Virus record (IMG/VR): IMGVR_UViG_2675903278_000003
Strand: one strand, 5' to 3'
Length of the DNA: 27,747 nt
Source of the DNA: a virus
Taxonomy: Duplodnaviria; Heunggongvirae; Uroviricota; Caudoviricetes
In this document: positions 1-27,747 of the stretch, piece after piece
How the letters are laid out: the number at the start of each line of letters is the position of its first letter
How positions within the stretch are numbered: the first letter of the stretch is position 1
Notes under the pieces: model-generated
Seen by the model: only the letters and a program-made list of their open reading frames with translations
Database searches by the model: none
What the model was told of the DNA's origin: nothing
Program-made: the position numbers and the translations under genes

Positions 1-298
1 ATTCGGTGAACGCACTATGGCGACGCTGGGGCGTCTTATGAGCCTGCTGTCACCCTTTGACGTGGTGATATGGATGACGGATGGCTGGCCGCTGTATGAA
101 TCCCGCCTGAAGGGAAAGCTGCACGTAATCAGCAAGCGATATACGCAGCGAATTGAGCGGCATAACCTGAATCTGAGGCAGCACCTGGCACGGCTGGGAC
201 GGAAGTCGCTGTCGTTCTCAAAATCGGTGGAGCTGCATGACAAAGTCATCGGGCATTATCTGAACATAAAACACTATCAATAAGTTGGAGTCATTACC
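1..298 (+). mobile_element. IS1 insertion sequence, partial (3' part; window starts inside the element); insB-proximal terminal inverted repeat ends at 298
   Basis: Sequence ends with the IS1 terminal repeat '...aacactatcaataagttggagtcattacc' at 271-298; encodes the InsB C-terminus; a near-identical copy in opposite orientation lies at 27073-27747. Confidence 0.9.
2..283 (+). CDS. insB: IS1 transposase InsB reading frame, C-terminal portion (5' end outside window)
   Basis: Translation '...[93 protein letters not shown]' matches the full-length copy at 27088-27591 except one residue (R here, Q there); stop TAA at 281-283. Confidence 0.85.
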
Positions 299-403
299 AA
301 GCCAGGCATTAGCCATTAAAACAGCTTTATTTTTAGCGTTCTCACTCGTCCAGGCGTTCCCAAACGCATTATCAACGTCATCACAGGTCACGTAAGTGAT
401 CAT
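299..403 (-). pseudogene. 5' fragment (about 35 codons) of a phage structural gene downstream of the capsid gene, truncated by the IS1 insertion
   Basis: ATG at 401-403 (minus) preceded by SD 'AGGAG' and overlapping the stop of the upstream ORF; frame reads MITYVTCDDVDNAFGNAWTSENAKNKAVLMANAWLG and then runs directly into the IS1 end at 298. Confidence 0.4.
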
Positions 404-406
404 GTG

Positions 407-583
407 TTACTCCTGAGTTTTCCAGCCCATAGCCTTCCAGTTGTCAACTTCATCAGGATGAACATTAGCGATAGTTGGTGCGCCGGGAAACATCTGATAA
501 TCGGTCACCATAACCACTAACTCAATTTGCGTTTTTTGTGCGGCTTCACGCTGTGCTCTTTGCTCTTTAGTTAATCCGGCCAT
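407..583 (-). CDS. Small hypothetical phage head-module protein (58 aa)
   Basis: ATG at 581-583 (minus) preceded by 'GGAGGG'; translation MAGLTKEQRAQREAAQKTQIELVVMVTDYQMFPGAPTIANVHPDEVDNWKAMGWKTQE; lies directly after the capsid-gene terminator; below the 60-aa cut-off of the ORF track. Confidence 0.45.
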   Translation of the reverse strand: MAGLTKEQRAQREAAQKTQIELVVMVTDYQMFPGAPTIANVHPDEVDNWKAMGWKTQE

Positions 584-590
584 ATGCCCT

Positions 591-615
591 CCATTAAAAA
601 TGGGGCCGAAGCCCC
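591..615 (-). terminator. Putative intrinsic terminator downstream of the major capsid gene
   Basis: GC hairpin 'ggggccgaagcccc' (602-615) followed on the minus strand by 'TTTTTAATGG'; directly after the capsid stop codon at 626-628. Confidence 0.5.
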
Positions 616-625
616 GTTTGAATGT

Positions 626-1765
626 TTAACCAAGAATCAGACAACCATGTGCCGGCTTCACTGATGAAACACCCCATGCCAGTCCAACTTCATAGCGCAC
701 CTGGCGATACTGACGATACAGTGCAATCTGGAACGTAATCCCTGAAATCGGGTCCGTAACATTCATTACATCATCAGCATTATCGCCACCTTCCGGCATT
801 GCCGGAGTACGGGATGCCAGCAGAAACGCGTTGCGATCAAACGCCATATTTGCCGTAAAGGCCCCAACAACTGTGATGGCAGTATCATCGGCCAGATCCT
901 GACGCAGTCCGGGCGCTGCAAGAGTAATCAGATTGCTGGTCGCTGCTGCCACAACATACTGATTCGGATCACCAGCGAACGTAACAATCTGACCTGCAGA
1001 AATACTCCCCGAACCAGTATCAATGGAAATAAGAACATCGCCTTCTTTTTTCTCTCCATTCACGAGATAACCAGTTGCAGCAACCTTTGGCGCTCGTTTC
1101 ACACCTGCCGAACTGTGAATATTGAATCCCTCCAGACGCCCCAACACGCCCTCACGCAGTAGCTGTTCAGTGCCGGATTCATTCACTTTAAACAATACAG
1201 ACTGTTTTCCGCGCAAATTAGCAATGGCAGTGGAGCCAAGCACCATCTGCAGATCGGTTGTCGGTGCGCCGTTATCCTCCAGAACCTGACGAGCCAGAGC
1301 AGCATCAGAAAGATCATCTTTAACACCAAACGGCGTTGTCCCTGCGGTTCCCACGGCGCGGGAAGCACCGAAATACAACGCACCAAGATCAGCCTCAACC
1401 TCGTTTGCAAGGGCGCGAAAAGCCTGCTTGAACTGATCAGCCAGAATGGTGTTGTAAGTCCCTGAAGGGCCAAGAGCCAGTTGTTCTTCACCATTCCATT
1501 TAACCGGTGCCATTTTGGATTTAGTAATTTTTACATCAACAGTGCCAATATTTTGATCACCGGTATTCGGAGCTGACGGCCCCGGTACGATATCTTCGGT
1601 TTTCGCCTCAGGCGCAACTGGCGCGGTTACCGTCTGATCTTTTGCTGCGGCGTCAGCTTTTGCGTTTTTTGCTACCGCAGGGATAAAACCTACCTGCTCA
1701 CGGGATACAACATCCAGGGCGGTATAAATAGTCGGGATCAACCCGGTCAGGGTATTTCCAGCCAT
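626..1765 (-). CDS. Major capsid protein (379 aa from ATG at 1765, MAGNTLTG...)
   Basis: Long ORF at the end of the head module after portal, MuF-like and scaffold genes, followed by a terminator; the ORF-track start at 1858 would overlap the scaffold gene, so the internal ATG at 1763-1765 preceded by 'AAGGAA' is preferred. Call is from gene order and size, not a recognised motif. Confidence 0.65.
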   Translation of the reverse strand: MAGNTLTGLIPTIYTALDVVSREQVGFIPAVAKNAKADAAAKDQTVTAPVAPEAKTEDIVPGPSAPNTGDQNIGTVDVKITKSKMAPVKWNGEEQLALGPSGTYNTILADQFKQAFRALANEVEADLGALYFGASRAVGTAGTTPFGVKDDLSDAALARQVLEDNGAPTTDLQMVLGSTAIANLRGKQSVLFKVNESGTEQLLREGVLGRLEGFNIHSSAGVKRAPKVAATGYLVNGEKKEGDVLISIDTGSGSISAGQIVTFAGDPNQYVVAAATSNLITLAAPGLRQDLADDTAITVVGAFTANMAFDRNAFLLASRTPAMPEGGDNADDVMNVTDPISGITFQIALYRQYRQVRYEVGLAWGVSSVKPAHGCLILG

Positions 1766-1863
1766 AATTAAATATTCCTTAAAAATTTGCGTAATTGTGA
1801 ATAGATGGAGTAATGAGCTATCCAGCCCTGACACCAGCTCCCATCCGGAAGCTGACAAATGTG

Positions 1864-2628
1864 TTAATCAACGATTGTGATACCGTCTTTCAATGCGTTT
1901 TGCTTACCTGCAACATCCAGTGCATCAAAAGCAGAGCGTTTCATCGTTTTCTGACCAATATCATGCTGTGTCGGACGGGAGCCGCCGCCATTGTTGCCAC
2001 TGGCTTTCAGGATGTAGTCTTTCTGAGGGTAATTTTCGACAAGGAACTCCAGCGCCTCATCAAACTGCGCCAGTTCGCCAGGCTTCGCGCGGGAATAAAT
2101 TTTGTTGCCGGAAGCGTCATAAGCAACGATCCTCCCTTCTTCCACTTTGAATGCCTGCCCGAAGCGGGCTTGTAATAAATCTGCCGGGATCGCAATTTTA
2201 TCGGCAATATATTTTGAACCCGCAAAACTACCGCCAATCATAGAATCGTAAAGCTGCTTCTCCAGCATCTGAGAGCGTTGCTTTTCTTCATCTAATTGCT
2301 GCTGAAAATTTTTCGTAATTTCTGCCTTAACCTGGTCAACCTGTCCCGCATCGAGCAGCTTTTTCTGGTCGATTTTTGACAGCATTTCCAGTGCCTCGAT
2401 CGCCTTCTTCGGGTCTTCGATAGCGGCAAACTTAGCCAGTTTTTCCTCTGCAGCTTCTTTAGCCAGGCGATGATTTTTTGCCTCGCCATTAAGCTCTGTA
2501 ATTTTTTTTGTCGCCAGCGGTGCATCGAAGCCAATTTCTTTACCATCGTCGTGCACATAAACTGGCAGGCCAGCAGTATCAATTTCTGCGTATTGTTTTC
2601 CGTTAATCTCGACCGTTTTCAGTTTCAT
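1864..2628 (-). CDS. Head scaffolding-like protein (254 aa from ATG at 2628, MKLKTVEING...)
   Basis: Highly charged, predicted coiled-coil central region (EAKNHRLAKEAAEEKLAKFAAIEDPKKAIEALEMLSKIDQKKLLDAGQVDQVKAEI...) immediately upstream of the capsid gene; position-based call. Confidence 0.5.
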   Translation of the reverse strand: MKLKTVEINGKQYAEIDTAGLPVYVHDDGKEIGFDAPLATKKITELNGEAKNHRLAKEAAEEKLAKFAAIEDPKKAIEALEMLSKIDQKKLLDAGQVDQVKAEITKNFQQQLDEEKQRSQMLEKQLYDSMIGGSFAGSKYIADKIAIPADLLQARFGQAFKVEEGRIVAYDASGNKIYSRAKPGELAQFDEALEFLVENYPQKDYILKASGNNGGGSRPTQHDIGQKTMKRSAFDALDVAGKQNALKDGITIVD

Positions 2629-2732
2629 ATTAGTACCTGGTTTAAGTCTTCCGACAGTTACGCTGCTCACCATCCGGATCGCAGCAATAAAAAAGGCCAC
2701 CCGAAGGTAGCCTGTTGTAATAAATGATTTAT

Positions 2733-3848
2733 TTAAATCCCTGCTTTTCTGAATACCTGTGCATCACGCTCACGGAGCTGCTTCAGCGTCAGCCATTCGC
2801 CTTTATCGGTGTAAAATTCATCTGGCGACATACCACCATCCCGAATCAGCTTTGCTCGGGTTTCCCCCACAATCTGTTTTTGTCTGGTGTAAGGCTGACG
2901 CAAAAACCATTCCCTGTAGGTTGTATCTCCGGCCACCACGCCATCCATGCTGGCCCGCTCAGCCGGGGAAATATCGCGAACATCAATACCCAGTTCCTTC
3001 GCTGATTTCAGAATGAACGTTTCCGTTGAGCGGCAGCAGAAATGAATTTTTCCCGGCCCCTGCAAATAAGGCACGCTGTGACCTACAGGTTTATTATTCA
3101 GCGTATATTTGAGGCGATCCCTGATTCGACATTGTGGCGTAGTACGATTATCAAGCGTTGATAACCATTGCTTACCCTTAATCAAATCATTATTCGCGCT
3201 GGCAAAACTCTCACGGGCAGTAGCAGCAAGATGTCCAACCGCTGTTTTTGCAATGCTGGCCGCATTAGCCCGGCTCATCTGCAATGCACCATCCTGAAAT
3301 CCCTTACTGACATGTCCCCGAATTTTTCTTGCGATCTGCTCATTGGTATCCCCCAGCAAAAAACCCTGACGCACTGTATTTGTTATGCGTCTGAGCCGAT
3401 CCGCCTCAAGATCTGAGGCCCACTCACTGAGCAGTCGTCCCTGGAATGGTCGCGCCATTGCAGCGGCATAAAGTGCATCAGGAGAGATACCAACCAGAGG
3501 GTGAACATCAGCAACAAAATCAGGTAGCATAGAATCAAACAGACTTAACTGATAACCAGCCTCATAAATTGCCAGCTCGTTCAGCTCTCCGGAGAGACTG
3601 GTAAACATGCTGTTAATAGCAGTGCGGTTAACCTTTCTGACGCTCGCCAGAAGTGACTCCAGGCGCTTAACGGTAAAATTACCTGGATCGAGGCTGTCCA
3701 GTGCTATCAGCAGGCGAGCAGTAAGTTCCGCATCGCTGTCATTCAGTATTTTCACCATTCTGGCAGCCACGCCAGTGCTATAGCGGGATATCCAGACTGC
3801 ATGAGCAATTGATTCATCACGCAGCCGTTCATTCACGGTTTGCATCAT
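2733..3848 (-). CDS. Phage head morphogenesis protein, Mu gpF / SPP1 gp7-like minor head protein
   Basis: 371-aa ORF containing '...LSTLDNRTTPQCRIRD...', the hallmark motif I recall for the Mu F-like head morphogenesis family; located directly after the portal gene and overlapping its stop by 20 nt. Confidence 0.75.
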   Translation of the reverse strand: MMQTVNERLRDESIAHAVWISRYSTGVAARMVKILNDSDAELTARLLIALDSLDPGNFTVKRLESLLASVRKVNRTAINSMFTSLSGELNELAIYEAGYQLSLFDSMLPDFVADVHPLVGISPDALYAAAMARPFQGRLLSEWASDLEADRLRRITNTVRQGFLLGDTNEQIARKIRGHVSKGFQDGALQMSRANAASIAKTAVGHLAATARESFASANNDLIKGKQWLSTLDNRTTPQCRIRDRLKYTLNNKPVGHSVPYLQGPGKIHFCCRSTETFILKSAKELGIDVRDISPAERASMDGVVAGDTTYREWFLRQPYTRQKQIVGETRAKLIRDGGMSPDEFYTDKGEWLTLKQLRERDAQVFRKAGI

Positions 3849-5235
3849 TGATTTCCATCAGCATTACACTCTGATTTTTTAATTCATCGATCACTTCCTC
3901 TGGACGGGAATCCTGATCGATAAATTTCAACGCCTGCAACACCCGAACCGCATCAATCTGACGTATATCACCGCCCTGACGCAATGACTGAACAGCCAGC
4001 GCGGAGGATGAGTCAAACACCTGGGCAGATACATCCAGTTCAGTGCGCACATCCACATTGCCACCGCAACTCTCTCCGATCCATTCCGCCATTATCTGGA
4101 GAATATTATCGAGGGCATCTTCGAGGGAGTTCGCCATTGTATAAAGCGGCGAGTTTTCCTGCATTCGCTCTTCATTAGTCTGATCAACAGATTTGGTGGA
4201 TGTATTTTCAGCACGCAGAAGTTTAGCGCCGGCATGACGCATCTGATTTTCCAGCTTCTCAAGTGATGTTTCGCCAGATTCAATCGCTGCGCCACTATGT
4301 TCAACATATTCGAGGCCATTTTTTGTTCTGTCCTCAAAAATCGTAGCGGTGGATGCACCAACCGTCAGTTCTTCATTCCTGTCCAGCCCGTAGGCCACCA
4401 GCAATGGAACGCGGGCAACATGAAGAATATTGTCCTGCTCGCTCTGGCTTTGCCAGTGCTTGATATTCAGCAAGCCAAGATTAAGCAATGGCGGTGTACC
4501 ACGCATAAATCCTGTTTTCTTCGTGTACAGTGTTACCAGAGGAATATCATCACGGCTGGTATTCCATGACTCATGAAGCGTCCAGACAGATTCGCCATTA
4601 GTGCCTTCGCTACGTCGATAAATTTCAACTCGACGGGGCATAATATGGCGGATCTGCTCCACCTTCTTCTGCCCGAAATCATCACCATCAATAATGATGA
4701 CCTCTTTTATACGCAAATCAGTGAGAACAACTTTCCCTTTTTCAACTTTCGATTTCCATCCAATAACCTGGCGTGGATTCAGCATCGTAACGTACGGACG
4801 ACCACCGGTCGCGTTTTCATCGGCTTTTGTACGAATCTCTTTCATATCCGTTCGTGGGTAGTCCACCAGCGCATGTGCCACACCATACTGAAATGCGAGG
4901 CTGAAAAATTGCTGCGCCCACACATCCAGTCGGCTCCCCTCCATGTCGATATTTTCTGCATATTCCCTGATTTTTGCCGGCGTTTCCTCACTCAATACTG
5001 TCGGCTCTGCAAATATGCGCCCAATATTTTGCTTGATGCTTTCTTCATACACAGGAAGTAGCGTAGCCACAGACAGGCGTTTTTTATAAGCGTCTTCATC
5101 TTCGTTAGGCCATTTTGGGAGATAATTTTCCCCCTGCCTGCGCATTTCAAGCGTACCGCCCATCAGTGCGTCGTTAATATCCCACGCCTCCAGCATATCG
5201 TTATAGTCGAGGTTGGGTGTTGATATATCAGCCAT
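3829..5235 (-). CDS. Portal protein
   Basis: 468-aa ORF starting 3 nt after the TerL stop, acidic C-terminal region; position between large terminase and MuF-like gene. Confidence 0.7.
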   Translation of the reverse strand: MADISTPNLDYNDMLEAWDINDALMGGTLEMRRQGENYLPKWPNEDEDAYKKRLSVATLLPVYEESIKQNIGRIFAEPTVLSEETPAKIREYAENIDMEGSRLDVWAQQFFSLAFQYGVAHALVDYPRTDMKEIRTKADENATGGRPYVTMLNPRQVIGWKSKVEKGKVVLTDLRIKEVIIIDGDDFGQKKVEQIRHIMPRRVEIYRRSEGTNGESVWTLHESWNTSRDDIPLVTLYTKKTGFMRGTPPLLNLGLLNIKHWQSQSEQDNILHVARVPLLVAYGLDRNEELTVGASTATIFEDRTKNGLEYVEHSGAAIESGETSLEKLENQMRHAGAKLLRAENTSTKSVDQTNEERMQENSPLYTMANSLEDALDNILQIMAEWIGESCGGNVDVRTELDVSAQVFDSSSALAVQSLRQGGDIRQIDAVRVLQALKFIDQDSRPEEVIDELKNQSVMLMEINDANRE

Positions 5236-5237
5236 AA

Positions 5238-6548
5238 TTAAATCCGAAGTGATGTGACTCTTCCGGTCGGTTTGACAATAGGGAATTGCTTAACGATGAA
5301 ATAACCTCCGGCATCATTCGGGTGATCATTGCCAGATTTTTTATCAGGCTCCCCCTTCTCATCCCAGACCTGTTGCTCCAGAGATTCGGCATATAACGGG
5401 CAACGCTTCACATTAACTTTATAGCGACGCTCACCATTGGCATTGCAGAACATTGCATTCATTGAGTTAACGCGATCTTTTACTGGCGGGTTCGAGCTGT
5501 TCACCACAACGTTAAAACCAGCCTGCTTAAGCTGGGCTATATCCGTCGTACTTGCGTTACTTGATTTTCTGGAATCCCCGGAAGCATCTGGATAAATATA
5601 AATTTCCCTCACTTTCCGGTAATCATTCCCATCATACAGCCAGAAGCGTTCTTTAATGATGCGGATCATATCCGGCGTATCGTAGGCATTGATGATTTCA
5701 GTTACCGCACATGGAAGCCCCAAACGCAGCACATGGACGATTCCCGCCATCTTTCCAACGTTAAAATCCATCCCAATATAAATCGGCTCCCCTGGCTGCT
5801 CCACTTCTTCGCAATTATTCAGTTTCCGGTCAAACTGATGGTAAACAGTACCACTTGTCAGGTTAGTAAACTGTCCTCGAAGATAGGCTTTAATCAGCTC
5901 TGGAGGGTATGATTCAAGAAGCGAAGGAATGTAATCTGCTGGCAGGTTCTTTTCATTATCGAAAGTAGATGCCTGCACCAGACCATACAGTGAGGCCAGC
6001 TCTGTTTTTTCACGCACGGCTTTAACAAACTGCTCGTAGACAAATTTGAATCCTTCCGGCGTGGTTGTAACGTCAATACCGTTGCGAAGTCCATCAATCT
6101 TATAACGCATACGTGCAATTATCTTGCGCCACGCCGTTCTGGCTTTTTCCTTCGGCAAAATGTCCAGTTCATCCACCAACGCATTACCAATTTTGAAACC
6201 GACGATCGTTTGTGGCTTCTCCATCGATCTGCAGATAGTGGTTCCCCGATACTGGCGTCCGTAATAAAAGTGAACCTCTTTATTTCCCTCATTAATTTTT
6301 ACGTTCAATCCCCAGTCAGCAGCAACTTCTTCCACTGTAGGGTAAAAAATATCGCGAATTTGGGGATACGTTGGCGCAAAATATCCCTGATTTATACCTG
6401 GATGCTCCCAAATCCCCTTGCATATGCCGCCACACCCAACCCATATTTTGCCCGAGCCAAAACCAGCAATATAGGCTTTAAATTTATGGGGCATTGAAAG
6501 AAATCGCGCCTGAGGCACATTAAGCGTCGGAGAGATCATCTTCATCAC
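5238..6548 (-). CDS. Terminase large subunit (alternative start at about 6539, MISPTL...)
   Basis: 436-aa ORF with N-terminal P-loop-like 'AYIAGFGSGK' and a C-terminal acidic nuclease-like region (IYIGMDFNVG...DASGDS); immediately follows the small-subunit gene. Confidence 0.8.
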   Translation of the reverse strand: MMKMISPTLNVPQARFLSMPHKFKAYIAGFGSGKIWVGCGGICKGIWEHPGINQGYFAPTYPQIRDIFYPTVEEVAADWGLNVKINEGNKEVHFYYGRQYRGTTICRSMEKPQTIVGFKIGNALVDELDILPKEKARTAWRKIIARMRYKIDGLRNGIDVTTTPEGFKFVYEQFVKAVREKTELASLYGLVQASTFDNEKNLPADYIPSLLESYPPELIKAYLRGQFTNLTSGTVYHQFDRKLNNCEEVEQPGEPIYIGMDFNVGKMAGIVHVLRLGLPCAVTEIINAYDTPDMIRIIKERFWLYDGNDYRKVREIYIYPDASGDSRKSSNASTTDIAQLKQAGFNVVVNSSNPPVKDRVNSMNAMFCNANGERRYKVNVKRCPLYAESLEQQVWDEKGEPDKKSGNDHPNDAGGYFIVKQFPIVKPTGRVTSLRI

Positions 6549-7614
6549 TCCTTACTCTGGCATCAACCACATTAATATTGATCGCCACAGGCTGGGGATG
6601 TTCATTATCTTCCACCGTTTCGATCTCTTTGCGCAGCTTCTGGTTTTCCATTCTGCGCCGTTCAATTTCCAGTTCCTGTAGCCGTTTATCTGCACATAAA
6701 GCCCCGCCAGCAGAAAACAAACGCAACAATTCACGCCGGGCGGCAGCCTTATCCTCCAGCAGGATCTCAACGCCGAATTTTCCGAATTTTGCCCCTGCAT
6801 ATAATTGCCGCGCATCCCCATCAAGCAGAGTGGTATCAGCCATATAAAGCTGTCCCGTTCCCTCACCGCAGCACTTCGGGCAGTCCGGATTGGGTATGGC
6901 GTTATCAACAAAGCCGAGGCCTCCATATTCCGGTTCGGGTTTGCCATCTCTGGAAGCCTGCGCCGCTGCCTTGTCGAATTCTGCTATATCGCGCCACTGG
7001 TAGAGATGATTCTCGCCCCAGCAATAACGGCAGTTAACACGGCGAAATTGTGCAAGCTGATTGGGGTCGGCCAGGACAATAGCCATCAACTGACTCACTA
7101 GTAAATCCAGGTCTGCGGTATAGCGTTTCTGGTACTGATTGCGGAAGTAGCTGATAGCGCGAAAAACCCTGGCATTTCTAAGCATACGACTGGCGTTGCT
7201 GTTAGCTGTCGCACCTTGCCCCTCATAACCGGCTAGTCGGTACGCCTCTGTCGGCTTTTTACCCTGAGCAACAAGCATCGCAAACTTAGCCTGCTGGTCA
7301 GAAATGCCGAATTCATCGGGACAGAACGAAAATTCCTCCGCGTCGCCCTCATTCAGGCCCGCATCGAATACTGGCTTTTTTTCCTGAGATTTTTCGTTCC
7401 GCTTTTGTGCAGTCTGCGCAGATTTTTTCTGCGCACTTTTTTGCGCAGTTTTGCACATTTCTGTCTGCGCATTTTTCGGAGTTTTTTTGATGTAACGACG
7501 GGCTGTTGCGTAATTCAGTCCCCTTGCTTCACACCATGCCACCGGAGATATACCGGAGCGGGTGTATTCAGCAATATACTCCTGCTGCAACGCCCCCCAG
7601 TCCGGTCTGCTCAT
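6520..7614 (-). CDS. Terminase small subunit (Terminase_2 / P27-like core with N-terminal HTH and lysine-rich linker)
   Basis: 364 aa; segment 'QQAKFAMLVAQGKKPTEAYRLAGYEGQGATANSNASRMLRNARVFRAI' resembles the small-terminase signature; gene lies directly upstream of TerL with overlap. Confidence 0.65.
   Translation of the reverse strand: MSRPDWGALQQEYIAEYTRSGISPVAWCEARGLNYATARRYIKKTPKNAQTEMCKTAQKSAQKKSAQTAQKRNEKSQEKKPVFDAGLNEGDAEEFSFCPDEFGISDQQAKFAMLVAQGKKPTEAYRLAGYEGQGATANSNASRMLRNARVFRAISYFRNQYQKRYTADLDLLVSQLMAIVLADPNQLAQFRRVNCRYCWGENHLYQWRDIAEFDKAAAQASRDGKPEPEYGGLGFVDNAIPNPDCPKCCGEGTGQLYMADTTLLDGDARQLYAGAKFGKFGVEILLEDKAAARRELLRLFSAGGALCADKRLQELEIERRRMENQKLRKEIETVEDNEHPQPVAININVVDARVRSDEDDLSDA
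7406..7471. repeat. Cluster of palindromic hexamers TGCGCA (4 exact copies plus TGTGCA and TGCACA variants) inside the terminase small subunit gene
   Basis: Exact 'tgcgca' at 7415-7420, 7430-7435, 7442-7447 and 7466-7471, variants at 7406-7411 and 7453-7458; underlies the KTAQKSAQKKSAQTAQK peptide repeat. Confidence 0.6.
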
Positions 7615-7617
7615 CAG

Positions 7618-7869
7618 TTAGTCCTGATTTTTATCCACCCTGAGTAGTTCGCGCAGAGCAAAGGCATCCCCTTTTCTGGCAAGCTTAAACAATGCCGCTC
7701 GTAACTCGGCTTCACCTTTCGCTCTGCCCTTACGGATGGCCGCATAAAAATCTGTCATTGCTTCCCGATTTTCTTTCAGTCGGTTCAGATCAACATCCAG
7801 AACGTCAGCGATTTGTTGTGCAGTCATCCGGCACGCTGCCAGAGACTCGACTTTCGAATACGGAATCAT
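7618..7869 (-). CDS. Small helix-turn-helix protein just upstream of terminase small subunit (83 aa; possible alternative start at 7827, MTAQQIADVL...)
   Basis: ORF MIPYSKVESLAACRMTAQQIADVLDVDLNRLKENREAMTDFYAAIRKGRAKGEAELRAALFKLARKGDAFALRELL...; stop 4 nt before the TerS start; overlaps the 3' end of the upstream GT2-like gene. Confidence 0.5.
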   Translation of the reverse strand: MIPYSKVESLAACRMTAQQIADVLDVDLNRLKENREAMTDFYAAIRKGRAKGEAELRAALFKLARKGDAFALRELLRVDKNQD

Positions 7870-8737
7870 TTGTCACCCCCATTGATATGCAGGGTGTCTT
7901 CTTCCTGTATTTTTCGTGAAGGATTTTTACTGCAGCGTTGTTCCAGGTGACCTGATGGTGAATGCGTTTATGGCTGGCACCCATCAGTGAGATTTTTACG
8001 CACGACGGCGCATACATGACGGAGTAAAAACTTTTAACGTAGGTTCCGGAATCCAGATACAGCTCGGTCATTCCGCCGCTGTTTTTCTGCGTCTGTTTCT
8101 GCCCTAACTGGACAGCACCGATCGTCATAAACAATTCACCACAGCGACCGAGATTCGTGTACGTATTCACATCCTCGTTAATGCGCCCCATGAATGGGAA
8201 CGGTCGATCAACCGAACAGATAAAGCTGTTCATTGCCTTGCGTTTCACCCACGAAGCATGGCCGCCATTGTCACCAAGAAAATCCCCGCCCTGCGACATA
8301 GCGATGGAAAGAGCAGGTATTGATTCGTAGTACGCCAGCATTTCAGAAAGGATCGCATCCAGTTTCCTTATCGGAAAATAGGCCTGGTCATAGTTGCGAT
8401 CCACCCGAAACTGGAACTCGTGATAATCATCATCGAGCTGAATGAAGTATTTACACCCGACCAGTTTTGCCAGGTCGAAACAGGCATTACGGGCGTAAAA
8501 AATTGAGCGGCGGTCACAGAAATTATCGGCTTCGTCAAAACGACTGGCGATATCGGCTTTGGAAAACACCAGCACCTGTTCACCAAATTCAGCCATGTAC
8601 TGATTCCGTGTCTTATCTTCATCATCAACAACGATAAAAATTTTCCCGGTATAGCCAGCACGACGCAACGTCCGGTAAGTCAGAACTTTGTCCGGTCGCC
8701 CGTGAGTCAGAATAAAGGCGCAAAAATCATCACGCAT
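7805..8737 (-). CDS. GT2-family (GT-A fold) glycosyltransferase-like protein, apparently soluble (310 aa from ATG at 8737, MRDDFCAF...)
   Basis: From the ATG at 8735-8737 (SD 'GGAGGAGG' just upstream): 'FILTHGRPDKV' near residue 10, 'FIVVDDED' (DD about residue 38-39), 'FYARNACFDLAKLVGCKYFIQLDDDY' (ARN...DxD about residue 82-104), a spacing typical of GT2 enzymes; no methyltransferase motifs seen. Confidence 0.55.
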   Translation of the reverse strand: MRDDFCAFILTHGRPDKVLTYRTLRRAGYTGKIFIVVDDEDKTRNQYMAEFGEQVLVFSKADIASRFDEADNFCDRRSIFYARNACFDLAKLVGCKYFIQLDDDYHEFQFRVDRNYDQAYFPIRKLDAILSEMLAYYESIPALSIAMSQGGDFLGDNGGHASWVKRKAMNSFICSVDRPFPFMGRINEDVNTYTNLGRCGELFMTIGAVQLGQKQTQKNSGGMTELYLDSGTYVKSFYSVMYAPSCVKISLMGASHKRIHHQVTWNNAAVKILHEKYRKKTPCISMGVTNDSVFESRVSGSVPDDCTTNR

Positions 8738-9521
8738 ATTCCTCCTCCTCACCACCATGCATGATCTCCACCATGCGCTGCGTCATCCGGACAAATCCAT
8801 TTTCAATAGCCTGCTGATAATCAATGATCACCAGCGCCGACTCCTCGAAAAAACACTGAATTTCAGAGGGGGCGTGAGCGTAATAGTCCGCAATTCTGCT
8901 GAAATTAAACACCGTGTGACGTTCTGCCGCACACAGGAGGAATTTCTCAATATCAGGCTCAAGGGACGCCGAACGTATCCGGCTGATCAGCTCCTGAGTT
9001 TTCGTATCGTCGTACAGTTCACTGATATCCGGTTTACCGCCCGACGGCTCATAAACAGGCGTATCAATTTTCGTCGTATACGGCTCCTCCTCATTTCCTG
9101 TACCGGGCAAAACATCCGTCAACAGTTCATCAATTTCTGTCGGGATGAAGCCTGTCAGGGAGACATCAAAATCAGCATTGATTAGGTCCGACAGCTCCAT
9201 CCGCAACAGATCTTCATCCCAGCCAGCATTCATCGGCAGGCGATTATCTGCCAGGCGGTACGCCTTTTTCTGCTCATCCGTCAGGCCAGACAGAACAATG
9301 ACCGGAACAGAATCCATTTTGAGCATTTCAGCCGCCATAACACGACCGTGACCCGCAATAATTTCGCCCTTTTCGTCAATCAGCACCGGATTAGTCCAGC
9401 CGAATTGCTTAATACTTTCTACCAGTTGTGCCACCTGCTCAGGGCTGTGCGTCCTGGCGTTGTGCGCATACGGTGACAATTCTTGTAATGGGCGATAGAC
9501 TATCTTTAATTTCTCGCTCAT
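8730..9521 (-). CDS. ParB-like nuclease domain (ParB N-terminal / sulfiredoxin fold) protein
   Basis: 263 aa; N-terminal 'QFGWTNPVLIDEKGEIIAGHGRVMAA' resembles the ParB N-terminal domain motif; acidic C-terminus GGEEEEYA; stop TGA at 8730-8732 lies 3 nt after the ATG of the GT2-like gene (8-nt overlap). Confidence 0.7.
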   Translation of the reverse strand: MSEKLKIVYRPLQELSPYAHNARTHSPEQVAQLVESIKQFGWTNPVLIDEKGEIIAGHGRVMAAEMLKMDSVPVIVLSGLTDEQKKAYRLADNRLPMNAGWDEDLLRMELSDLINADFDVSLTGFIPTEIDELLTDVLPGTGNEEEPYTTKIDTPVYEPSGGKPDISELYDDTKTQELISRIRSASLEPDIEKFLLCAAERHTVFNFSRIADYYAHAPSEIQCFFEESALVIIDYQQAIENGFVRMTQRMVEIMHGGEEEEYA

Positions 9522-9532
9522 ACAGCCTTGCT

Positions 9533-9572
9533 TTATGAATAAAACGCACCCCAGCAGCCAGTGCTACTGGGG
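9533..9572 (-). terminator. Putative intrinsic terminator downstream of trkG
   Basis: Hairpin 'ccccag-cagccagtgcta-ctgggg' (9549-9572) followed on the minus strand by 'GCGTTTTATTC'; 87 nt after the trkG stop. Confidence 0.5.
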
Positions 9573-9658
9573 ACGGAGGGGTTGCTGGTAAAGTTAGGTA
9601 TTGGATCAATGAGTGAGTCAACATAATATTAAACTCACAATTATAAATCAGCCATATA

Positions 9659-11134
9659 TTAGGAGCGCCAAAAAAAACCTGAAAACAATATAATAACAGG
9701 ATAAATTTCAAGGCGACCAAGAATCATAGCTATGCACATTAAACATTTTGCAATGTCATTAAGCACTCCGAATGACGATGCAGTAGCCCCAAAACCTAAT
9801 CCCATATTATTAATACATGCAGCCACTGTTGCAAATGATGTAAGAAAATCATATCCCATACCATTTAACACCAGTATAAAAAACACCGTGAAGAGAGTAT
9901 AAAGAAAAAAGAAACTCCATACAGACCTCATTACACGATCTGTAACTATCTTCCCTCCTACATTTACACTCAACAACGCTCTGGGATGAGAAAGCTGATT
10001 TATCTCGTGTTTGCTTTGTTTGAAAAGTATAAGAAATCGAAGTGACTTAATTCCACCACAAGTTGAACCTATACATCCCCCAAAGAAACTTGACAACAGC
10101 AAAAACACTATCGTGTGCGTGGGCCAACTTGCATAATCCTGCGTAGCTAAACCATTATCAGTGAGCATGGAGCTGGCAAGAAAAAACGAATGAATAAAAC
10201 TTCCATGCAAGTCATACATACCTATATGCCAGACCTGGAAAGAGGTAACAATGATCACCCCTAAGGCTATTAACAGAAAGAAACGAAGTTCAATATCTCT
10301 GATTAAAGGTTTTATCGTTTTCCTGCTAATAACAATATACCAAAGAGTGAAGTTGAAAGCCGATAGCAGGGAAAAAGAACCAGCCACCAGCTCAACCAAA
10401 TAGTTATTAAAATATCCGATACTCTCGCTATGAGTTGAGAAACCACCAAGCGAAACTGTGGAAATCCCGTGACAAATAGCATCAAACAAAGGCATTCCTG
10501 CAAGTCTATAACAGACAATACAAGCAATACCTAATAAAGAATAAGTTATCCACAGTGTCCGTGACGTATCGGCCAGGCGGGGAGTGAGTTTGTCATCCTT
10601 AAATGGCCCCGGCATTTCTGACTGATAAAGCTTTGCACCACCAATACCCAATAATGGCAATACAGCAACCGCCAGAACAATAACTCCTAAACCACCTATA
10701 AAATTTAACTGTGACCGATAGTACAAATATGCCCGAGGTAATGAACTAACATCATCAATTACAGTTGCTCCTGTTGTTGTTATTCCAGAAACCCCTTCAA
10801 ACAGAGCATCAATGAACGTTAAATTAAGTTCTGAGTCAATCCATAAAGGGAATGCACTAATAACAGAAAACAAAATCCAAAACATTACAATTATAATAAA
10901 CCCATCACGGGTACGTAATTGAATGCCAGATTTCTTAGTTGTATACCACGCTCCGCCACCAATGCAAAAAAATATAACGAAAGTTATAAAGAAAACGAAC
11001 AGGCTTTTTTCTTTATAAAACAATGCTACAACCATTGGTGGCAACATTGAAAGACTATAGAGCCAAACCAGGAACCCACACATATGAGTAACAACTCTTA
11101 CATGAGATGTATTCATATCTAAATATTCTTTCAA
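9659..11134 (-). CDS. trkG: TrkH/TrkG-family potassium uptake protein (prophage-borne, TrkG-like)
   Basis: 491-aa multi-TM protein with repeated glycine-rich selectivity-filter-like segments (GITTTGATV, GGLGV, GGFST, GFGAT); markedly AT-rich compared with neighbouring phage genes; sits directly after Rz/Rz1 as trkG does in the E. coli K-12 Rac prophage. Confidence 0.85.
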   Translation of the reverse strand: MKEYLDMNTSHVRVVTHMCGFLVWLYSLSMLPPMVVALFYKEKSLFVFFITFVIFFCIGGGAWYTTKKSGIQLRTRDGFIIIVMFWILFSVISAFPLWIDSELNLTFIDALFEGVSGITTTGATVIDDVSSLPRAYLYYRSQLNFIGGLGVIVLAVAVLPLLGIGGAKLYQSEMPGPFKDDKLTPRLADTSRTLWITYSLLGIACIVCYRLAGMPLFDAICHGISTVSLGGFSTHSESIGYFNNYLVELVAGSFSLLSAFNFTLWYIVISRKTIKPLIRDIELRFFLLIALGVIIVTSFQVWHIGMYDLHGSFIHSFFLASSMLTDNGLATQDYASWPTHTIVFLLLSSFFGGCIGSTCGGIKSLRFLILFKQSKHEINQLSHPRALLSVNVGGKIVTDRVMRSVWSFFFLYTLFTVFFILVLNGMGYDFLTSFATVAACINNMGLGFGATASSFGVLNDIAKCLMCIAMILGRLEIYPVIILFSGFFWRS

Positions 11135-11253
11135 TTATAACCACCTTGCTGCAATATTATGATTATACTGTATAAAATTTAACTCCTCTTAGATCTTACT
11201 TCACTGTTCCTTATGAAACAATCATCAAAATGAATCATATTGTAGTTAAGATT

Positions 11254-11718
11254 TTACTTTAAACACTGCTCGGTTATGTATTGCTGAGCACCTTCAAGTT
11301 GGGCCTGCATCATTACCAGTCGTTCCCGGAGGGTGAAATAATCCCGTTCAGCGGTGTCTGCCAGTCGGGGGGAGGCTGCATTATCCACGCCGGAGGCGGT
11401 GGTGGCTTCACGCACTGACTGACAGACTGCTTTGATGTGCAACCGACGACGACCAGCGGCAACATCATCACGCAGAACATCATTTTCAGCTTTCGCATCA
11501 GCTAACTCCTTCGTGTATTTTGCATCGAGCGCAGCAACATCACGCTGACGCATCTGCATGTCAGTAATTGCCGCGTTCGCCAGCTTCAGTTCTCTGGCAT
11601 TTTTGTCGCGCTGTTCTTTGTAGGCGATGGCGTTATCACGGTAATGATTAACACCCCATGACAGGCAGACGACGATGCAGATAACCAGAGCGGAGATAAT
11701 CGCGGTTACTCTGTTCAT
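11254..11718 (-). CDS. Rz: Spanin inner-membrane subunit Rz (i-spanin); start taken at ATG 11718 (MNRVTAII...)
   Basis: N-terminal TM segment, coiled-coil periplasmic domain; ATG overlaps the endolysin stop (ATGA); contains the embedded Rz1 frame. Confidence 0.8.
11313..11498 (-). CDS. Rz1: Spanin outer-membrane lipoprotein subunit Rz1 (o-spanin), fully embedded in Rz in the +1 frame
   Basis: [24 protein letters not shown]... with lipobox 'VVGC' and proline-rich mature part ([15 protein letters not shown]); classic embedded Rz/Rz1 architecture. Confidence 0.8.
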
Positions 11719-12212
11719 TGCTGACCCCACAAACAGATTTCACGCTCAATCTCACGACGAGTCATGAGACCTTTCCATTGCTTACCGCCAGCATATGTCC
11801 AGCGACGTAGCTGATCACATGCGCCTTTGATATCGCCCTGGTTTATTTTGCGAAGAAGCGTCGATGTTCTGAAATTGCCAGCACCCACGTTGTAAACGAA
11901 TGAGTAAAGAGCGCCGCGCGTTGTTTCCGGTATATCGACTTTGATGTACGGGTTAATTTGTCTGGCGACCGTGGCAAGGTCTTTATTCAGGAGGGCTTTG
12001 CATTCTGCTTTGGTATACGTTTTACCGAGCATGATGTCTTTTCCTGTATGCCCGTGACATACAGTCCATACACCAACAATATCTTTGTATGGTATGTAGC
12101 TGACACCTTCCAGACCATCGTTACCACTTGGGCCAGTGATTAACACTGATGCTATAGCAATTGCTCCGCCACCAATAGCAGCAGCAACGACTTTTCGTAA
12201 TGATGGAGGCAT
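11715..12212 (-). CDS. R: SAR (signal-anchor-release) endolysin, phage 21 R-like lysozyme
   Basis: 165 aa; N-terminal weakly hydrophobic Gly/Ala-rich SAR segment '[20 protein letters not shown]', then lysozyme-like domain; ATG overlaps the holin stop (TAATG). Confidence 0.85.
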
Positions 12213-12427
12213 TATTCACCTCTCGCAGCCTTGCGCTTATCTTCTTTAATCTTGAAATAAAGGTTTGTCAGGTACGTCAGCAGGCCAAATACCAGACTAC
12301 CCAGCACACCGATTGCAGCCCACTGTGACGGAGTTACTCTATCGAGCAACTGTAAAAACCAGTAGCCAGCACTGCCTGCGGAGGTGCCGTAGGCAATGCC
12401 TGTTGAAATTTTGTCCATGGATTTCAT
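12212..12427 (-). CDS. S: Class II pinholin, phage 21 S-like, with dual-start motif
   Basis: SD 'GGAGGTGA' then ATG AAA TCC ATG GAC (M-K-S-M-D...) at 12427; [71 protein letters not shown] closely matches my recollection of S21 (71- and 68-residue forms); the ORF-track start at 12484 is an upstream in-frame extension. Confidence 0.85.
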
Positions 12428-12526
12428 AGCCTCACCTCCGCACGGAACGGATGGCATAGTTATTATGTGTAGGCTTTCAGACACATCAATCAGAGCCTTA
12501 ATTGATATATATGCTGGAGACGATGC

Positions 12527-12552
12527 AATATAAAAAGCTCGCCGTAGCGAGC
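12527..12552 (-). terminator. Putative intrinsic terminator between the lipoprotein genes and the holin
   Basis: Hairpin 'gctcgc-cgta-gcgagc' (12537-12552) followed on the minus strand by 'TTTTTATATT'. Confidence 0.45.
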
Positions 12553-12678
12553 TAATAAAATGTATTTCTCTGATATTATGTTTATTTGTATTAGCTCAGA
12601 CTTGACATCACAGGTTTCGTATATAGAACATCATCAAATCTGTCAGTTTGCTATGAATGAGATATAGTAATTGAAGAG

Positions 12679-13074
12679 CTAACCTCGCATGTCAAAGCCA
12701 GATTTCTGAAAATCTCTGTAGACTTCCGGATTGTTGAAGGCCGGAAATTTGGCTTTATGAGCTGCGGACTTTATCGCTTCGCAATAGGCTTTATCACCGT
12801 TACTGGTAGATATTTTTAACGCCGTGCCATCCTGAGAGAATTCCATATGCAACCTGCATTTTTTCCCTTTCCAGTTATGCGGCTCATCAAGTTTGGCATT
12901 AATTGCAGCTCTGATTCCCCGCGCTTGCGCCCCCCATTCATCCTGATCATCCCAGCGTCCTGAACTGCAACTACCTGTAGCAGTAGTTTTGTGGCAATCT
13001 GAAGGGTGTAAAGGTGTGCATCCCGCAACAAAACCGCCCCAAAAAGTCAACATAACGATTTTCTTTAATCCCAC
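12679..13074 (-). CDS. Predicted lipoprotein A (131 aa, GTG start), paralogue of the adjacent gene
   Basis: SD 'GGAG' 6 nt upstream of GTG at 13074; signal peptide with lipobox 'FVAGC'; C-terminal region 'KKCRLHMEFSQDGTALKI...AYCEAIKSAAHKAKFPAFNNPEVYRDFQKSGFDMRG' aligns with the C-terminus of the 13225-13653 product. Confidence 0.7.
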   Translation of the reverse strand: MGLKKIVMLTFWGGFVAGCTPLHPSDCHKTTATGSCSSGRWDDQDEWGAQARGIRAAINAKLDEPHNWKGKKCRLHMEFSQDGTALKISTSNGDKAYCEAIKSAAHKAKFPAFNNPEVYRDFQKSGFDMRG

Positions 13075-13224
13075 TTCTTGCTCCTCAATCCATTAAAATC
13101 TCAGCAATAGTAGTTGTTACGTCCGCCACTGGCTCAGAGCTGACTATCCGCTAAATTTAGCTCAGTGCCGTAGCTGTGTCAGAACAAACCTAAGCCGAAA
13201 CCGTTTATTACAAAACAATAAATA

Positions 13225-13653
13225 TCAGGGTTTAAAATCCAGCACCCCATTTTGAAATACTTTATATACTTCCGGCGAAGGGGGGGCAGGTATATCAGCA
13301 TTCTTTATCGCATTCATCGCTTCACGACATAAATCGAGGTCTCCACTTTCTCTTTTAACCTCCAGTAGAAGGCCATTCGGGGCCATATGCATTCTCAGTG
13401 TACACTCTTTTCCTGAATACTTACTCGCATCCCCGAACTGTTTTTCGATGGCGCTCTTGATTTGATGGGCATACAGACGGATATCCTCACTAACATCAGA
13501 AGTACGTTCAGATGAACTCACATACTGTGTCTCTATTGCTTTATCGGAGTAATATGATGTACGGTCATGATAATTTGTCGATACAGCATCAGTGCACCCG
13601 ATAATAATCCCACTAATAATCAACGTAAGAATTGATGCGCTACGAAAACCCAT
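13225..13653 (-). CDS. Predicted lipoprotein B (142 aa), paralogue of the adjacent gene
   Basis: SD 'GAGGA' upstream of ATG at 13653; signal peptide with lipobox 'IIGC'; C-terminal 'KECTLRMHMAPNGLLLEV...DLCREAMNAIKNADIPAPPSPEVYKVFQNGVLDFKP' parallels lipoprotein A. Confidence 0.7.
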   Translation of the reverse strand: MGFRSASILTLIISGIIIGCTDAVSTNYHDRTSYYSDKAIETQYVSSSERTSDVSEDIRLYAHQIKSAIEKQFGDASKYSGKECTLRMHMAPNGLLLEVKRESGDLDLCREAMNAIKNADIPAPPSPEVYKVFQNGVLDFKP

Positions 13654-14240
13654 TTTTCCTCACATATGTCATATAGTAAAGGATTATATATACCGTTGTT
13701 TTGGACGCTCAAACAGCGAATCAGATCAAATAAAACGCACATTTGTTAACATTTACACAAAGTCTGCGTGGGATATTCTGAAAGAATATCCATAATGTGG
13801 AGAGAATCTATTGAAGTGCATGGTGCCGGGTGCCTCCCGGTGAACAAAATGTTCGTGATACCTGTCGGCGACAGAAAAGGTTAATGGTATCACCCCACCG
13901 CACAGGGGGATTCACCATGCAGGAGTTTTCTTAGCAAACTCACTGCGCGCCCGGCAACTCCCAACCACATAAAATGCGGAGTTTGTGGTATTTATGCATA
14001 TAACTCGCAGGAATTATCTTAAAAAACTGATGTCGATCCGGATTAAAAAGAAGCAGGTCATCATCAGATGACTGGAAAAAAGGAAAACAAAAAATACTCA
14101 TCATACAGTTTTGATTGCAGGGATGAGCCTGCTATGCACAATATGCAGAATATAAGCAAGATAAAAATATGCAGGCATATTATTTCGGATTTTGTTATTA
14201 ACACAACCTTTTTAATAATCATTTGGCATACAATAAACCA

Positions 14241-14270
14241 GCCCAAAAAGAACCGCCTAAACAGGCGGTT
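14241..14270 (-). terminator. Putative intrinsic terminator in the Q-to-lysis leader region
   Basis: Hairpin 'aaccgcct-aaac-aggcggtt' (14251-14270) followed on the minus strand by 'CTTTTTGGG'. Confidence 0.5.
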
Positions 14271-14590
14271 GGTCAATACAAAGGATGCTTCGTCTTTATT
14301 ATAGTAATCTGAGGCGTCGGGTGTCTTGTATCAGACAACATATTGTCCCGCTAAACAGCGAATTACAAACCACCCTGCAATGATCTCTCATCTCATTTTA
14401 TATGAGTTGACGACATCAGGATAACGCATCATCAGCCCCTGCCAAGAAATATCAAAACTCCCGCCAGCAATGTGTTATCACAATATTGTAAAAAAAACAC
14501 AGCACCGAAACTATAACTGGTCTCTGTTATAATTTGGAGCAGAAAGACCAGTTGCCCAACTAGCAGCATTCTCCCCTGCTTTCCTGACGT

Positions 14591-14617
14591 AAAAAAACCG
14601 CATTAAGCGGTTTTTTT
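14591..14617. terminator. Bidirectional intrinsic terminator just downstream of the Q-like gene (tR'-like position)
   Basis: 'aaaaaaa-ccgcattaagcgg-ttttttt': GC stem flanked by an A-run and a T-run, so it can terminate on either strand; lies about 80 nt downstream of the Q-like stop, where lambdoid phages place tR'. Confidence 0.65.
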
Positions 14618-14697
14618 ACGATGTCCATGTCTGCAATCCGCCTCGCGATACAGCTTTGCGAAGCATAGCAAAATTGAAGCAGTTTATACGTAAGAAA

Positions 14698-15240
14698 TCA
14701 AGCCATTTTCTCAGCAAATGATTCACGCATGGGAATATATAGGGCATACTCAGCAACAGCTAACCAATTAGCAATCCGTTTTTCGCATGTGCTAAAACAC
14801 CACTCTGGGTGTGCATCATTTAGCAATTCAGCCATTTTGCGCTTAGTCATCCCCCGCCCTTCATAGCGTTGCCGGAGAATGCAAATCAATCCTGGATGCT
14901 CTGCCAGCACCTCACTTATGACTCGATCAATACATAACGCCTCTGCATCAGTACAATGCGCCAGCCAGCTCTTTTGCTTGCCGTTGATCATCTCTCGCAA
15001 AAACGCTTCCAGCTCAGCTTTCTCTATTCCCGCTTTTTTCATTCTGCGCAGGGCTTCATTAATGGCTGTTTTCGTCAGTTTTTTGGATGCCAACAACTGA
15101 TTGAACATATTCCCTGACCTGCCACCGCCAATATACGACCAGCGCCCCCACATACGTAGTTTTCCCTGAATCCAGACACTTTCCAGCGTGGTGAGGCGAA
15201 GGTGTTCTCCGCTTTTTCCTGTATTCGTTGGGTAAATCAT
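14698..15240 (-). CDS. Late-gene antiterminator Q-like protein (phage antitermination Q family, not lambda-Q type)
   Basis: 180-aa ORF immediately upstream of a terminator and the lysis cassette; 'GKLRMWGRWSYIGGGRSG' and a Cys-containing region resemble the QuuD/phage-82-type Q family as I recall it; position is the strongest evidence. Confidence 0.55.
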   Translation of the reverse strand: MIYPTNTGKSGEHLRLTTLESVWIQGKLRMWGRWSYIGGGRSGNMFNQLLASKKLTKTAINEALRRMKKAGIEKAELEAFLREMINGKQKSWLAHCTDAEALCIDRVISEVLAEHPGLICILRQRYEGRGMTKRKMAELLNDAHPEWCFSTCEKRIANWLAVAEYALYIPMRESFAEKMA

Positions 15241-15527
15241 AAATGACCTTTCTTTCTCCAGATTTCTTGTGTGCGAAAAACCCCTTCAGCATGCATCAGG
15301 CGCAATTCTTCTTTGGTGTAATCGCTGGTTTTTACCCGCCCGTCGATTAGATCGTGGCATGAGCTACAGGCTATCGCCGCCTGCATATCGTGTGGTTTTG
15401 TCGCTGTTCCGCACGTCCCCGCCAGCCTGTAATGCGCCAGCACAGAGGTTTCGGGATTGTGATTGCAGTAGCCAGGGATTCTGATCTGGCACATCTGGCC
15501 TTTAGCCGCTTTACGTAAATTCACCAT
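15237..15527 (-). CDS. YbcO-like (DUF1364) small Cys/His-rich nin-region protein
   Basis: 96 aa 'MVNLRKAAKGQMCQIRIPGYCNHNPETSVLAHYRLAGTCGTATKPHDMQAAIACSSCHDLIDGR...' resembles E. coli DLP12 YbcO as recalled; overlaps the Q-like start (ATGA) as in nin operons. Confidence 0.55.
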   Translation of the reverse strand: MVNLRKAAKGQMCQIRIPGYCNHNPETSVLAHYRLAGTCGTATKPHDMQAAIACSSCHDLIDGRVKTSDYTKEELRLMHAEGVFRTQEIWRKKGHL

Positions 15528-16126
15528 TACGCAAACTCCAGTAGTTGTGCGGCCACATTTTCAACTTCCTCCTGAGAGGAGAATTTACGGAACAGAATCC
15601 AGTTCCACAGCACATTCAGTACAGATTTATAAACCTGCTGAAACTCGACTTCGTCCATATTCGCAAAAGCGATGGATTTTGCCCGACGCCCACGGCTACC
15701 GTCCGGATAAATATGCTCGGTGTAAAATCCGGCCTGAATGGTTACCCACTCGCGGAAAGCCTCAAACGACTTTAGCAACGCCGTATCCCGGGTTCTACGA
15801 GTCGCAACGGTGTTAAGGTATTGCTCTGCGGCATCACTCAGGGCTGGCGTGTGTTCCCGACCAACTGATTCGCACAGGTAATCAACGAAACCAGACAGCA
15901 GTTCTCGTTCGCGAGGCGTGATCGCCCCACCGACCGGAGTCCAGTAATCGAATCCCAGTTGCAGGAGTTTGAAAAAACGCTTGTGGAATGCGTAGTTACG
16001 CACACGCTTAAAGTCTGCGTGTATCCACTCACCTATTTTGATTTGATGCAGAAAATCGCAACTCTCCGGCGTCGCCGGGAGAAGTAAACCAGAAGAAGTT
16101 TGTTTGACCAGTTGTATATGCGCCAT
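15527..16126 (-). CDS. Hypothetical nin-region phage protein (possibly DUF1367 family)
   Basis: 199-aa ORF, stop overlapping the YbcO-like start; family assignment is from memory only. Confidence 0.55.
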   Translation of the reverse strand: MAHIQLVKQTSSGLLLPATPESCDFLHQIKIGEWIHADFKRVRNYAFHKRFFKLLQLGFDYWTPVGGAITPRERELLSGFVDYLCESVGREHTPALSDAAEQYLNTVATRRTRDTALLKSFEAFREWVTIQAGFYTEHIYPDGSRGRRAKSIAFANMDEVEFQQVYKSVLNVLWNWILFRKFSSQEEVENVAAQLLEFA

Positions 16127-16399
16127 TTCTCAATCTCTCGATGGCGCAGTGCAGCAGATGCCAGTTGTTCAGGCTGACGTATAAAGTATAAATAAACTGG
16201 TTCCAGTGTAAAGCCCCCACCTTAATGGAATAAAAACCAAACAACAGATTGCTGGGATACAAACAACGCTTATTATTAAAAGCGGTTAAACAAATTAAAT
16301 TTTAATGTTATGCAAATTTGTCAGATCACCATAATATCTCATTTGAAAACCGCTGAAATAACAATCCTATCAGGATTAATCATATTAAGGTGAGTAAAT

Positions 16400-16486
16400 A
16401 TGGAAAACAACAAATCTGCACATTACGCTCCTTTTTTATCTGTAATACTTTTTGTTTTTTGCTGTGTATGGGCATTATTTTTATAA
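16400..16486 (+). CDS. Candidate small hydrophobic peptide (28 aa) MENNKSAHYAPFLSVILFVFCCVWALFL
   Basis: ATG at 16400 with SD 'AGGTGAG' 5 nt upstream; AT-rich region with a perfect palindrome 'AATCCTatcAGGATT' (16363-16377) in the putative leader; convergent with hok; not in the ORF track (shorter than 60 aa). Confidence 0.3.
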   Translation: MENNKSAHYAPFLSVILFVFCCVWALFL

Positions 16487-16594
16487 AAATATTCACAGAT
16501 AAAATAAACTCGCCGAATCAGGTTAAGTGTGGGTGCGTTGAGGATGCCTGACACATCAGAGGCGGCGAGGGATTTCTCCCTCGCCTAGTCACTC

Positions 16595-16750
16595 TTACTC
16601 CTCAGGTTCGTAAGCTGTGAAGACAGCGACCTCCGTCTGACCGGTTCGGATTCGCACCTCGCAGAGGTCTTTCCTCGTTACCAGTGCCGTCACTATGACG
16701 GTTAAACAGATGACAATCAGTGCGACTAACATCGCCTTTTGCTGCTTCAT
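16595..16750 (-). CDS. hok: Hok-family type I toxin (HokD/RelF-like), 51 aa
   Basis: MKQQKAMLVALIVICLTVIVTALVTRKDLCEVRIRTGQTEVAVFTAYEPEE is near-identical to my recollection of E. coli HokD/RelF; 3' hairpin 'ggcgagggatttctccctcgcc' (16564-16585) and a 9-bp-stem hairpin in the leader (about 16850-16890) fit hok mRNA architecture; the ORF-track start at 16807 is an in-frame upstream extension. Confidence 0.85.
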   Translation of the reverse strand: MKQQKAMLVALIVICLTVIVTALVTRKDLCEVRIRTGQTEVAVFTAYEPEE

Positions 16751-16961
16751 AGCCTGCTTCTCCTTGCCTTCCGGCGCGTAAGAGGCTAACCTACATGTGC
16801 AAAGCATGAAATTGGCCTCAGATTAATGTTAAGCGTCTTGCCGGACGCGTAATGTTATCTGGGGCTTTTCTCTATCTGCCTTTGGTGTTCATGCCTGAGG
16901 CAGATAGCCTCAAGCACCCGCAGCAATTCTACTTAACTCCCGTCACCTCGCCAATATAAAA

Positions 16962-17051
16962 TCAATCAGAAAGGCGATCCATAAGAACAACAGCAAGACA
17001 ATAAATTGCCATTACAGCCGCAATAGCTAGCGCACATTTGAGAACCAGCAC
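16962..17051 (-). CDS. Candidate small hydrophobic peptide (29 aa, GTG start) VLVLKCALAIAAVMAIYCLAVVLMDRLSD
   Basis: SD 'AGGAGG' 5 nt upstream of GTG at 17049-17051; single predicted TM helix with charged C-terminus; different frame from the 74-aa track ORF 16966-17190. Confidence 0.3.
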   Translation of the reverse strand: MLVLKCALAIAAVMAIYCLAVVLMDRLSD

Positions 17052-17470
17052 GACAACCTCCTGTATTGGACGTACACCAGTTCTGATAAATATGAGGCTG
17101 TCTCATCATTGATTCAATATAACTATTGGGTATAGTTTCTGTGATTTTGTTCTGTAGAAATGGAACACAACAACCAGTCACCACCAGCACTTCTTTAAAT
17201 ACGCCAAGTCCGACGCAAGCTAACCTTCTAGTCCGCTTTGAGCGAGGAGCGGACCAAACCCGGCCAACTGACTCTTAAAGGGGCCGCAGGAATTTTTCGT
17301 CTGAACTTTCGAAGCTCCTCTCCCTGAAGACAGAAAACTTCTGTGTGCTGTGGGAATATTGAATCTTTGCCTTAGATATAAATAATTTTATCCCGCCTGA
17401 AGTTTACATTATTTTATTTATCTGTTTTTCTAAATCAGACTGCACTCCTTACTTAAATCAGGAGCCAGTC

Positions 17471-18670
17471 ATGCCATTTGTTATTTATGTGTTTACTATC
17501 AGTGCCTTTGCGCTCGGACTCGCGGAATTTGTCCCCATTGGGCTGACAGACGTTATGGCTCAGGGGTTGTGTGTGGGTGTGGAGCAGACCGGGGCAGCGG
17601 TTACAACCTATGCACTGGGGGCAACGTTCGCGGCACCCGTACTGTCTGCGCTGACAGCAAGCTGGAGCCGGAAAAATGTAATGCTTACAACTGCCGTTGT
17701 GTTTACTGCCGGTAGTCTGGCGGCCGCGTTTGCAGCCACATTACCTCAGCTCCTGTTAGCGCGGTTCATTGCTGGTCTGGGACACGGCCTGTTTCTGGCT
17801 GCGGCATCCAGTACCGCAGCTCGTCTTGCTGGACCGGGTAAAGCAGGCAGAGCGGTGGCTGTGGTATTTGGTGGCTTTACTCTGGCGATGGCAATCGGCG
17901 TACCGCTGAGTACATGGTTGGGGGGGGTGGTCTCATGGCGTCCAGTTCTCGGCGCTATTGCCGCTTTTGGCGCGTTCGGATTCCTTGGACTGTTGTTCGG
18001 TATGAAAGATCCCGTACGCAGCGTGCCCGGTGAACATAGTGACTCAGCAATGCAGAATATCGGCATGCTGTTTAACCGTAAGTTGCTGGCCGGCGCGCTG
18101 GTTACGGTGCTGGCGTATGCAGGCTCGTTTACGGATTACACCTTTATCGCACCTATTCTGACGCAGGTGACAGGGGTTACCGGAGCAACGGTGAGTCTGT
18201 TTATGCTGGTTTACGGTATTACAGCTGCGGTAGGTAATATTCTTGGTGGGAAACTTACCGACAGCATGGGGGTTAATCGTGCCAATATACTCATCATTAG
18301 CGGCATTGTTGTTGTCGTGCTTGGTATGTGGCTGCTGTCATCCTCACCGGTGAGCATGGGCATTCTGGTTGCGCTGCTGGGTATGGTGACATTTGCCGCA
18401 GTGCCGGCACTGCAGGCCCGTCTGATTGGTGTCGCTGAGCAACATGCTCCTCATGCGCATGGTGTTGCTGCCGGCCTGAATATTGCGGGCTTCAACTCAG
18501 GTATAGCGCTGGGATCAGTACTGGGCAGCATTACTATAAGCCACGCCGGTATCGTGTATACCGGTATCAGCGGTGCGATTGTTTCTCTGCTCGGCCTGCT
18601 GTTGCTGCTTGCACAAATCCGTCGCAGCCACAGTCGTAAATTTCAACAGGTTAAAATCGTAGGCCAGTAA
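17471..18670 (+). CDS. MFS-superfamily transporter (12-TM type)
   Basis: 399-aa hydrophobic, Gly/Ala-rich protein; SD 'CAGGAG' upstream of ATG; first gene of the cargo block. Confidence 0.8.
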   Translation: MPFVIYVFTISAFALGLAEFVPIGLTDVMAQGLCVGVEQTGAAVTTYALGATFAAPVLSALTASWSRKNVMLTTAVVFTAGSLAAAFAATLPQLLLARFIAGLGHGLFLAAASSTAARLAGPGKAGRAVAVVFGGFTLAMAIGVPLSTWLGGVVSWRPVLGAIAAFGAFGFLGLLFGMKDPVRSVPGEHSDSAMQNIGMLFNRKLLAGALVTVLAYAGSFTDYTFIAPILTQVTGVTGATVSLFMLVYGITAAVGNILGGKLTDSMGVNRANILIISGIVVVVLGMWLLSSSPVSMGILVALLGMVTFAAVPALQARLIGVAEQHAPHAHGVAAGLNIAGFNSGIALGSVLGSITISHAGIVYTGISGAIVSLLGLLLLLAQIRRSHSRKFQQVKIVGQ

Positions 18671-18681
18671 AGGGAGGTTAT

Positions 18682-19374
18682 ATGCTTACCCGTGAAAATA
18701 TGCTTAATGGCACATTTGTCAGGGTGCATGAAGCGCTGCTCCCGGCGAATATGCTCTGGGACGCTGAAAAAATACGCGCATCAATGAACTCTACTCTGGA
18801 GGAGCGCCCGACGGGTGCTCCTGTCTGGATATTTGCCTACGGGTCATTGATGTGGAATCCCGTGCTGGCGATTGAAGAAATGCAACGGGCCCGTCTGAAA
18901 GGATGGCAGCGCAGTTTCTGCATTCGTTTGATATCCGGACGAGCGACTCCTGATGTCCCCGGCAGGATGTTATCGCTCGACGAAGGTGGAATTACCGAAG
19001 GTATTGCGTTCAGACTGCCGGAATCGACTCTTATTAATGAGCTGGAAATTGTCTGGACGCGCGAGATGATAACCGGTCTTTACCGTCCGGTCTGGGCAGA
19101 CGTTTCGCTAGGAAACGGTGAGGAAATTCAGGCGCTGGCTTTCGTATCAGACAGACTGCATCCGCATTATGAACAGGACAATCTTACAGCGACCGTAGCG
19201 TTGAGCATCGCATCTGCCCGTGGAGACATTGGCACGAATGCAGATTATGTATGGAAACTGCAGGCCACTCTGGGTGCGTTGGGAATACGGGATGATTACG
19301 TGAGTGAACTGGCCCTTGCTCTGCATGAGGCTCCCTGTAACGATAAACTTCATCAGCGAGGCGCTTCACTATGA
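18682..19374 (+). CDS. ChaC-like gamma-glutamylcyclotransferase family protein
   Basis: 230 aa with 'VWIFAYGSLMWNP' (YGSL motif characteristic of the ChaC/GGCT family); SD 'AGGGAGG' upstream; 11 nt after the MFS stop. Confidence 0.75.
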   Translation: MLTRENMLNGTFVRVHEALLPANMLWDAEKIRASMNSTLEERPTGAPVWIFAYGSLMWNPVLAIEEMQRARLKGWQRSFCIRLISGRATPDVPGRMLSLDEGGITEGIAFRLPESTLINELEIVWTREMITGLYRPVWADVSLGNGEEIQALAFVSDRLHPHYEQDNLTATVALSIASARGDIGTNADYVWKLQATLGALGIRDDYVSELALALHEAPCNDKLHQRGASL

Positions 19375-20252
19375 GCCATCTGAGCCATCTGCGAACGTTT
19401 CTTGAGGCCTATCGCTCTGGCTCCTTTTCAAAGGCGGCAGAACTACTGGGCATCACTCAGCCCGCGGCGTCACAGCATATCCAGTCTCTTGAGACTCTGG
19501 TTGGTAAGCGTCTGTTTATCAGGCAGGCCAGAGGCGTGACGGCAACCGAAGCTGCGGATGAGCTTGCCCGCTCAGTTTCACCCTTCATTGATGGTCTGGA
19601 AGAAAAGCTGTCCTCTTTCCGGTCAGGCTCTGTACGCGGGGGAACAATTAATCTGGCAGGACCGCCAGATTTTATTCATTCCCGGCTTGGGACAGTAATG
19701 GCTCCACTAATGAAGGAGGGGTATCGCCTACGCTTTCATACCGGCAATAAGCAACGTATTTATTCCCTTTTGCATGACGGGAGCGCCGATCTCGCTGTTA
19801 CCGCATCTATGCCTGATGACCGTCTGTACGGCTATGCACATCTACTGACTGAACGCATGCTCCTTGTTCATGCTCCCGCCATGTCAGAGATCATCGGATC
19901 AGAACCTGGTGCTGAAACGCTTGCCTCATTACCGCTGATTGCTTATGACGAAGAGTTGCCACTGATTAGAGCGCTCTGGGCCTCCATGTTTCAGAGAGCC
20001 CCTGAGATGCAGGCTACATTCACCATTCCGGATTTACGTATTATCCGCGACTTGGTCTGTGACGGCCACGGGTGGACAGTGCTGCCGGATTATCACTGTG
20101 ACAATGACCTGAAAAGTGGTCGCCTGATTTCAGTGACACCTGCAGACCTCGCTCCGACTAATCATCTTTATCTGGTCTGGAACAAAAGGACGGCTAATAA
20201 CAGCCGAACCGCCTATGTTCGGGATTACATTCTTAAAACGTTTCCGCGTTGA
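19371..20252 (+). CDS. LysR-family transcriptional regulator
   Basis: N-terminal HTH 'LRTFLEAYRSGSFSKAAELLGITQPAASQHIQSLE' then a substrate-binding-like domain; ATG overlaps the ChaC-like stop (ATGA); the first codons contain a 9-bp tandem duplication 'agccatctgagccatctg' (SHLSHL). Confidence 0.8.
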   Translation: MSHLSHLRTFLEAYRSGSFSKAAELLGITQPAASQHIQSLETLVGKRLFIRQARGVTATEAADELARSVSPFIDGLEEKLSSFRSGSVRGGTINLAGPPDFIHSRLGTVMAPLMKEGYRLRFHTGNKQRIYSLLHDGSADLAVTASMPDDRLYGYAHLLTERMLLVHAPAMSEIIGSEPGAETLASLPLIAYDEELPLIRALWASMFQRAPEMQATFTIPDLRIIRDLVCDGHGWTVLPDYHCDNDLKSGRLISVTPADLAPTNHLYLVWNKRTANNSRTAYVRDYILKTFPR

Positions 20253-20296
20253 TGTTTGAAACGGATGATTGGCGATGCGTATCATAAGTTACGTAT

Positions 20297-20326
20297 GTCC
20301 GCTTCTGGCACAAAGCAGACGCCCAC
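20297..20326. repeat. 30-bp repeat copy 1 ('gtccgcttctggcacaaagcagacgcccac'), partner at 23970-23999
   Basis: 24 of 30 positions identical to the copy at 23970-23999 by eye, with an exact shared core 'ttggcacaaagc' / 'ctggcacaaagc'; lies in the convergent intergenic region between the LysR and DUF2254-like genes. Confidence 0.55.
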
Positions 20327-20382
20327 TCTCACGCGAATGCTTTGCCCTTGACTTGCCAACAACCGTATCGCTTGCTCCGCAA

Positions 20383-21675
20383 CTATGGTTTTTTATTAGA
20401 ATCTTCGCCACTAAATAAATTATAATAAATTGATTTTATTAGATATCTGTCAGAATCTATATGGTCAGCACGAGTAGCATGCTCTAATGTTTCAAATGCT
20501 AGGGTTTGTGCGGCTTCAGCAAAAATTCCAGGCCAACCCTTACTCAGCATCGACAGTCCTTTAAGTACCCTTATCTGAATTTCCCTCATACTGGCACCAT
20601 CGCGCGCAACAGGTGAGAAAAAGTCTTCAAGTAGATCGTTATTCTGAAGTGGTGCAACATGTACAGAAGGATATTTCACTTCTATTTCATCAGATTTATT
20701 CTGCGCGTAAGCGGAAAGTATACGTACACCTCTGCCAATGACATCAATGGCGGTTCCAGGATCGTTCACTGCGGGGGAAAGGGCTCGGCAGGCTATTTCG
20801 GCCATGACGCTAAGACAAAATCGGGGGTCCTGAGCAAATGAACGTACATCCGAGACAATAATCGTCTCAAGTAAATCGGTGCTGATTGATGACTCCTGGC
20901 CCTGACTCAGGTACAAAACTGGCGTGGACGGATGTATGAAACTGCCCGGCTGCGCCACGAGGTATACATGACGGGGATCATTGGTCAGCAGCTTGCTGAG
21001 TTTCACCATATCAACATATTCAACATAGCCAATCTTTTTCGGATAAACTGCAACCGTTCCTTTCGGCTGTTCATTGTTCTCAAGCCATGGATATCCGCCG
21101 AGACAGGGATTTCTTGCTCTCGCAATAAATGTTTCGATGGCCGCCTGTTCTACTTTTGCCGTTGTCTCACCAACCCTCCCCAGAGAGGTCAAATGCTGTA
21201 TCCAGCGAAGCAATGTGATGAGGATTAAGGCAATGACAACCAGTGTTACAATGAATAAAATGACTCTCCCCCTTTCTCCATAAGCTCCCATATTGAGGGC
21301 AATAATCCCTACCAGACTGAAGAGAAAAGAACCGATGAAGGTGGCCAGTACATTTTGTGTGGTGACGTCTTCAACAACTAAACGAGTAGCTCTGGGAGTC
21401 ACATTAGTAGTGGCTGAACCGTAGGCTGTGACCATGATGCTCAGCGAAAATGTGGTCACTGCCAGCATACTCGATGCCAGTATGTTCAGAATGTTATCGA
21501 CTGCTTCCGCACCAACCTTCACGGAAACCGACTCAGGTATCATTGATTTAAAAAGAATTGATAAAAGGGCCGTTATTATTGCGACAATTGCGAATAACGT
21601 TGCCCTGAACCATAGTTTTTTAAATGTCTGCTTCAGCATCCATTTCCAGCGTGAAATCATTCTGCATTCCCTCAT
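20383..21675 (-). CDS. DUF2254-like membrane protein (N-terminal TM helices plus large soluble domain)
   Basis: 430-aa ORF with about four N-terminal hydrophobic helices; family name from memory; start may be at the internal Met (MISRWKW...). Confidence 0.6.
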   Translation of the reverse strand: MRECRMISRWKWMLKQTFKKLWFRATLFAIVAIITALLSILFKSMIPESVSVKVGAEAVDNILNILASSMLAVTTFSLSIMVTAYGSATTNVTPRATRLVVEDVTTQNVLATFIGSFLFSLVGIIALNMGAYGERGRVILFIVTLVVIALILITLLRWIQHLTSLGRVGETTAKVEQAAIETFIARARNPCLGGYPWLENNEQPKGTVAVYPKKIGYVEYVDMVKLSKLLTNDPRHVYLVAQPGSFIHPSTPVLYLSQGQESSISTDLLETIIVSDVRSFAQDPRFCLSVMAEIACRALSPAVNDPGTAIDVIGRGVRILSAYAQNKSDEIEVKYPSVHVAPLQNNDLLEDFFSPVARDGASMREIQIRVLKGLSMLSKGWPGIFAEAAQTLAFETLEHATRADHIDSDRYLIKSIYYNLFSGEDSNKKP

Positions 21676-21723
21676 ATTGCAGCCGGGATAAATAAATGCC
21701 GCCTCTGTGGCGGCATGTTGCTG

Positions 21724-23727
21724 TTAACGAACCAGATGCAGGAAGTGCAGGTGTTTTTCGTACTGGTCCAGTATGTCATTAATCAGCTGTTCCTGATTCC
21801 AGCCCATTACATCATAATTTTGGCCGCCCTCTTTGAGATAGACTTCAGCGCGATAATATCGATGTTGTTCACTCTGCTGCTCATCATTATCCAGCGCAGC
21901 GAGCGCGAAGGTCGGTGAGTTATACCCGCGAAGCCTCACTTCATATATATAATTCAGCTCGTTGCCCAAATCGACTTCAAGGCGAATACGATCCTCGGCG
22001 GCGTCACTGATGTGGCTTATCGTTCCCTGCTTGTTAAGTTCCTCCTGAACCAGCGTCATGGCGGGTTGGATAATGTCGTCCATAAAACGTTTCACAAGAG
22101 AGCGCTTCGGCAAATACGCGATATTGCGTAACCTTCTCTGCCAGGGAATTGGGTTACGTGCAGCCGTAGGAGCAATAGTCGCCATGCTAAGGCTTTCACG
22201 CTTGGTCAAATCCCGACGCAGGGCTTTTAACAGTCCGTATATGGATATTAATAAGATAACTGAGAAGGGCAATGCACTCGCTATCGTTACGGTTTGCAAC
22301 GCACTCAGCCCCCCTGCGATCAGCAGGGCAATAGCAACAACGCCCATGAGCGATGCCCAGAAAATTCGCTGCCAGACGGGCGTGTTTGCCACCCCACCTG
22401 ATGCCAGAGTATCCACAACCATTGCCCCCGAATCAGCAGACGTTACAAAGAAGACGATGACCATCGCCATTGCAATGAATGACAGCACGGAAGAGAACGG
22501 GAAATGCTCCAGGAAATTAAACAGGGCAAGCGCAACATCCTGCTGAACGGTATTGGCGAGGTCAGTGGCGCCCTGGTTCATGATGAGATAGATGGCGCTG
22601 TTTCCAAACACCGTCATCCACATGAGCGTAAAGCCGGCGGGAACAAACAACACGCCAGTCACGAACTCACGAATTGTCCTGCCGCGGGAAACGCGTGCAA
22701 TGAACATACCTACAAACGGCGACCATGAAAGCCACCATCCCCAGTATAATAATGTCCAGCCCCCCAGCCAGTTGCTCGACTTGGGTTCATACGCGTAAAG
22801 GTTGAACGTTTTACTCACCAGTTCCGACAGATAACCACCCGTATTTTCCACAAATGACTTCAGCAGAAGCACAGTGGGACCCAGGCACAAGACCAGCGCC
22901 AGGAGCAACACCGCCAGGCCCAGATTAAGCTCAGACAGGATGCGTATTCCCTTGTCCAGGCCGGACACCACCGAAATCGTCGCTAACCCCGTGATGACCA
23001 CGATCAAAATGACCTGTACCGTTTCATTGATGGGCACGCCGAAAAGATGGTTCAAACCGGCATTCACCTGCAATACACCGTAACCCAGCGATGTTGCAAC
23101 GCCAAAGACAGTGCCTATCACGGCGAAGATATCAACCGCGTGGCCTATAGGCCCGTAAATGCGATCGCCGATAATGGGATAGAGCGCAGAACGCAGCGTT
23201 AAAGGCAGACCGTGACGGTAACTGAAAAAGGCCAGAATCAGCGCCACGATGGCATAAATTGCCCATGCGTGCAGACCCCAGTGGAAGAACGTCAGGCGCA
23301 TGGCTTCCTTCGCTGCCGCAACGGTCTCTGGAGTGCCGACAGGTGGCGAAAGATAATGCATCACAGGTTCGGCAACGCCAAAGAACATCAGGCCGATCCC
23401 CATCCCTGCCGAAAAAAGCATCGCGAACCAGGAGTGGTAGCTGAAATCAGGCTGCGCATGGTCTGGGCCCAGCTTTATATCACCGTAACGTGAGAGTCCA
23501 AGGAACGTGACGCTCAGTAAAATCAGGGCCACAGCAAGTATGTAGAACCAGCTGGCATTCGTGAAGATTTGTTGCTGAAGTAGTTTAAAATTTTTGTCGG
23601 CGACATCCGGGAATACGGCGGCAAAGGCGACAAGAAGGAAAATTAGCAAAGCAGATGTAAAGAATACCGCTTTGTTAATCTGGCTTGTAGACTTCTTTGG
23701 GGTTGTATCATTTTCACTCATAATCAT
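21724..23727 (-). CDS. BCCT-family transporter (BetT/BetU-like choline or glycine-betaine transporter)
   Basis: 667 aa, multi-TM with Trp-rich segment 'GGWTLLYWGWWLSWSPFVGMFIARVSRGRTIREF' typical of BCCT transporters, long hydrophilic C-terminal tail. Confidence 0.85.
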   Translation of the reverse strand: MIMSENDTTPKKSTSQINKAVFFTSALLIFLLVAFAAVFPDVADKNFKLLQQQIFTNASWFYILAVALILLSVTFLGLSRYGDIKLGPDHAQPDFSYHSWFAMLFSAGMGIGLMFFGVAEPVMHYLSPPVGTPETVAAAKEAMRLTFFHWGLHAWAIYAIVALILAFFSYRHGLPLTLRSALYPIIGDRIYGPIGHAVDIFAVIGTVFGVATSLGYGVLQVNAGLNHLFGVPINETVQVILIVVITGLATISVVSGLDKGIRILSELNLGLAVLLLALVLCLGPTVLLLKSFVENTGGYLSELVSKTFNLYAYEPKSSNWLGGWTLLYWGWWLSWSPFVGMFIARVSRGRTIREFVTGVLFVPAGFTLMWMTVFGNSAIYLIMNQGATDLANTVQQDVALALFNFLEHFPFSSVLSFIAMAMVIVFFVTSADSGAMVVDTLASGGVANTPVWQRIFWASLMGVVAIALLIAGGLSALQTVTIASALPFSVILLISIYGLLKALRRDLTKRESLSMATIAPTAARNPIPWQRRLRNIAYLPKRSLVKRFMDDIIQPAMTLVQEELNKQGTISHISDAAEDRIRLEVDLGNELNYIYEVRLRGYNSPTFALAALDNDEQQSEQHRYYRAEVYLKEGGQNYDVMGWNQEQLINDILDQYEKHLHFLHLVR

Positions 23728-23969
23728 TTATTCCATTAATTAAATCCGCACTGGATAGAAGGTACTACCTCTCACAGAGTAGCAAAGTTCAACTGGCTAT
23801 GCGGGGTTAATCGGAATGCATGGTGGAATGAGTGCCGATACAAATCATCCTATATTCTAAGGAGTTTTAAGTTACTCAGCCTGCCAATTACTGGGGCATT
23901 TAATTTGTATGATCTGTATCAAAGCTGGGATATAAGTTAAGTGAAGTATATTAGGCACGAATTACCAGC

Positions 23970-23999
23970 GTCTGCTCTTGGCACAAAGCGGACAACCAC
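23970..23999. repeat. 30-bp repeat copy 2 ('gtctgctcttggcacaaagcggacaaccac')
   Basis: See copy 1 at 20297-20326; this copy lies in the promoter-side intergenic region upstream of the BCCT gene. Confidence 0.55.
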
Positions 24000-24061
24000 G
24001 CTAGCTCTACCCTGTGCCACAAAATGTCAATTTGCATCTGAACTAATGCACTTTAATCTCG

Positions 24062-24484
24062 TCACTTCAATAAATACCGAACATCCCCCTGATAAAACGA
24101 CAATATGCGCTGCATAACTTCGCTCTTCCGGCACTCGCGACAGATTATGTTTAGGCGACTGTCGTAGCGACGTATTTCTCCGTCAGGTAATGACCAGATA
24201 AGGTCCGGATCAACCACAACCGGTTTCTTCAGCTTTGCCCTCGATAATTTTTTGCGGGCATTTTGCCAGTCTTTACGAGCCTGTTCAGACGGGAATAACC
24301 CGTAGCCAGAATTGTATACATCGCCACTGGCAACCAGCTCTCTGGCCAGAACGCTCATCAGATATCTTGTTGCCCCAGTTTTAGCTTCCAGTTGTCGTAA
24401 CGTCTCGCGCCCACTCTGGCGTACGAGTTCAAGAACCTGCCCTTTAATTTTTTCCCGCTCTTCTTGTGTAAAAACTTTTGCCAC
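24062..24484 (-). CDS. Hypothetical phage protein (140 aa, GTG start), downstream of the O-like gene
   Basis: SD 'AGGAGGG' upstream of GTG at 24484; basic protein with CxxC near the C-terminus; no Walker A motif, so not a DnaC/P-type helicase loader. Confidence 0.55.
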   Translation of the reverse strand: MAKVFTQEEREKIKGQVLELVRQSGRETLRQLEAKTGATRYLMSVLARELVASGDVYNSGYGLFPSEQARKDWQNARKKLSRAKLKKPVVVDPDLIWSLPDGEIRRYDSRLNIICRECRKSEVMQRILSFYQGDVRYLLK

Positions 24485-24524
24485 AAGCCCTCCTGAAAAT
24501 TACCTCATGACCAGAAATTAACAC

Positions 24525-25595
24525 TTACCCCCTGAAGCCCGGCGGAATTTCGTTATCCGGTTCAGAAATATGATTCACACAACGCTGGTTGTTCGTGCCG
24601 CTTACCGGGAGCAACCAGGGGTTCTCAAAATTCCGGTCCGGTCCAAAAAACGTCGTCGCTCGCTGAACAAATTCCGTTCCCGTTTTCCCGGTAGCCGCCA
24701 AGTATCTTGCGTAACGCCTCACGCCATCCAGCATGGCCTCTGGTGGCACCCCCTCGCGTAATCTGGCCTTCCAGGCACTGAAAGCGGATTTCTTCGGGTT
24801 TGCCCCAGCACGCAACGGGTACTCCCGCCAGACCTGTTCGAACACATCCGGATAATCCACTCGTCCCACAGACTGCCCGGTGTTTTCCGGGACTACCCGA
24901 TCGGCTTCCCGCTGAATGGCGGAATCGGCTTCAGGCTGCTGCAGTTGGTGTGATTGCTCCGCCCTTGCGGTCATCACCTGCTGCACAGCGCCCGAATCGG
25001 CTTTCAGCGCATACGCTGAATCGGCTTCCGGTGTCGTGCCTGCTGGCTGACCAAGATTGACGGTCTGAACATCCCCTGCCTGGTTCGTGGCGTTTTTTAC
25101 GCCATGGACCATAGTGTTTTGATCTTCTTGATCTGTATCTTTATCTGTATCTTTATCTGTCGTGACTCGTCGTGACATGTGCGTGACATTTCGTGACGCG
25201 CCGTGACAATCGCCATTTTGTTCCCGCTTTCTTTCCCTCTCTCGCTGCGCCCTCTTGCGCTCTGCAGGAGATTTTGCGGTTTGCGAAATATTGCCGTTGT
25301 CCTCTTTAAGCACCTGGCGTTTTTCCCATCCAGTGATTAAATCACCATCAAGTACCCGCCCCTGCATCGTCTGCAAAATTGAATCAATTACCTCTTCTGT
25401 CACGTCGAGCGCACTTGCCAAATCTTCTGTCGTGACATCAATGTGACCTCGCGTGACATTTCGTGACGCGCTCACCAGGAGGTGGATATACACTGCCATC
25501 ACTGTTGCAATTGGCTGTCCTGACACCCTGGCAATTGTTCGCCACTTAGGGTCATTTGGCATGTCATGCCATAATCTGAGCCAGGCGTTAGCCAT
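24525..25595 (-). CDS. Replication initiator (lambda O-like / YdaU-like replisome organiser) containing internal iterons
   Basis: 356 aa from ATG at 25595 (MANAWLRLWHDMPNDPKW...); the coding sequence contains two clusters of GTGAC-type repeats, as lambda O carries its own ori iterons; low-complexity acidic middle (DKDTDKDTDQED); located downstream of Cro-like/YdaT-like genes. Confidence 0.6.
   Translation of the reverse strand: MANAWLRLWHDMPNDPKWRTIARVSGQPIATVMAVYIHLLVSASRNVTRGHIDVTTEDLASALDVTEEVIDSILQTMQGRVLDGDLITGWEKRQVLKEDNGNISQTAKSPAERKRAQRERERKREQNGDCHGASRNVTHMSRRVTTDKDTDKDTDQEDQNTMVHGVKNATNQAGDVQTVNLGQPAGTTPEADSAYALKADSGAVQQVMTARAEQSHQLQQPEADSAIQREADRVVPENTGQSVGRVDYPDVFEQVWREYPLRAGANPKKSAFSAWKARLREGVPPEAMLDGVRRYARYLAATGKTGTEFVQRATTFFGPDRNFENPWLLPVSGTNNQRCVNHISEPDNEIPPGFRG
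25161..25210. repeat. Iteron cluster A: five copies of a 10-bp-periodic 'cGTGACa' motif, adjacent to an AT/GATC-rich stretch (about 25115-25160) with tandem 'tatctttatctg'
   Basis: 'cgtgactcgt cgtgacatgt gcgtgacatt tcgtgacgcg ccgtgacaat' read directly from the sequence; the 20-mer 'gcgtgacatttcgtgacgcg' recurs exactly at 25451-25470. Confidence 0.7.
25427..25470. repeat. Iteron cluster B: four GTGAC-type repeats including an exact 20-bp copy of part of cluster A
   Basis: 'ctgtcgtgacatcaatgtgacctcgcgtgacatttcgtgacgcg'; also within the O-like coding region (encodes SRNVT-type peptide repeats). Confidence 0.65.
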
Positions 25596-25666
25596 ACTCA
25601 CCTCTTTTGATACCGAATCTTTTTACTCACAAATTGCCGGAAGTGATCCGGTATGAATATTGCGAG

Positions 25667-26092
25667 TCAATGCACAGCCACAATATTTCCTGCAGGGCCA
25701 CCACGATTCATCTGGTTGAAACCAGCGATCGCCACTGCGACAAAATCATCAGCGTCTCTCACCAGTCGTTCCCGCGTCTCCACTAGTTCCCGAAAATAGG
25801 CTGAGCTATGGCTGCGCATTCGGGCCACCAGCAGAGGTGGCATTGCTTTTTCGATAGCTGGTAACAACGCCTGAATTTTTTCAACTGCATCAGGGGTGTC
25901 TTTCTCTACCCAGCGGAAAATTTTCTGGGTATTGCGAGCCAGGGCTTCCGGATGGCTGTCGTCATACAGTTCTGGGAACGTCATACCCAGTTCAAAATAA
26001 GCCCTGGTTATTTCAGCTGCCGGAACTTTTTCACCGTCCGGATGCGCCCAGGCATTCATCGCCATGCGGATGTGTTCATGCTTGATTTTCAT
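25667..26092 (-). CDS. YdaT-like (CII-like / DUF1019) regulatory protein
   Basis: 141-aa 'MKIKHEHIRMAMNAWAHPDGEKVPAAEITRAYFELG...'; second gene of the rightward-equivalent early operon after the Cro-like gene, as ydaS-ydaT in Rac; name from recalled similarity. Confidence 0.55.
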   Translation of the reverse strand: MKIKHEHIRMAMNAWAHPDGEKVPAAEITRAYFELGMTFPELYDDSHPEALARNTQKIFRWVEKDTPDAVEKIQALLPAIEKAMPPLLVARMRSHSSAYFRELVETRERLVRDADDFVAVAIAGFNQMNRGGPAGNIVAVH

Positions 26093-26357
26093 GAATCAAG
26101 CTCCTAGAAAGTGGTTGTGTTAACATTTTGGTATCTTCCAGCTCGGGCCAAATATTCATCCAATCAAAAGGCCTTAGTTGCTGACGTGTAACTTCACCAT
26201 TACTGGCTCGCTCAATAAGGACACATAACGATGCCCCTAACACTTGACCTTTACTCAATGCCTTTCTTAGATAACCGATGCTGGTACCACACTCGCATGC
26301 AAACATACGCTGTTCATCTGACGAAAGAGAATTGAGAAATATTCTTAATTCTTCCAT
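26076..26357 (-). CDS. Cro-like / YdaS-like HTH regulator
   Basis: 93 aa with HTH-like 'RMFACECGTSIGYLRKALSKGQ'; SD 'AAGGAG' upstream; divergently transcribed from the repressor gene across an operator-rich intergenic region. Confidence 0.65.
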   Translation of the reverse strand: MEELRIFLNSLSSDEQRMFACECGTSIGYLRKALSKGQVLGASLCVLIERASNGEVTRQQLRPFDWMNIWPELEDTKMLTQPLSRSLIHENQA

Positions 26358-26461
26358 AGCTACTCCTTAGTAAACACAGCAAAGAACACCCATAGGTAAA
26401 CAAAAGTCAATACCCACAGGTTGTTTACCTTGCAGTAATCGCATCTATTATTTACCTATGG
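26358..26461. promoter_or_regulatory. Divergent immunity-region promoter/operator segment with at least three copies of a 'CCATAGGTAAACA'-like motif in both orientations
   Basis: 'cataggtaaaca' forward at 26391-26402, 'ggttgtttacct' (reverse) at 26420-26431, 'atttacctatgg' (reverse) at 26450-26461 overlapping the repressor ATG, and a weaker 'tagtaaaca' at 26368-26376 over the Cro-like SD. Confidence 0.6.
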
Positions 26462-26877
26462 ACAAATATGAATTTAGACGACAGCAACTCATCAAAATTC
26501 GTGATGAGAAATGCGATGGTAAAGCGGTTAACGTGGCCAGAAAGATCGGGCGCGAGCCTTCTTATGTATCAAGAATGTTGTACCCAGAGGGGAAAAAGGG
26601 AAAAAAACGGATCGCTGATGATATGGTGGAGATTATCGAAGAGTCCTTTGGGTTACCCCGGGGATGGATGGATGGTATCGTTTCATCATCAACGAACACA
26701 GCCTCCAGTTATGAAACAAGGGTTCTAACGCCACGACAACGTATTTTTTTAGATCTCTTAGACGAACTGCCAGAAAGTGAAGCGGATAACTTATTAAAAA
26801 CTCTTGAAGAGAAAAAACAGTATTACAATATGATCTACGAAGAAATCCGTAAAAAGAAAGCACAAAACGCATCATAG
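26458..26877 (+). CDS. Prophage repressor (RacR/CI-functional analogue), HTH protein
   Basis: 139 aa with HTH 'KAVNVARKIGREPSYVSRML'; divergent from the Cro-like gene; no recognisable SD, and the start codon lies within an operator-like repeat (leaderless-like arrangement). Confidence 0.65.
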   Translation: MDKYEFRRQQLIKIRDEKCDGKAVNVARKIGREPSYVSRMLYPEGKKGKKRIADDMVEIIEESFGLPRGWMDGIVSSSTNTASSYETRVLTPRQRIFLDLLDELPESEADNLLKTLEEKKQYYNMIYEEIRKKKAQNAS

Positions 26878-26922
26878 CTCACCAAACAACTAGTCACCAG
26901 TTAAGACACCGCAAAAAGTTAC

Positions 26923-26960
26923 CCATGGGTATTTACTTTTTAAATACCTATGGGTATCCT
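26923..26960. promoter_or_regulatory. Second pair of operator-like repeats downstream of the repressor gene
   Basis: 'cccatgggtatttac' and 'aatacctatgggtat' at 26923-26960, related to the motif in 26358-26461; the region beyond is cut by IS1 at 27073. Confidence 0.45.
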
Positions 26961-27087
26961 TCTTTTCATACCAACCCACCCCGCCCCACAGAATGCAGGG
27001 CAATACTTCGAGTTACCAGGCAGTGGTCAGGGGTTAAGTAGCCAGCCCGAGGCGTAAGAACATGACGGCGGGGGTAATGACTCCAAC

Positions 27088-27591
27088 TTATTGATAGTGT
27101 TTTATGTTCAGATAATGCCCGATGACTTTGTCATGCAGCTCCACCGATTTTGAGAACGACAGCGACTTCCGTCCCAGCTGTGCCAGGTGCTGCCTCAGAT
27201 TCAGGTTATGCCGCTCAATTCGCTGCGTATATCGCTTGCTGATTACGTGCAGCTTTCCCTTCAGGCGGGATTCATACAGCGGCCAGCCATCCGTCATCCA
27301 TATCACCACGTCAAAGGGTGACAGCAGGCTCATAAGACGCCCCAGCGTCGCCATAGTGCGTTCACCGAATACGTGCGCAACAACCGTCTTCCGGAGACTG
27401 TCATACGCGTAAAACAGCCAGCGCTGGCGCGATTTAGCCCCGACGTATCCCCACTGTTCGTCCATTTCCGCGCAGACGATGACGTCACTGCCCGGCTGTA
27501 TGCGCGAGGTTACCGACTGCGGCCTGAGTTTTTTAAGTGACGTAAAATCGTGTTGAGGCCAACGCCCATAATGCGGGCAGTTGCCCGGCAT
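27088..27591 (-). CDS. insB: IS1 InsB reading frame (expressed as InsAB' fusion by -1 frameshift)
   Basis: 167-aa frame matching the partial copy at 2-283 apart from Q vs R at one position. Confidence 0.85.
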
Positions 27592-27747
27592 CCAACGCCA
27601 TTCATGGCCATATCAATGATTTTCTGGTGCGTACCGGGTTGAGAAGCGGTGTAAGTGAACTGCAGTTGCCATGTTTTACGGCAGTGAGAGCAGAGATAGC
27701 GCTGATGTCCGGCGGTGCTTTTGCCGTTACGCACCACCCCGTCAGTA
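27510..27747 (-). CDS. insA: IS1 InsA, N-terminally truncated by the window edge
   Basis: '...[74 protein letters not shown]' is the zinc-finger/HTH InsA protein; the frame is open to the end of the window. Confidence 0.85.
27526..27536 (-). promoter_or_regulatory. IS1 programmed -1 ribosomal frameshift site (A6C slippery motif)
   Basis: Minus-strand 'TTAAAAAACTC' at the insA/insB overlap. Confidence 0.7.

Follow-up and report, generated by a model that had tools for sequence, protein, structure and literature searches.

In TOE3 and ES6, the Rac prophage lies between pinR/uspF and intR/ttcA, and relatives of this type show both outcomes of IS1 activity, that is simple insertions into sieB as well as IS1-associated deletions in ES6 and TOE3. 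To our knowledge, the Rac prophage of K-12 contains neither a head module nor a cargo island. Tn1681 is a composite element in which the IS1 copies are inverted, and transposons flanked by IS1 move far less frequently with increasing length. IS1-flanked composite transposons are further exemplified by Tn9, and adjacent deletions that begin precisely at the IS end and leave behind no direct repeats have been described as typical for IS1/Tn9 (PMC9330008).

The window analysed here, i.e. the whole stretch of 27,747 bp, corresponds to the complete contig CXYQ01000051.1 of an E. coli short-read draft assembly (GCA_001268485.1); comparison with the stored record of this contig revealed identity of the first 10,403 bases. 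We consider it likely that the window represents a Rac-type prophage with two independent IS1 insertions on a contig that stops inside IS1 at both ends. According to this model, one IS1 would have entered the head-tail adaptor gene at codon 35/36 and the other one the intergenic region just past the immunity regulator gene. The short-read assembler would have been unable to pass the multi-copy element, stopping inside it at both ends, and the prophage would therefore look 'bounded'.

Contig ends and the two IS1 copies

Both window ends fall within IS1, so to speak in mid-element, and only the near sides of both copies are in view. Repeats are the usual break points of short-read contigs. Other near-side contigs carry 117–141 nt of IS1 (365 nt in one case), and in the MEGAHIT contigs labelled k127 and k141 the IS1 part measures exactly 127 and 141 nt, respectively, which fits the expectation for an assembly graph breaking at a repeat. 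As the whole draft contig stops inside multi-copy IS1 at each end, the appearance of an IS1-bounded prophage remnant mostly reflects where the assembly broke off, at two ordinary IS1 insertions into a prophage of the Rac type. The initial annotation had proposed that IS1 removed the attachment site together with the integrase gene, the early-left arm and all tail genes; such a removal is not observed, and the proposal had no basis other than window ends that are contig ends in a repeat. Caution is warranted here in general: IS-rich draft assemblies of E. coli yield many contigs with IS1 at both ends, and such a contig tells nothing of the DNA on the far sides. The window contains the following features:

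1..298, plus strand: left IS1 fragment (IS1 nt 471–768; 3' part of insB and IRR; the contig begins inside the element)
299..403, minus strand: codons 1–35 of the head-tail adaptor (Ad1) gene (annotation 'protein singed'; from translation)
299..307: left IS1 target, 9 bp, AAGCCAGGC (GCCTGGCTT on the gene strand), from the duplication in ERZ919386
407..7614, minus strand: head and packaging module (colinear with the annotated TOE3 Rac; Pfam and PHROG matches)
7805..11134, minus strand: TAGT-family glycosyltransferase, ParB_N protein (YnaK-like), trkG
11254..16919, minus strand: lysis cassette, late-regulatory genes and hokD/sok (TOE3 annotation; Rfam)
17471..23727: cargo island (MFS transporter, gamma-glutamylcyclotransferase, LysR regulator, DUF2254 protein, BCCT transporter)
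24062..26877: replication and immunity region (annotation, Pfam/PHROG)
26920..26966, plus strand: terminator-like hairpin with T-run, downstream of the regulator gene
27064..27072: predicted right IS1 target, 9 bp, GACGGCGGG, if a simple insertion (TOE3 L001 38766–38774)
27073..27747, minus strand: right IS1 fragment (IS1 nt 768–94; IRR at 27073; the contig finishes inside the element)

The left fragment, whose IRR ends with ...GGAGTCATTACC at 298, is 100% identical over its 298 nt to the IS1A copy of TOE3, and its called product is matched by PF03400 (DDE_Tnp_IS1). The right copy comprises a complete insB (27088–27591, 167 aa), the A6C frameshift motif TTAAAAAAC, present as reverse complement at about 27529–27537, and most of insA, which is incomplete. 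Of the terminal inverted repeats of ~23 bp (GGTAATGACTCC... / GGTGATGCTGCC...), the IRR are located at 276–298 and 27073–27095, while the IRL ends are off the contig. The two arms constitute an inverted repeat of 298 nt, and it is with their IRR (insB-proximal) ends that both of them border on the phage DNA. This overlap contains a single mismatch, i.e. G at window position 192 versus 27179 (A in IS1 orientation), which in InsB corresponds to CGG (R) in the left and CAG (Q) in the right copy. Relative to IS1A, the right copy has three differences (nt 393, 396 and 662), two of which (393 and 396) lie outside the span of the left fragment; its backbone is that of IS1A, the bases at nt 393 and 396 being of the IS1B type. 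The 662 G>A exchange (InsB R to Q) is also present in a few IS1 copies elsewhere.

An artefact in which a single IS1 on a circular contig appears at both ends was ruled out: both contig ends are IRR and differ by one SNP at IS1 nt 662, and therefore cannot represent one IS1 on a circle. The window thus carries two distinct IS1 copies, each interrupting the Rac-type prophage, and these trace back to two separate events. In these respects the initial annotation was correct: it had described two non-identical, inverted IS1 copies with their insB-proximal ends facing inwards, differing by at least one nucleotide (InsB R versus Q) and not representing simple recent duplicates.

Gene content and Rac relatives

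The inner 26.8 kb are a Rac-type lambdoid prophage of E. coli. Over 26,774 bp they run colinear to the Rac prophage of TOE3, from which they differ by 9 SNPs and not by any indel (window coordinates equal TOE3 L001 coordinates minus 11702), and from ES6 they differ by 5 SNPs, besides an IS100 insertion in ES6. The Rac-type gene set present in the window includes trkG, the ParB-like ynaK, a ydaS/ydaT-type immunity region and lambdoid lysis genes. The head module encodes a 58-aa protein, a P22-like major capsid protein (626–1765), a scaffold-like DUF6651 protein, a Mu-F-like minor head protein, a DUF4055 protein, which by position is presumably the portal, and the large and small terminase subunits. 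The segment 11254..16919 harbours genes for an Rz-like protein, the RrrD lysozyme and the EssD holin, two TolA-domain genes, the DUF1133/DUF1364/DUF1367 late-regulatory genes and hokD with sok; Rfam matches were obtained for sok (16745–16919) and the sRNA STnc100 (13764–13950). A part of the cargo island (about 20295–23994) is 99.8–99.9% identical to many plasmids. The replication and immunity region encodes a DUF977 protein, a replication initiator (24525–25601, with two 21-nt repeats; phrog_3729, replication initiation), YdaT-like and YdaS-like HTH proteins and, in the position of RacR, a divergent 139-aa regulator (26458–26877, plus strand); phrog_5736, transcriptional regulator, is the second PHROG match in this region. 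The window itself contains no att site or integrase gene; its colinear relatives, at 99.97% identity, are integrated next to ttcA.

Junctions and IS1-associated deletions

The left IS1 inactivates the head-tail adaptor gene. Window positions 299–403 (minus strand) match codons 1–35 of the intact 131-aa gene of TOE3 without any difference, in agreement with the initial description of a structural gene cut 35 codons in. The cut gene matches phrog_493 (head-tail adaptor Ad1, E 2e-48), and a read-through ORF at the junction (218–403) corresponds to a 61-aa fusion product. Already on its own, the left insertion would render the prophage unable to build virions; that is, insertion into the adaptor gene would suffice to stop formation of infectious particles.

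The left junction is present in at least 8 samples, including one gut metagenome, ERZ919386, from which both sides were recovered (near side, contig L009; far side, contig L046). In ERZ919386, GCCTGGCTT follows the IRL of IS1 on L046 and precedes the IRR of IS1 on L009, which is a perfect 9-bp duplication. L046 carries 124 nt of the IRL end of IS1 and reads ...GGCAGCATCACC, GCCTGGCTT and AATGGCTTC... in direct succession; from there, the contig runs on through the cut gene into its downstream neighbour, with 391 nt free of mismatches to TOE3. In ERZ919386 the left junction is a simple IS1 insertion, and the junction as such therefore needs no deletion. The initial annotation had named a matching duplication with phage sequence continuing on the far side as an argument against deletion or composite behaviour, and this is what ERZ919386, another carrier, shows for the left junction. 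Also in the window, the left junction would be the product of ordinary IS1 transposition duplicating the 9-bp target AAGCCAGGC. A mosaic boundary at this site was rejected, as 726 of the 760 complete genomes carrying the region run unbroken across it.

A different candidate for the far side, the 97-aa C-terminal fragment P0022, which starts exactly at codon 35 and with which 23 contigs begin, was likewise rejected. The P0022 contigs lack any IS1 bases, as compared to at least 117 nt on true junction contigs, and further contigs start at neighbouring codons (7 and 10 contigs), the starts being spread over about 10 nt. Thus, these contigs mostly reflect random fragmentation.

At the right side, the insertion site is intergenic, 195 nt past the regulator gene and 60 nt before a ydaG-like gene in intact relatives. 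For this strain, simple insertion at both sites would predict the far-side junctions ...GGCAGCATCACCGCCTGGCTTAATGGCTTC... and ...GGCAGCATCACCGACGGCGGGATTCAAATTTTGC... Searches for predicted far-side patterns in IMG/VR, JGI metagenomes and GTDB representative genomes gave no match, and no far side of the right IS1 was found in searches that included these collections. The InsB R-to-Q variant was also used to look for further occurrences of the right copy, but IS1 copies with this variant occur at other loci, none of which has the flank seen in the window. The palindromes at 26920–26956 were considered as operator or promoter and rejected, as they fold into a hairpin with T-run resembling a terminator, and no promoter-like site was found near the right insertion point.

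The relatives provide a framework for what may have happened at both sites. Complete genomes served to validate the search for target duplications: perfect 9-bp duplications flank the IS1 copies that interrupt sieB in ECZP248 and in strain 573, and also the IS1 upstream of ompN in ES6. Duplication-less IS1 copies occur at the head-tail boundary in TOE3, ES6, EC96 and H9Ecoli, in all four cases in the orientation of the left copy. Those of ES6 and TOE3 are located 0.55–0.62 kb (553–616 bp) from the left site of the window, are IS1A in the window's orientation, identical over the comparable 298 nt, and the tail genes are lost. ES6 has the arrangement pinR'-IS1A-head closure gene' and in addition ydaF'-IS1B-xisR, 0.29 kb from the right site of the window, both without duplication and the latter with 5.7 kb missing.

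Considering these cases, at least one of the window's copies could border a deletion, such that the tail genes and/or the sieB-kilR-recET arm are really missing, either through intramolecular IS1 transposition (adjacent deletion) or through recombination between IS1 copies. We assign this scenario a probability just short of even. In its favour, ES6, only 5 SNPs away from the window, has duplication-less IS1 at both boundaries, TOE3, EC96 and H9Ecoli have it at the head-tail boundary, and an adjacent deletion starting from an ES6/TOE3-like ancestor would give the same near-side junction. Moreover, the 65-aa far-side ORF is on record for the metagenome and for none of the four isolate assemblies with the near-side junction. 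As pipelines call genes differently, this is weak counter-evidence to simple insertion; other possible calls of the far-side ORF (50 and 36 aa) were absent from the collection searched. However, in ERZ919386 the left junction is accompanied by a duplication and the gene runs on beyond it. The right IS1 and the ES6 copy point in opposite directions, simple insertions lie close by in two relatives, and missing DNA is not evident within the window itself. Two ordinary insertions remain our preferred reading of the junctions. For this particular genome, the chances of a later IS1-associated deletion beyond the left copy appear evenly balanced, and such a deletion beyond the right copy is slightly less likely than not.

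Comparison with known IS1-flanked elements and Rac variants

The two inverted IS1 copies flanking the segment had suggested a composite transposon, that is two IS1 and 26.8 kb moved as a unit, or a segment that was flipped, and recombination between inverted repeats can in principle always invert the DNA between them. However, in ERZ919386 the duplication next to the left IS1 has its counterpart in phage DNA across the element, which points to an individually inserted IS rather than the inner end of an arriving unit. Neither window junction is present in 5,426 complete E. coli genomes, in which full-coverage hits consist of two pieces with IS1 elsewhere; the left far-side junction is absent from these genomes as well, and neither window junction was found in IMG/VR. 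No plasmid record holds at least 80% of the segment, and no second location of the IS1-flanked unit came up in plasmid records or the 5,426 genomes. There is thus no sign of composite transposition, and in the relatives examined the segment sits in Rac next to ttcA. The mobilisation envisaged in the initial annotation has left no trace in any of these sources, and we regard a composite or invertible unit as highly improbable. It is equally improbable that the 26.8-kb Rac core (head, trkG, lysis, cargo, replication/immunity) together with its IS1 pair transposed from ttcA or flips. We infer that the two IS1 copies were inserted independently of each other and that the segment has stayed in place.

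In a milder version, the adaptor gene would contain a genuine IS1 hot spot at AAGCCAGGC, into which different IS1 variants have inserted on separate occasions. If this or the composite reading were true, the locus would be of modest interest for prophage domestication, and in the composite case a phage core would be carried by an IS1 composite element. Two ordinary insertions represent one more case of IS1 eroding the Rac prophage and open no long-standing question.

Taken as elements, the window copies share with IS1 of E. coli (IS1A/IS1B-type) the terminal repeat GGTAATGACTCCAACTTATTGAT... and the insB ORF with PF03400, and are 99.6–100% identical to annotated IS1A. The full element has 768 bp as compared to fragments of 298 and 675 nt in the window, the aligned parts being colinear with 768-bp copies. 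With the composite transposons Tn9 and Tn1681 the window has in common that two IS1 flank a segment. It differs in that the unit measures 26.8 kb, the left inner end has its own duplication (ERZ919386) and the outer ends are off the contig. With Rac at ttcA (TOE3, ES6, ECZP248, strain 573) it shares the gene order from head-tail adaptor to immunity regulator, 99.97–99.98% identity and trkG, ynaK, the lysis genes, ydaS/ydaT-like genes and the cargo island, whereas the IS1 positions differ. Closest in appearance are the IS1-truncated variants, i.e. Rac of ES6, TOE3 and EC96 and a related prophage at the bio locus of H9Ecoli, in which IS1 lies at most 620 bp from the window's left site. In ES6, a second IS1 is located just past the immunity region, like the window's right copy but in opposite orientation. 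The IS1 copies of ES6, TOE3, EC96 and H9Ecoli demonstrably border deletions, whereas the left junction of the window has a duplication partner in ERZ919386.

The IS1 copies at the ends of the window

Both ends of the window lie within IS1, as follows.

1-298, insB rightwards: left IS1 fragment, IS1 nt 471-768 (the last 298 nt), with terminal repeat ...AAGTTGGAGTCATTACC at 298
27073-27747, other strand: right IS1 fragment, IS1 nt 768-94, starting GGTAATGACTCCAACTT at 27073

The two IS1 arms form a 298-nt inverted repeat with one mismatch, G at window position 192 versus A at 27179 (IS1 orientation), so that InsB carries CGG (Arg) in one copy and CAG (Gln) in the other. Since the insB-proximal right terminal repeat (IRR) is present at both contig ends and the arms differ by this SNP, these are two distinct IS1 copies, and a single copy on a circular molecule is ruled out. 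Two non-identical, inverted copies, as described in the initial annotation, are thus confirmed. The right copy is IS1A-like except for IS1B-type bases at IS1 nt 393 and 396 and the exchange 662 G>A (InsB R to Q), and this mosaic indicates that mixing of IS1 alleles does occur. The InsB Q variant is also found in IS1 at unrelated loci, one of them on a 131-kb plasmid-like contig.

The window corresponds to contig CXYQ01000051.1 (27,747 bp) of the E. coli draft assembly GCA_001268485.1, the stored part of which is identical to it. This contig was identified by an exact-protein look-up with the 61-aa ORF that runs from the cut head-tail adaptor gene Ad1 into IS1. Other contigs with the left junction carry 117-141 nt of IS1, except for one with 365 nt, and the MEGAHIT contigs labelled k127 and k141 contain exactly 127 and 141 nt of it. 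IS1 stubs of these lengths reflect short-read assembly breakage at repeats, so the window ends mark where the assembler stopped rather than where the phage DNA ends. Thus, while the copies, their orientation, the mismatch and the cut gene were described correctly, the apparent delimitation of a prophage remnant by IS1 is mostly a contig-end artefact, and the proposed removal of tail genes, early-left arm, integrase and attachment site by IS1 corresponds to no observation, as the window ends are contig ends within a repeat. The 61-aa adaptor::IS1 read-through ORF itself (window 218-403, minus strand) bears the public label 'Cell division inhibition protein DicB' in several assemblies, which is an annotation error.

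Phage DNA between the IS1 copies

The inner 26,774 bp match many E. coli chromosomes with identities of up to 100%. The segment is colinear with the Rac prophage of strain TOE3 (9 SNPs, no indel) and differs from that of strain ES6 by 5 SNPs, save for an IS100 insertion in ES6; in both genomes the prophage is located between uspF/pinR and xisR-intR-ttcA. Gene content was assigned from the TOE3 annotation and from Pfam and PHROG scans, and is listed in window order.

Cut by the left IS1: head-tail adaptor Ad1, annotated 'protein singed', first 35 codons only
Head/packaging module: P22-like capsid, scaffold-like protein, Mu-F-like minor head protein, DUF4055 protein, terminases
Past the head/packaging module: TAGT glycosyltransferase, ParB-like protein, trkG
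Past the trkG group: lysis genes, late regulators, hokD/sok
17471-23727: cargo island of five genes (~6.3 kb), MFS transporter, gamma-glutamylcyclotransferase, LysR regulator, DUF2254 protein, BCCT transporter
Past the cargo island: replication genes
Last: ydaT/ydaS-like genes and a divergent 139-aa regulator

The intact Ad1 protein comprises 131 aa, and the left IS1 does interrupt a structural gene after 35 codons, as the initial annotation had it. Judging from gene function, this insertion alone should abolish virion assembly. A rearrangement endpoint recurs further along the Ad1 gene at ...GGCT/GACGGGGTC (position 11854 of the TOE3 locus, L001; gene nt 252, outside the window), where it has been joined to the ParB-like gene (two positions) or the large terminase gene by in-frame deletions that arose independently (loci L030, L032). 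In both joints examined as DNA, one of each kind, the left side ends CGGT. Three further proteins have the N-terminal part in common as far as the endpoint residue and continue differently thereafter.

Several further features were observed within the segment. The DUF2254-BCCT part of the cargo island (~20295-23994) is 99.8-99.9% identical to stretches of many E. coli and Klebsiella plasmids, e.g. IncY pPO125. A gene of the TET-associated glycosyltransferase family PF20691 overlaps a ParB_N-domain gene (7805-9521) immediately before the terminase genes in the direction of transcription; this pair may constitute a DNA-modification module, and the window showed no TET/JBP gene. The replication initiator gene contains a perfect 21-nt direct repeat, GCGTGACATTTCGTGACGCGC, at 25181-25201 and 25451-25471 (270 nt apart; 0 expected by chance), which may represent origin repeats. 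The window also harbours the type I toxin-antitoxin locus hokD/sok (16595-16919; Rfam sok, 116 bits) and the sRNA STnc100 (13764-13950; 87 bits). Downstream of the gene for the 139-aa regulator, ~110 nt before the right IS1, two TACC(C/T)ATGGGTA palindromes form a terminator-like 16-pair hairpin followed by a T-run (26920-26966).

A simple insertion at the left junction in another carrier

The far side, that is, the DNA past the left IS1, was modelled for a plain IS1 insertion with a 9-bp duplication, which predicts the junction string TCAGTAAGTTGGCAGCATCACCGCCTGGCTTAATGGCTTCAACCTG and a far-side ORF that starts with TTG at codon 67 of the Ad1 gene and encodes a 65-aa product. The collection contains exactly this protein on one contig only, L046 (515 nt), which originates from gut metagenome ERZ919386; the near-side contig L009 belongs to that sample too. 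L046 reads ...CAGTAAGTTGGCAGCATCACC / GCCTGGCTT / AATGGCTTCAACC..., comprising 124 nt of the IS1 left end (all identical), then the 9 bp found directly in front of IS1 on the near side as well, and then 382 nt; its non-IS1 part matches TOE3 at 391 of 391 nt, spanning the rest of the Ad1 gene into the next gene. Thus, the left junction is a simple IS1 insertion in another carrier of the identical junction. A matching duplication with phage DNA continuing past the IS1 is what the initial annotation had named as speaking against deletion or composite behaviour, and the left copy shows it in that other carrier. The duplication test performed as expected on complete genomes, with perfect 9-bp repeats detected at IS1 in sieB (ECZP248; strain 573) and upstream of ompN (ES6). 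The region is continuous across the left site in 726 of the 760 complete genomes carrying it. Besides those with IS1, truncations of the boundary seen in complete genomes involve an IS10-like insertion or IS-free deletions.

Nothing supports the idea that the two IS1 copies and the intervening segment moved as a unit, as in a composite transposon. No plasmid record contains at least 80% of the segment, and the left, right and left far-side junctions are all absent from 5,426 complete E. coli genomes. The relatives examined carry the segment within Rac, adjoining ttcA. A duplication partner of its own past the IS, as the inner IS end has at the left junction in ERZ919386, characterises an element that was inserted individually. 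Recombination between the inverted copies could in principle invert the segment.

Possible deletion beyond the IS1 copies, and the left junction in other samples

In the genome from which the window derives, simple insertion may possibly have been followed by IS1-associated deletion past one or both copies. No record of the 65-aa marker ORF exists for the four isolate assemblies with the near-side junction, and alternative calls are likewise absent, which speaks weakly against an intact far side there. On the left, deletion is favoured by IS1 elements in the same orientation in TOE3, ES6, EC96 and, in a related prophage at the bio locus, H9Ecoli, the IRR junctions of which map to TOE3-locus positions 11385, 11448, 11461 and 11781, respectively, as compared to 12001 for the window. 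None of these four elements has a duplication, and tail genes are lost in all four strains. Moreover, the left fragment is identical to the IS1 allele of ES6 and TOE3, and an adjacent deletion of 553-616 bp from an ES6/TOE3-like ancestor would yield the identical near-side junction. Adjacent deletions that begin exactly at the IS end and leave no direct repeats have been described as typical of IS1/Tn9 (PMC9330008). The corresponding junction strings are GGAAAAATGATGATGCAGGTGATGCTGCCAACTTACTG for an ES6-type pinR'-IS1 and GTTTGCTGGCAGACCTGGGTGATGCTGCCAAC for a TOE3-type tfa'-IS1 joint. In this genome the left far side is given about an even chance of being intact. Including that of the window, five different IRR junctions fall within 620 bp at the Rac-type head-tail boundary, in a single orientation.

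On the right, where simple insertion predicts the string GTAAGTTGGCAGCATCACCGACGGCGGGATTCAAATTTTGCAGTGCAGC, deletion is countered by ECZP248 and strain 573, in which IS1 is simply inserted in sieB and the prophage runs on to intR-ttcA. ES6, with an IS1B beside a 5.7-kb deletion from ydaF to rcbA, points to deletion, although this IS1B is oriented opposite to the right copy of the window. The right far side is given a somewhat better than even chance of being intact.

The left junction is present in at least eight samples. The phage sequence around it is of at least three backgrounds, and two IS1 alleles occur at it: an IS1A-like one in the window, L006 and L008, and a divergent one in L003, L004, L005, L007 and L009, the differences being at the same positions as in the IS1 of strain 573. 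At position 590, none of the seven other carriers matches the window, but TOE3 and ES6, which lack the junction, do. This pattern may mean that IS1 has repeatedly hit a hot spot here, each time in the same orientation; alternatively, a single old insertion may have spread and been reshaped by recombination and gene conversion among IS1 copies.

Taken together, the best-supported reading is that two ordinary IS1 insertions would have occurred independently in a Rac prophage, possibly with later IS1-associated deletion past one or both, and IS1 insertion in the Rac prophage is already known biology.

Follow-up and report, generated by a model that had tools for sequence, protein, structure and literature searches.

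A clustered TGCGCA array within a prophage small-terminase gene is a candidate pac site with likenesses to P1 pac

We analyzed a stretch of 27,747 nucleotides from a tailed virus (Caudoviricetes; IMG/VR record IMGVR_UViG_2675903278_000003), which we refer to as the window, and in which the small-terminase gene terS lies beside terL and a set of head genes (Table 1). TerS begins with a helix-turn-helix (HTH) domain, in which YATARRYIKK is the presumed recognition helix, and continues through a lysine-rich linker to a Terminase_2 core. In an AF2 model, residues 1-44 are predicted to be helical (pLDDT 73-81) and residues 45-94 to be disordered (about 33); this model was built from a shallow alignment (mean pLDDT 50.7), and we relied on it solely as regards helices at the N terminus and disorder in the linker. 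The N-terminal domain has no family in Pfam or NCBIfam, where its single match, to the IS66 TnpA HTH, was below threshold, and searching the PDB by sequence with either terminase subunit yielded no useful match. An 83-aa HTH-like ORF adjoins terS upstream.

Table 1. Features of the terS region and neighboring head genes in the window
Feature	Position	Strand	Remarks
P22-type coat protein	626..1858		head gene
Mu-F-like minor head protein	2733..3848		next after DUF4055 gene
DUF4055 protein, portal position	3829..5235	-	portal role proposed from gene order
terL, large terminase	5238..6548	-	Terminase_6N/6C
terS, small terminase subunit, 364 aa	6520..7614	-	Pfam Terminase_2, phrog_51, PGAP annotation
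Terminase_2 core of TerS, aa 122-321	6652..7251	-	has its own HTH
Lysine-rich linker, aa 45-94	7333..7482	-	predicted disordered; holds the array
N-terminal HTH domain, aa 1-44	7483..7614	-	proposed hexamer reader
Candidate pac recognition array	7406..7471	.	six hexamer positions: 4 intact TGCGCA, 2 degenerate
Degenerate copy	7406..7411		TGTGCA (coding strand TGCACA); gene nt 204; T-A-Q
TGCGCA copy	7415..7420		gene nt 195; codons S-A-Q
TGCGCA copy	7430..7435		gene nt 180; codons S-A-Q
TGCGCA copy	7442..7447		gene nt 168; codons T-A-Q
Degenerate copy	7452..7457		TGCACA (coding strand TGTGCA); gene nt 158; reading phase 1; M-C-K
TGCGCA copy	7466..7471		gene nt 144; codons N-A-Q

An earlier note on this DNA had reported four exact and two one-mismatch copies of TGCGCA clustered in about 65 bp inside terS, and we recovered all six in the stated span, with A/T-rich spacers between them and with 66 bp enclosing exactly these six. 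The array spans codons 48-70 of terS, its first hexamer lying 11 nt past codon 44, and the same segment does encode the lysine-rich (S/T)AQK repeat that the note had described (peptide KNAQTEMCKTAQKSAQKKSAQTAQKR). Since the linker is predicted to be disordered, the array is located where constraint from the protein is probably weakest. TGCGCA is not over-represented in the window as a whole (13 observed, 12.2 expected). Four copies in 62 bp never occurred in 1000 dinucleotide-preserving shuffles, whose maximum of three was reached once, and the terS array is the sole place in the whole window with three or more copies per 80 bp. Clusters of that density were likewise confined to terS in two further sequences, an E. 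coli locus of 41 kb and a Klebsiella prophage record of 48 kb.

We compared conservation of the array at the level of DNA and of protein across related phages, the check that had been set beforehand, and the outcome was clearly on the side of DNA. In 38 terS genes that are less than 93% identical across their first 330 nt, we counted 174 copies of TGCGCA in gene nt 120-215, compared to 23.6 expected from within-gene shuffles of synonymous codons, and all 36 of the motif-bearing genes were individually significant (P ≤ 0.002). The corresponding region of the window's terS has 4 copies compared to 0.72 expected (P = 0.0005), and P1 pacA, included as a positive control, behaved similarly in the same test (8 hexamers, 2.8 expected; P = 0.0005). 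P-values for motif classes other than TGCGCA are optimistic, as these classes were picked after inspection. The hexamers occupy all three reading phases, with 132 in phase 2, 32 in phase 1 (encoding L/V/M-R-x) and 10 in phase 0 (encoding C-A). For those in phase 2, the preceding codon, which specifies T, S, N, A, P, I, G, D or F, ends in T every time. Moreover, relatives with only 36-45% TerS identity carry TGCGCA at the corresponding position although the residues around it differ, again always with a T-ending codon before GCG-CA, and these relatives also use the other phases, encoding L/V/M-R-T or C-A. Since synonymous shuffles predict far fewer hexamers and three reading phases are used, this computational comparison shows selection on the DNA motif and not on the encoded peptide.

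These results bear directly on the alternative that the earlier note had left standing, in which a tandem (S/T)AQK repeat in the peptide leaves the hexamers as its mere footprint in the DNA, the codons being alike because the repeat was duplicated recently. In the window, each of the four intact copies is read in phase 2 as x-A-Q, and TRF detected a weak 12- and 15-bp periodicity in the array, as a duplicated peptide repeat would predict. The shuffled genes, however, retain 0.7 copies in the window's gene region and 23.6 in the 38 genes where 4 and 174 are found; 42 of the 174 hexamers lie outside phase 2; and the T wobble base stays constant while the residue before A-Q is any of nine amino acids. 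The degenerate copy at 7452 also departs from the repeat, since it is read in phase 1 as M-C-K (M-R-K in relatives), and sister lineages differ in both DNA motif and peptide (C-E, I-D-H or A-N-S). We therefore reject a mere peptide footprint, which we regard as extremely improbable.

Among 28 distinct sequences of the close E. coli clade, individual positions of the array vary. The copies at 7442 and 7466 show no variation; that at 7415 is intact in 27 of 28, with a G-to-A change in the remaining one; and that at 7430 reads TGCGCG in six. The two positions that are degenerate in the window are intact TGCGCA in most of these relatives, 22 of 28 for 7452 (encoding M/V/L-R-K) and 19 of 28 for 7406, and copies 2, 4 and 6 are each missing in some variants of the clade. 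Divergence within these 28 sequences is too low for any extra constraint on hexamer columns relative to spacer columns to be demonstrable.

We found that the array follows the N-terminal domain of TerS across different families of TerS core. A reverse search of IMG/VR for three closely spaced TGCGCA copies yielded 64 distinct arrays that start no more than about 150 nt past the end of the N-terminal-domain coding region (1-45 nt downstream of it in the first 80 loci), and the remaining matches that we inspected were mostly unrelated perfect tandem repeats. A reverse scan for TGCGAA gave the N-terminal domain at 6 of 120 loci, and otherwise mostly unrelated tandem repeats in contigs of large viruses. 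The domain and its array occur on three different TerS cores (phrog_51, phrog_370 and phrog_1711), and copy number and spacing range from 2 to 9 and from 7 to 30 bp across relatives. In Klebsiella-type relatives there is a second arm of 3 hexamers (41 observed, 7.6 expected).

The motif also changes with the recognition helix. Helices of the form ARR[YH] were paired with TGCGCA in 64 of 65 cases, while AKR[YH] was paired with TGCGAA in four of five array-selected loci as well as in a Yersinia phage, RothC, PSTCR3 and Pmp11, the last of which has 8-9 copies of TGCGAA (8 of them in gene nt 120-310). There were no crossed pairs (ARR[YH] with TGCGAA or AKR[YH] with TGCGCA) among the cases examined. 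A third combination is found in 933W, in which an ARTR helix accompanies a 4x GATCAT array, with GATC in every repeat. The TerS proteins of GER2 and 933W share 76% identity over their whole length and have almost the same core, but differ in the helix (ARRYIK vs ARTRIK) and in the array (5x TGCGCA vs 4x GATCAT). Thus, these comparisons show computationally a strict linkage between the array and the N-terminal domain of TerS, and a joint switching of motif and recognition helix, although the co-variation may rest on few independent evolutionary events. We also considered the R/K residue as the sole determinant of specificity and ruled this out: P1 has the ARRY helix but the TGATCA motif, and specificity is thus not set by that residue pair alone.

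The comparison with the hexamers of P1 pacA, which the earlier note had drawn as a parallel, goes beyond analogy, as the two proteins appear to share an N-terminal domain and the proven pac hexamers of P1 lie at the equivalent position in pacA. In an hhalign comparison, the TerS N-terminal domain aligned with residues 2-41 of P1 PacA (probability 89%, E = 2e-6, 40 columns); residues 6-80 of the window's TerS matched phrog_1711, the PacA family (E = 4e-5, about 75-80 residues), and reciprocally P1 PacA matched phrog_370. Pairwise BLASTP between the window's TerS and PacA reached only E = 0.045. These profile matches argue for remote homology between the N-terminal domain of TerS and the N terminus of PacA, restricted to that region; the TerS core is of the Terminase_2/phrog_51 type, to which the rest of PacA is unrelated, as PacB is to TerL (BLASTP E = 0.81). 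In both systems, hexamers are repeated in the 5' portion of the recognition subunit's coding sequence, soon after an N-terminal HTH, and in mixed reading phases with the same codon-shuffle signature; in P1 they are TGATCA/G, begin about 75 nt past the HTH and lie on both sides of the annotated cleavage sites. The P1 pac hexamers are required for packaging, and recoding them synonymously lowers the titre about 9-fold (PMC10028697).

Nevertheless, the two arrays differ in layout. P1 has two arms (4 + 3) around the cut, whereas the window's terS has one; elsewhere in that gene there is no second arm, only 1 copy compared to 0.75 expected. Each P1 hexamer contains GATC and is thereby under Dam control, whereas TGCGCA does not. 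An IHF site lies between the P1 arms, whereas none was found in the window, where positions 7200-7600 gave no match to the IHF consensus WATCAANNNNTTR with up to one mismatch. In these respects the Klebsiella-type relatives, with their second arm, and 933W, with GATC-containing repeats, are nearer to P1 than the window's copy is.

The mode of packaging was assessed from TerL and the head genes. TerL shares 40-51% identity with its counterparts in Jersey-, Kaguna- and Dhillon-type phages, and head genes of the P22-type coat, Mu-F-like and DUF4055 kinds are associated with headful packaging. These relationships point indirectly to probable headful packaging, and the type of TerL, Terminase_6 and close to that of headful phages, argues against a cos-type mode. 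PhageTerm analysis classed a Dhillonvirus as packaging by the headful pac mode (PMC13348001). Similarly, 933W, whose TerS shares the N-terminal domain type of the window's TerS, is a generalized transducer, and its packaged DNA has been interpreted as terminally redundant (PMC3752737).

Two further systems named in the earlier note, P22 gene 3 and SPP1 gene 1, proved comparable in the location of the signal in or near terS and in nothing further. The pac region of SPP1 and SF6 contains repeated boxes and bent A-tract DNA. Its pacL-pacC-pacR arrangement, with multiple TerS contacts around the cut in or near gene 1, resembles the array (PMC9611059), but SPP1 differs in its box sequences and TerS fold context, has sites partly upstream of the gene, and lacks an extra N-terminal domain ahead of its Terminase_2-type HTH. 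In P22 and in phages of the Sf6/ES18 type, the packaging signal likewise lies within the small-terminase gene of a headful packager, but P22 pac, in gene 3, consists of one asymmetric stretch of 22 bp rather than a repeat array (PMC9611059). We saw no sequence similarity between the window's array and P22 pac, for which specific TerS binding in vitro was not demonstrated (PMC9611059).

Two arrangements in lambda are also relevant. At cosB, repeated R-elements are read by the N-terminal winged HTH of gpNu1, beside its own gene; lambda, however, packages by the cos mode, with nicking at a fixed site (cosN) and with IHF, and its R sites are 16 bp and outside the coding region. At lambda ori, the iterons bound by a protein lie inside the linker-coding part of its own gene (gene O), as proposed here for TerS, but they serve replication rather than packaging and the proteins are unrelated. 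The replisome-organizer gene of the window also holds an iteron-like array of the lambda ori kind.

We consider the TGCGCA array a good candidate for a pac, or TerS-binding, site, and think it probable that it acts as one; most likely packaging starts from the terminase's reading of this site, whose construction resembles that of P1 pac. This reading, proposed in the earlier note, is supported by comparative evidence, namely DNA-level selection, the link to the N-terminal domain and the match to P1 PacA, and the array has features common to pac sites in general: it lies within terS, is selected as DNA and is the only such cluster in the window. The array would be the recognition part of the prophage pac site, consisting of 4-6 short sites for the N-terminal HTH of TerS embedded in the DNA that encodes the flexible linker of the same protein. 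TerS would oligomerise via its Terminase_2 core, such that several tethered HTH domains could each dock on one hexamer, at spacings of 7-16 bp across about 60 bp with A-tract spacers between. Docked TerS would then mark phage DNA and recruit TerL, and a cut by TerL near the array would lead to unidirectional headful packaging. We infer TerS binding to the hexamers from these comparisons, as well as the place of the cut, the direction of packaging and any role for bending of the spacers. In the literature covered on TGCGCA and pac, on the pac sites of Rac or Stx phages and on the ON4706xx phages, we found no earlier description of the array, mapped termini or binding data for this phage family.

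Three other explanations accept that the hexamers are selected as DNA but assign them a different function. If the array were an operator at which TerS, or its N-terminal domain, bound to autoregulate terS and terL, with the cut specified elsewhere, its linkage to that domain would be explained equally well; a protein bound at an intragenic site could block transcription, and the window has neither an IHF site nor a second arm. We nevertheless think an operator unlikely, as in P1, whose PacA gives the remote N-terminal profile match, the array at the same position is the pac site, and recognition of DNA for packaging is the established role of TerS (PMC9611059). The hexamers might instead serve some other DNA-binding protein of phage or host, be it a regulator, a nucleoid protein, a methyltransferase or a restriction enzyme. 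TGCGCA contains GCGC and is a type II restriction site (FspI), and the HTH-like ORF directly upstream could encode such a protein, but that ORF and the other neighbors are not kept in the array-bearing phages of Klebsiella, Yersinia and Aeromonas or in the Stx phages. What stays constant alongside the array is the N-terminal domain of TerS alone, with whose recognition helix the motif switches, and elsewhere the hexamer is neither depleted nor enriched; a reader other than TerS is thus very unlikely. In our view even harder to credit is a role for the palindromes through structure, either as mRNA hairpins that affect terS translation or stability or as cruciform DNA. A 111-nt mRNA segment does fold at -30.8 kcal/mol (z = -4.0 relative to shuffles), the DNA strand gives z = -3.1, and the hexamers form inverted-repeat pairs among themselves. 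Any GC-rich palindrome array would score in this way, however, and we set these z-scores aside because they are a by-product of the palindromes. Moreover, copy numbers of 2-9 and spacings of 7-30 bp vary freely, such that no fixed structure is kept, and the sister arrays of Pmp11 (TGCGAA) and 933W (4x GATCAT) are non-palindromic direct repeats that are unable to pair.

Returning to the pac reading, we considered whether the PacA-like N-terminal HTH and its own array form a portable "address label", moved among at least three unrelated TerS cores and existing in several specificities, with few helix changes that track the motif. We offer this tentatively, with slightly more doubt than confidence. 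Its specificities might include TGCGCA, TGCGAA, GATCAT, TGATCA/G and TCGCGA, and possibly also GTGGAAAC, GGGGCA and GGTTCGCA. If such a module exists, it would amount to a natural, readable protein-DNA code for packaging specificity that could be re-programmed, and it could explain or predict the cross-packaging of phages, satellites and chromosomal pseudo-sites.

How small terminases recognize pac DNA is still unsettled: according to a 2022 review, sequence-specific binding of TerS to pac has not been reproduced in vitro for P22, Sf6, SF6 or SPP1 (PMC9611059). The TGCGCA-array family offers a simpler case: the motif is obvious, 6 bp long and present in 4-9 copies, the HTH domain is small and can be separated, and there are natural pairs, GER2 and 933W among them, whose helix and motif switch together while the core stays almost the same. 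Knowledge of pac signals matters for how virulence and resistance genes spread by generalized and lateral transduction, and would permit engineered packaging of phagemids, as already done with P1.

The window's own copy of the array may not be in use, since two of its six positions are degenerate and the 1.5 kb around terS (window 6400-7900) has a copy of 100% identity in an IS1-truncated prophage. The terS region of the window is nevertheless widespread, being present in 906 of 5426 complete E. coli genomes, and the TerS N-terminal domain occurs in more than 130 records of Stx2a-converting phages.

We confirmed the cluster of TGCGCA hexamers that the earlier note had described within the small terminase subunit gene, terS. 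On the + strand, the array (7406..7471) reads TGTGCA-gtc-TGCGCA-gattttttc-TGCGCA-cttttt-TGCGCA-gttt-TGCACA-tttctgtc-TGCGCA, corresponding to gene nt 144-209 on the coding strand and to the peptide KNAQTEMCKTAQKSAQKKSAQTAQK. TGCGCA is not enriched across the window (13 copies compared to 12.2 expected), the cluster in terS is its only one, and four copies in 62 bp occurred in none of 1000 dinucleotide-preserving shuffles. The window has degenerate copies at two of the six positions; five or six copies are intact in many close relatives. The hexamer spacings are irregular (7-16 bp, mean 12.6), and thus a wrapping model gains no support from simple helical phasing.

Coordinates of features in the window
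Feature	Position	Strand	Description
terL	5238..6548		Terminase_6N/6C; terS directly upstream
terS	6520..7614	minus	364-aa ORF; Pfam Terminase_2 (aa 122-321), phrog_51
Inverted repeat	7324-7335 and 7388-7399		12 nt, 52 nt apart
One-mismatch hexamers	7406, 7452		two copies
Exact TGCGCA	7415, 7430, 7442, 7466		four copies
83-aa ORF	7618..7869	minus	immediately upstream of terS
TAGT glycosyltransferase and ParB/Srx protein genes	7805..8758 and 8730..9521	minus (both)	between trkG and terS
Replisome-organizer gene	24525..25601	minus	carries internal repeats
Internal repeats	25129-25207		five CGTGAC (25161-25207) after three TCTTTATCTGTA

The earlier note had also considered that the hexamers might be the footprint of a peptide repeat, and had proposed comparing relatives at the DNA and protein levels. 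Homologues of terS were gathered from phages in GenBank, from IMG/VR and from GTDB genomes; 67 distinct genes encoded the same N-terminal domain, and a 93%-identity filter on their first 330 nt left 38. Among same-domain genes, TGCGCA copies cluster at the equivalent place (gene nt ~138-210), even at 36-45% protein identity. At nt 120-215 of the 38 genes, we observed 174 TGCGCA, compared to 23.6 predicted by within-gene permutation of synonymous codons (p <= 0.002 for each of 36 motif-bearing genes); the remaining two, which are Yersinia-type, have a TGCGAA array instead. Moreover, the hexamers occur in three reading phases: 132 of the 174 are in phase 2 (xxT-GCG-CAx), preceded by T, S, N, A, P, I, G, D or F with a codon that ends in T without exception. 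Phase 1 (L/V/M-R-x) accounts for 32 more and phase 0 (C-A) for the other 10. Thus, the peptide varies while the DNA is fixed, the opposite of a peptide-repeat footprint, which the phase and codon data rule out. The same test yielded 4 hexamers compared to 0.72 expected in the window terS (p = 0.0005), and 8 compared to 2.8 in P1 pacA (p = 0.0005), in which the hexamers are a proven pac site. We conclude that the hexamers form a genuine cis-acting array, maintained as DNA sequence.

The first 44 residues of TerS form a domain (MSRPDWGALQQEYIAEYTRSGISPVAWCEARGLNYATARRYIKK) without a match in Pfam. In the AF2 model, this domain is helical at moderate confidence (pLDDT 73-81) and is followed by a low-confidence linker (aa 45-94; pLDDT about 33), presumably disordered, and then the Terminase_2 HTH and core; the linker is exactly the part that the array DNA encodes. 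The domain also begins the small-terminase families phrog_370 and phrog_1711, and arrays again lie behind it on unrelated cores (7 TGCGCA in Aeromonas phiARM81mr; 5 in Stx phage GER2). No array was found in TerS homologues without the domain. When we scanned IMG/VR in reverse, for three closely spaced TGCGCA, 64 distinct arrays started within about 150 nt of the domain-coding end (1-45 nt downstream of it in the first 80 loci), and most other inspected matches were unrelated perfect tandem repeats. Linker-coding DNA just downstream of the array in the window also holds an inverted repeat (GAACGAAAATTC/GATTTTTCGTTC, 92% complementary). Elsewhere, six TGCGCA come after an N-terminal HTH that is different and more distant (…STLRKRIASGGW; L140, about 2090-2230), and irregular arrays occupy the 3′ end of an ORF whose sequence is replication-protein-like (L170, about 10433-10560) or span only short ORFs without a domain match (L182, about 1056-1220); these may serve other elements as iterons or as pac-like sites.

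The presumed recognition helix of the domain varied together with the motif. An A-R-R-Y/H helix accompanied TGCGCA in 64 of 65 distinct cases of the array-selected set and in nearly all of the protein-selected set, while A-K-R-Y/H accompanied TGCGAA, often as TGCGAATTCGCA, in Yersinia vB_YenM phages, Klebsiella RothC, Providencia PSTCR3, Pasteurella Pmp11 (8-9 direct repeats, coding C-E or A-N) and 4/5 array-selected loci. No crossed pairs were found; the counts are of distinct cases, and the co-variation may reflect few independent switches. The clearest switch of both helix and array is between GER2 and 933W, whose TerS proteins share 76% identity over their whole length and are near-identical from residue 95 on, but differ in helix (DTARRYIKL compared to NTARTRIKM) and array (5x TGCGCA compared to 4x GATCAT at a 12-bp period). 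Distant N-terminal variants have their own repeats just downstream (TCGCGA, GTGGAAAC, GGGGCA and GGTTCGCA), motifs chosen after inspection, such that their statistics are optimistic. P1 pairs ARRY with TGATCA, and thus the recognition code is not one single residue. The exactly periodic GATCAT repeats of 933W terS (L0112; L378 4917-4958, gene nt 142-183) encode IDHEIDHKTDHEIDH, are the sole GATC (Dam) sites in that gene, and are similar to the P1 pac left arm; they suggest that packaging of Stx2 phages may be methylation-sensitive.

The likeness to P1 drawn in the earlier note is supported by a remote, profile-level match of the domains together with a shared gene layout. Window TerS aa 6-80 matched phrog_1711, the P1 PacA family (E = 4e-5), and hhalign aligned the domain profile with PacA aa 2-41 (probability 89%, E = 2e-6; NLNPNTARRYL with GLNYATARRYI). 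P1 pac comprises 161 bp within pacA with seven Dam-containing hexamers, and synonymous recoding of these reduced titre about 9-fold (PMC10028697). In the annotated P1 record, TGATCA/G hexamers in mixed reading phases (pacA nt 194-233 and 324-380) flank the mapped cleavage sites (pacA nt 276-285) and an IHF site. In contrast, the window has one arm without GATC and no IHF consensus in 7200-7600; its TerS core bears no relation to PacA, nor its TerL to PacB. A P1-like two-arm layout is found in many Klebsiella/Enterobacter-type terS genes, in which 2-3 TGCGCA (V-A-Q, I-A-Q, I-V-R-T) follow the main array about 150 nt further downstream (L002, Klebsiella phage ST11-VIM1phi8.2, gene nt 348-403; L380, about 20592-20640; ~20 related loci); this second arm is absent from some members. 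In Klebsiella-type relatives it has three hexamers, for a total of 41 TGCGCA compared to 7.6 expected from synonymous shuffles. The candidate pac would be a simplified P1 plan, with a single arm and without Dam or IHF control, on a different terminase.

Indirect evidence makes headful packaging by this prophage likely: its TerL is 40-51% identical to Jersey-, Kaguna- and Dhillon-type siphophage TerL, one Dhillonvirus is reported, from PhageTerm analysis, to be a pac-type headful packager (PMC13348001), and 933W, whose TerS has the same N-terminal domain, carries out generalized transduction, its packaged DNA being interpreted as terminally redundant (PMC3752737). We considered that the hexamers might act as RNA or DNA hairpins, as their good folding z-scores would allow, but such scores are a trivial consequence of the palindromes, and the idea is contradicted both by sister arrays that are not palindromic and by the variability of the array architecture. 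Binding by some other protein is unlikely, since the N-terminal domain is the sole constant partner of the array. An operator for TerS autoregulation, against which the P1 precedent speaks, is less likely than packaging. Judged from sequence, the array is most probably the TerS-recognition part of a headful pac site; that the N-terminal domain of TerS would bind it is more probable still. The openly accessible literature searched gave no description of TGCGCA as a pac site.

Head genes lie beyond terL: one for a DUF4055 protein, which occupies the portal position, and those for a Mu-F-like protein and for a coat protein of P22 type. The region is part of a Rac-like E. coli prophage adjoining trkG, and is present in 906/5426 complete E. 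coli genomes. This copy of terS and its array may be idle, because an IS1-truncated prophage contains a 100%-identical copy of the 1.5 kb that surrounds terS (window 6400-7900). Deletion fusions are examples of decay in this family: in the gpO-TerS fusion of Rac-SA53 (L004 1351-2379), the HTH domain has been lost and two TGCGCA are retained, and terS is fused to a tail-fibre gene in other E. coli genomes (P0006, H69). The 83-aa ORF that precedes terS has a match to positions 145-218 of 319, in the C-terminal part of another small-terminase family, phrog_309; it could be what is left of such a gene or encode an accessory protein for packaging. Klebsiella and Yersinia relatives have no annotated counterpart upstream of terS. 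The next two genes encode a TET-associated-type glycosyltransferase (Pfam TAGT, phrog_842; PGAP: 'GREB1-related') and a protein with a ParB/Srx N-terminal domain, possibly a DNA-modification module; no TET/JBP dioxygenase was found among the ORFs scanned in window 626-9521.

A separate set of repeats lies within the phage replisome-organizer gene. CGTGAC, which is over-represented window-wide (18 copies compared to 9.4 expected), recurs there with a 10-11 bp period, and the repeats look like a lambda-O-type origin, with iterons within the initiator's own gene.

Follow-up and report, generated by a model that had tools for sequence, protein, structure and literature searches.

Phage enzymes that glycosylate DNA have been known only as the last step after 5-hydroxymethyl-pyrimidine synthesis, and most of the 'orphan' phage glycosyltransferases were left aside by surveys, their relevance being unclear (PMC13216743; bioRxiv 10.1101/2023.12.21.572611). 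The characterised phage members of the TAGT family glycosylate DNA, and every characterised DNA-acting TAGT uses a hydroxymethyl-pyrimidine acceptor, either 5hmC or 5hmU (PMC13216743; bioRxiv 10.1101/2023.12.21.572611). For the phage GT-A DNA glycosyltransferases the motif R...DDD...ED[YF] was reported (bioRxiv 10.1101/2023.12.21.572611). GREB1, another member of the TAGT family, glycosylates protein instead of DNA (PMC7968844). Iyer et al. 2013 (NAR 41:7635) reportedly named the TAGT family and proposed that ParB directs modification enzymes. O'Toole et al. described phage ParB-like proteins as required activators of their cognate thymine dioxygenases on dsDNA (PNAS 2026, PMC13229309). Moreover, Kaljevic et al. 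reported that ParB-N6_N4_Mtase fusions are enriched in prophages (2025, PMC12704722).

Here we describe a ParB-like protein and a glycosyltransferase (GT) encoded by adjacent genes of an intact Escherichia coli Rac prophage, which lies in a 27.7-kb stretch of DNA referred to as the window. The pair resembles 5mYOX176/ParB176 (PMC13229309), where a DNA-modifying enzyme is likewise encoded next to its cognate ParB-like protein, often near terminase genes. Both ParB-like proteins consist of an NBD, an unstructured linker and a C-terminal domain (CTD) and lack a DNA-binding HTH, the CTDs being compared by architecture only. However, the enzyme of 5mYOX176/ParB176 is an Fe/2OG dioxygenase, whereas the enzyme described here is a TAGT glycosyltransferase and no TET/JBP match was obtained anywhere. 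Dependence on the partner was reported for the dioxygenase, whereas for the GT we infer it. The beta-glucosyl-HMC-alpha-glucosyltransferase of T2/T6 and the TET-associated glycosyltransferases belong to the same Pfam/PHROG family as the GT and share its GT-A fold and the R...DDD...ED motif. In contrast to the GT, they act on 5hmC, 5hmU or glucosyl-5hmC provided by phage hydroxymethylases or TET-like dioxygenases. The T-even enzymes also accompany an alpha- or beta-GT, neither of which is encoded here, and the T-even-type relatives are only 22-24% identical to the GT and have no detectable homologue of its CTD partner.

The N-terminal domain of the partner is homologous to that of ParB-fused phage DNA methyltransferases (phrog_498; PADLOC MTase_II) with E values of 1e-38 to 1e-50. 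In those fusions the catalytic part is located in the same chain, whereas here a separate GT appears to be connected via a dedicated CTD and translational coupling. The partition ParB/Noc/KorB CTPase clamps share the fold of the N-terminal domain, and residues that align with their phosphate-binding Arg and Asn are kept. Yet the partner lacks an HTH as well as a ParA-binding motif and has no ParA beside it; it is an acidic protein, and its hydrolysis residues differ. Animal GREB1 has the same TAGT domain family, and UniRef calls the E. coli protein a 'GREB1-related protein'. However, GREB1 is a cytoplasmic protein of 1949 aa that O-GlcNAcylates the oestrogen receptor, without a ParB partner or any known action on DNA (PMC7968844). 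We found no relevant literature on the E. coli protein accessions, on ynaK/ydaY or on a DNA glycosyltransferase in a temperate phage.

Results

Both genes are located on the minus strand, and all coordinates given in an initial annotation of this sequence hold (Table 1). The stop codon of the ParB-like gene and the start codon of the GT gene lie within the overlap ATGCGTGA, which is the basis for translational coupling of the two genes as already proposed in that annotation. The ribosome-binding sequence that had been ascribed to the GGEEEE codons was recovered as GAGGAGGAGG, and the same purine-rich run precedes the GT start in enterobacterial relatives. Among about 90 related loci, nearly all retain an overlap of 4, 8, 11, 14 or 17 nt.

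Table 1. Features of the gene pair and its neighbourhood, with positions given as those of the window.
Feature	Position	Strand	Description
TerL	5238-6548	-	same terminase profile matches as the 5238-7614 block
TerS	6520-7614	-	terminase genes span 5238-7614; Terminase_2, Terminase_6N and Terminase_6C profiles
Small ORF	7618-7869	-	83 aa, or 69 aa with the RefSeq start (7827); overlaps the 3' end of GT
GT gene	7805-8737	-	310 aa; ATG 8737-8735, same start in RefSeq
D102-D103-D104 codons	8426-8434	-	predicted metal/nucleotide-sugar-binding DxD of GT-A enzymes
Start/stop overlap ATGCGTGA	8730-8737	-	8 nt common to both genes; GT ATG and ParB-like TGA
ParB-like gene	8730-9521	-	ORF 9521->8730, 263 aa, ending ...GGEEEEYA-TGA; stop 8732-8730
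Shine-Dalgarno-like run GAGGAGGAGG	8741-8750	-	in the ParB-like CDS (GGEEEE codons), 3 nt 5' of the GT ATG
Helical C-terminal domain (CTD)	8757-9026	-	residues 166-255; all-helical, about 90 residues; model confidence low
Disordered linker	9027-9089	-	residues 145-165, pLDDT 32-39
N-terminal ParB/Srx domain, predicted to bind nucleotides	9117-9521	-	residues 1-135; no HTH after it; ParB fold supported by profile and structure
Hairpin terminator of the trkG moron	9549-9572	-	about 18 nt ahead of the ParB-like ribosome-binding site

On the 3' side of the GT gene the small ORF, TerS and TerL follow without real gaps, which agrees with the earlier placement of the pair just upstream of the terminase. 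The small ORF matches phrog_309 (E 8.3e-23) and is related to part of a terminase small-subunit family. In the related loci L044-L062 its identity is 59-70%, though TerS and TerL differ there. Present in 6 of 21 diverse loci, it is a companion of the pair only in enterobacterial prophages. On the other side, the ParB-like gene is separated from the lysis genes by the trkG moron and its strong hairpin terminator, so that the description of the pair as being inside the late operon was imprecise. In the RNA fold this hairpin reached -22.5 kcal/mol with a z of -3.39 (0/200 shuffles equally stable) and is followed by UUUUAUU. The GC content of trkG is 37.8% compared to 48-50% for the pair. Because the terminator is located 5' of the pair, its expression is implied to occur via read-through of an antiterminated late transcript. 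The site between lysis and packaging genes is a known slot for accessory genes.

The GT is a soluble GT-A enzyme of the Pfam family TAGT (PF20691), as seen from its profile match and the fold of its AF2 model. PF20691 was matched with an E value of 5.7e-35; the score of 121.6 bits is well above the cut-off of 27.5, and the match extends over positions 4-205 of the 205 in the profile. For phrog_842 the E value was 4.5e-103. RefSeq lists the protein as 'hypothetical protein' (WP_001204037.1). The initial annotation had recognised a GT2-like glycosyltransferase by its landmark spacing and had found no match to a characterised system. The landmarks are in place (VVDDED 36-41, ARN 82-84 and LDDDY 101-105) and the assignment as a glycosyltransferase stands, whereas the family is more precisely TAGT. 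A match at the family level is thus available, TAGT being a named family of enzymes that glycosylate DNA bases. Residues R14, D41, R83, D102-D104, N187, D189 and H261 are invariant in the GT alignments A1 and A3, and E188 is nearly invariant. Thus the active-site motif R...DDD...ED is intact (R83...D102-D104...E188-D189).

The AF2 model of the GT had a pLDDT of 74 overall and above 85 for residues 1-150, the C-terminal part being of low confidence. Foldseek searches of the PDB returned GT-A enzymes (E ~1e-4), and searches of BFVD returned TAGT-domain phage proteins (E 4e-27, TM 0.76-0.83). The closest structural neighbours were phage TAGT proteins including a T-even-type beta-glucosyl-HMC-alpha-GT. 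A 19-residue Kyte-Doolittle scan with a maximum mean of 1.08 revealed no hydrophobic or membrane segment, as had been suspected from the sequence. Moreover, profile searches gave no Glycos_transf_2 match for the GT and no gtr genes in the window. A seroconverting GtrB-type or other surface glycosyltransferase was therefore rejected, given the lack of a membrane segment and of gtr genes as well as the late-operon position.

The partner corresponds to full-length E. coli ynaK and is acidic (pI 4.5). It matches PF02195 with 28.9 bits and, over its full length, phrog_620 with an E value of 8.5e-91; RefSeq labels it 'ParB/Srx family N-terminal domain-containing protein' (gene ynaK). The ParB/sulfiredoxin fold named in the initial annotation is borne out by profile and structure. 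The term nuclease turned out to be a label only, as there is no sign of nuclease activity and the domain is a putative NTP-binding ParB/Srx domain. In the alignment, R23, R60 (within GHGR) and N93 of this domain fall at the phosphate-binding positions, namely Box I Arg, Box II GxxR and Box III Asn. The residues for CTP hydrolysis are replaced, Q by N21 and E by H58. The partner reached 38.5 bits with TIGR00180 against a cut-off of 58.45, over residues 11-94 only. Neither a DNA-binding domain or HTH in the partner model nor a parA gene in the window was found. A canonical partition ParB was excluded for lack of an HTH and ParA and for a TIGR00180 score below the cut-off. Searches with defence and anti-defence models gave the methyltransferase-type N-terminal domain of the partner as the sole match.

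The linker of the partner carries the motif Y148-T-x-K151-I-x-x-P155-x-Y157-E-P159-x4-P164. Across 77 sequences, with stand-alone proteins among them and sources as distant as E. coli and a haloarchaeal virus, Y148 is conserved in 96%, K151 in 90%, P155 in 96%, Y157 in 97%, P159 in 92% and P164 in 94%. Profile and structure searches yielded no Pfam or PDB relative of the CTD, in which the polar residues K174, R201, H202, Y214, H216, E226, S228 and D234 are near-invariant.

A lack of co-occurrence in other genomes had been named in the initial annotation as a refutation; instead, the two genes were found together essentially without exception. Of the 80 best IMG/VR loci, 79 have a ParB-like homologue directly upstream of the GT, whereas in the other one, L081, it is located 3.2 kb upstream. 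The same gene arrangement occurs in phages of Lactobacillus, Haloarcula, Nocardia and Porphyromonas. Among species genomes with upstream sequence from more than 20 phyla, the homologue lies within 3 kb in 77/77 and is adjacent in 73. The paired genes thus recur in viruses of more than 20 bacterial phyla and of archaea. Clustering of neighbours in 21 diverse loci showed that only the partner and GT families are common to all of them, and a hidden third gene was thereby rejected. In every one of the sampled relatives the pair precedes a terminase, and these terminases are unrelated (TerL_ATPase-type, GpA-type and others). Of the partner, large lytic phages keep only the linker and the CTD. Such stand-alone partners of 120-200 aa are encoded directly upstream of the TAGT gene in Vibrio 191-kb phages and in three large metagenomic phages, the Vibrio protein being 52% identical (E 8e-40). 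These large-phage pairs are set among genes for replication, nucleotides and sugar nucleotides.

All 28 phage records with the CTD also contain the GT. Divergence of the GT correlated with that of the CTD at r 0.89 and with that of the N-terminal domain at r 0.72. Judged by these comparisons, it is the CTD rather than the ParB domain that is genetically tied to the GT. The genome comparisons show a pairing that is obligatory and co-evolving, with two genes that are self-sufficient. None of the top 150 representatives was a partner-GT fusion. Their long proteins carry a fused second TAGT, SAM methyltransferase, sulfotransferase or P-loop domain, or else represent assembly chimeras.

We also searched for a source of the hydroxymethyl-pyrimidine that is used by the known DNA-acting members of the family. 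In the window there is no such source (5mYOX, C5-methyltransferase or ThyS-type hydroxymethylase) and no alpha- or beta-GT. The same holds for the SE11 Rac prophage, for the complete genomes of the phages c5 and phi jlb1, and for seven Pfam-annotated loci from six metagenomic phages, each inspected over +/-10 kb. The pair is present in small phages without an accompanying TET/JBP dioxygenase or hydroxymethylase, where the absence of TET/JBP was judged from Pfam-annotated contigs and record annotations. A gap of 1.4 kb ahead of the ParB-like gene of phi jlb1 contains no long ORF.

Discussion

In our view DNA modification, which the initial annotation had suggested beside virion modification and anti-restriction, remains the best functional reading of this locus. 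We propose that the pair is a two-component DNA glycosyltransferase that acts late, before packaging, with a probability of roughly 0.55. The TAGT-family GT-A enzyme would be the catalytic subunit, and the linker motif together with the CTD would form a dedicated partner that activates the GT or selects its substrate. The GT and its partner would form a physical complex, and DNA is the presumed target. In temperate phages the ParB/Srx domain of the partner may load or hold the GT on dsDNA. Translational coupling could provide both proteins in a fixed proportion. Both proteins, like the terminase, would be produced from the antiterminated late transcript. Because of this co-expression with the terminase, progeny DNA would be modified around packaging, receiving sugar just before or during this step. 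At the next infection the sugar may shield the DNA from host nucleases, and a protective role of the modification thus seems plausible. DNA modification is still something that we infer, since the genes include none that would provide the acceptor group. Possible but doubtful is a version in which canonical DNA itself receives the sugar without a hydroxymethyl handle, be it on the exocyclic amine of a base or on another universal DNA group. In that version substrates would be recognised, or the active site completed, by the conserved domain of the partner. Several points speak against a DNA glycosyltransferase: there is no hydroxymethyl-pyrimidine source, GREB1 has a protein target, and the partner is acidic and has no DNA-binding domain. 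The lack of a partner-GT fusion in the top 150 and the low-confidence models of the C-terminal part of the GT and of the CTD belong here as well.

The GT might instead be a protein glycosyltransferase, which we regard as unlikely. Its acceptor would be Y148, T149 or Y157 of the partner linker, in a glycogenin-like manner, or another phage protein, and the functional product would be a modified protein and not DNA. A cassette of this kind would be self-sufficient with two genes, and the lack of a hydroxymethyl-pyrimidine pathway would fit. The near-invariant hydroxyl-bearing motif in a disordered segment of the partner, kept from archaeal to bacterial viruses, and the O-GlcNAcylation of protein by the TAGT domain of GREB1 (PMC7968844) point in the same direction. 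So do the structural neighbours of the GT, which include the peptide-glycosylating ThuS and SunS as well as glycogenin. However, these peptide-GT matches are weak (E ~1e-4, TM 0.3-0.4) and no better than those to other GT-A enzymes. Moreover, DNA is the substrate of every phage member of the family that has been characterised, the N-terminal domain of the partner is of the type fused to DNA methyltransferases, and the large-phage pairs are found among replication and nucleotide-metabolism genes. Less likely still, the GT could be a conventional hydroxymethyl-pyrimidine glycosyltransferase with a handle from an unrecognised enzyme, either the partner CTD or an unannotated phage or host protein. 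The known chemistry of the family requires 5hmC or 5hmU, and H202, H216, E226 and D234 of the CTD are near-invariant and resemble a metal or ligand site. O'Toole et al. also described thousands of contigs with a phage-5mYOX profile but without a TET/JBP Pfam annotation (PMC13229309). Nevertheless, the CTD is all-helical, comprises only about 90 residues and has no similarity to any oxygenase; no third gene is common to the 21 loci, and the small complete genomes contain no unassigned dioxygenase-sized ORF in the region.

We give similarly little credence to RNA or a small molecule as the acceptor, such as a nucleotide-derived immune signal or a component of the nucleotide pool, in which case the pair would be a counter-defence enzyme. 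Its position in the accessory-gene slot between lysis and packaging genes would suit such a role, no acceptor-forming enzyme is present, and one structural neighbour of the GT is the nucleoside-glycosylating AvpGT bound to Ara-A. Yet the strict ParB/Srx-fused partner and the fixed terminase-adjacent place in many unrelated phages would then be left unexplained, and nothing besides the methyltransferase-type N-terminal domain matched the defence or anti-defence models. That the genes are mere neighbours is very improbable. The ParB-like protein would then be a packaging or partition accessory or a nuclease, in line with its annotation label 'partition protein/nuclease' and with the frequent occurrence of ParB-like genes beside terminases, and the GT would be an unrelated moron, for instance for cell-surface modification. 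This is contradicted by the co-occurrence data, as adjacency, overlap and co-divergence hold across more than 20 phyla and a partner without the ParB domain still precedes the GT. Besides, the GT has no membrane segment, and GtrA/GtrB-type genes are missing.

One large clade of 'orphan' GTs is thus not orphan, since it always has a dedicated partner domain that is usually fused to ParB/Srx. This clade adjoins packaging genes, and the hosts of the viruses concerned are very distant from one another. Should the pair modify DNA, the ParB-dependent DNA-modifying enzymes would extend from dioxygenases to glycosyltransferases. The pair might then also bring to light how unmodified bases can be modified, with a bearing on restriction evasion, sequencing signals and biotechnology. 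Direct attachment of sugar to canonical DNA, if true, would be a new class of DNA modification from a two-gene module that is spread in bacterial and archaeal tailed viruses.

The cassette is carried by about one sixth of the complete E. coli genomes. As a possible remnant of the GT in K-12, ydaY was rejected because it sits in the tail region of the SE11 Rac prophage. Since the prophage is common in E. coli and was lost from K-12, where ynaK is truncated and the GT is missing, the two-gene system would be simple to test in K-12.

Pairing of the glycosyltransferase with a ParB-like protein

As the initial annotation had described, the ParB-like ORF (9521 to 8730, 263 aa) ends with ...GGEEEEYA-TGA, the glycosyltransferase (GT) gene starts at ATG 8737 with an overlap in ATGCGTGA, and the GAGGAGGAGG run encoded by the GGEEEE codons stops 3 nt before this start. 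Among relatives the stop/start overlap is kept at 4, 8, 11, 14 or 17 nt. An alternative upstream ATG at 8758, inside the ParB-like gene, would add seven residues (MVVRRRN) to the GT.

Across phage and prokaryotic genomes the ParB-like partner is found beside the GT. Of the 80 IMG/VR loci that match the GT best (56-100% identity), 79 have a full-length homologue directly upstream; at the remaining locus (L081) it is located 3.2 kb upstream. The same arrangement occurs in Lactobacillus gasseri phage phi jlb1, L. delbrueckii phage c5, Haloarcula virus HHTV-2, Nocardia phage NTR1 and a Porphyromonas phage whose GT is only 28% identical, as well as at all seven Pfam-annotated loci examined, from six metagenomic phages. 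When one genome per prokaryotic species was scanned, members of over 20 phyla proved to carry the GT clade, Saccharibacteria and an archaeal MAG among them, and the partner was within 3 kb at 77/77 species loci with upstream sequence (directly adjacent in 73). Terminases are always encoded downstream of the pair but belong to unrelated families (Terminase_6 here; TerL_ATPase, GpA and others elsewhere). Neighbour clustering of 21 diverse loci revealed only the GT and the partner as common to all 21, the next family reaching 6/21. Partner and GT are one unit.

The glycosyltransferase

The second gene had been annotated as a soluble glycosyltransferase. This assignment was borne out by a profile search, which placed the protein in the TET-associated glycosyltransferase family (TAGT, PF20691) with 121.6 bits at a cut-off of 27.5. 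Its 310 residues carry the reported landmarks (DD at 38-39, ARN at 82-84, LDDDY at 101-105), and no hydrophobic segment that could serve as membrane anchor was found. The protein belongs to phrog_842, annotated 'beta-glucosyl-HMC-alpha-glucosyltransferase', and UniRef lists its relatives as 'GREB1-related' or 'TET-associated glycosyltransferase domain' proteins. The motif R...DDD...ED, reported for phage GT-A DNA glycosyltransferases (bioRxiv 10.1101/2023.12.21.572611), is invariant in alignments of relatives as R83, D102-D104 and E188-D189, E188 nearly so. No related solved structure was detectable by sequence. In the AF2 model the nucleotide-sugar-binding half is confident; the model matched only distant GT-A enzymes in the PDB (E about 1e-4), and TAGT-domain phage proteins in BFVD, a library of viral protein models, at E 4e-27 and TM 0.76-0.83, with a T-even-type beta-glucosyl-HMC-alpha-GT lower in the list. 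At its C-terminus the E. coli GT has some 28 residues that are absent from other homologues; this tail has low model confidence and extends past the start of the next ORF.

A search with a profile built from close relatives retrieved 1,502 clusters (50% identity), of which 715 matched at E<=1e-30. Several close relatives are fusions (P0247, P0254, P0264, P0289, P0262, P0273, P0267, P0293, P0300). The added domain is a SAM-dependent methyltransferase, which may sit at either end, a carbohydrate sulfotransferase (Sulfotransfer_2), another TAGT domain or, at the N-terminus, a P-loop domain (about 180 aa) without Pfam match. These types look like glycan-tailoring combinations, and those with a methyltransferase, a sulfotransferase or another TAGT domain would agree with a glycan product that is further decorated.

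The partner protein

The partner is acidic (pI 4.5), misses the partition-ParB threshold in the profile search and has no HTH after its ParB/Srx domain. Residues 136-165 are predicted to be disordered and contain the near-invariant motif Y-T-x-K-I-x-x-P-x-Y-E-P-x4-P, followed by a predicted helical domain (166-255) for which no relatives were found in Pfam or PDB. Near-invariant polar residues of this domain are K174, R201, H202, Y214, H216, E226, S228 and D234.

In 191-kb Vibrio phages the gene preceding the GT encodes a 139-aa protein that matches only residues 136-244 of the E. coli partner (52% identity, E 8e-40), and the pair is flanked by primase/exonuclease and helicase genes. About sixty clusters comprise such stand-alone partners of 120-200 aa lacking a ParB domain. 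In all three large-phage contigs examined they are immediately followed by the TAGT gene, amid genes for DNA polymerase, gyrase/topoisomerase and thymidylate synthesis, and in one also sugar-nucleotide genes. The neighbourhood of this kind in L094, a contig of about 303 kb from a large phage, suggests a tailored sugar donor. In the phage collection, 28/28 records with the partner's C-terminal domain also have the GT. Among 67 non-redundant loci the divergence of this domain follows that of the GT with r 0.89, compared with 0.72 for the N-domain, and several loci combine an N-domain of just 24-33% identity with a C-terminal domain that still reaches 45-59%. From the stand-alone proteins and this tighter co-divergence we conclude that the linker motif and C-terminal domain constitute the dedicated partner of the GT, and the ParB/Srx domain an exchangeable add-on used in temperate phages.

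Acceptor and proposed mechanism

Characterised DNA-acting TAGT enzymes transfer sugar onto 5hmC, 5hmU or glucosyl-5hmC (PMC13216743; bioRxiv 10.1101/2023.12.21.572611), whereas the cassette described here occurs without any hydroxymethyl-pyrimidine pathway. Genes for a TET/JBP dioxygenase, a C5-methyltransferase or a hydroxymethylase are absent from the window, from the SE11 Rac prophage, from the complete c5 (31.8 kb) and phi jlb1 (38.3 kb) genomes, and from the 10 kb on either side of the GT in the metagenomic phages examined. As the hosts of pair-bearing phages span haloarchaea to Bacteroidota, a host-made acceptor is unlikely. Therefore, the acceptor must either be something universal, for which canonical DNA and the partner protein itself come into question, or be produced by an unrecognised activity. 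Direct glycosylation of canonical DNA is a tentative proposal that we consider rather doubtful.

We favour, with a probability of about 0.55, a two-component DNA glycosyltransferase. The TAGT enzyme would be the catalytic component, the partner's linker and C-terminal domain would bind it and either activate it or set its substrate, and the ParB/Srx domain would keep the complex on double-stranded DNA. Because both proteins would be made late and in coupled amounts, progeny genomes could be modified before packaging. The closest precedent is a May 2026 report of phage ParB-like proteins as obligatory, cognate-specific activators of thymine dioxygenases on dsDNA (PMC13229309). These proteins are built like the partner, with an NBD, an unstructured linker and a CTD but without a DNA-binding domain. 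Iyer et al. 2013 are cited as having proposed earlier that ParB steers modification enzymes during packaging.

The TAGT-domain protein GREB1 is a protein O-GlcNAc transferase (PMC7968844), and in the linker of the partner an invariant Tyr or Thr might likewise be the acceptor, which we regard as unlikely. A cryptic route to hydroxymethyl-pyrimidines, possibly via the partner's C-terminal domain, seems more improbable still, and we give equally little weight to RNA or a small molecule as acceptor. That the two genes are mere neighbours is contradicted by the co-occurrence data and hardly credible.

Both protein families and the association of ParB with phage DNA-modification clusters were already known. 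Glycosyltransferases go unmentioned in a survey of ParB-fold proteins (PMC12704722), and our literature search found no paper on the ParB-like/GT pair or on the E. coli proteins. New are a large 'orphan' TAGT clade strictly bound to one uncharacterised partner domain, the sufficiency of two genes for a cassette from which any hydroxymethyl-pyrimidine pathway is absent, and its location in a common E. coli prophage.

Prophage setting

The window comes from an intact E. coli prophage of the lambdoid Rac type, of which it represents the late and early region. A 2.1-kb segment surrounding the pair shows 100% identity to strain SE11 and to many others. At least 80% of this segment is found in 867 of 5,426 complete E. 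coli genomes and in ten induced-prophage records; in K-12 a truncated ynaK is the sole remnant. According to the SE11 annotation and the ORF map, the minus-strand order is holin, lysozyme, Rz, trkG, ynaK, 'hypothetical protein', a small ORF, TerS, TerL, portal and head genes. Since a strong trkG terminator lies just before the ParB-like gene, the only source of its expression is most likely the Q-antiterminated late transcript, which the pair shares with terminase. The small ORF is related to a family of terminase small subunits, specifically to their C-terminal part, and accompanies the pair in enterobacterial prophages, even next to other TerS/TerL types. A role as DNA-binding accessory, either to the cassette or to packaging, is conceivable.

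Features of the window and of related loci
Feature	Position	Strand	Remarks
Small ORF	window 7618-7869	-	83 aa (69 aa from RefSeq start at 7827); overlaps GT 3' end; phrog_309
GT C-terminal tail	window 7805-7891	-	GT residues 283-310
GT gene	window 7805-8737	-	
ParB-like gene (ynaK)	window 8730-9521	-	
Hairpin terminator of trkG	window 9549-9572	-	-22.5 kcal/mol, z -3.4; ends ~18 nt before ribosome-binding site of ParB-like gene
trkG, potassium-transporter moron	window 9659-11134	-	GC 37.8% vs about 48% in neighbours; between lysis cassette and ParB-like gene
Two tandem ORFs with TolA C-terminal domains	window 12679-13074, 13225-13653	-	just upstream of holin
Cargo island	window 17471-23727	+	MFS transporter, ChaC-like protein, LysR regulator
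		-	DUF2254 membrane protein, BCCT transporter
IS1 transposase ORF	window 27088-27591	-	window edge, adjoining repressor-side genes
Region upstream of ParB-like gene, phage phi jlb1	L089 11350-12746		1.4 kb directly upstream without long ORF
Four tandem GT2-type glycosyltransferase genes, ParB-TAGT-bearing metagenomic phage	L090 17837-20316, L091 8659-11138		directly after capsid gene; may serve virion glycosylation
Sugar genes adjoining stand-alone partner and TAGT gene	L094 1936-9336		UDP-glucose dehydrogenase-like, NAD-dependent sugar epimerase/dehydratase, PIG-L deacetylase, polysaccharide deacetylase; ThyA and DHFR 4 kb downstream

The cargo island separates the Q/nin region from the replication genes; in the SE11 Rac prophage its position is taken by an IS3 element together with genes for a TPR and a DUF262 protein. 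The phage-encoded TolA-like proteins might interfere with Tol-dependent phages or colicins.

Follow-up and report, generated by a model that had tools for sequence, protein, structure and literature searches.

[quoted passage not shown] The domain folds as three helices on a three-stranded sheet, with its C-terminal edge strand exposed. It is bound by the N terminus of TolB with a Kd of about 40 µM and by Ff g3p-N1 and colicin N (ColN) with a Kd of about 1 µM (PMC4339652). TolB, g3p-N1 (of M13/fd and of IF1), ColN, and colicin A all join TolAIII by beta-strand addition, g3p-N1 and ColN at strand beta3 and colicin A on strand beta2 (PMC4339652, PMC3365938, PMC7391070). Blocking of these contacts by periplasmic titration underlies the superinfection exclusion mediated by pIII (g3p), which is encoded by the filamentous phage itself; periplasmic pIII-N1 sequesters TolA, with a drop in phage uptake of about 4 logs and resistance to colicin A (PMC10424213). 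A stand-alone form of the domain is also on record, since recombinant TolAIII exported to the periplasm perturbs Tol-Pal and has been used to render E. coli leaky (Wan & Baneyx 1998; PMC6195910). This recombinant domain is an artificial, soluble protein expressed at a high level. Another set of described proteins, comprising Bor, Cor/Llp, and TraT/TrbK, consists of small lipoproteins of mobile elements which are encoded outside the core modules and are thought to alter the envelope in favor of the cell that carries them. Within this set, the target of Cor/Llp is FhuA, a receptor in the outer membrane.

Here, we describe two adjacent genes, A and B, which encode stand-alone TolAIII domains carried by lipoproteins. 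They lie in a window of 27,747 nucleotides, the whole stretch of DNA that was analyzed, which corresponds to the E. coli Rac prophage locus, with pinR, tfaR, ydaY, trkG, ydaT, sieB, and kilR present. The locus is presumably fuller than the Rac of K-12, with an intact late region. The features between the Q-like gene and the holin gene, all on the minus strand, are as follows.

14698 to 15240, minus strand: Q-like late antiterminator gene, DUF1133 family (phrog_753, "anti-termination protein Q-like," E 2e-79; PGAP, DUF1133)
14298 to 14327, minus strand: promoter-like AAGACA-18-TATAAT, candidate pR' (consensus scan, 10/12 matches)
14251 to 14270, minus strand: intrinsic-terminator-like hairpin, candidate tR' (AACCGCC-TGTT-TAGGCGGTT, then CTTTTT)
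13764 to 13950, minus strand: STnc100-family prophage sRNA element (Rfam RF02076, 86.6 bits against a gathering score of 47)
13683 to 13712, minus strand: promoter-like TTGAGC-18-TATAAT, candidate moron promoter (consensus scan, 10/12 matches)
13225 to 13653, minus strand: gene A, 142 aa, ATG start
13075 to 13224, minus strand: A-B spacer, 150 nt, with the Shine-Dalgarno sequence GAGGAG of B inside
12679 to 13074, minus strand: gene B, 131 aa, GTG start after GAGGAG
12536 to 12553, minus strand: strong intrinsic-terminator-like hairpin (AGCTCGC-TACG-GCGAGCT, then TTTTT; fold z = -2.36)
12212 to 12427, minus strand: holin gene essD (phrog_9876 and phrog_20, holin; PGAP, essD)

The Q-like gene forms the upstream boundary of a moron slot, and essD, the first gene of the lysis cassette and followed by the endolysin gene rrrD and Rz, forms its downstream boundary. 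The Q-like gene, A, B, and the lysis cassette share one orientation. As seen, the pair occupies the position typical of lambdoid morons, between conserved modules, and the promoter-like and terminator-like sites around it are consensus matches. The original prediction had placed two minus-strand lipoprotein genes in this moron position and had described them as bracketed by terminator-like hairpins; both descriptions are borne out, with the open reading frames and lipoboxes as predicted and with hairpins at 14270-14251 and 12553-12536, the second of which stands between B and the holin gene. The promoter-like site at 14298 to 14327 may correspond to pR', as it immediately precedes the first terminator-like hairpin, in keeping with a pR'/tR' arrangement. 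The STnc100 element lies 110 nt upstream of gene A and travels with it, being co-inherited in other prophage backbones. The STnc100 family is related to the PasD sRNAs, which neighbor Q genes (bioRxiv 10.64898/2026.05.13.724894). The candidate moron promoter precedes the start codon of A by about 30 nt; an alignment of the regions upstream of A in two prophage backbones revealed no homology beyond about 20 nt, and therefore speaks neither for nor against this promoter. Within the A-B spacer, the terminator scan detected no terminator-like site (fold z-score of -0.83), suggesting that A and B are probably co-transcribed.

Both proteins carry the signals of lipoproteins. Protein A has a signal peptide at residues 1 to 19, a lipobox (IIGC) with Cys20, and Thr at position +2, after which come about 34 disordered linker residues and then the TolAIII domain, residues 55 to 142. 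Protein B has a lipobox (VAGC) with Cys19, also with Thr at +2, and its TolAIII domain, which covers about residues 45 to 130, is divergent; the linker of B holds a conserved pair of cysteines, C27 and C36, an extra pair that is conserved across the B lineage. The absence of a functional signal peptide or lipobox would have spoken against the original prediction, and the PROSITE lipoprotein rule PS51257, which asks for a Lys or Arg among residues 1 to 7, a run of hydrophobic residues, the lipobox pattern, and a Cys at positions 15 to 35, is satisfied by both A (Cys20) and B (Cys19). The Asp at +2 that acts as an inner-membrane retention signal is absent from both, and judging from this residue, A and B are predicted to be anchored in the outer membrane.

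The existing genome annotation currently hides both genes. PGAP calls A "tolA, incomplete, missing N-terminus," that is, a pseudogene, yet its 142-codon open reading frame is intact. For B, PGAP places the start at Met8, which strips the signal peptide, since the charged n-region is lost and the PS51257 rule fails. Plasmid homologues of B have an ATG at the exact codon of the GTG in the window; given this, and the failure of Met8 under the rule, the start of B is the GTG preceded by GAGGAG.

The original prediction could not name the pair. Both proteins match the TolA C-terminal domain, TolAIII, in Pfam (PF06519; gathering threshold, 25 bits), with 82.6 bits and an E value of 2.4e-23 for A and with 54.6 bits and an E value of 1.3e-14 for B; the only other Pfam match was TonB_2. 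NCBIfam TolA models were matched only near their C terminus (positions about 265 to 387, the last ~95 to ~100). Scores of 107.8 and 54.2 bits missed the cut-off of NF007065 (213), and the cut-off of TIGR02794 (59.45) was passed by A only (75.6), through domain III alone. In agreement with this, the N-terminal anchor and the helical domain II of TolA are absent from A and B, which are stand-alone TolAIII domains and not TolA proper. Residues 55 to 142 of A are collinear and ungapped with TolA to its last residue (PDB 1S62, 1TOL, 2X9A, 3QDP/3QDR), and A is 60.5% identical to residues 336 to 421 of E. coli TolA; B is 33.8% identical to TolA.

The structural models agree with this assignment. The AlphaFold model of A superimposed on 2x9a_B with a TM score of 0.96 and an rmsd of 0.6 Å, and that of B on 3qdp with a TM score of 0.92 and an rmsd of 1.1 Å, with a pLDDT of about 90 in the domain. 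Predicted disorder covers residues 1 to 49 of A (signal peptide and linker) and 1 to 26 of B (signal peptide and start of the linker), and strands are predicted at residues 135 to 140 of A and 126 to 130 of B. The disulfide pair of TolA, C363-C388, is aligned with C84/C109 of A and C73/C98 of B, and both cysteines are invariant in 22 homologues, so that the fold and the disulfide are common to TolA, A, and B. A match to a well-characterized family had been named as a finding that would undo the original prediction. This is what was found in part, because TolAIII is a textbook domain; A and B themselves are not TolA, and PHROGs lists them as "unknown function" (PHROG 5772). The domain is already well known; its lipoprotein-only architecture is uncharacterized, and a full-text literature search retrieved no functional work on TolAIII lipoproteins encoded by prophages or plasmids.

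Next, the relationship between the two proteins was considered. The shared C-terminal region that was originally noticed is a homologous domain of about 85 residues, and the full-length alignment of A and B has 29% identity (BLASTP E = 5e-18). The accompanying idea of a duplicated paralogous pair stands as to homology and fails as to duplication: A shares far more identity with TolA (60.5%) than with B (29%), which rules out a recent tandem duplication. Judged from these alignments, A and B are homologous and not recent tandem duplicates. B belongs to a distinct plasmid and chromosomal lineage, and A is found without B in other prophages. The B lineage is tightly conserved, with 78 to 89% identity across genera and a dN/dS of 0.08 to 0.15 at dS values of up to 1.1, indicating strong purifying selection. 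For A, dN/dS is 0.29 to 0.39, and variants as divergent as 66% retain the lipobox and the disulfide.

To relate the two domains to the ligands of TolA, the residues of the known interfaces were compared. In A, the beta3 strand, which in TolA binds g3p, ColN, and TolB, keeps 7 of 10 positions, with LDFKP identical; helix alpha2 keeps 11 of 16 positions, and two of the three cation-pi lysines are present. Overall, the known interface residues of A are 69 to 70% conserved against 60.5% for the whole domain, which is not clearly above the domain average, and the contacts thus give no independent support for ligand binding. The interface of B is poorly kept (alpha2, 4/16; beta3, 2/10; ColA box, 2/6; cation-pi lysines, 0/3). 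A colicin E9-like TolB box was considered in the B linker (SGRWDDQDEWG) and rejected, as both Trp residues are replaced in distant relatives, e.g., GRFSDEDEYG, and the second Trp is in register with Tyr340 of TolA, in helix alpha2.

Of 5426 complete E. coli genomes, 898 carry A-type genes and 1269 carry B-type genes. At ≥99% identity, A was present in 782/5426 genomes and B in 782/5426, counted gene by gene. A-type genes occur in Escherichia and Shigella only, where they fill the slot between Q and the holin gene in no fewer than four lambdoid backbones, and other lambdoid prophages carry A without B. One lone A-type gene lies after tRNA-Ile and tRNA-Arg and before nanS-p, a slot that we take to be the position of stx in Stx phages. 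B-type genes have a broader range. On IncB/O/K/Z-type I-complex plasmids they lie directly downstream of the relaxase gene nikB, and PLSDB holds 611 plasmids with B against 875 with the same nikB lineage; the B-type gene of pO157 adjoins a nikB relic. In the Enterobacter cloacae complex, the B-type gene stands alone on the chromosome, at a fixed, nonmobile locus with metabolic neighbors. It also occurs in Citrobacter, Klebsiella, Raoultella, Serratia, Leclercia, Lelliottia, Kluyvera, Buttiauxella, Pantoea, and Yokenella, i.e., in at least 11 enterobacterial genera, and no partner gene or operon conserved with it was found in the contexts examined. Among 1.84 billion representative proteins searched, there were dozens of families of distant relatives, 120 to 150 aa long, with the same layout of lipoprotein signal and TolAIII domain. 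The PS51257 rule was passed by 41 of the 66 full-length short distant matches, and Asp at +2 was found in 0 of these 41.

Among 80 prophage contigs of IMG/VR, both genes were present at every locus with enough flank, and the copies were all 99 to 100% identical, a scan which is informative on the constancy of the module and not on its diversity. The block formed by STnc100, A, the spacer, B, the terminator, and essD is nearly constant in these contigs, and the spacer is kept together with the rest in 74 of the 77 IMG/VR loci carrying B, whereas the Q/tR' and endolysin alleles vary. Such a constant block amid varying neighbors marks a mobile cassette of the lambdoid mosaic. Among deposited phage genomes, only mEp460_ev081, a laboratory-evolved recombinant, carries A/B. 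No TolAIII-like fold was found among the viral proteins in BFVD, and PADLOC had no model and gave no match for either protein.

How might such proteins act? Our tentative reading, to which we give somewhat less than an even chance, is that A and B are TolAIII decoys or competitors, tethered to the outer membrane, which would confer tolerance to Tol-dependent phages and bacteriocins. As lysogenic-conversion (moron) genes, they would be expressed in the lysogen. In place of domains I and II of TolA, both proteins have a short linker behind a lipoprotein signal peptide, so the domain would hang by its lipid anchor on the periplasmic side of the outer membrane, near TolB-Pal and the incoming translocation domains. 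There, the decoys may catch the translocation domains of g3p or of colicins, or may occupy TolB. In TolA, domain I is the anchor coupled to TolQR, and domain II is a helix; A and B have neither and cannot transduce the proton-motive force, so a captured ligand would reach a dead end. The affinities of about 1 µM for g3p-N1 and ColN against about 40 µM for TolB imply that a decoy could trap invaders preferentially. The lysogen would become tolerant to Tol-dependent (filamentous) phages and to group A colicins, with A as a faithful mimic of the E. coli TolAIII and B as an older, diverged relative, perhaps with another range of ligands. The original suggestion of a role in exclusion or envelope protection is plausible in this form, now narrowed to Tol-dependent import.

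The precedents for titration, both by pIII-N1 and by exported TolAIII, favor the decoy reading, and in 1993 Levengood-Freyermuth et al. reportedly observed that periplasmic TolAIII renders cells colicin tolerant and leaky. The comparison with pIII exclusion is close, as in both cases the contact between TolAIII and g3p or colicin would be blocked in the periplasm; however, pIII titrates the receptor with a ligand of the invader, while A and B would, in reverse, titrate the invader with a copy of the receptor, and their genes are carried by a prophage of a tailed phage and by plasmids. In contrast to recombinant TolAIII, A and B are predicted to be lipid anchored, have linkers of their own, and are probably expressed at a low level. 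The layout of the locus is also moron-like, as a promoter-like site precedes A, the two genes are not separated by a terminator, and a strong terminator sets B apart from the holin gene, and the occurrence of B-type genes on plasmids and as a lone chromosomal gene argues for a role in normal growth and not only in lysis. Several points count against decoys. The known interface residues are no better kept than the rest of the domain in A and are poorly kept in B; the candidate promoter is a consensus match, and the sequences upstream of A differ between its contexts; PADLOC has no model for the pair; the position downstream of Q/tR' implies late transcription too; the ordinary metabolic neighbors of chromosomal B in Enterobacter could indicate a housekeeping role in the envelope; and overproduced periplasmic TolAIII leaves cells leaky (PMC6195910), which would be a cost.

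The late transcription raises the alternative that A and B sabotage Tol-Pal at the end of the lytic cycle. Highly transcribed from pR' after Q antitermination, they would bind the N terminus of TolB, block the TolA-driven deposition of Pal, and loosen the outer membrane, promoting vesiculation and thus aiding spanin-mediated lysis or the release of progeny without protecting the lysogen. The placement of both genes between Q/tR' and the holin gene in the same orientation, as part of the late transcript, is consistent with this, and so are three published observations: overproduction of TolAIII fused to a signal sequence releases periplasmic proteins (PMC6195910, citing Wan & Baneyx 1998), beta3 mutants of TolA without TolB binding have a tol phenotype (PMC4339652), and modulation of the TolB-TolA and TolB-Pal contacts could regulate vesicle output, according to a review (PMC7391070). 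Nevertheless, we consider late sabotage unlikely, as the terminator between B and the holin gene and the promoter-like site before A form the layout of an independently expressed moron, and B-type genes are kept under strong purifying selection on plasmids and chromosomes that lack lysis genes. Moreover, the Rac copy in HS30-1 has truncated genes and an IS1, and A/B are intact at ≥99% identity in hundreds of genomes. Ranking next, and also improbable in our judgment, is an endogenous role in envelope homeostasis, in which B-type proteins, and by extension A, would be accessory parts or regulators of Tol-Pal or of the peptidoglycan network, carried by mobile elements for envelope robustness or host fitness and not for a block of import. 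The fixed locus among metabolic genes in the Enterobacter cloacae complex, the presence of B-type genes in at least 11 genera with a dN/dS of about 0.1, and the dozens of distant families of the same 120- to 150-aa architecture would all suit such a role. On the other hand, E. coli gains A and B only via prophages and plasmids, B-type genes have no conserved partner gene or operon, and A is a near copy of the host TolAIII, which suggests mimicry over a new housekeeping activity.

Two further explanations place the pair outside the Tol pathway or deny it a function. Lipoproteins of the Bor/TraT type, acting in serum resistance or adhesion, would fit the moron position, which is typical of such factors, and the B-type gene of pO157 adjoins toxB. 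However, the comparison with Bor and Cor that accompanied the original prediction finds no sequence similarity to either, and A and B have no sequence or fold relation to Bor, Cor/Llp, or TraT/TrbK; the predicted topology of A/B is periplasmic and not surface exposed, and the relic nikB beside the pO157 gene indicates an ancestry in the plasmid backbone and not in a virulence island. A virulence role is very doubtful. What A and B have in common with these proteins is their nature as small lipoproteins of mobile elements, but the proposed target of A/B is a periplasmic Tol step and not an outer-membrane receptor. Finally, the PGAP label on A would suit a decaying fragment, a truncated copy of tolA without function. 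We find this scarcely credible for an intact 142-codon reading frame with a Shine-Dalgarno sequence, signal peptide, and lipobox that is conserved at ≥99% in 782 genomes, with a dN/dS below 0.4 and with lipobox and disulfide kept in variants down to 66%.

Extending the decoy reading beyond this locus, stand-alone TolAIII lipoproteins might represent a widespread, unrecognized class of receptor-mimic immunity on lambdoid prophages, I-complex plasmids/pO157, and enterobacterial chromosomes, directed against Tol-dependent phages and against colicins, cloacins, and klebicins. We give this broader proposal a chance a little below that of the decoy reading itself. Phage IF1 uses I-type pili as its receptor. 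The g3p of this phage binds TolAIII (the complex is PDB 2x9a), and the use of I-type pili together with this binding fits the presence of B on I-complex plasmids. Receptor mimics may thus guard against I-pilus phages such as IF1, which would prey on the plasmids that carry B. High late-gene expression of A/B might, in addition, tune Tol-Pal-dependent vesiculation. If the decoy reading is true, a mobile decoy would be a new route by which prophages and plasmids bring tolerance to bacteriocins and phages, and could explain strain-to-strain differences in sensitivity to colicins and phages. Such decoys would matter for colicin- and phage-based antimicrobials, and would provide natural tools for probing the Tol-Pal cycle.

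The identity of the element in the window as Rac is confirmed by trkG, which encodes a potassium transporter, is the classic cargo gene of Rac and lies directly downstream of the Rz gene. The features outside genes A and B are as follows.

9659-11134, minus strand: trkG, potassium transporter gene
13764-13950, minus strand: STnc100-family (PasD-related) prophage sRNA element, 110 nt upstream of gene A
16745-16919, minus strand: sok antitoxin RNA (Rfam RF01794, 116 bits)
about 17471-23727: non-phage cargo block of about 6 kb, within the prophage, with the hokD/sok locus on one side and the replication genes on the other

The cargo block codes for an MFS transporter, a gamma-glutamylcyclotransferase, a LysR regulator, a DUF2254 protein and a BCCT transporter, and in strain HS30-1 the corresponding region is followed by ISApl1-mcr-1. 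The sok RNA adjoins hokD, forming with it a type I toxin-antitoxin pair inside the nin region. Just downstream of Q, at 14536-14664, weak isrK-like matches were observed on both strands. isrK is known as a prophage RNA located close to Q; nevertheless, these matches were sub-threshold (about 21 bits, where the gathering score is 50; E 0.08-0.19) and are probably due to chance.

In the RefSeq copies (loci L001 and L015), PGAP annotates gene A (13225-13653) as a pseudogene of 87 codons, "tolA, incomplete, missing N-terminus," and sets the start of gene B (12679-13074) at Met8, which results in the loss of the signal-peptide n-region. These calls are likely annotation artefacts that mask two intact lipoprotein genes.

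B-type genes were also found on I-complex plasmids and, beside a nikB relic, on pO157, at the following loci.

L003, 6001-6432: B-type gene
L004, 6001-6396: B-type gene
L013, 7001-7432: B-type gene

Here, the gene follows nikB, the relaxase gene, at a distance of 68 to 158 nt and in the same orientation, suggesting that it is co-transcribed with the relaxosome operon; it is present in about 70% of the plasmids having this nikB lineage (611/875). B-like genes were also observed on 8-kb contigs of metagenome-assembled genomes assigned to Lachnospiraceae and Treponemataceae (L100 and L102, from genome_contigs); these contigs most likely come from enterobacterial plasmids or phages and were mis-binned.

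The spacing between the STnc100 element and gene A is unchanged in other prophage backbones (L125 to L127, element at 5704-5889). Additional partial STnc100-like copies, several of them at 3000-5881 of the comparison locus L014, flank the cargo genes of other Q-holin regions, suggesting that these repeats may serve as joints at which morons are exchanged by recombination, or may form mRNA leaders.

Follow-up and report, generated by a model that had tools for sequence, protein, structure and literature searches.

The two short hydrophobic ORFs that lie on either side of hok in this prophage DNA (ORF1 and ORF2; the window is the whole 27,747-nt stretch analysed) are probably genuine protein-coding genes, which would form small, self-contained moron cassettes encoding single-pass inner-membrane peptides with an accessory role. 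The case for gene status is built on conservation of the sequences, signs of purifying selection, expression signals that are likewise conserved, and a modular distribution. On sequence grounds, we class both products as previously undescribed members of the moron-type small membrane proteins of prophages.

The reading frames and the hok locus between them

The original prediction of two short hydrophobic ORFs with Shine-Dalgarno (SD) sequences flanking hok was confirmed for both (Table 1). It had also called the neighboring hok gene bona fide, as borne out by the Rfam sok/hok-leader model RF01794, which gave 116 bits at 16745-16919 (-), and by the PGAP annotation of hokD (16595-16750) in RefSeq copies of identical sequence. 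This intervening hokD/mok/sok locus is intact and genuine, and the -35 of its promoter starts 7 nt beyond the stop codon of ORF2. The host element is a Rac/Qin-like lambdoid prophage of E. coli.

Table 1. Features in and around the two ORFs, with positions in the window
Feature	Position	Strand	Details
Imperfect inverted repeat CTTATTATTAAAA-18 nt-TTTTAATGTTATG	16269..16312	unstranded	overlaps ORF1 -35; nearly invariant
Putative ORF1 sigma-70 promoter, TATGCA-17 nt-TAATAT	16309..16337	+	8/12 consensus matches
Palindrome of the original prediction, AATCCTATCAGGATT	16363..16377	+	in ORF1 5' UTR; confined to one clade
ORF1 SD AAGGTGAG	16387..16394	+	5 nt upstream of ATG
ORF1 CDS	16400..16486	+	28 codons, ATG to TAA; peptide MENNKSAHYAPFLSVILFVFCCVWALFL
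Degenerate copy of bidirectional terminator hairpin	16506..16524	unstranded	between ORF1 and hok mRNA 3' end
hokD/mok/sok locus	16595..16919	-	hok 16595-16750; mok to 16807; mRNA leader to ~16919
hok promoter, TTGGCG-17 nt-TAGAAT	16926..16954	-	promoter scan; conserved in alignments
ORF2 CDS	16962..17051	-	29 codons, GTG to TGA; peptide (M)LVLKCALAIAAVMAIYCLAVVLMDRLSD
ORF2 SD AGGAGG	17057..17062	-	5 nt upstream of GTG
Putative ORF2 sigma-70 promoter, TTGAAT-17 nt-CATATT	17089..17117	-	8/12 consensus matches
Conserved non-coding block upstream of ORF2	17120..17255	unstranded	ends in hairpin GTCCGC..GCGGAC; borders variable cargo region

Two further descriptions held for ORF1 but not, or hardly, for ORF2. 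The surrounding DNA, said to be AT-rich, is 28-32% GC in the ORF1 region but 40-45% GC in the ORF2 region. ORF1 is unannotated wherever examined, with no gene-finder call among 15 billion predicted proteins, whereas a minority of genomes list ORF2 under the label "hypothetical" or "membrane protein" (one RefSeq genome has WP_000960667.1, and REL606 has ACT39199.1), although it is unannotated in the RefSeq copies identical to the window. A literature search for both peptide strings found no mention of either.

Hydropathy is the one line of evidence that supports the suggestion of membrane peptides. Each product has one 18-residue hydrophobic stretch, with best Kyte-Doolittle values of 2.61 and 2.74 (HokD, 3.13), and all peptide variants tested have one such 18-residue window, with a hydropathy of 2.5-2.7. 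The ORF1 peptide would consist of a polar N-terminus (MENNKSAHYA) followed by a C-terminal helix formed by this stretch, and the ORF2 peptide of an N-terminal hydrophobic helix followed by a short acidic tail (MDRLSD). Searches with Pfam, NCBIfam, PHROGs, and PADLOC profiles returned no family match for either peptide and nothing below E = 0.04; with Pfam/NCBIfam at E <= 10 only noise was seen (Sec20, E 0.36; Lp6.6, E 0.046), and there was no match to PF01848.

Frame retention and substitution pattern

Conservation in related prophages was one of the checks proposed for the two frames, and both are kept, with a bias toward synonymous sites. Among independently found loci, which were identified by way of the other ORF or from DNA similarity, ORF1 was intact and of equal length in 77/77, spanning three clades, and ORF2 was intact in 74/78, the other 4 copies being frameshifted or truncated. 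Of 12 small ORFs in both regions, only ORF1 (89/91 haplotypes) and ORF2 (112/116) were kept, the rest surviving in 9-72%. The two ORF1 'failures' are apparently gaps at or just after the stop codon, and both peptides read intact. The frames of the ORFs overlapping ORF1 (53 aa, +; 38 aa, -; 43 aa, -) and ORF2 (74 aa, -) were not retained.

Both ORFs appear to be under purifying selection, with dN/dS about 0.15-0.3 in the most divergent comparisons. For ORF1, comparison of the window with clade C, the most divergent, gave 7 synonymous changes over 16.5 sites and 7 nonsynonymous changes over 67.5 (dS 0.5-0.6, dN 0.11, ratio ~0.2); for ORF2, comparison with the most divergent haplotype that has an intact frame gave dS 0.45 and dN 0.066 (ratio 0.15). 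Because part of the sequence set had been gathered with codon-aware patterns, we corrected for this with cross-ascertained sets, which are smaller. In these unbiased sets the ratio was 0.38 for ORF1 (P = 0.01) and 0.30 for ORF2 (P = 0.0007), with ORF2 counts of 17 synonymous and 14 nonsynonymous changes against 23 and 64 available sites (P = 0.0007); these P values are soft, since the sequences are short and closely related, the synonymous changes number 7-17, and many loci are near-clonal. The other reading frames had fewer synonymous changes and contained stop codons. Outside the PFLSVILF core and W24-A25 of ORF1, the ratio of 0.72 did not reach significance.

In clade C, identity over the 477-nt ORF1 region is 68% and there are indels, but the ORF itself is indel-free, and homology stops ~20 nt after the ORF1 stop. 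Even clades whose flanks are unrelated or show just 54-69% identity retain the SD, start codon, and stop position. Within the 1,019 nt of non-coding flank there are 3 hydrophobic ORFs of at least 25 codons, two of them being ORF1 and ORF2 and the third a frame that overlaps ORF1. The mean in composition-preserving shuffles was 0.05 (P(>=2) = 0.001), and a hydrophobic ORF that also had a 5/6 SD was found in only 0.15% of shuffles.

Putative promoters and predicted RNA structure

Both putative promoters (8/12 matches) fall below the 9/12 cut-off of our consensus promoter scan and were not reported by it. For ORF1, the -35 (TATGCA or TATGAA), the -10 (TAATAT or TAACAT), and the 17-nt spacer are each found in 90/91 haplotypes, the last despite divergence of the spacer sequence between clades. 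Transcription would start near 16344 (+), giving a predicted 5' UTR of ~56 nt, and the SD takes the forms TAAGGTGAG, TAAAGTGAG, and TAAGGTGGT over the 91 haplotypes. Of the inverted repeat at the -35, one half-site is identical in 87/91 haplotypes and the other in 90/91, and the center has a length of 18 nt in 91/91; a possible function of this repeat is that of an operator or UP-like element. Elsewhere in the window, the half-site CTTATTATTAAAA occurs no more often than expected by chance. A likeness of the promoter center to phage immunity operators (GGTAAACAA) was not conserved in other clades and was discarded.

The perfect palindrome that had been noted ahead of ORF1 is present, but as a conserved element it does not stand: the window form occurs in 2/91 haplotypes, and clades B and C, two of the three, carry unrelated sequence at this position. 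A co-varying form (AACCC..GGGTT) was seen in 13 haplotypes, and other forms are mismatched. Downstream of ORF1, a terminator scan of the window found none at 16506..16524; related loci have a perfect hairpin, AAACCCGCCGAAGCGGGTT, at the matching position, and a hok-less locus (L005) has a terminator with a 15-bp stem directly 3' of ORF1.

For ORF2, the -10 CATATT is present in 115/116 haplotypes, the -35 (TTGAAT or TTGAAG) in 99/116, and the 17-nt spacer in 114/116, and the SD is GGAGG or GGAGA in nearly all. The start codon shows a GTG/ATG swap: one haplotype has ATG, as does the copy on Shigella pINV. Transcription would start near 17082 (-), and the predicted 5' UTR of ~31 nt holds a conserved motif, GTGTACGTC. 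The -35, -10, 5' UTR motif, SD, and ORF are the sole elements common to clades whose upstream DNA is otherwise unrelated. The non-coding block farther upstream is conserved in the main clade only, and homology to other prophages stops at ~17245-17255. The scan found no terminator 3' of ORF2 in the window, including the stretch from the ORF2 stop codon to the start of hok transcription.

The original prediction had raised the option of additional small toxins. Known type I toxin mRNAs are unlike the predicted ORF1 mRNA, which is weakly structured with an open SD: calculated with inferred transcript ends, in two clades it is less stable than shuffles, with z scores of +1.8 and +1.6 (clade C, +0.24), and the SD is unpaired. 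An 11-bp helix between the 5' UTR and coding sequence of ORF2, which would enclose the ribosome binding site, was rejected for want of covariation because pairing was kept in 89.9% of cells versus 89.8% in shuffles. Rfam gave no antitoxin RNA besides sok, and direct repeats capable of trans-pairing are only 8-20 nt long and not conserved. The proposed search for antisense promoters opposite each ORF yielded sites that are weak or not conserved. Opposite ORF1, the promoter scan marked 16406..16379; a second site lies at the 3' end, TTATCT-17-AATAAT (16502..16474), which reads TTATCA in clade C, where the scan flagged it, and whose -10 element is lost in the L005 type. Conservation of these -10 elements says little because they lie inside coding or AT-rich sequence. 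The site opposite ORF2 (16933..16962) has its -10 destroyed (TAAAAT to TGAAAT) in many haplotypes. With neither a conserved antisense RNA nor an occluded ribosome site found, the designation "type I toxin" is therefore unproven, and the small-toxin option is so far unsupported.

Two candidates in the upstream block were also discarded. A divergent small RNA running from a promoter-like site at 17109-17136 (+) to the hairpin at ~17231-17254 would lie in the block conserved in the main clade only; by eye, its sole complementarity to the ORF2 mRNA is a shared 8-nt GTGCTGGT, and the repeat search found nothing longer. A 20-nt repeat of the ORF1 start at 17154-17173 carries a 12-codon ORF, which is probably due to chance because, by eye, it is not kept in other haplotypes.

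Distribution, related systems, and competing explanations

Among 5,426 complete E. coli genomes, the ORF1 region is present in 1,188 (~22%) and the ORF2 region, at >=80% coverage, in 1,717 (~32%). Both ORFs are present in sequenced phage genomes, and a species-representative scan for ORF1 returned only Shigella flexneri and Escherichia ruysiae. They lie beside a hotspot of variable cargo that includes defense genes. The presence of ORF1 does not depend on that of hok, ORF2, or rem; it sits in the slot that belongs to rem in Qin-type prophages, and lacks an adjacent hok in 60/147 placements (41%). The CFT073 copy of ORF1 is at NC_004431.1 1338563-1338649 (-), and in BL21(DE3)/REL606 ORF2 is the gene for ACT39199.1. 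ORF2 adjoins many different cargo genes and lacks an adjacent hok in 30/204 placements (15%); on Shigella pINV, a homologue that starts with ATG is found intact upstream of icsP, and on 143 Shigella/EIEC plasmids the homologue adjoins a truncated hok remnant.

These observations are consistent with two cassettes, each with its own promoter, SD, and ORF (and in some loci a terminator after ORF1), that would travel on Rac/Qin/DLP12-like lambdoid prophages in Escherichia and Shigella, bordering the variable cargo region. Because each seems to be reshuffled without regard to the other or to hok, they would not be components of the hok/mok/sok mechanism. Transcription would come from the proposed promoters, probably in the lysogen, since the orientation of ORF1 is opposite to that of the early and late phage operons. 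Both peptides would then insert into the membrane and act there; a candidate accessory role could be to modulate a membrane protein, membrane integrity, or an incoming phage. We think such a role more likely than that of a classical antisense-controlled type I toxin.

Like Hok/Gef (PF01848; hok/mok/sok), ORF1 and ORF2 would be small single-helix inner-membrane peptides of enterobacterial prophages and plasmids, but they are about half the size, have no periplasmic Cys-containing domain, and have no overlapping mok-like frame, sok-like RNA, or fold-back 5'/3' mRNA architecture. The E. coli type I toxins Ibs, ShoB, TisB, DinQ, and ZorO have 19-35 residues and consist almost wholly of one hydrophobic helix, and ORF1 presumably resembles ShoB and Ibs in ending within the helix. 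Unlike these toxins, the two ORFs are single-copy, have no HMM match (Pfam/NCBIfam, E <= 10), and have predicted 5' UTRs of the lengths given above, with a weakly structured ORF1 mRNA and no conserved cis-antisense or divergent small RNA found. Prophage morons are independent transcription units inserted between phage operons (PMC3594210); ORF1 and ORF2 share with them a putative promoter of their own and variable presence among otherwise similar prophages, and ORF1 also its AT-richness, its orientation against the phage operons, and in some loci a terminator directly 3'. Both are much smaller than typical morons, and are candidate morons by sequence. Bacterial small membrane proteins such as MgtS, AcrZ, and PmrR, which modulate larger membrane proteins, are likewise <50 residues, single-helix, missed by annotation, and preceded by a well-exposed SD (reviewed in PMC12648545). 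ORF1 and ORF2 differ from them in residing on mobile prophage DNA rather than in the core genome, and no partner protein is evident because the neighboring genes vary between loci.

It is unlikely, if still worth weighing, that one or both peptides are membrane-depolarising type I toxins curbed by an antisense or divergent small RNA, forming a membrane-toxin cluster with hok. Size, hydrophobicity, and hok adjacency fit this class, as do the promoter-like sites opposite both ORFs, and read-through would yield antisense RNA since ORF1 and hok converge on a common terminator region. These points are set against the missing toxin-family match, the lack of any RNA family but sok, the loss of antisense -10 elements in many ORF2 haplotypes and in L005, the z scores of +1.6 to +1.8 and free SD of the ORF1 mRNA, the ORF2 helix without covariation, and the single copy of each gene. 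We regard as quite improbable a broader version in which the ORFs represent two new prophage membrane-effector families (toxins or phage exclusion) that with hok make up a recurrent cluster guarding the cargo/defense hotspot; here RNA-level cross-talk could arise from the convergence of ORF1 with the hok 3' fold-back element and from ORF2 reading into the hok promoter.

Very unlikely, in our judgment, is a third possibility that the original prediction had left standing, chance ORFs in DNA conserved through recent prophage divergence or as a promoter, terminator, or other nucleic-acid signal. Most copies are >=88% identical, so that frame retention alone is weak evidence; hydrophobic ORFs arise readily in AT- and T-rich DNA, constraint on ORF1 is slight beyond its core, and the pINV ORF2 region, at 79% nucleotide identity versus 78% for its flanks, is no more conserved than they are. 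Yet substitutions fall mainly on synonymous sites when the ORF frame, but no other, is read, overlapping and adjacent ORFs decay where ORF1 and ORF2 persist, SD, start, and stop survive amid diverged or unrelated flanks, and two such ORFs are rare in shuffles; retention, dN/dS, and the conserved SD, start codon, and promoters all disfavor chance. We give an equally small chance to a tie between ORF2 and hok, through read-through into the hok promoter 43 nt downstream or through a peptide that modulates Hok in the membrane. ORF2 is directly upstream of hok in equal orientation in 174/204 placements with no terminator found by the scan between the ORF2 stop and hok start, and in CFT073-type prophages the slot holds a different 59-aa membrane ORF; against this, hok is absent from the remaining 15% of ORF2 placements, ORF2 is intact on pINV beside a truncated hok, and ORF2 is missing from about half of hokD-type loci across complete genomes.

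Small membrane proteins are systematically missed by annotation, and ORF1, given its frequency in complete E. coli genomes, would be a case in point. Both ORFs adjoin hok, a textbook toxin locus whose surroundings were previously treated as non-coding, and they provide two precisely defined small-gene targets. Expression in lysogens, if it occurs, would make them candidate genes for lysogenic conversion, phage exclusion, or toxins in prophages that are very common, those of CFT073 and BL21 among them. The ORF found in the ORF2 slot of CFT073-type prophages is itself unannotated and has two hydrophobic stretches.

Two reading frames flanking a genuine hok locus

Two short hydrophobic ORFs with Shine-Dalgarno (SD) sites had been predicted to flank a hok gene, as small toxins, membrane peptides or chance frames. 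Both lie where predicted (see the table), each peptide carries one 18-residue hydrophobic stretch (Kyte-Doolittle 2.6-2.7), and the hok gene between them is real, matching its Rfam family with 116 bits. From their sequences, ORF1 and ORF2 are best read as genuine autonomous genes of the moron type (self-contained cassettes in prophages) that encode single-pass small membrane proteins in Escherichia/Shigella lambdoid prophages.

The window is a lambdoid (Rac/Qin-like) prophage of E. coli, and 1.3 kb around ORF1, hok and ORF2 are 100% identical with many RefSeq chromosomes. On the minus strand, replication genes are followed by a cargo block (MFS transporter, gamma-glutamylcyclotransferase, LysR, DUF2254, BCCT transporter), ORF2, hokD/mok/sok, ORF1 on the opposite strand, genes for DUF1367, DUF1364 and DUF1133 proteins, and lysis genes. 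In the identical RefSeq copies, hokD is the sole gene that PGAP annotates between the DUF1367 and MFS genes. The description of both ORFs as unannotated holds for ORF1, which is new to annotation, but not throughout for ORF2, an uncharacterised gene with sporadic annotation. PGAP called it in at least one genome (WP_000960667.1), and in a collection of 15 billion proteins, from which ORF1 is missing, it is labelled "hypothetical protein" or "membrane protein" (e.g., in REL606).

Features of the ORF1-hok-ORF2 region and related loci (window positions unless a locus or accession is named)
Feature	Position	Strand	Details
ORF1	16400-16486	+	28 codons, ATG; SD AAGGTGAG 5 nt upstream
ORF2	16962-17051	-	29 codons, GTG; SD AGGAGG 5 nt upstream
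hokD/mok/sok	16595-16919	-	type I toxin locus
hok Rfam match	16745-16919		RF01794
Palindrome	16363-16377
Putative ORF1 promoter	16309-16314, 16332-16337	+	TATGCA, 17 nt, TAATAT
Putative ORF2 promoter	17117-17112, 17094-17089	-	TTGAAT, 17 nt, CATATT
Antisense promoter-like sites	16406..16379, 16502..16474, 16933..16962
Strongest promoter-like site	16185-16212	-	TTTACA-16-TATACT, 10/12
Further promoter-like site	17109-17136	+	TTGATT-16-TATAGT
Conserved block	17120-17255		~135 nt
Direct repeat	16394-16413, 17154-17173		20 nt, 85% identical
STnc100 match	13764-13950	-	RF02076, 86.6 bits
IS903B insertion	16693-16701		copy L347
IS1 insertion	16260-16268		copy L346
ORF1 copy, CFT073	NC_004431.1 1338563-1338649	-
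Plasmid ORF2 homologue	L345 3902-4187; AF386526.1 219920-220006		L345, Shigella flexneri pINV
ORF2-slot alternative	L006 2237-2455; L343 between 47693 and 48302	- (L006)	L343, CFT073
DUF977 gene, B strains	L014 1287-1646	-	Rosetta2/BL21
mcr-1.1 insertion	L001 16693-19341		strain HS30-1

Frame conservation and selection

Of 5,426 complete E. coli genomes, 1,188 carry the ORF1 region (74-100% identity), and none annotates it. Nine RefSeq loci, picked to span this identity range, fall into clades A (window-like), B (including CFT073) and C (peptide MENNKFAHLAPFLSVILFACCFIWALFL), and in all nine the frame has 28 codons with start and stop unchanged. Clade C is ~68% identical to the window over 477 nt, with indels in the 5' UTR and none inside ORF1, and its homology ends ~20 nt past the stop codon. 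A pattern scan of species representatives yielded ORF1 from just two, Shigella flexneri and Escherichia ruysiae; sequenced phage genomes also carry both ORFs. A recent Ribo-seq study of CFT073 describes novel small membrane proteins in islands (10.64898/2026.09.28.754932). For ORF2, 1,717 complete genomes contain the region with coverage of at least 80%.

Further copies were gathered from IMG/VR, metagenomes and species representatives by codon-degenerate patterns. Because such patterns favour intact frames, each ORF was scored only in loci reached via the other ORF or by plain DNA similarity. In these cross-ascertained loci, ORF1 was intact in 77 of 77 and ORF2 in 74 of 78, the exceptions being three frameshifts and one C-terminal variant. 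Between the window and clade C, ORF1 shows 7 synonymous changes (16.5 sites) and 7 nonsynonymous ones (67.5 sites), giving dS ~0.5-0.6, dN 0.11 and a ratio of ~0.2; in the unbiased set the ratio is 0.38 (P = 0.01), with constraint centred on PFLSVILF and W24-A25 and a ratio of 0.72, not significant, for the remaining codons. For ORF2, the unbiased set gave 17 synonymous and 14 nonsynonymous changes against 23 and 64 sites (ratio 0.30, P = 0.0007), third positions made up 15 of 28 variable sites, and the most divergent comparison yielded a ratio of 0.15 (dS 0.45, dN 0.066). Other frames display the reverse pattern as well as stop codons. On Shigella pINV, and in one haplotype, ORF2 starts with ATG rather than GTG.

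The pINV homologue of ORF2, MLVLKGTLAIAAVMTIYCLIVVLMERFSD, is 79% identical and occurs on 143 Shigella/EIEC plasmids with SD and -10 retained. Sharing its strand with icsP, it sits ~290 bp ahead of that gene within the long icsP upstream region. Beside it, the promoter and 5' leader of hok survive as a decayed remnant, and hok itself is gone.

Expression signals and the nature of the peptides

Both putative promoters match consensus at 8 of 12 positions, which is under the promoter-scan threshold, and transcription starts are predictions. The ORF1 hexamers and spacing are retained in 90 of 91 haplotypes, with a spacer sequence that varies by clade, and just upstream lies an imperfect inverted repeat, CTTATTATTAAAA-18-TTTTAATGTTATG, that hardly varies. 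The ORF2 -10 is kept in 115 of 116 haplotypes and the spacing in 114; this promoter and a conserved 5' UTR motif, GTGTACGTC, persist in clades with unrelated upstream DNA. In a hok-less locus (L005), a terminator with a 15-bp stem directly follows ORF1, and its window counterpart is a degenerate hairpin common to the hok 3' end. The palindrome noted ahead of ORF1 is perfect in the window, but in only 2 of 91 haplotypes, and is missing from clades B and C; within clade A it co-varies (AATCC/GGATT and AACCC/GGGTT), other variants being broken. The region's strongest promoter-like site faces the DUF1367 gene, divergent from the ORF1 promoter, and its hexamers are retained in clade C despite a diverged spacer. 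B strains have the 3'-terminal part of a DUF977 gene in place of the ORF2 promoter, and the coding sequence of that gene would overlap the first ~40 nt of ORF2, judging from the ORF2 position in locus L011.

The case for genes is weakest in its shallow divergence, small substitution counts and weak consensus promoters. That both are chance ORFs, as the original prediction allowed, is nevertheless unlikely given the kept frames and low ratios. When the 1,019 nt of non-coding flank were shuffled, hydrophobic ORFs of 25 codons or longer arose at a mean number of 0.05, with a probability of 0.001 for two or more; two such ORFs are thus more than composition accounts for. Moreover, among 12 small ORFs in the two regions together, only ORF1 and ORF2 are retained near-universally across haplotypes (others, 9-72%). 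A type I-like toxin role is possible but less likely. Antisense promoter-like sites are present opposite the ORFs, but they are located within coding or AT-rich sequence, or many haplotypes have lost them, and an Rfam scan for antitoxin RNA returned sok only; neither ORF has a clear candidate for the RNA partner that defines such toxins. The ORF1 mRNA is predicted to fold less stably than shuffled sequence, with the SD free, and a candidate 11-bp helix around the ORF2 ribosome site had no covariation (89.9% paired vs 89.8% in shuffles). Neither peptide matched Pfam, NCBIfam, PHROG or PADLOC families or was found in the searchable literature. We prefer a membrane-acting accessory role for ORF1 and ORF2.

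Modularity and the adjoining cargo

Of the sampled ORF1 placements, 87 include a convergent hok and 60 lack hok; for ORF2, hok follows downstream in 174 placements and is absent from 30. The ORF1 slot between hokD and the DUF968/DUF1367 genes is taken by rem (83 aa, minus strand) in Qin-type prophages, that of K-12 among them (L010-L014, L017), and rem and ORF1 look like alternative cassettes. Immediately upstream of the hok promoter, prophages of the CFT073 and clone D types carry a different small ORF in place of ORF2. [quoted passage not shown]

Beyond ORF2, the DNA varies by strain (IteS, AbiH, SIR2, DUF4145, TPR, DUF4209, nucleoid-associated protein, QueH, or the window's MFS block), which places the ORF2-hok-ORF1 segment at the border of a cargo and defence hotspot. 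Prophage homology breaks (loci L002-L017) at a conserved block with a terminal hairpin, GTCCGC..GCGGAC, and, judged by the differing cargo past it, the site resembles a hotspot for defence genes and morons. A plus-strand promoter-like site is directed into this block. A direct repeat links the ORF1 start region with a site upstream of ORF2, where it opens a 12-codon ORF, MEHNNQSPPALL, that by eye is lost in other haplotypes; the repeat is probably chance.

The stretch separating the DUF1133 gene from the lysis genes holds a match to the prophage sRNA family STnc100. In strain HS30-1, an otherwise identical prophage copy has ISApl1 and mcr-1.1 inserted beside the cargo-block BCCT transporter gene. 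Two further identical copies carry natural insertions: IS903B within hokD, truncating it, and IS1 just ahead of the inverted repeat and promoter of ORF1.

Follow-up and report, generated by a model that had tools for sequence, protein, structure and literature searches.

The window analysed here, a 27,747-nucleotide stretch of DNA, represents a lambdoid prophage of the Rac type, inserted at ttcA, where it sits together with the Rac genes. The early-right operon runs in the order Cro-like, CII/YdaT-like, initiator, Ren-like DUF977, a variable slot, hok/sok, NinB-like and Q-like. The left backbone arm of the slot carries the hokD toxin gene (16595-16750, - strand; phrog_251, E = 1.6e-32) with an overlapping mok reading frame that extends up to 16807, and the sok antisense RNA (16745-16919, - strand; Rfam RF01794, scoring 116 bits where the gathering score is 59). 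In strain TOE3, hokD is annotated at the same place. Rac encodes RecE and RecT nearby. The other arm begins with genes for a 140-aa DUF977 protein (24062-24484, - strand) and a 358-aa replication initiator (24525-25601, - strand), and continues into the immunity and early region at 25667-26877: a CII/YdaT-like gene (25667-26092, - strand), a Cro/YdaS-like gene (26076-26357, - strand) and a repressor gene (26458-26877, + strand), in an order identical to that of the related phages Tritos and Evi. An IS1 element lies at 27088-27591, and relatives of the prophage have lost tail genes.

Within the slot, at the junction equivalent to ren/ninB, sits a 6.7-kb block of five genes. An initial annotation had proposed their families, and all five open reading frames were recovered with matching Pfam and NCBIfam assignments; it had also rightly placed hok to the left, and to the right the 140-aa protein and the initiator, neither of which carries a Walker A motif. 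Loss of homology to related phages sets the cargo interval at 17255-23969, slightly wider than the gene-based 17471-24061. Both arms of the slot are common to Tritos, Evi and a second Rac variant (H79, locus L007), and the contents differ: one 444-aa gene in Tritos, a regulator and an acetyltransferase in Evi, and two other genes alongside the second of the two cassettes described below (cassette B) in the second Rac variant. Among relatives more broadly the slot is filled by quite different accessory genes, often anti-phage defence genes. The five-gene block occurs in ~297 of 5426 complete E. coli genomes (~5%), is absent from most E. coli and was not found in K-12 Rac, and it is bordered on both sides by uninterrupted phage backbone that isolated phages also carry; the initial view that it is non-phage cargo and not core chromosome is thereby upheld. 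That the plaque-forming Tritos does without all five genes indicates, indirectly, that the cargo is dispensable for phage growth. The block is confirmed as prophage accessory cargo, a moron, in a variable slot of lambda-like prophages, and taken alone it is ordinary prophage cargo.

Judged from sequence, the block is two separate cassettes, each edge of which is marked by a 24-nt palindrome. Homology to Tritos, Evi and the second Rac variant stops at 17254, and BLAST comparison with these three and with an IncY plasmid places breakpoints at 17254/17255, 20294/20295 and 23969/23970. Each coincides with one copy of an imperfect palindrome, GTCYGCTNNT/SGCWCAAAGCRGAC. Its left arm, GTCYGCTNNT, is specific to the cassette; an asymmetric centre follows, either GGCACA or CGCTCA, and AAGCRGAC forms the right arm. 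The window holds three copies, where 0 are expected by chance and 0.02 when up to 4 mismatches are allowed. The C-type copy at 17231-17254 lies on the - strand, where it reads GTCCGCTCCT/CGCTCAAAGCGGAC, with its conserved 14-mer toward the hok arm. A G-type copy at 20297-20320 (+ strand; GTCCGCTTCT/GGCACAAAGCAGAC) marks the junction between the cassettes, and another at 23970-23993 (+ strand; GTCTGCTCTT/GGCACAAAGCGGAC) directs its conserved 14-mer toward the DUF977 arm and forms part of a 37-nt imperfect inverted repeat with 17218-17254. In the alignments the right 14-mer stays with the backbone and the left 10-mer travels with the cargo. The block as a whole (17255-23969) is bounded by the C-type site at 17231 (-) on the left and the G-type site at 23970 (+) on the right, conserved arms outward; the first cassette, A, is bounded by the C-type site at 17231 (-) and the G-type site at 20297 (+), and the second, B, by the two G-type sites at 20297 (+) and 23970 (+), a direct configuration.

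Cassette A (17255-20294, 3040 bp, + strand) encodes, by Pfam and NCBIfam, an MFS transporter (17471-18670, + strand; MFS_1, E = 2.8e-42), a ChaC-like gamma-glutamylcyclotransferase (18682-19374, + strand; PF04752, E = 3e-35, 122 bits) and a LysR regulator (19371-20252, + strand; HTH_1 and LysR_substrate), the LysR start overlapping the ChaC stop by 4 nt (ATGA), as first annotated. Human ChaC2 structures match the ChaC-like protein (E = 5e-8), and the family motifs are in place: the substrate motif YGSL (here YGSLMW) and both Glu positions align, with the glutamates of ELE and TRE opposite E74 and E83 of human ChaC2. These two residues are presumably the catalytic glutamates. We infer that the cassette is a LysR-regulated unit in which a DHA1-type MFS transporter is paired with a ChaC-family enzyme and, going by family membership, its likely role is the handling of a gamma-glutamyl compound. 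Outside E. coli the closest relatives of the ChaC-like protein, in Serratia and Erwinia, are only 60-62% identical and have different neighbours. Cassette A is present in 311 of the 5426 genomes, with identity of at least 99% in 310 of 312 matching records. Other genes replace it in the second Rac variant, and it is this replacement that suggests independent mobility.

Cassette B (20295-23969, 3675 bp, - strand) pairs a DUF2254 membrane protein (20383-21675, - strand; E = 1.6e-92) with the BCCT betaine transporter BetU (21724-23727, - strand; PF02028, E = 7e-199, 662 bits), again by Pfam and NCBIfam. BetU is a full-length BCCT protein that scores 752 bits in the NCBIfam BetT subfamily against a cut-off of 695, and 593.5 in the betaine_BCCT equivalog, under its cut-off of 650. 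The betU locus is said to have been described earlier by Ly et al. in 2004. At the DNA level the pair is 93-94% identical to plasmid and chromosomal betU loci, as expected of orthologs; the cloning primer used for Tn6062 matches 20390-20412, which implies a 3.4-kb fragment that runs colinear with 20392 to about 23797. The pair in Tn6062, when cloned, confers growth in 0.8 M NaCl on S. Typhi (Holt et al. 2011, PMC3139670), a paper whose text cites work on the betU locus by Ly et al. 2004. On homology, cassette B is the Tn6062 osmotolerance pair, sharing both genes and their order, and this allele is predicted to import betaine-type osmoprotectants. Unlike in Tn6062 or the betU locus, the pair here lacks carriage by insertion sequences and lies between two 24-nt sites inside a prophage, and the prophage allele is 99.9% identical to IncY-type plasmid copies and differs from the common chromosomal allele. 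A Rac-type prophage can, then, carry two osmoregulatory transporters, TrkG and BetU.

The distribution of cassette B speaks to its mobility. In the IncY plasmid pPO125 it is 99.9% identical over exactly 20295-23969, again between two sites and with other flanks; one breakpoint there follows GGCACA, between positions 16 and 17 of the site, which fits a 6-7-bp overlap region. Cassette B occurs on 1532 plasmids, and in ~1557 records a copy with ~94% identity lies at another site in the chromosome. The junction of the cassette with each of seven different left neighbours falls at one and the same nucleotide. Cassette B thus exists apart from the prophage, on plasmids and at the other chromosomal site; cassette A in E. 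coli never occurs without B. The initial annotation had drawn a single islet combining osmoprotectant uptake with a gamma-glutamyl module. Its osmoprotection half stands as the betU-DUF2254 module of Tn6062; the single islet gives way to what appear to be two independently mobile cassettes.

The sites are not peculiar to this prophage. In IMG/VR, at least 47 distinct, unrelated segments in at least 85 loci are bounded by them, although these loci were chosen for containing a G-type site, so that frequencies are biased and the counts apply to the matches listed. Among these, 37 of the 47 segments lie between a C-type (-) site and a G-type (+) site, and in 56 of 80 loci a G-type site lies 72-101 nt downstream of a DUF977 gene. 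Across 44 unrelated cassettes among the matches listed, conservation is 77-100% at positions 1-7 and 10-24 of the site, and the DNA upstream is random; further conserved flank is seen beside the backbone arms. Cassettes also stand in arrays, separated by back-to-back sites with a conserved 15-19-nt linker. The same sites occur beside a P2-type tail sheath gene, beside a UmuC-like polymerase gene, near Lom and tail-fibre-assembly genes and in a chromosomal island, such that their hosts span lambdoid and P2-like phages, plasmids and islands. Among the contents are PD-T7-1, PD-T7-5, DarTG, AbiH, PDC candidate systems, GNATs and LysE. An early idea, that both cassette ends co-vary at position 4, failed on more data.

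How might such cassettes move? We propose that they are inserted, excised and swapped by conservative site-specific recombination at the 24-nt sites, with an enzyme, most likely a tyrosine recombinase, acting in trans. The two centre types would represent sites that do not cross-react, and a cassette bearing one of each could accordingly be exchanged without being excised. A candidate enzyme does exist: a 202-aa tyrosine recombinase comprising only the catalytic domain is found within site-bounded segments of a plasmid, a Qin-like prophage and an island, and in 864 of 5426 genomes (about 16% of E. coli). The window holds no copy, and no recombinase or integrase is consistently adjacent at the 80 loci among the matches listed. 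Neither a precise empty site nor a circular intermediate nor a recombination event was observed; the near-empty slot of strain A20 is a deletion remnant, and PLSDB contains no empty plasmid site.

Relaxed homologous recombination, by Rac RecET, lambda Red-like enzymes or RecA, could instead exchange the cassettes, the 14-37-nt boundary serving as short patches of homology and the palindromes existing for some other purpose, for instance as a protein operator or as RNA structure that insulates morons from read-through. RecE and RecT are at hand in the neighbouring Rac genes, the backbone arms do offer the 37-nt imperfect inverted repeat and the conserved flank beyond it, no dedicated recombinase adjoins the loci among the matches listed, and homologous recombination is the mechanism favoured by Rousset et al. 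for the P2/P4 hotspots. Such a process needs no conserved left arm, however, yet unrelated cassettes each keep a well-conserved one of their own. Cassette B, moreover, lies in a plasmid whose flanks have nothing in common with the phage beyond the 14-24 nt of the site, the sites recur in backbones without other homology, and a 2026 analysis judged homologous recombination unlikely for exchange between phages and plasmids (PMC13586616). We therefore hold this alternative to be rather unlikely.

Much less room is left for delivery of the block by insertion sequences or a composite transposon, or for ancestral chromosomal DNA trapped between phage fragments, both of which we consider very improbable. 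The betU pair does move as Tn6062 (PMC3139670), it is flanked by IS1/IS903 on Klebsiella and Salmonella plasmids, and the chromosomal betU locus sits among IS elements; in the window, however, no IS, terminal inverted repeat or target duplication is present at any of the three junctions (17255, 20295 and 23969). The uninterrupted phage backbone on both sides also speaks against these origins, as does the absence of the block from most E. coli and from K-12 Rac.

The initial annotation had further held that the cargo occupies the position of a missing helicase loader gene and that the prophage is probably replication-defective for want of it. The DUF977 protein (PF06163, E = 2e-28) matches the 'Ren-like' family phrog_142 (E = 5e-45), and its C-terminal 20 aa align with lambda Ren at 45% identity (pairwise E = 5e-6); it has no similarity to lambda P and no relative in the PDB by sequence. 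By similarity and position it is the counterpart of lambda Ren, not a loader. The lambda gene order is O-P-ren-ninB. Because DUF977 corresponds to Ren, the cargo lies at ren/ninB and not at the position of P, which here is a 40-nt gap between initiator and DUF977, exactly as in Tritos and Evi. The initiator matches phrog_3729 over its full length (E = 2e-257), its residues 124-358 match phrog_1701, 'DnaD-like helicase loader', and its C-terminal tail resembles DnaT in a short (24 aa), weak match (PDB 6aep, E = 0.003; NCBIfam, E = 7e-4). Iteron-like repeats occupy the part that encodes its linker: four copies of GAAGCCGATTC at 24898-25028 and three tandem 12-mers at 25126-25161. As in the lambda O/P module, an initiator gene follows cII, carries such repeats in its linker-coding middle and precedes a Ren-like gene; unlike that module, there is neither a P homologue nor detectable similarity to O, and the C-terminal half of the initiator matches DnaD-like or primosomal families and ends in the DnaT-like tail.

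No Walker A motif was found in the initiator, DUF977, YdaT-like or Cro-like early proteins, none of which qualifies as a DnaC/IstB- or P-type loader. The motif is an unsuitable test for a loader, because lambda P is itself not a Walker A protein. K-12 Rac does encode an IstB/DnaC-like protein, YdaV, which matches IstB_IS21; its gene comes directly after the initiator and before the next gene, and that initiator is unrelated (DUF1376). Tritos, whose initiator shares 98.6% identity with the one here, has the same Cro-like/YdaT-like/initiator/DUF977 module and no loader anywhere in its 46-kb genome, yet it forms plaques and propagates on MG1655. For all that K-12 Rac has a loader and the initiator's neighbours here lack Walker A proteins, we give next to no credence to replacement of a DnaC- or P-type loader by the cargo with consequent loss of replication, given the position of the K-12 loader beside an unrelated initiator, the 40-nt gap shared with Tritos and Evi, and the growth of loaderless Tritos. 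The slots of Tritos and Evi hold other genes, and the comparison with intact relatives gives no displaced replication gene. This initiator family probably works without a phage-encoded P or DnaC protein, with nothing displaced; its C-terminal domain, DnaD-like or DnaT-like, probably serves to bring in DnaB-DnaC from the host. The prophage could nonetheless be defective on other grounds, namely the IS1 element and the tail-gene loss of its relatives.

Taken as a whole, the locus is probably best explained as a Rac-type prophage slot holding two cassettes that are subject to site-specific exchange, no replication gene having been displaced. A broader reading goes further, and we advance it tentatively, as possible: the 24-nt sites would serve recombination in a general system of cassette exchange in Enterobacteria, one without a resident integrase, and defence and niche-adaptation cassettes would move through it among hotspots in unrelated elements, namely the lambdoid ren/ninB slot, the Z/fun locus of P2, plasmids and chromosomal islands; the GGCACA and CGCTCA centres would make it a natural form of recombinase-mediated cassette exchange, and the cassette-borne 202-aa tyrosine recombinase would be the enzyme in trans.

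The route by which defence genes and other accessory genes pass between hotspots in phages and elements unrelated to them, plasmids for example, was still called unresolved in 2026 (PMC13586616). The question becomes directly testable with a precise, searchable 24-nt site, a cassette that is identical in prophage and plasmid and lies between such sites in both, and a candidate recombinase. With the sites as a simple guide, cassettes in enterobacterial prophages can be delimited and new defence genes thereby found. For replication, the lesson is that absence of a DnaC- or P-like gene does not make a lambdoid prophage replication-dead, which corrects a common annotation shortcut.

Several known systems bear comparison. 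The slot resembles the moron and defence hotspots of P2/P4 (Rousset 2022, Vassallo 2022) and the morons of the lambda nin region in its fixed position between conserved phage genes and in its unrelated units of one to three genes, often AT-rich and in either orientation, many of them known or candidate anti-phage systems. Unlike those hotspots, it sits at the ren/ninB junction of lambdoid phages, beside hok/sok; neither this slot as a hotspot nor the boundary sites are mentioned in the phage-hotspot literature examined.

Integrons offer a second parallel. As with attC, imperfect palindromes separate compact, promoter-independent units; the palindromes are built from pairs of 7-bp inverted boxes, four of which give a junction of about 66 nt, the cassette takes a portion of each site along, and directly flanked cassettes could circularise. 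Unlike in an integron, no intI/attI/Pc platform adjoins, GTCYGCT/AGCRGAC boxes stand in place of a GTTRRRY core, and most cassettes lie between inverted sites of two centre types and may contain several genes in either orientation. The 80 loci among the matches listed are accordingly not integron arrays, having no adjacent integrase and no GTTRRRY boxes.

The shufflons of IncI plasmids (Rci/sfx) likewise use asymmetric sites, in which one arm is conserved and the other variable, and inverted pairs flank their segments; the G-type sites have GTGCCAA, the sfx spacer, in their centre. Here, unlike in shufflons, the conserved arm occupies the opposite side of the centre, no rci gene lies nearby, and the segments are complete, unrelated genes rather than alternative C-termini of one gene. 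Engineered recombinase-mediated cassette exchange is similar in using heterospecific site pairs. Similar in layout is the Z/fun locus of P2, where fun(Z) is flanked by a G-type site at 15335-15358 (-) and a C-type site at 17432-17455 (+) in the same outward arrangement as that of the whole block here, with two-cassette arrays in P2-like contigs. Nilsson, Karlsson and Haggard-Ljungquist reportedly proposed, in the title of a 2004 paper (Mol Biol Evol 21:1), site-specific recombination at this variable locus, and the 24-nt sites may already have been described there.

The window is a Rac-type lambdoid prophage, and its cargo block comprises two cassettes lodged in a variable slot. In many E. coli genomes, DNA identical to the window lies at ttcA, between pinR/ynaE and intR. 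Read from right to left, the repressor gene (26458-26877, plus strand) is followed on the minus strand by genes for a Cro/YdaS-like protein (26076-26357), a CII/YdaT-like protein (25667-26092), the 358-aa initiator, Rep (24525-25601), and a 140-aa DUF977 protein (24062-24484). The five cargo genes fall between the DUF977 gene and hok/sok (16595-16919, minus strand), beyond which come NinB-like, DUF1364 and Q-like genes, two TolA-C-terminal-domain genes, holin, lysozyme and Rz, trkG, a ParB-like gene with a glycosyltransferase gene, and lastly the terminase, portal and P22-type coat genes. The genes for the ParB_N-domain protein (8730-9521) and for a TET-associated glycosyltransferase family protein (7805-8758) overlap each other, with trkG on one side and the terminase genes on the other; this pair (7805-9521) may be a DNA-modification module.

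All five cargo genes named in the initial annotation exist, and domain and family profile matches bear out the families assigned to them. Cassette A (17255-20294) carries the MFS, ChaC-like and LysR genes, the latter two overlapping by ATGA, while cassette B (20295-23969) carries a DUF2254 gene and that of the BCCT transporter BetU. Homology to Tritos and Evi, two isolated phages related to the window, covers 16506-17254 and resumes from 23970 onward. A second Rac variant (H79) has 16947-17254 and 20295-24700 in common with the window, and two other genes replace MFS-ChaC-LysR. Of 5426 genomes, 311 have cassette A, which is ≥99% identical in 310 of the 312 records that match it and is accompanied by B every time; B without A is seen in further Rac variants. 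The common chromosomal betU locus aligns with 20301-23830 at 94.5% identity, and cassette B at ~94% identity is found in ~1557 records at another chromosomal site, and also in 1532 plasmids. The IncY plasmid pPO125 holds it at 99.9% identity over exactly 20295-23969, and in Klebsiella plasmids it is flanked by IS elements and adjoins the sil operon. At least 82 plasmids, from E. coli, Shigella, Klebsiella and Enterobacter, share a segment (≥99% identical) that combines a small recombinase, a 476-aa protein and cassette B.

Together, TrkG (K+ uptake, 9659-11134, GC 0.38) and BetU (betaine uptake, 21724-23727) place two osmoregulatory transporters in one prophage's cargo; to go by its title, a study by Ly et al. 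(2004) reportedly examined the distributions of the TrkG and BetU loci among E. coli isolates jointly. Cassette B is the cargo of Tn6062, a two-gene fragment of which, cloned into S. Typhi, conferred growth in 0.8 M NaCl (PMC3139670). One published Tn6062 primer matches 20390-20412; the second has no match in the window at ≤3 mismatches. For cassette A, megablast against plasmids and phages returned no match. In one-genome-per-species data its nearest ChaC relatives, from Serratia and Erwinia, reach 60-62% identity, and in the 40 best of those loci tblastn (E ≤ 1e-10) detected no related MFS or LysR gene within ~8 kb of the ChaC homologue. The Qin prophage of one strain was previously listed as carrying chaC and a LysR gene as cargo (PMC6379469).

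What delimits the cassettes is a 24-nt motif, GTCYGCTNNT followed by SGCWCAAAGCRGAC. The window has three copies where chance would give none, and these—at 17231-17254 (minus strand), 20297-20320 and 23970-23993 (both plus strand)—are exactly the three junctions of the block. Inverted arms of 7-10 bp surround an asymmetric centre of 6-7 bp, and the sites form two classes, G-type (GGCAC centre) and C-type (CGCTC centre). When junctions from five contexts are aligned, the right 14 nt, (G/C)GC(A/T)CAAAGCRGAC, and the DNA beyond remain with the neighbouring DNA, and the left 10 nt, GTCYGCTNNT, travel with the cargo. Across 44 unrelated cassettes among the matches listed, site positions 1-7 and 10-24 are conserved at 77-100% and the upstream DNA is random; arrays among these matches set C-type and G-type sites back to back across a conserved linker of 15-19 nt. 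Co-variation at position 4 between the two ends of a cassette was considered as a signature of integrating circles with perfect palindromes, and was discarded: the initial five cassettes showed it, but four others (L090, L106, L122, L132) did not.

A fourth, degenerate site-like element, GTCCGCCACTGGCTCAGAGCTGAC, lies at 13121-13144 with 3 mismatches (0.02 matches are expected per window at ≤4 mismatches). It sits in the Q-to-lysis interval, between the two TolA-C-terminal-domain genes (12679-13074 and 13225-13653). Since an identical copy occupies the same place in other Rac-like loci, these morons may be cassettes as well.

A scan of IMG/VR with the G-type pattern gave more than 120 contigs among the matches listed, and ~85 loci were analysed. 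These hold 47 distinct inter-site segments among the matches listed, 37 of which have a C-type site (minus) on one side and a G-type site (plus) on the other. Terminal G-type sites lie 72-101 nt downstream of a DUF977 gene in 56 of 80 cases, again among the matches listed. In place of cassette A, the H79 locus (L007, 6581-9002) has two single-gene cassettes (319 and 225 aa) with another site between them. Other site-bearing backbones involve a P2-type tail sheath gene, a UmuC-like polymerase gene and Lom/tail-fibre-assembly genes, and strain 'clone D i2' has sites within a chromosomal island; there is no single gene that every site-bearing backbone shares. In phage P2 itself, the lysogenic-conversion gene fun(Z) lies between a G-type site (15335-15358) and a C-type site (17432-17455). 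No such sites occur in the tin/old and orf30 variable regions of P2, in lambda ren-ninB or in K-12 Rac. The cassettes among the matches listed encode known or candidate defence functions—PD-T7-1, PD-T7-5, DarTG, AbiH, several PADLOC candidate systems and a Pycsar-type TIR protein—along with GNATs, LysE, HAD and NUDIX proteins and another gamma-glutamylcyclotransferase-fold protein.

Several of these features are more in keeping with conservative site-specific recombination, carried out by an enzyme of the tyrosine type, than with homologous recombination. The site-specific route is favoured because the breakpoints are nucleotide-precise, because every unrelated cassette keeps its own left arm, because the sites occur in backbones with nothing else in common, because a plasmid has cassette B between two sites, and because one plasmid breakpoint is on the far side of the centre, between positions 16 and 17. 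Sites of different centre type would not recombine, which would permit cassette exchange without excision; cassette B, with G-type sites on both sides, could excise as a circle. The circle junction, if formed, would read GTCTGCTCTT joined to GGCACAAAGCAGAC, and the empty site GTCCGCTTCT joined to GGCACAAAGCGGAC. A reconstructed empty plasmid site had no match in PLSDB. Slots of ≤1.2 kb occur in 219 genomes, and the smallest, ~230 bp in strain A20, was considered as an empty site and set aside as a deletion remnant with one intact site only. Because searches found no empty site, circle junction or adjacent recombinase, movement of the cassettes by homologous recombination is a real alternative, though the less likely one.

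For site-specific recombination, at most a candidate enzyme can be named: a 202-aa tyrosine recombinase (WP_001752951 family) consisting of a complete catalytic domain only. It is encoded within site-bounded segments of pPO125, of a Qin-like prophage slot and of the chromosomal island (comparison loci L008, 4302-4907; L212, 7007-7609; L211, 7007-7609) and 864 of 5426 E. coli genomes have it. Its nearest families are XerC/XerA/integron integrases and Fim-type invertases, all far below cut-offs.

The mechanism of exchange with plasmids has been stated to be open (PMC13586616). Our literature searches found no mention of the conserved 14-mer and 'DUF977' in one unrelated context only, and the phage defence hotspot literature searched does not mention such boundary sites. 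Repeats of this kind have likely been described already for P2-like phages, given the sites around P2 fun(Z) and the title of a paper by Nilsson et al. (2004), reportedly on these phages. Should the published repeats be identical to our motif, what is new here would not include the sites themselves and would be confined to the lambdoid slot, the two types of centre and the candidate enzyme.

The initial annotation had placed the cargo at the position of a missing helicase loader and deduced a probable replication defect. A Walker A motif is indeed absent from both the initiator and the 140-aa protein. Set against lambda O-P-ren-ninB, however, the cargo lies at the ren-ninB junction, and the position of P is an intergenic gap. 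Nor does a module without a loader imply a defect, since plaque-forming Tritos has the same Rep/DUF977 pair, and its 46-kb genome contains no further replication genes. Tritos, Evi and four vB_Eco isolates all encode the initiator, at 98.0-98.6% identity, and in each of them the same DUF977 gene comes next, 40 nt on. Tritos was spontaneously induced, made virions, plaqued on MG1655 hsdR- and, when propagated, gave confluent lysis (PMC9928086); Evi is a coliphage isolate from infant faeces (PMC10910852). A separate ground for suspecting that the prophage is defective is an IS1 transposase gene (27088-27591) ~200 nt past the repressor gene, where related genomes have ydaG/ydaF/sieB, so that the early-left region is interrupted.

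The K-12 Rac module differs in that a loader directly follows the initiator: YdaU (DUF1376), YdaV (IstB/DnaC-like), YdaW (DUF1627). YdaW was considered as a DUF977 protein and rejected, having no similarity to it. By profile similarity the DUF977 protein is Ren-like: it matches a 'Ren-like' PHROG at 5e-45, its C-terminus matches lambda Ren, and it has no similarity to lambda P. The match of the initiator to phrog_3729 is full-length; its residues 124-358 match a family annotated as DnaD-like helicase loader, and its last 24 residues weakly resemble the DnaT C-terminus. A PDB sequence search gave no match for DUF977 and matched Rep through the short DnaT tail only. We infer that the initiator itself may recruit host DnaB-DnaC. 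Its gene also holds four copies of GAAGCCGATTC and three tandem 12-mers within 24898-25161, in the part coding for an acidic linker. These repeats are a candidate origin, laid out as in lambda, where ori likewise lies inside O.

Follow-up and report, generated by a model that had tools for sequence, protein, structure and literature searches.

The window, i.e., the whole stretch of 27,747 nucleotides that was analysed, is a Rac-type prophage of E. coli whose integration site adjoins ttcA. Its segment 24000–26900 occurs with 100% identity in many complete genomes, and at least 80% of this segment is present in 477 of 5426 complete E. coli genomes. The genes around the replication gene are those of a lambdoid early region (Table 1), and the DUF977/Ren-like gene is followed by cargo, the first gene of which encodes a BCCT transporter. 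The replication gene is also found in the isolated lambdoid phages Tritos, Evi and vB_Eco-689R5, with a DNA identity of 94–97% to that of the window, reaching 99–100% over the N-terminal domain. An adjacent phage-encoded helicase loader and helicase are absent both in the window, where the DUF977/Ren-like gene and then the cargo come next, and in Tritos, and no P-, DnaC- or DnaB-like gene was found in the complete genome of the latter. In Aeromonas pAEv1818, a DnaC-like loader gene comes after the initiator gene, and in Pseudomonas phage phi1 the following gene is annotated as “replication protein P,” the initiator gene itself being devoid of annotation.

Table 1. Genes of the replication region and DNA elements located within the initiator gene (positions in the window).
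Feature	Position	Strand	Remarks
RacR/DicA-like repressor gene	26458–26877	+	
YdaS/Cro-like gene	26076–26357	-	
YdaT/CII-like gene	25667–26092	-	
Replication initiator gene	24525–25595 (ATG) / 25601 (GTG)	-	
Array B	25431–25467	-	Four GTCAC(G) cores (10/10/11-bp spacing, coding strand); encodes ASRNVTRGHIDVT
Single inverted iteron GTCACG	25399–25404	+	Lies 33 bp beyond array B, read in the coding direction; encodes D-V-T
Array A	25161–25207	-	Five GTCACG cores (10/10/11/10-bp spacing, coding strand); encodes CHGASRNVTHMSRRVTT, part of the disordered interdomain linker
AT-rich tract, candidate DNA unwinding element	25115–25160		Tandem GATAMA hexamers and two GATC sites; encodes DKDTDKDTDQEDQ
Inverted repeat	25081–25111		13-pair stem and 5-nt loop; just past the AT-rich tract; origin membership doubtful
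DnaT-like C-terminal tail VNHISEPDNEIPPGFRG	24528–24593	-	Candidate host-recruitment motif
DUF977/Ren-like gene	24062–24484	-	Next after the replication gene

The initiator comprises 356 residues from its ATG, which is preceded by a GAGGTG Shine-Dalgarno sequence, the mechanical open reading frame from the upstream GTG being 358 residues long. Among PHROGs, it matched phrog_3729, “replication initiation protein” (E = 2e-257) and, more remotely, replisome-organizer and DnaD-like families (E = 6e-6 to 6e-10), and its RefSeq name is “phage replisome organizer.” The Pfam search returned no family at E ≤ 0.01, and the O family (Phage_rep_O) did not appear among the matches at E ≤ 1. The gene had been described from the sequence alone as O-like, with the layout of the lambda origin within O. 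The layout was retained, but the protein is not a detectable O homologue, this relationship being rejected for want of a Pfam O-family match. The N-terminal domain fell below the Pfam thresholds of all DNA-binding and replisome-organizer families, including PF09681 (Phage_rep_org_N), to which residues 7–124 aligned weakly over profile positions 1–118 of 121, with 12.8 bits for a cut-off of 23.3. At E ≤ 1e-3, the family defined by this N-domain contains 2252 representatives of 50% identity clusters, a number that falls to 237 at E ≤ 1e-30.

Three parts can be distinguished in the protein, namely, at the N-terminus, a helical and putatively DNA-binding domain, then a disordered linker, and finally a small C-terminal domain, also helical, which ends in a DnaT-like tail. 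The AlphaFold2 (AF2) model was built on 14 sequences and has a mean pLDDT of 50, so that the assignment of domains and loops is only approximate. In this model, the N-terminal helices 3–16, 18–27, 31–47, 58–65, and 69–79 have pLDDT values of 75–86, and residues 130–247 are disordered. The C-terminal half is modular, genome matches covering either residues 1–140/160 or residues 249–358, and different C-domains are encountered among the loci that have the N-domain and the candidate origin in common. Over its last ~22 residues, the protein agrees almost residue for residue with DnaT (primosomal protein I of E. coli), in which this segment is the flexible C-terminal tail. PDB DnaT chains were aligned to the last 22–26 profile positions, and the NCBIfam DnaT model matched the tail only (residues 335–358 against positions 156–179 of 179; 19 bits for a cut-off of 201). 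Sister initiators with the same N-domain and candidate origin carry the ssDNA-binding domain of DnaT, PF17948, which is bona fide, with 64 bits, in the E. albertii relative (L084). Unlike DnaT, the initiator of the window has neither the DnaT N-domain nor the three-helix bundle; PF17948 gave no match in its Pfam search and, the NCBIfam score being far below the cut-off, its membership of the DnaT family was rejected.

Within the initiator gene (24525–25595), nine CGTGAC/GTGAC cores were counted on the same strand with a spacing of 10–11 bp, plus one inverted core, the two arrays being 260 bp apart. On the + strand, CGTGAC starts at positions 25161, 25171, 25182, 25192, and 25202 in array A (spacing of 10, 11, 10, and 10 bp), and at 25431, 25452, and 25462 in array B, the fourth core of which is a degenerate tGTGAC (GTGAC at 25443). 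All five GTGAC-type repeats at ~10-bp intervals that the sequence-only reading had listed for array A were thereby recovered, as were the four of array B, with the reservation of the degenerate one. The exact 20-mer said to be common to both clusters, GCGTGACATTTCGTGACGCG, was likewise found at 25181 and 25451, and only there. The inverted copy had been overlooked in that reading. Tandem Repeats Finder reported a 10-bp unit repeated 4.9 times at 25159–25208. Nine of the 18 CGTGAC sites of the 27.7-kb window fall within 307 bp, and the total for the window exceeded that of every one of 100 shuffles. A density of five GTGAC cores per 50 bp was reached in none of 300 order-1 Markov simulations, in which the maximum was four, obtained once. 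The clustering and the periodicity of the cores are beyond chance. When 150 core copies were pooled, the consensus was GTCACG, with a G at +5 in 130 copies; intervals of 10 bp were counted 82 times and intervals of 11 bp 25 times. Across the family, both arrays carry the double-iteron unit GTCACGnAATGTCACG. Because this unit recurs in both arrays, the shared 20-mer can be explained without a recent duplication. An internal duplication had been envisaged, but the two-array layout is old and the 20-mer corresponds to the double unit kept across the family.

Array A runs straight into the hexamer tract. There, Tandem Repeats Finder detected a 12-bp unit repeated 2.9 times (25126–25160) with an underlying period of 6, and the two GATC sites lie at 25121–25124 and 25130–25133. 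What had been described as an AT-rich, GATC-containing stretch with a 12-bp repeat is indeed AT-rich in relative terms and does contain GATC, but its basic unit is the 6-bp GATAAA/GATACA. The 40-mer at 25117–25156 contains 75% AT, a moderate value, and is the least stable of the gene (dG of -43.4 vs. a gene mean of -57.3, sd 3.7); it ranks in the top 0.8% of the window, in which many intergenic stretches are less stable. In nearly all orthologs, including genes with only 32–40% AT, the hexamer tract is the most AT-rich 40-mer. The involvement of GATC and Dam as a family feature was rejected, GATC being found near the hexamers mainly in Enterobacterales and missing in many orthologs.

On the far side of the tract, at the position of the inverted repeat given in Table 1, lambda has a palindrome, and on inspection by eye several orthologs show short palindromes rich in GC. 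A first count gave a top-5% hairpin beyond the tract in 18 of 36 genes. With a position-matched control, the median empirical p was 0.47 and only 1 of the 36 genes was at p ≤ 0.1, and the palindrome was rejected as a part of the origin. Promoter and terminator scans yielded matches at or under the shuffle expectation, and the Rfam search of the gene gave no RNA family match.

Array B, the inverted copy, array A and the hexamer tract follow one another in this order in 29 of 36 homologous genes, including those of isolated phages of Aeromonas (pAEv1818) and Pseudomonas (phi1); Tritos has the same architecture. The sequence-only reading had named the absence of the repeats from homologous initiator genes as a finding that would speak against it. 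The opposite was observed: orthologs from Enterobacterales, Aeromonas, Pseudomonas, Bordetella, Acidovorax, Aquitalea, and others have both arrays, the inverted copy and the hexamer tract at corresponding positions. In 23 genes of the GTCACG type, the coding-strand offsets are nearly always the same, with four cores at ~128, 138, 148, and 159, the inverted copy at ~192, and three to six cores at ~386–417, directly followed by (G)ACAGATAAAGATAAAGATAAAGA. The inverted copy, read as GTGAC, is at gene offset ~192 in most orthologs, and the equivalents of array A, in three to six copies, always abut the hexamer tract. Among 82 close relatives, array A contains 4–5 cores, array B 3–6, and the hexamer tract 3–6 units. 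Measured between the first cores of B and A, the distance is 258–260 bp in most orthologs and 278, 309, or 350 bp in others; these distances give no consistent phase, and helical phasing between the arrays was rejected. In the complete 46-kb genome of Tritos, the only iteron clusters are the two of the initiator gene.

The core itself differs between subfamilies, and it changes in both arrays. It is GTAACG at loci L103, L105, L113, and L115, and CGAACG(C) at L110, L112, and L114, and GATAAA or GATACA hexamers again follow the arrays of these two types. The commonest 6-mer of region B is again present in region A, in one to six copies, and is nearly absent from the rest of the gene; this is the case for 29 of the 36 genes. 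No shared core was found in region B of the other 7 of the 36 family members, six of which have no recognisable core at all.

Comparative evidence thus supports the candidate origin that had been placed inside the initiator gene. The repeats are probably the replication origin of this lambdoid, Rac-type prophage, in the style of lambda or SPP1, placed within the gene of its own initiator. In such an origin, the N-terminal helical domain would bind the cores, with its protomers arranged in line along a single face of the DNA, and the nucleoprotein complex formed on array A would strain and open the adjoining hexamer tract. The variable C-terminal module would then bring the replicative helicase. 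Since the phage has no P-, DnaC- or DnaB-like gene, recruitment of the host DnaB-DnaC through the C-terminal domain and its DnaT-like tail is proposed. According to a review (PMC5778457), DnaB-DnaC is brought to PriA-PriB by DnaT, whose tail has no defined partners. By such a DnaT-like route, the C-terminal module would probably recruit the host DnaB-DnaC, the tail itself being a candidate motif with a similarity to DnaT over 22 residues. The same initiator could also bind array B and the inverted copy, which would then either be part of an origin complex that is larger and wrapped or looped, or have an auxiliary, controlling role.

According to the most serious alternative, only array A and the hexamer tract make up the origin, and array B with the inverted copy is a control element for the same initiator, which could act by titrating the initiator, by handcuffing with array A, or as a roadblock throttling the transcription of the initiator gene itself. 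Indeed, array A is the only one to abut the AT-rich tract in every ortholog, array B lies ~260 bp upstream, in the region coding for the structured domain and with its own inverted copy, and some family members apparently lack the B array while having the hexamer tract. Iteron arrays flank repA in plasmid P1, in which incA is a negative control locus. However, the same observations fit a single extended origin complex, and the near-constant spacing of the arrays (258–260 bp in most orthologs) is equally explained by the length of the domain. We consider this division of labor between the arrays possible, although less likely than not.

A very unlikely alternative is that the sites of the presumed origin are read by another factor, either a host protein or the YdaT/CII-like or DUF977 regulator, for the control of transcription, packaging or recombination. 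As the arrays mark the boundary at which the N- and C-modules are shuffled, a role in recombination could be considered. However, the neighboring genes are not kept with the iterons: at 36 iteron loci, the N-domain was present 36 times, DUF977 once, YdaT four times, YdaS five times and the C-domain of the window type five times. The version involving a host factor is at odds with the iteron type varying between prophages of related enterobacterial hosts, as illustrated by GTCACG in Serratia (L087, L094) vs. GTAACG in Pantoea (L103) and Enterobacter (L105). Taken together, these two observations leave the N-domain as the only consistent candidate reader. Besides, iterons and an AT tract inside an initiator gene are the classical layout of an origin.

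The family shows good conservation of the peptide ASRNVTRGHIDVT, which array B encodes, and a constraint on the DNA beyond that on the protein was therefore tested. The nine GTCAC(G) copies are spread over all three codon frames, which means that they do not reflect a peptide repeat. Codon usage was compared in 20 non-redundant orthologs from gamma- and betaproteobacteria, including Serratia, Rahnella, Pseudomonas, Bordetella, Aquitalea, Acidovorax, Gilvimarinus, Castellaniella, and Chromobacterium, which were picked by the peptide [NS]VTRG and not by their DNA. The array B codons GCG TCA (C..), AAT GTC ACG, GGT CAC, and GTC ACG are fixed in 18–20 of these 20 orthologs; in the remainder of this domain, 3–5 synonymous codons are used for Val, Gly, Thr, Ser, and Ala. 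This is illustrated by a majority-codon fraction of 0.91 for the 10 codons inside the array B block vs. 0.54 for the 45 codons outside it (Mann-Whitney p = 3e-5). The Val codon of the inverted copy (position 58) is GTG in 17 of 17 orthologs. This codon pattern indicates that the repeats act at the DNA level. The two initiator-binding arrays envisaged earlier as one possibility are likewise supported by the fixed synonymous sites under array B and by the switching of the core in both arrays together. Hence, the explanation that does without a DNA element, and in which a conserved peptide (SRNVTRGHxDVT, or comparable linker peptides rich in Val-Thr) generates the repeats by chance through ordinary codon preference, can hardly be credited and appears already largely refuted by the codon comparison: the peptide ASRNVTRGHxDVT is strongly conserved and the natural coding of Val-Thr is GTN ACN, but the cores occupy different frames, the codon choice is fixed only within the motif, this fixation spans hosts whose genes have an AT content of 32% to 58%, and array A keeps its core and its 10/11-bp spacing although it lies in an unconserved, disordered linker.

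In the AF2 model, the peptide of array B corresponds to the end of helix 31–47 and to a low-confidence loop (49–54, pLDDT below 50), the inverted copy encodes the turn between helices 58–65 and 69–79, which are two putative helix-turn-helix (HTH) helices, and array A and the hexamers encode part of the segment predicted to be disordered. The DNA elements therefore seem, as far as this model goes, to be placed in tolerant segments of the protein, i.e., a surface loop for array B and the interdomain linker for array A. In the protein alignment, indels are concentrated at the positions of both arrays. The insertions found there comprise 7 residues, or 21 nt, the length of two iterons (10 + 11), and the reading frame is kept because the indels of the arrays come in 21-nt steps. 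It is conceivable, but improbable, that a surface loop in the DNA-binding domain of the initiator (SRNVTRGHxDVT, SNATERGRTQNV or GNAGVTQ..., depending on the iteron type) owes its sequence to the sites of array B and that this loop helps to read the site. Since array B encodes the loop, their co-variation is partly automatic. The loop as sole determinant of specificity was rejected, columns separating the iteron types being found also in the basic helix after the wing. If the loop does read the site, an iteron change in array B would alter the site and its reader together, which would provide a built-in route to new origin specificities and, hence, to replication incompatibility groups among prophages.

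The layout can be compared with that of several known systems. Iterons are located inside the gene in lambda O, in P22 gene 18 and in gene 18 of phage L (PMC8022706). As in these phages, the repeats of the window lie in the initiator's own open reading frame, close to where an ori-specific N-domain meets an exchangeable C-domain, and an AT-rich region follows them in the coding direction. The features of a lambda-type layout found at this locus are thus repeated candidate sites within the reading frame, a flanking AT region of low stability and the N-/C-domain junction. The gene also has the same place as in lambda in the early-right operon, after cro- and cII-like genes. Unlike lambda, which has four repeats of ~20 bp, the direct repeats consist here of a 6-bp core every 10–11 bp, a second conserved array and an inverted copy occupy the region coding for the DNA-binding domain, there is no P-like partner gene, and the AT tract is a regular hexamer repeat.

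In SPP1, gp38 binds the direct repeats of oriL inside gene 38, beside an AT-rich unwinding element, and it binds two separate sets of repeats (PMC6316719). [quoted passage not shown] Instead of the two origins ~13 kb apart that the repeat sets of SPP1 represent, both arrays are here 260 bp apart in one gene. SPP1 has its own loader and helicase (gp39 and gp40), whereas this phage has none, and the host range is here proteobacterial.

The arrangement is also reminiscent of the iteron plasmids P1 (incC/incA), F and R6K, in which two arrays of the site of one initiator are found at the initiator gene, one of them beside the unwinding region; on this analogy, array B may have a control role. Plasmid iterons are 17–22 bp long and intergenic, and plasmid initiators are RepA-type winged-helix dimers or monomers. 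DnaT, whose tail the initiator resembles, differs in that it is recruited by PriA/PriB to forks and not to specific sequences (PMC5778457). Data obtained on oriJ are not transferable to this prophage because the Rac prophage of K-12 carries a different replication module.

A literature search covering replisome organizers with iterons, Rac oriJ, lambdoid replication modules and the DnaT tail returned nothing on the origin of this initiator family and, as far as it showed, the replication of the N-domain family has never been studied. An origin inside the initiator gene is a known layout; what is new is a widespread, unstudied initiator family and a conserved second array that overlaps the sequence coding for the DNA-binding domain. 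The module of initiator and candidate origin is common, being present in full in ~9% of complete E. coli genomes. For Rac-type prophages, other lambdoid ones and temperate phages of Pseudomonas and Aeromonas, the analysis provides a predicted origin map with the core, its spacing, the unwinding tract and the auxiliary array. This map could be used for origin-based typing of prophage replication modules, for predicting replication incompatibility and for better annotation. Besides, the gene offers a natural example in which putative DNA-binding sites constrain synonymous sites, and apparently also the peptide, in a structured domain. Finally, DnaT-like modules may represent a route by which phages devoid of a loader gain access to the host primosome.

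Among close relatives of the window's initiator gene (loci L003-L084), the candidate origin varied in size in natural populations, with 4-5 cores in iteron array A, 3-6 cores in array B and 3-6 hexamer units in the AT-rich tract. The initiator proteins of these relatives carried insertions of 7 residues, corresponding to two iterons. The disordered linker was also variable. It is encoded by a stretch containing four copies of ATCGGCTT, all in frame and coding for repeated PEADSA-like peptides, and deletions within this part of the linker were found in the natural variants P0002, P0004 and P0019, which is consistent with recombination between the repeats. Besides, an inverted repeat lies directly past the AT-rich tract. 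The lambda origin has a palindrome at the corresponding place; across 36 orthologs compared with a position-matched control, hairpins were not enriched at the site equivalent to 25081-25111.

Features of the initiator gene and of the surrounding prophage
Feature	Position	Strand	Details
Inverted repeat	25081-25111		13 pairs
Linker repeats, ATCGGCTT	24900, 24924, 24996, 25020 (starts; within 24900-25031)		four copies, spacing 24, 72, 24
DnaT-like C-terminal tail of initiator	24528-24593	minus	VNHISEPDNEIPPGFRG
sok antitoxin RNA	16745-16919		Rfam, 116 bits
STnc100 sRNA	13764-13950		87 bits
IS1 copy	27088-27737		right end of window
Cargo genes			MFS transporter, gamma-glutamylcyclotransferase, LysR regulator, DUF2254, BCCT transporter

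In the rest of the prophage, about 7 kb of cargo immediately follows the replication module. In the identical strain locus, hokD is annotated near sok. The IS1 copy interrupts kilR in the identical locus of strain H7.

In Pseudomonas phage phi1 (KT887557), the ortholog of the initiator gene lies at about 2501-3400 and contains both arrays of iterons; it is unannotated in the GenBank record and falls in a gap between annotated CDSs. In two other family members (L117 and L127, genes from locus position 2501), an additional segment of about 120 residues separates the N-domain from the linker or hexamer tract. This segment has a weak, sub-threshold match to MUG113 (GIY-YIG-like; 18.3 bits vs. a cut-off of 22.3) and possibly represents an inserted nuclease domain.

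The C-terminal module suggested a possible link with the host primosome. The tail of the window's initiator is near-identical to the flexible tail at the C-terminus of DnaT, a primosomal protein of the host. In the E. albertii relative (L084), an N-domain and candidate origin of the window type are joined instead to a bona fide ssDNA-binding domain of DnaT (PF17948, 64 bits). Therefore, two distinct pieces of DnaT occur as alternative C-terminal modules within one phage initiator family. Their presence hints that these initiators hijack either the restart primosome or the route by which DnaB-DnaC is delivered.

Follow-up and report, generated by a model that had tools for sequence, protein, structure and literature searches.

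A predicted lambda-style operator set of the mEp043 immunity type in a Rac-like cryptic prophage of Escherichia coli

Introduction

The immunity region of phage lambda is organised around the divergent promoters PR and PRM, with three right operators (OR1-3) and three left operators (OL1-3). OR1 and OR2 lie 24-25 bp apart, and the second operator is located near -42 of PRM. A gap of 6 nt separates the PRM -10 hexamer from the cI ATG, and the cI mRNA has been shown experimentally to be leaderless.

In CP-933P, leaderless paaR2, which is accompanied by OR and OL operators, has been demonstrated by 5' RACE (PMC8630535). For the motif strings described below and for the operators of phage mEp043, the literature yielded no published operator description.

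The immunity region of a Rac-like cryptic prophage of E. coli occupies the right end of the window (the whole 27,747-nucleotide stretch analysed here). A sequence-only reading had proposed an OR/OL-type operator set around a repressor gene in this region and had left its specificity unassigned. Here, the repeat unit is redefined, its conservation across relatives is described, and the locus is compared with known switches.

Results

Genetic setting

From position 20000 to 27072, the window is 99.99% identical to strain H7 (NZ_CP010171). Four genes are relevant to the immunity region:

24525-25601, minus strand: replisome organiser gene.
25667-26092, minus strand: YdaT-family gene, one residue off PDB 3c4r.
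26076-26357, minus strand: Cro-like gene of the YdaS family, 93 aa (Pfam YdaS_toxin, E 9e-6).
26458-26877, plus strand: repressor gene, 139 aa, with an mEp043 cI-type N-terminal HTH, a linker and a DicA-like helical C-terminal domain.

The H7 annotation labels the 139-aa gene a 'hypothetical protein' and places ydaG-like, ydaF, sieB, kilR, ydaE, racC, recE and recT after it. The Cro-like gene has the Shine-Dalgarno (SD) sequence AAGGAG at 26363-26368; its product matches two Cro-like structures (PDB 8c7k and 8co2) at E 1e-10, and its homologues are divergent from the repressor gene in 32 related loci. The window YdaT is closely related to that of CP-933P (PDB 8bt1; E 5e-80). A perfect TTGATT-N6-AATCAA inverted repeat (26082-26099) lies over the YdaT-like start codon (CAT 26090-26092) and corresponds to the YdaT box of CP-933P and Rac (PMC9986795, PMC11879457). 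By-eye inspection for a PRE-like promoter near this box revealed no convincing -10.

Host genes (a LysR regulator, DUF2254 and a BCCT transporter) directly adjoin the DUF977 and replisome-organiser genes (about 20000-24500), which indicates a prophage remnant without late genes on that side. IS1 copies are present at both window ends (27073-27747 and 1-298). About 100 nt past the predicted PL start, the right copy is inserted in the leftward early operon's leader, and its orientation is opposite to that of the IS1 found within kilR of strain H7.

The repressor protein

Pfam identifies no domain in the 139-aa repressor, and no S24 autocleavage domain; sequence searches against solved structures give no match below E 0.07. 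In the AlphaFold model (mean pLDDT 85), N-terminal helices span residues 3-18, 23-30, 34-40 and 54-63, followed by a disordered linker (77-87) and a helical hairpin (92-138). The best structural matches of the model are XRE-type HTH proteins: the SPC32H phage repressor, restriction-modification controller (C) proteins and HigA.

Residues 1-76 are common to many 220-242-aa repressors with an S24 (LexA-like) C-terminal domain (PF00717), found in Salmonella, Edwardsiella, Klebsiella, Pantoea, Yersinia and others, and in phages mEp043 and CharmingMan. Residues 85-139 are instead common to DicA and to the repressors of Tritos and vB_EcoS-666R9. Taken together, the alignments show one predicted DNA-binding domain joined to either a cleavable or a non-cleavable type of C-terminal domain. 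Full membership of the DicA family (NCBIfam NF007257) was considered and rejected, with a score of 23.9 bits against a cut-off of 101 over the C-terminal 50 aa only.

M1 is invariant in the protein alignment. Six database entries start 2-9 unconserved residues upstream of the invariant MDKYE; these starts are probably gene-caller errors, as would be expected for a leaderless gene without an SD. Some E. coli entries contain a frameshifted variant (MNLDDSNSS...) that begins at ATG 26468 and returns to the frame of the repressor near residue 50, which suggests that the repressor is pseudogenised in some strains.

The repeat unit and the predicted sites

The sequence-only reading had described copies of the 13-mer CCATAGGTAAACA on both sides of the repressor gene (26358-26960). 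A repeated motif is indeed present there, and the 13-mer is not its unit. With up to 3 mismatches allowed, the whole window contains 7 matches against 6.7 expected; those within the region are confined to 26390-26402 (0 mismatches), 26449-26461 (1) and 26941-26953 (3). As this window-wide count is not above chance, the 13-mer was abandoned in favor of a palindrome. The predicted sites are palindromes of 12-14 bp, (T)TACC-YRYR-GGTA(A), none of which is assigned a strand:

26387-26398: O1, CACCCATAGGTA; palindrome scan, position weight matrix (PWM) and conservation; left half mutated from TACC.
26411-26422: O2, TACCCACAGGTT; palindrome scan and conservation; weak right half, typical of the family.
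26426-26437: O3, TACCTTGCAGTA; palindrome scan and conservation; overlaps the predicted PRM -35.
26450-26467: half-site over the start codon, ATTTACCTATGGACAAAT; PWM 7.1; one good half-site only.
26920-26931: OL1, TACCCATGGGTA; exact palindrome, PWM and recurrence in relatives.
26945-26956: OL2, TACCTATGGGTA; exact palindrome, PWM and recurrence in relatives.

Exact TACC-N4-GGTA occurs only twice in the 27.7-kb window, at OL1 and OL2, and O1, O2 and O3 are copies with one mismatch. Five of the ten window copies with at most one mismatch fall in 26387-26956, which is 2% of the window (p about 1e-6, binomial estimate). A PWM trained on related loci only, with the window excluded, was then scored over the whole window. 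OL1 (20.2), OL2 (18.6), O1 (12.4), O3 (7.7), the ATG site (7.1) and O2 (4.2) are all among the seven best matches. Taken one by one, O2, O3 and the ATG half-site do not outscore the best chance matches from shuffled sequence, so their support is positional.

The intergenic region between the Cro-like and repressor genes spans 100 bp, in which O1-O3 overlap the predicted PR and PRM hexamers. Relative to the repressor ATG, the 12-mers start at -71 (O1), -47 (O2) and -32 (O3); O1 is centred at -65.5 and O2, which abuts the PRM -35, at -41.5. The right half of O3 reads GGTA in 60 of 80 close relatives. The number and identity of the copies reported between the divergent genes had to be revised: O2 had been missed, O3 had been seen only as an inverted fragment, and the copy said to overlap the Cro-like SD (about 26362-26377) scores about -47 and is not a site. 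The 'alternating orientation' of the copies has no meaning for a palindrome. The two copies reported 3' of the repressor gene are both exact palindromes, namely OL1 and OL2.

An extra half-site-like element, GTTTACCTT, occurs by the Cro-like SD at about -115 from the ATG in three related loci. Its orientation differs from that of GTAAACA near the Cro-like SD of the window.

Conservation across relatives

Site conservation was assessed in 41 loci that encode the repressor DNA-binding domain, drawn from one-genome-per-species contigs. At least one site lies upstream of the ATG in 38 of these 41 loci. The full three-site set is found in 31 loci (mEp043 and CharmingMan added), with starts at about -73, -48 and -33 from the ATG and spacings of 25 (O1-O2) and 15 (O2-O3). 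The 31 loci span Enterobacterales, Aeromonas, Neisseria, Burkholderiales, Xanthomonadales and Nitrosomonadales. Across them the half-sites are essentially invariant and the spacers vary; most spacers at O1 and O2 follow Y-R-Y-R, those at O3 are unconstrained, and O2 has a weak right half throughout.

Related loci totalling 130.6 kb contain 95 exact sites, where about 2 would be expected, and all but one of them lie at OR or downstream of the repressor gene. In at least 13 loci the downstream sites are paired at a spacing of 25-26 bp. In CharmingMan, three TACC-N4-GGTA sites precede the repressor gene and two follow it. The motifs are thus conserved across related immunity regions, the condition on which the OR/OL-type interpretation had been staked, and that interpretation gains comparative support.

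The repeats could in principle reflect chance similarity in AT-rich intergenic DNA, as the literal 13-mer count by itself would allow. Both the clustering within the window and the conservation of position and half-sites across classes of Proteobacteria argue against this. The conserved positions and the excess of exact sites refute it, and its probability is close to nil.

Co-occurrence of sites and regulators bears on which protein binds. Because the Cro-like gene is found alongside the sites in 32 loci, co-occurrence by itself does not distinguish between the two proteins, and the sites might be bound only by the Cro-like YdaS-family protein while the 139-aa protein recognises something else. 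Four Klebsiella loci speak against such a division: they lack a nearby YdaS-like gene and yet retain sites at -73, at -33 and downstream, an indication that the repressor domain is what binds them. Moreover, in 38 of 41 loci the sites occur together with the repressor N-terminal domain, their constant partner. Binding by the Cro-like protein alone is accordingly regarded as highly improbable.

A natural domain swap provides a second line of evidence. Tritos and vB_EcoS-666R9 encode the window-type C-terminal domain within window-type flanks but have another N-terminal domain, and GTAC-type repeats occur at the corresponding places. K-12 Rac has a leftward leader like that of the window, another repressor N-terminal domain and different operators. 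Together, these cases show that the predicted operators covary with the N-terminal DNA-binding domain.

Predicted promoters and the start of the repressor mRNA

Three promoters, PR, PRM and PL, were inferred from hexamer geometry:

26405-26410 and 26383-26388, minus strand: predicted PR, -35 TTGACT, 16-nt spacer and -10 hexamer; read from the sequence.
26424-26429 and 26446-26451, plus strand: predicted PRM, -35 TTTACC, 16-nt spacer and -10 TATTAT; promoter scan.
26932-26937 and 26955-26960, plus strand: predicted PL, -35 TTTACT, 17-nt spacer and -10 TATCCT; read from the sequence.

Placement of the -35 and -10 hexamers relative to the sites follows a matching geometry at PR and PL. The PR -35 directly follows O2, and the PR -10 shares its first two bases with O1; in relatives, too, the -35 comes after O2 and the -10 overlaps O1. 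The window reads TGTTCT at this -10; all 80 close relatives have TATTCT, and distant loci have TAAACT or TAATAT. Likewise, the PL -35 directly follows OL1 and the PL -10 shares TA with OL2. The PL hexamers align with TTGACA/TATAGT of K-12 Rac, and the PL layout recurs in 21 related loci.

At PRM, the predicted -10 ends 6 nt before the ATG, and transcription would begin at its A (26458). The absence of an SD noted in the sequence-only reading is borne out, since 26440-26457 reads cgcatctattatttacct. Of 31 related loci, 27 have a -10-like hexamer that stops 6-7 nt short of the ATG. This spacing, the lack of an SD and the invariant first Met support the prediction that the repressor mRNA is leaderless, and the parallel drawn earlier with lambda cI gains support.

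The start codon had also been placed within an operator copy. A half-site is present there; a full operator is not, and the half-site is specific to this lineage, being invariant in 80 close relatives and absent from all distant relatives. If this copy were a true fourth operator, the repressor or the Cro-like protein would block PRM at +1. It matches 12 of the 13 bases of the O1-derived 13-mer, its PWM score is the fifth best in the window, and its invariance in close relatives would fit such a role. The -10 hexamer and the start codon also account for that invariance, however, and the match is confined to one half-site: the remaining half, ATGGACAAA, is coding sequence conserved for the protein. 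TACC is found at the ATG position in 0 of 41 distant loci and is likewise missing from CharmingMan and mEp043. A fourth operator is therefore unlikely.

The OL pair and the PL leader

Downstream of the repressor gene, two further features involve the OL pair and the transcript that would follow from PL:

26920-26967, plus strand: RNA hairpin formed by OL1 and OL2, followed by a U-rich tract; terminator scan; putative terminator of the repressor transcript.
26970-27072, plus strand: conserved leader of the leftward early operon, aligned with K-12 Rac and Tritos; interrupted by IS1 at 27073.

The terminator scan describes the hairpin as a 16-bp stem with a 5-nt loop and a T-rich tail, UCCUUCUUUU; its folding energy is -22.9 kcal/mol (z = -6.3). 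Reading of the sequence between the stop codon (26877) and 26920 revealed no other hairpin, so the OL pair may also end the repressor transcript. PL transcripts would begin beyond the hairpin. An Rfam search over 26300-27100 returned only sub-threshold chance matches, on the OL hairpin.

Taken to its extreme, this would make the OL pair (26920-26956) mainly an intrinsic terminator, with only a secondary likeness to the upstream sites. The stable stem and T-rich tail, the position of the hairpin as the only one seen after the repressor stop codon, and the similar T-tract in Klebsiella relatives are consistent with that reading. Yet base pairing between any two similar palindromes 25 bp apart is unavoidable, and the pair recurs with its flanking -35 and -10 in 21 loci, many of which have no T-tract. 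In mEp043, the OL pair comes after a separate canonical terminator and before N. Furthermore, the stem extension in close relatives changes from TAAATACC to TGGATACC without a compensating change, which argues that operator function is the primary constraint. A predominantly terminating role is thus quite improbable. A dual role of the OL pair, as operator and terminator, is put forward tentatively, as possible rather than probable.

The PL leader, about 100 nt long, is almost identical in the heteroimmune Rac prophage of K-12, in Tritos and in many E. coli phages. An Rfam search gave no match for it, and its predicted folding is not unusual (z = 0.4).

Carriers, polymorphism and the state of this copy

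Of 5426 complete E. coli genomes, 735 (about 13.5%) carry the operator region, and 19 of these 735 carriers have the exact 83-nt window haplotype. Polymorphism was counted among 80 near-identical relatives:

26391-26394, 26415-26418 and 26430-26433, operator spacers (N4 of O1-O3): 9 of 12 columns polymorphic.
Operator half-sites: 1 of 24 columns.
Other intergenic columns: 8 of 64.
Coding columns: 18 of 300 (Cro-like gene) and 18 of 420 (repressor gene), about 5%.

Most of the spacer changes are transitions that preserve Y-R-Y-R.

Position 26387 is C in the window and T in all 80 close relatives and all 31 distant loci. This T>C change converts TACC to CACC in O1 and, at the same time, alters the second base of the predicted PR -10 (TATTCT to TGTTCT). 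With both elements mutated, this copy may no longer switch. Together with IS1 at 27073 inside the PL leader, the change may have left both early operons crippled here.

Discussion

At this locus and among its relatives, the sites, their positional conservation across the family, their covariation with the DNA-binding domain and the promoter geometry are observed features. They are very probably the components of an ordinary lambda-style switch, in which the repressor and its Cro-like partner control three promoters through TACC-N4-GGTA sites; which protein binds where, as well as cooperativity, activation, leaderless translation and termination, is inferred. The 139-aa repressor is most likely a dimer whose N-terminal HTH recognises (T)TACC-YRYR-GGTA(A), and the Cro-like YdaS-family protein probably binds these sites too.

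In such a switch, PR would be the promoter of the Cro-like/YdaT-like/replication operon, with O1 over its -10 and O2 over its -35. Repressor bound at O1 and O2, 24-25 bp apart, would silence PR. From O2, centred at -41.5, it could activate PRM; O3 covers the PRM -35, and its occupancy would give negative autoregulation. Transcription from PRM would yield a leaderless repressor mRNA. At PL, which would drive the ydaG-ydaF-kilR-racC-recET operon, OL1 and OL2 would act with the geometry seen at PR and, as RNA, may terminate the repressor transcript.

Three further proposals go beyond the ordinary switch. First, a domesticated repressor that combines an mEp043-type domain with a non-cleavable DicA-like C-terminus could give SOS-proof immunity against mEp043-type phages; this possibility is raised by the non-cleavable C-terminal domain and by the presence of the operator region in a sizeable set of E. 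coli genomes (the 735 carriers). Second, the OL pair might serve additionally to terminate the repressor mRNA, which is predicted to be leaderless. Third, diversifying selection on the operator spacers could be tuning the switch, as suggested by the polymorphism of 9 of the 12 spacer columns among near-identical prophages. The probability of these readings is put rather low.

No new regulatory principle emerges: the arrangement is classical, and the sites were previously undescribed. A RefSeq 'hypothetical protein' without a Pfam domain gains a proposed function and a precise predicted DNA target, and a conserved immunity cassette comprising a Cro-like gene, three operators, a predicted leaderless repressor and an OL pair is defined across several classes of Proteobacteria. 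The specificity leads to testable predictions on cross-immunity with mEp043-type phages.

Like lambda, the window has predicted divergent PR and PRM with three operators, a second set at PL and an O1-O2 distance of 24-25 bp. Unlike lambda, the operator sequence is unrelated, only two OL sites are present, the repressor lacks an autocleavage domain, and rexAB is absent from the interval between the repressor gene and OL. O2 and O3 are 15 bp apart, again unlike lambda, and the lambda logic may therefore not transfer in detail.

The PaaR2/YdaS/YdaT system of CP-933P resembles the window in its divergent repressor and ydaS-ydaT genes, about 100 bp apart (PMC8630535, PMC9986795), in its OR-type operators and PL/OL set, and in the TTGATT-N6-AATCAA box over the ydaT start. 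Its operators differ, being 18-bp repeats with the consensus GTTTAGTAA. The paaA2-parE2 toxin-antitoxin genes that follow the CP-933P repressor have no counterpart after the window repressor.

K-12 Rac shares with the window its prophage type, gene order, neighbours and PL leader (PMC5700373, PMC11879457). The similarity between K-12 YdaS and the window Cro-like protein is marginal, over 28 aa. Homology of the window repressor to RacR was rejected (BLASTP E 2.3). DicA of the Qin prophage matches the window repressor over its C-terminal 46 aa (33% identity, E 1e-7). Both proteins are short and have no S24 domain, and their N-terminal DNA-binding domains differ.

The closest correspondence in operators and DNA recognition is with mEp043 (PV340537.1 / NC_019706). 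The N-terminal domain of its cI is 65% identical to that of the window repressor over 86 aa, the predicted recognition segment, REPSYVSRMLYPEGK, is identical in both, and its Cro is 73% identical to the window Cro-like protein. As in the window, there are three OR sites (starting in mEp043 at -72, -47 and -32), the OL pair is 25 bp apart, and a -10 hexamer (TAGAAT in mEp043) lies 6 nt before the repressor ATG; in mEp043 a leader and the N gene then follow the OL pair. The two systems diverge beyond the DNA-binding domain: mEp043 cI has 228 aa, the length class with an S24 domain, whereas the window protein ends in a 55-aa DicA-like helical domain, and mEp043 cI is paired with cII and N, whereas the window repressor is paired with YdaT and Rac-type early genes. 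Because the sites, the predicted recognition segment and the Cro protein agree with those of mEp043, the specificity that had been left unassigned is predicted to be the mEp043 immunity type, carried here with a different C-terminal domain.
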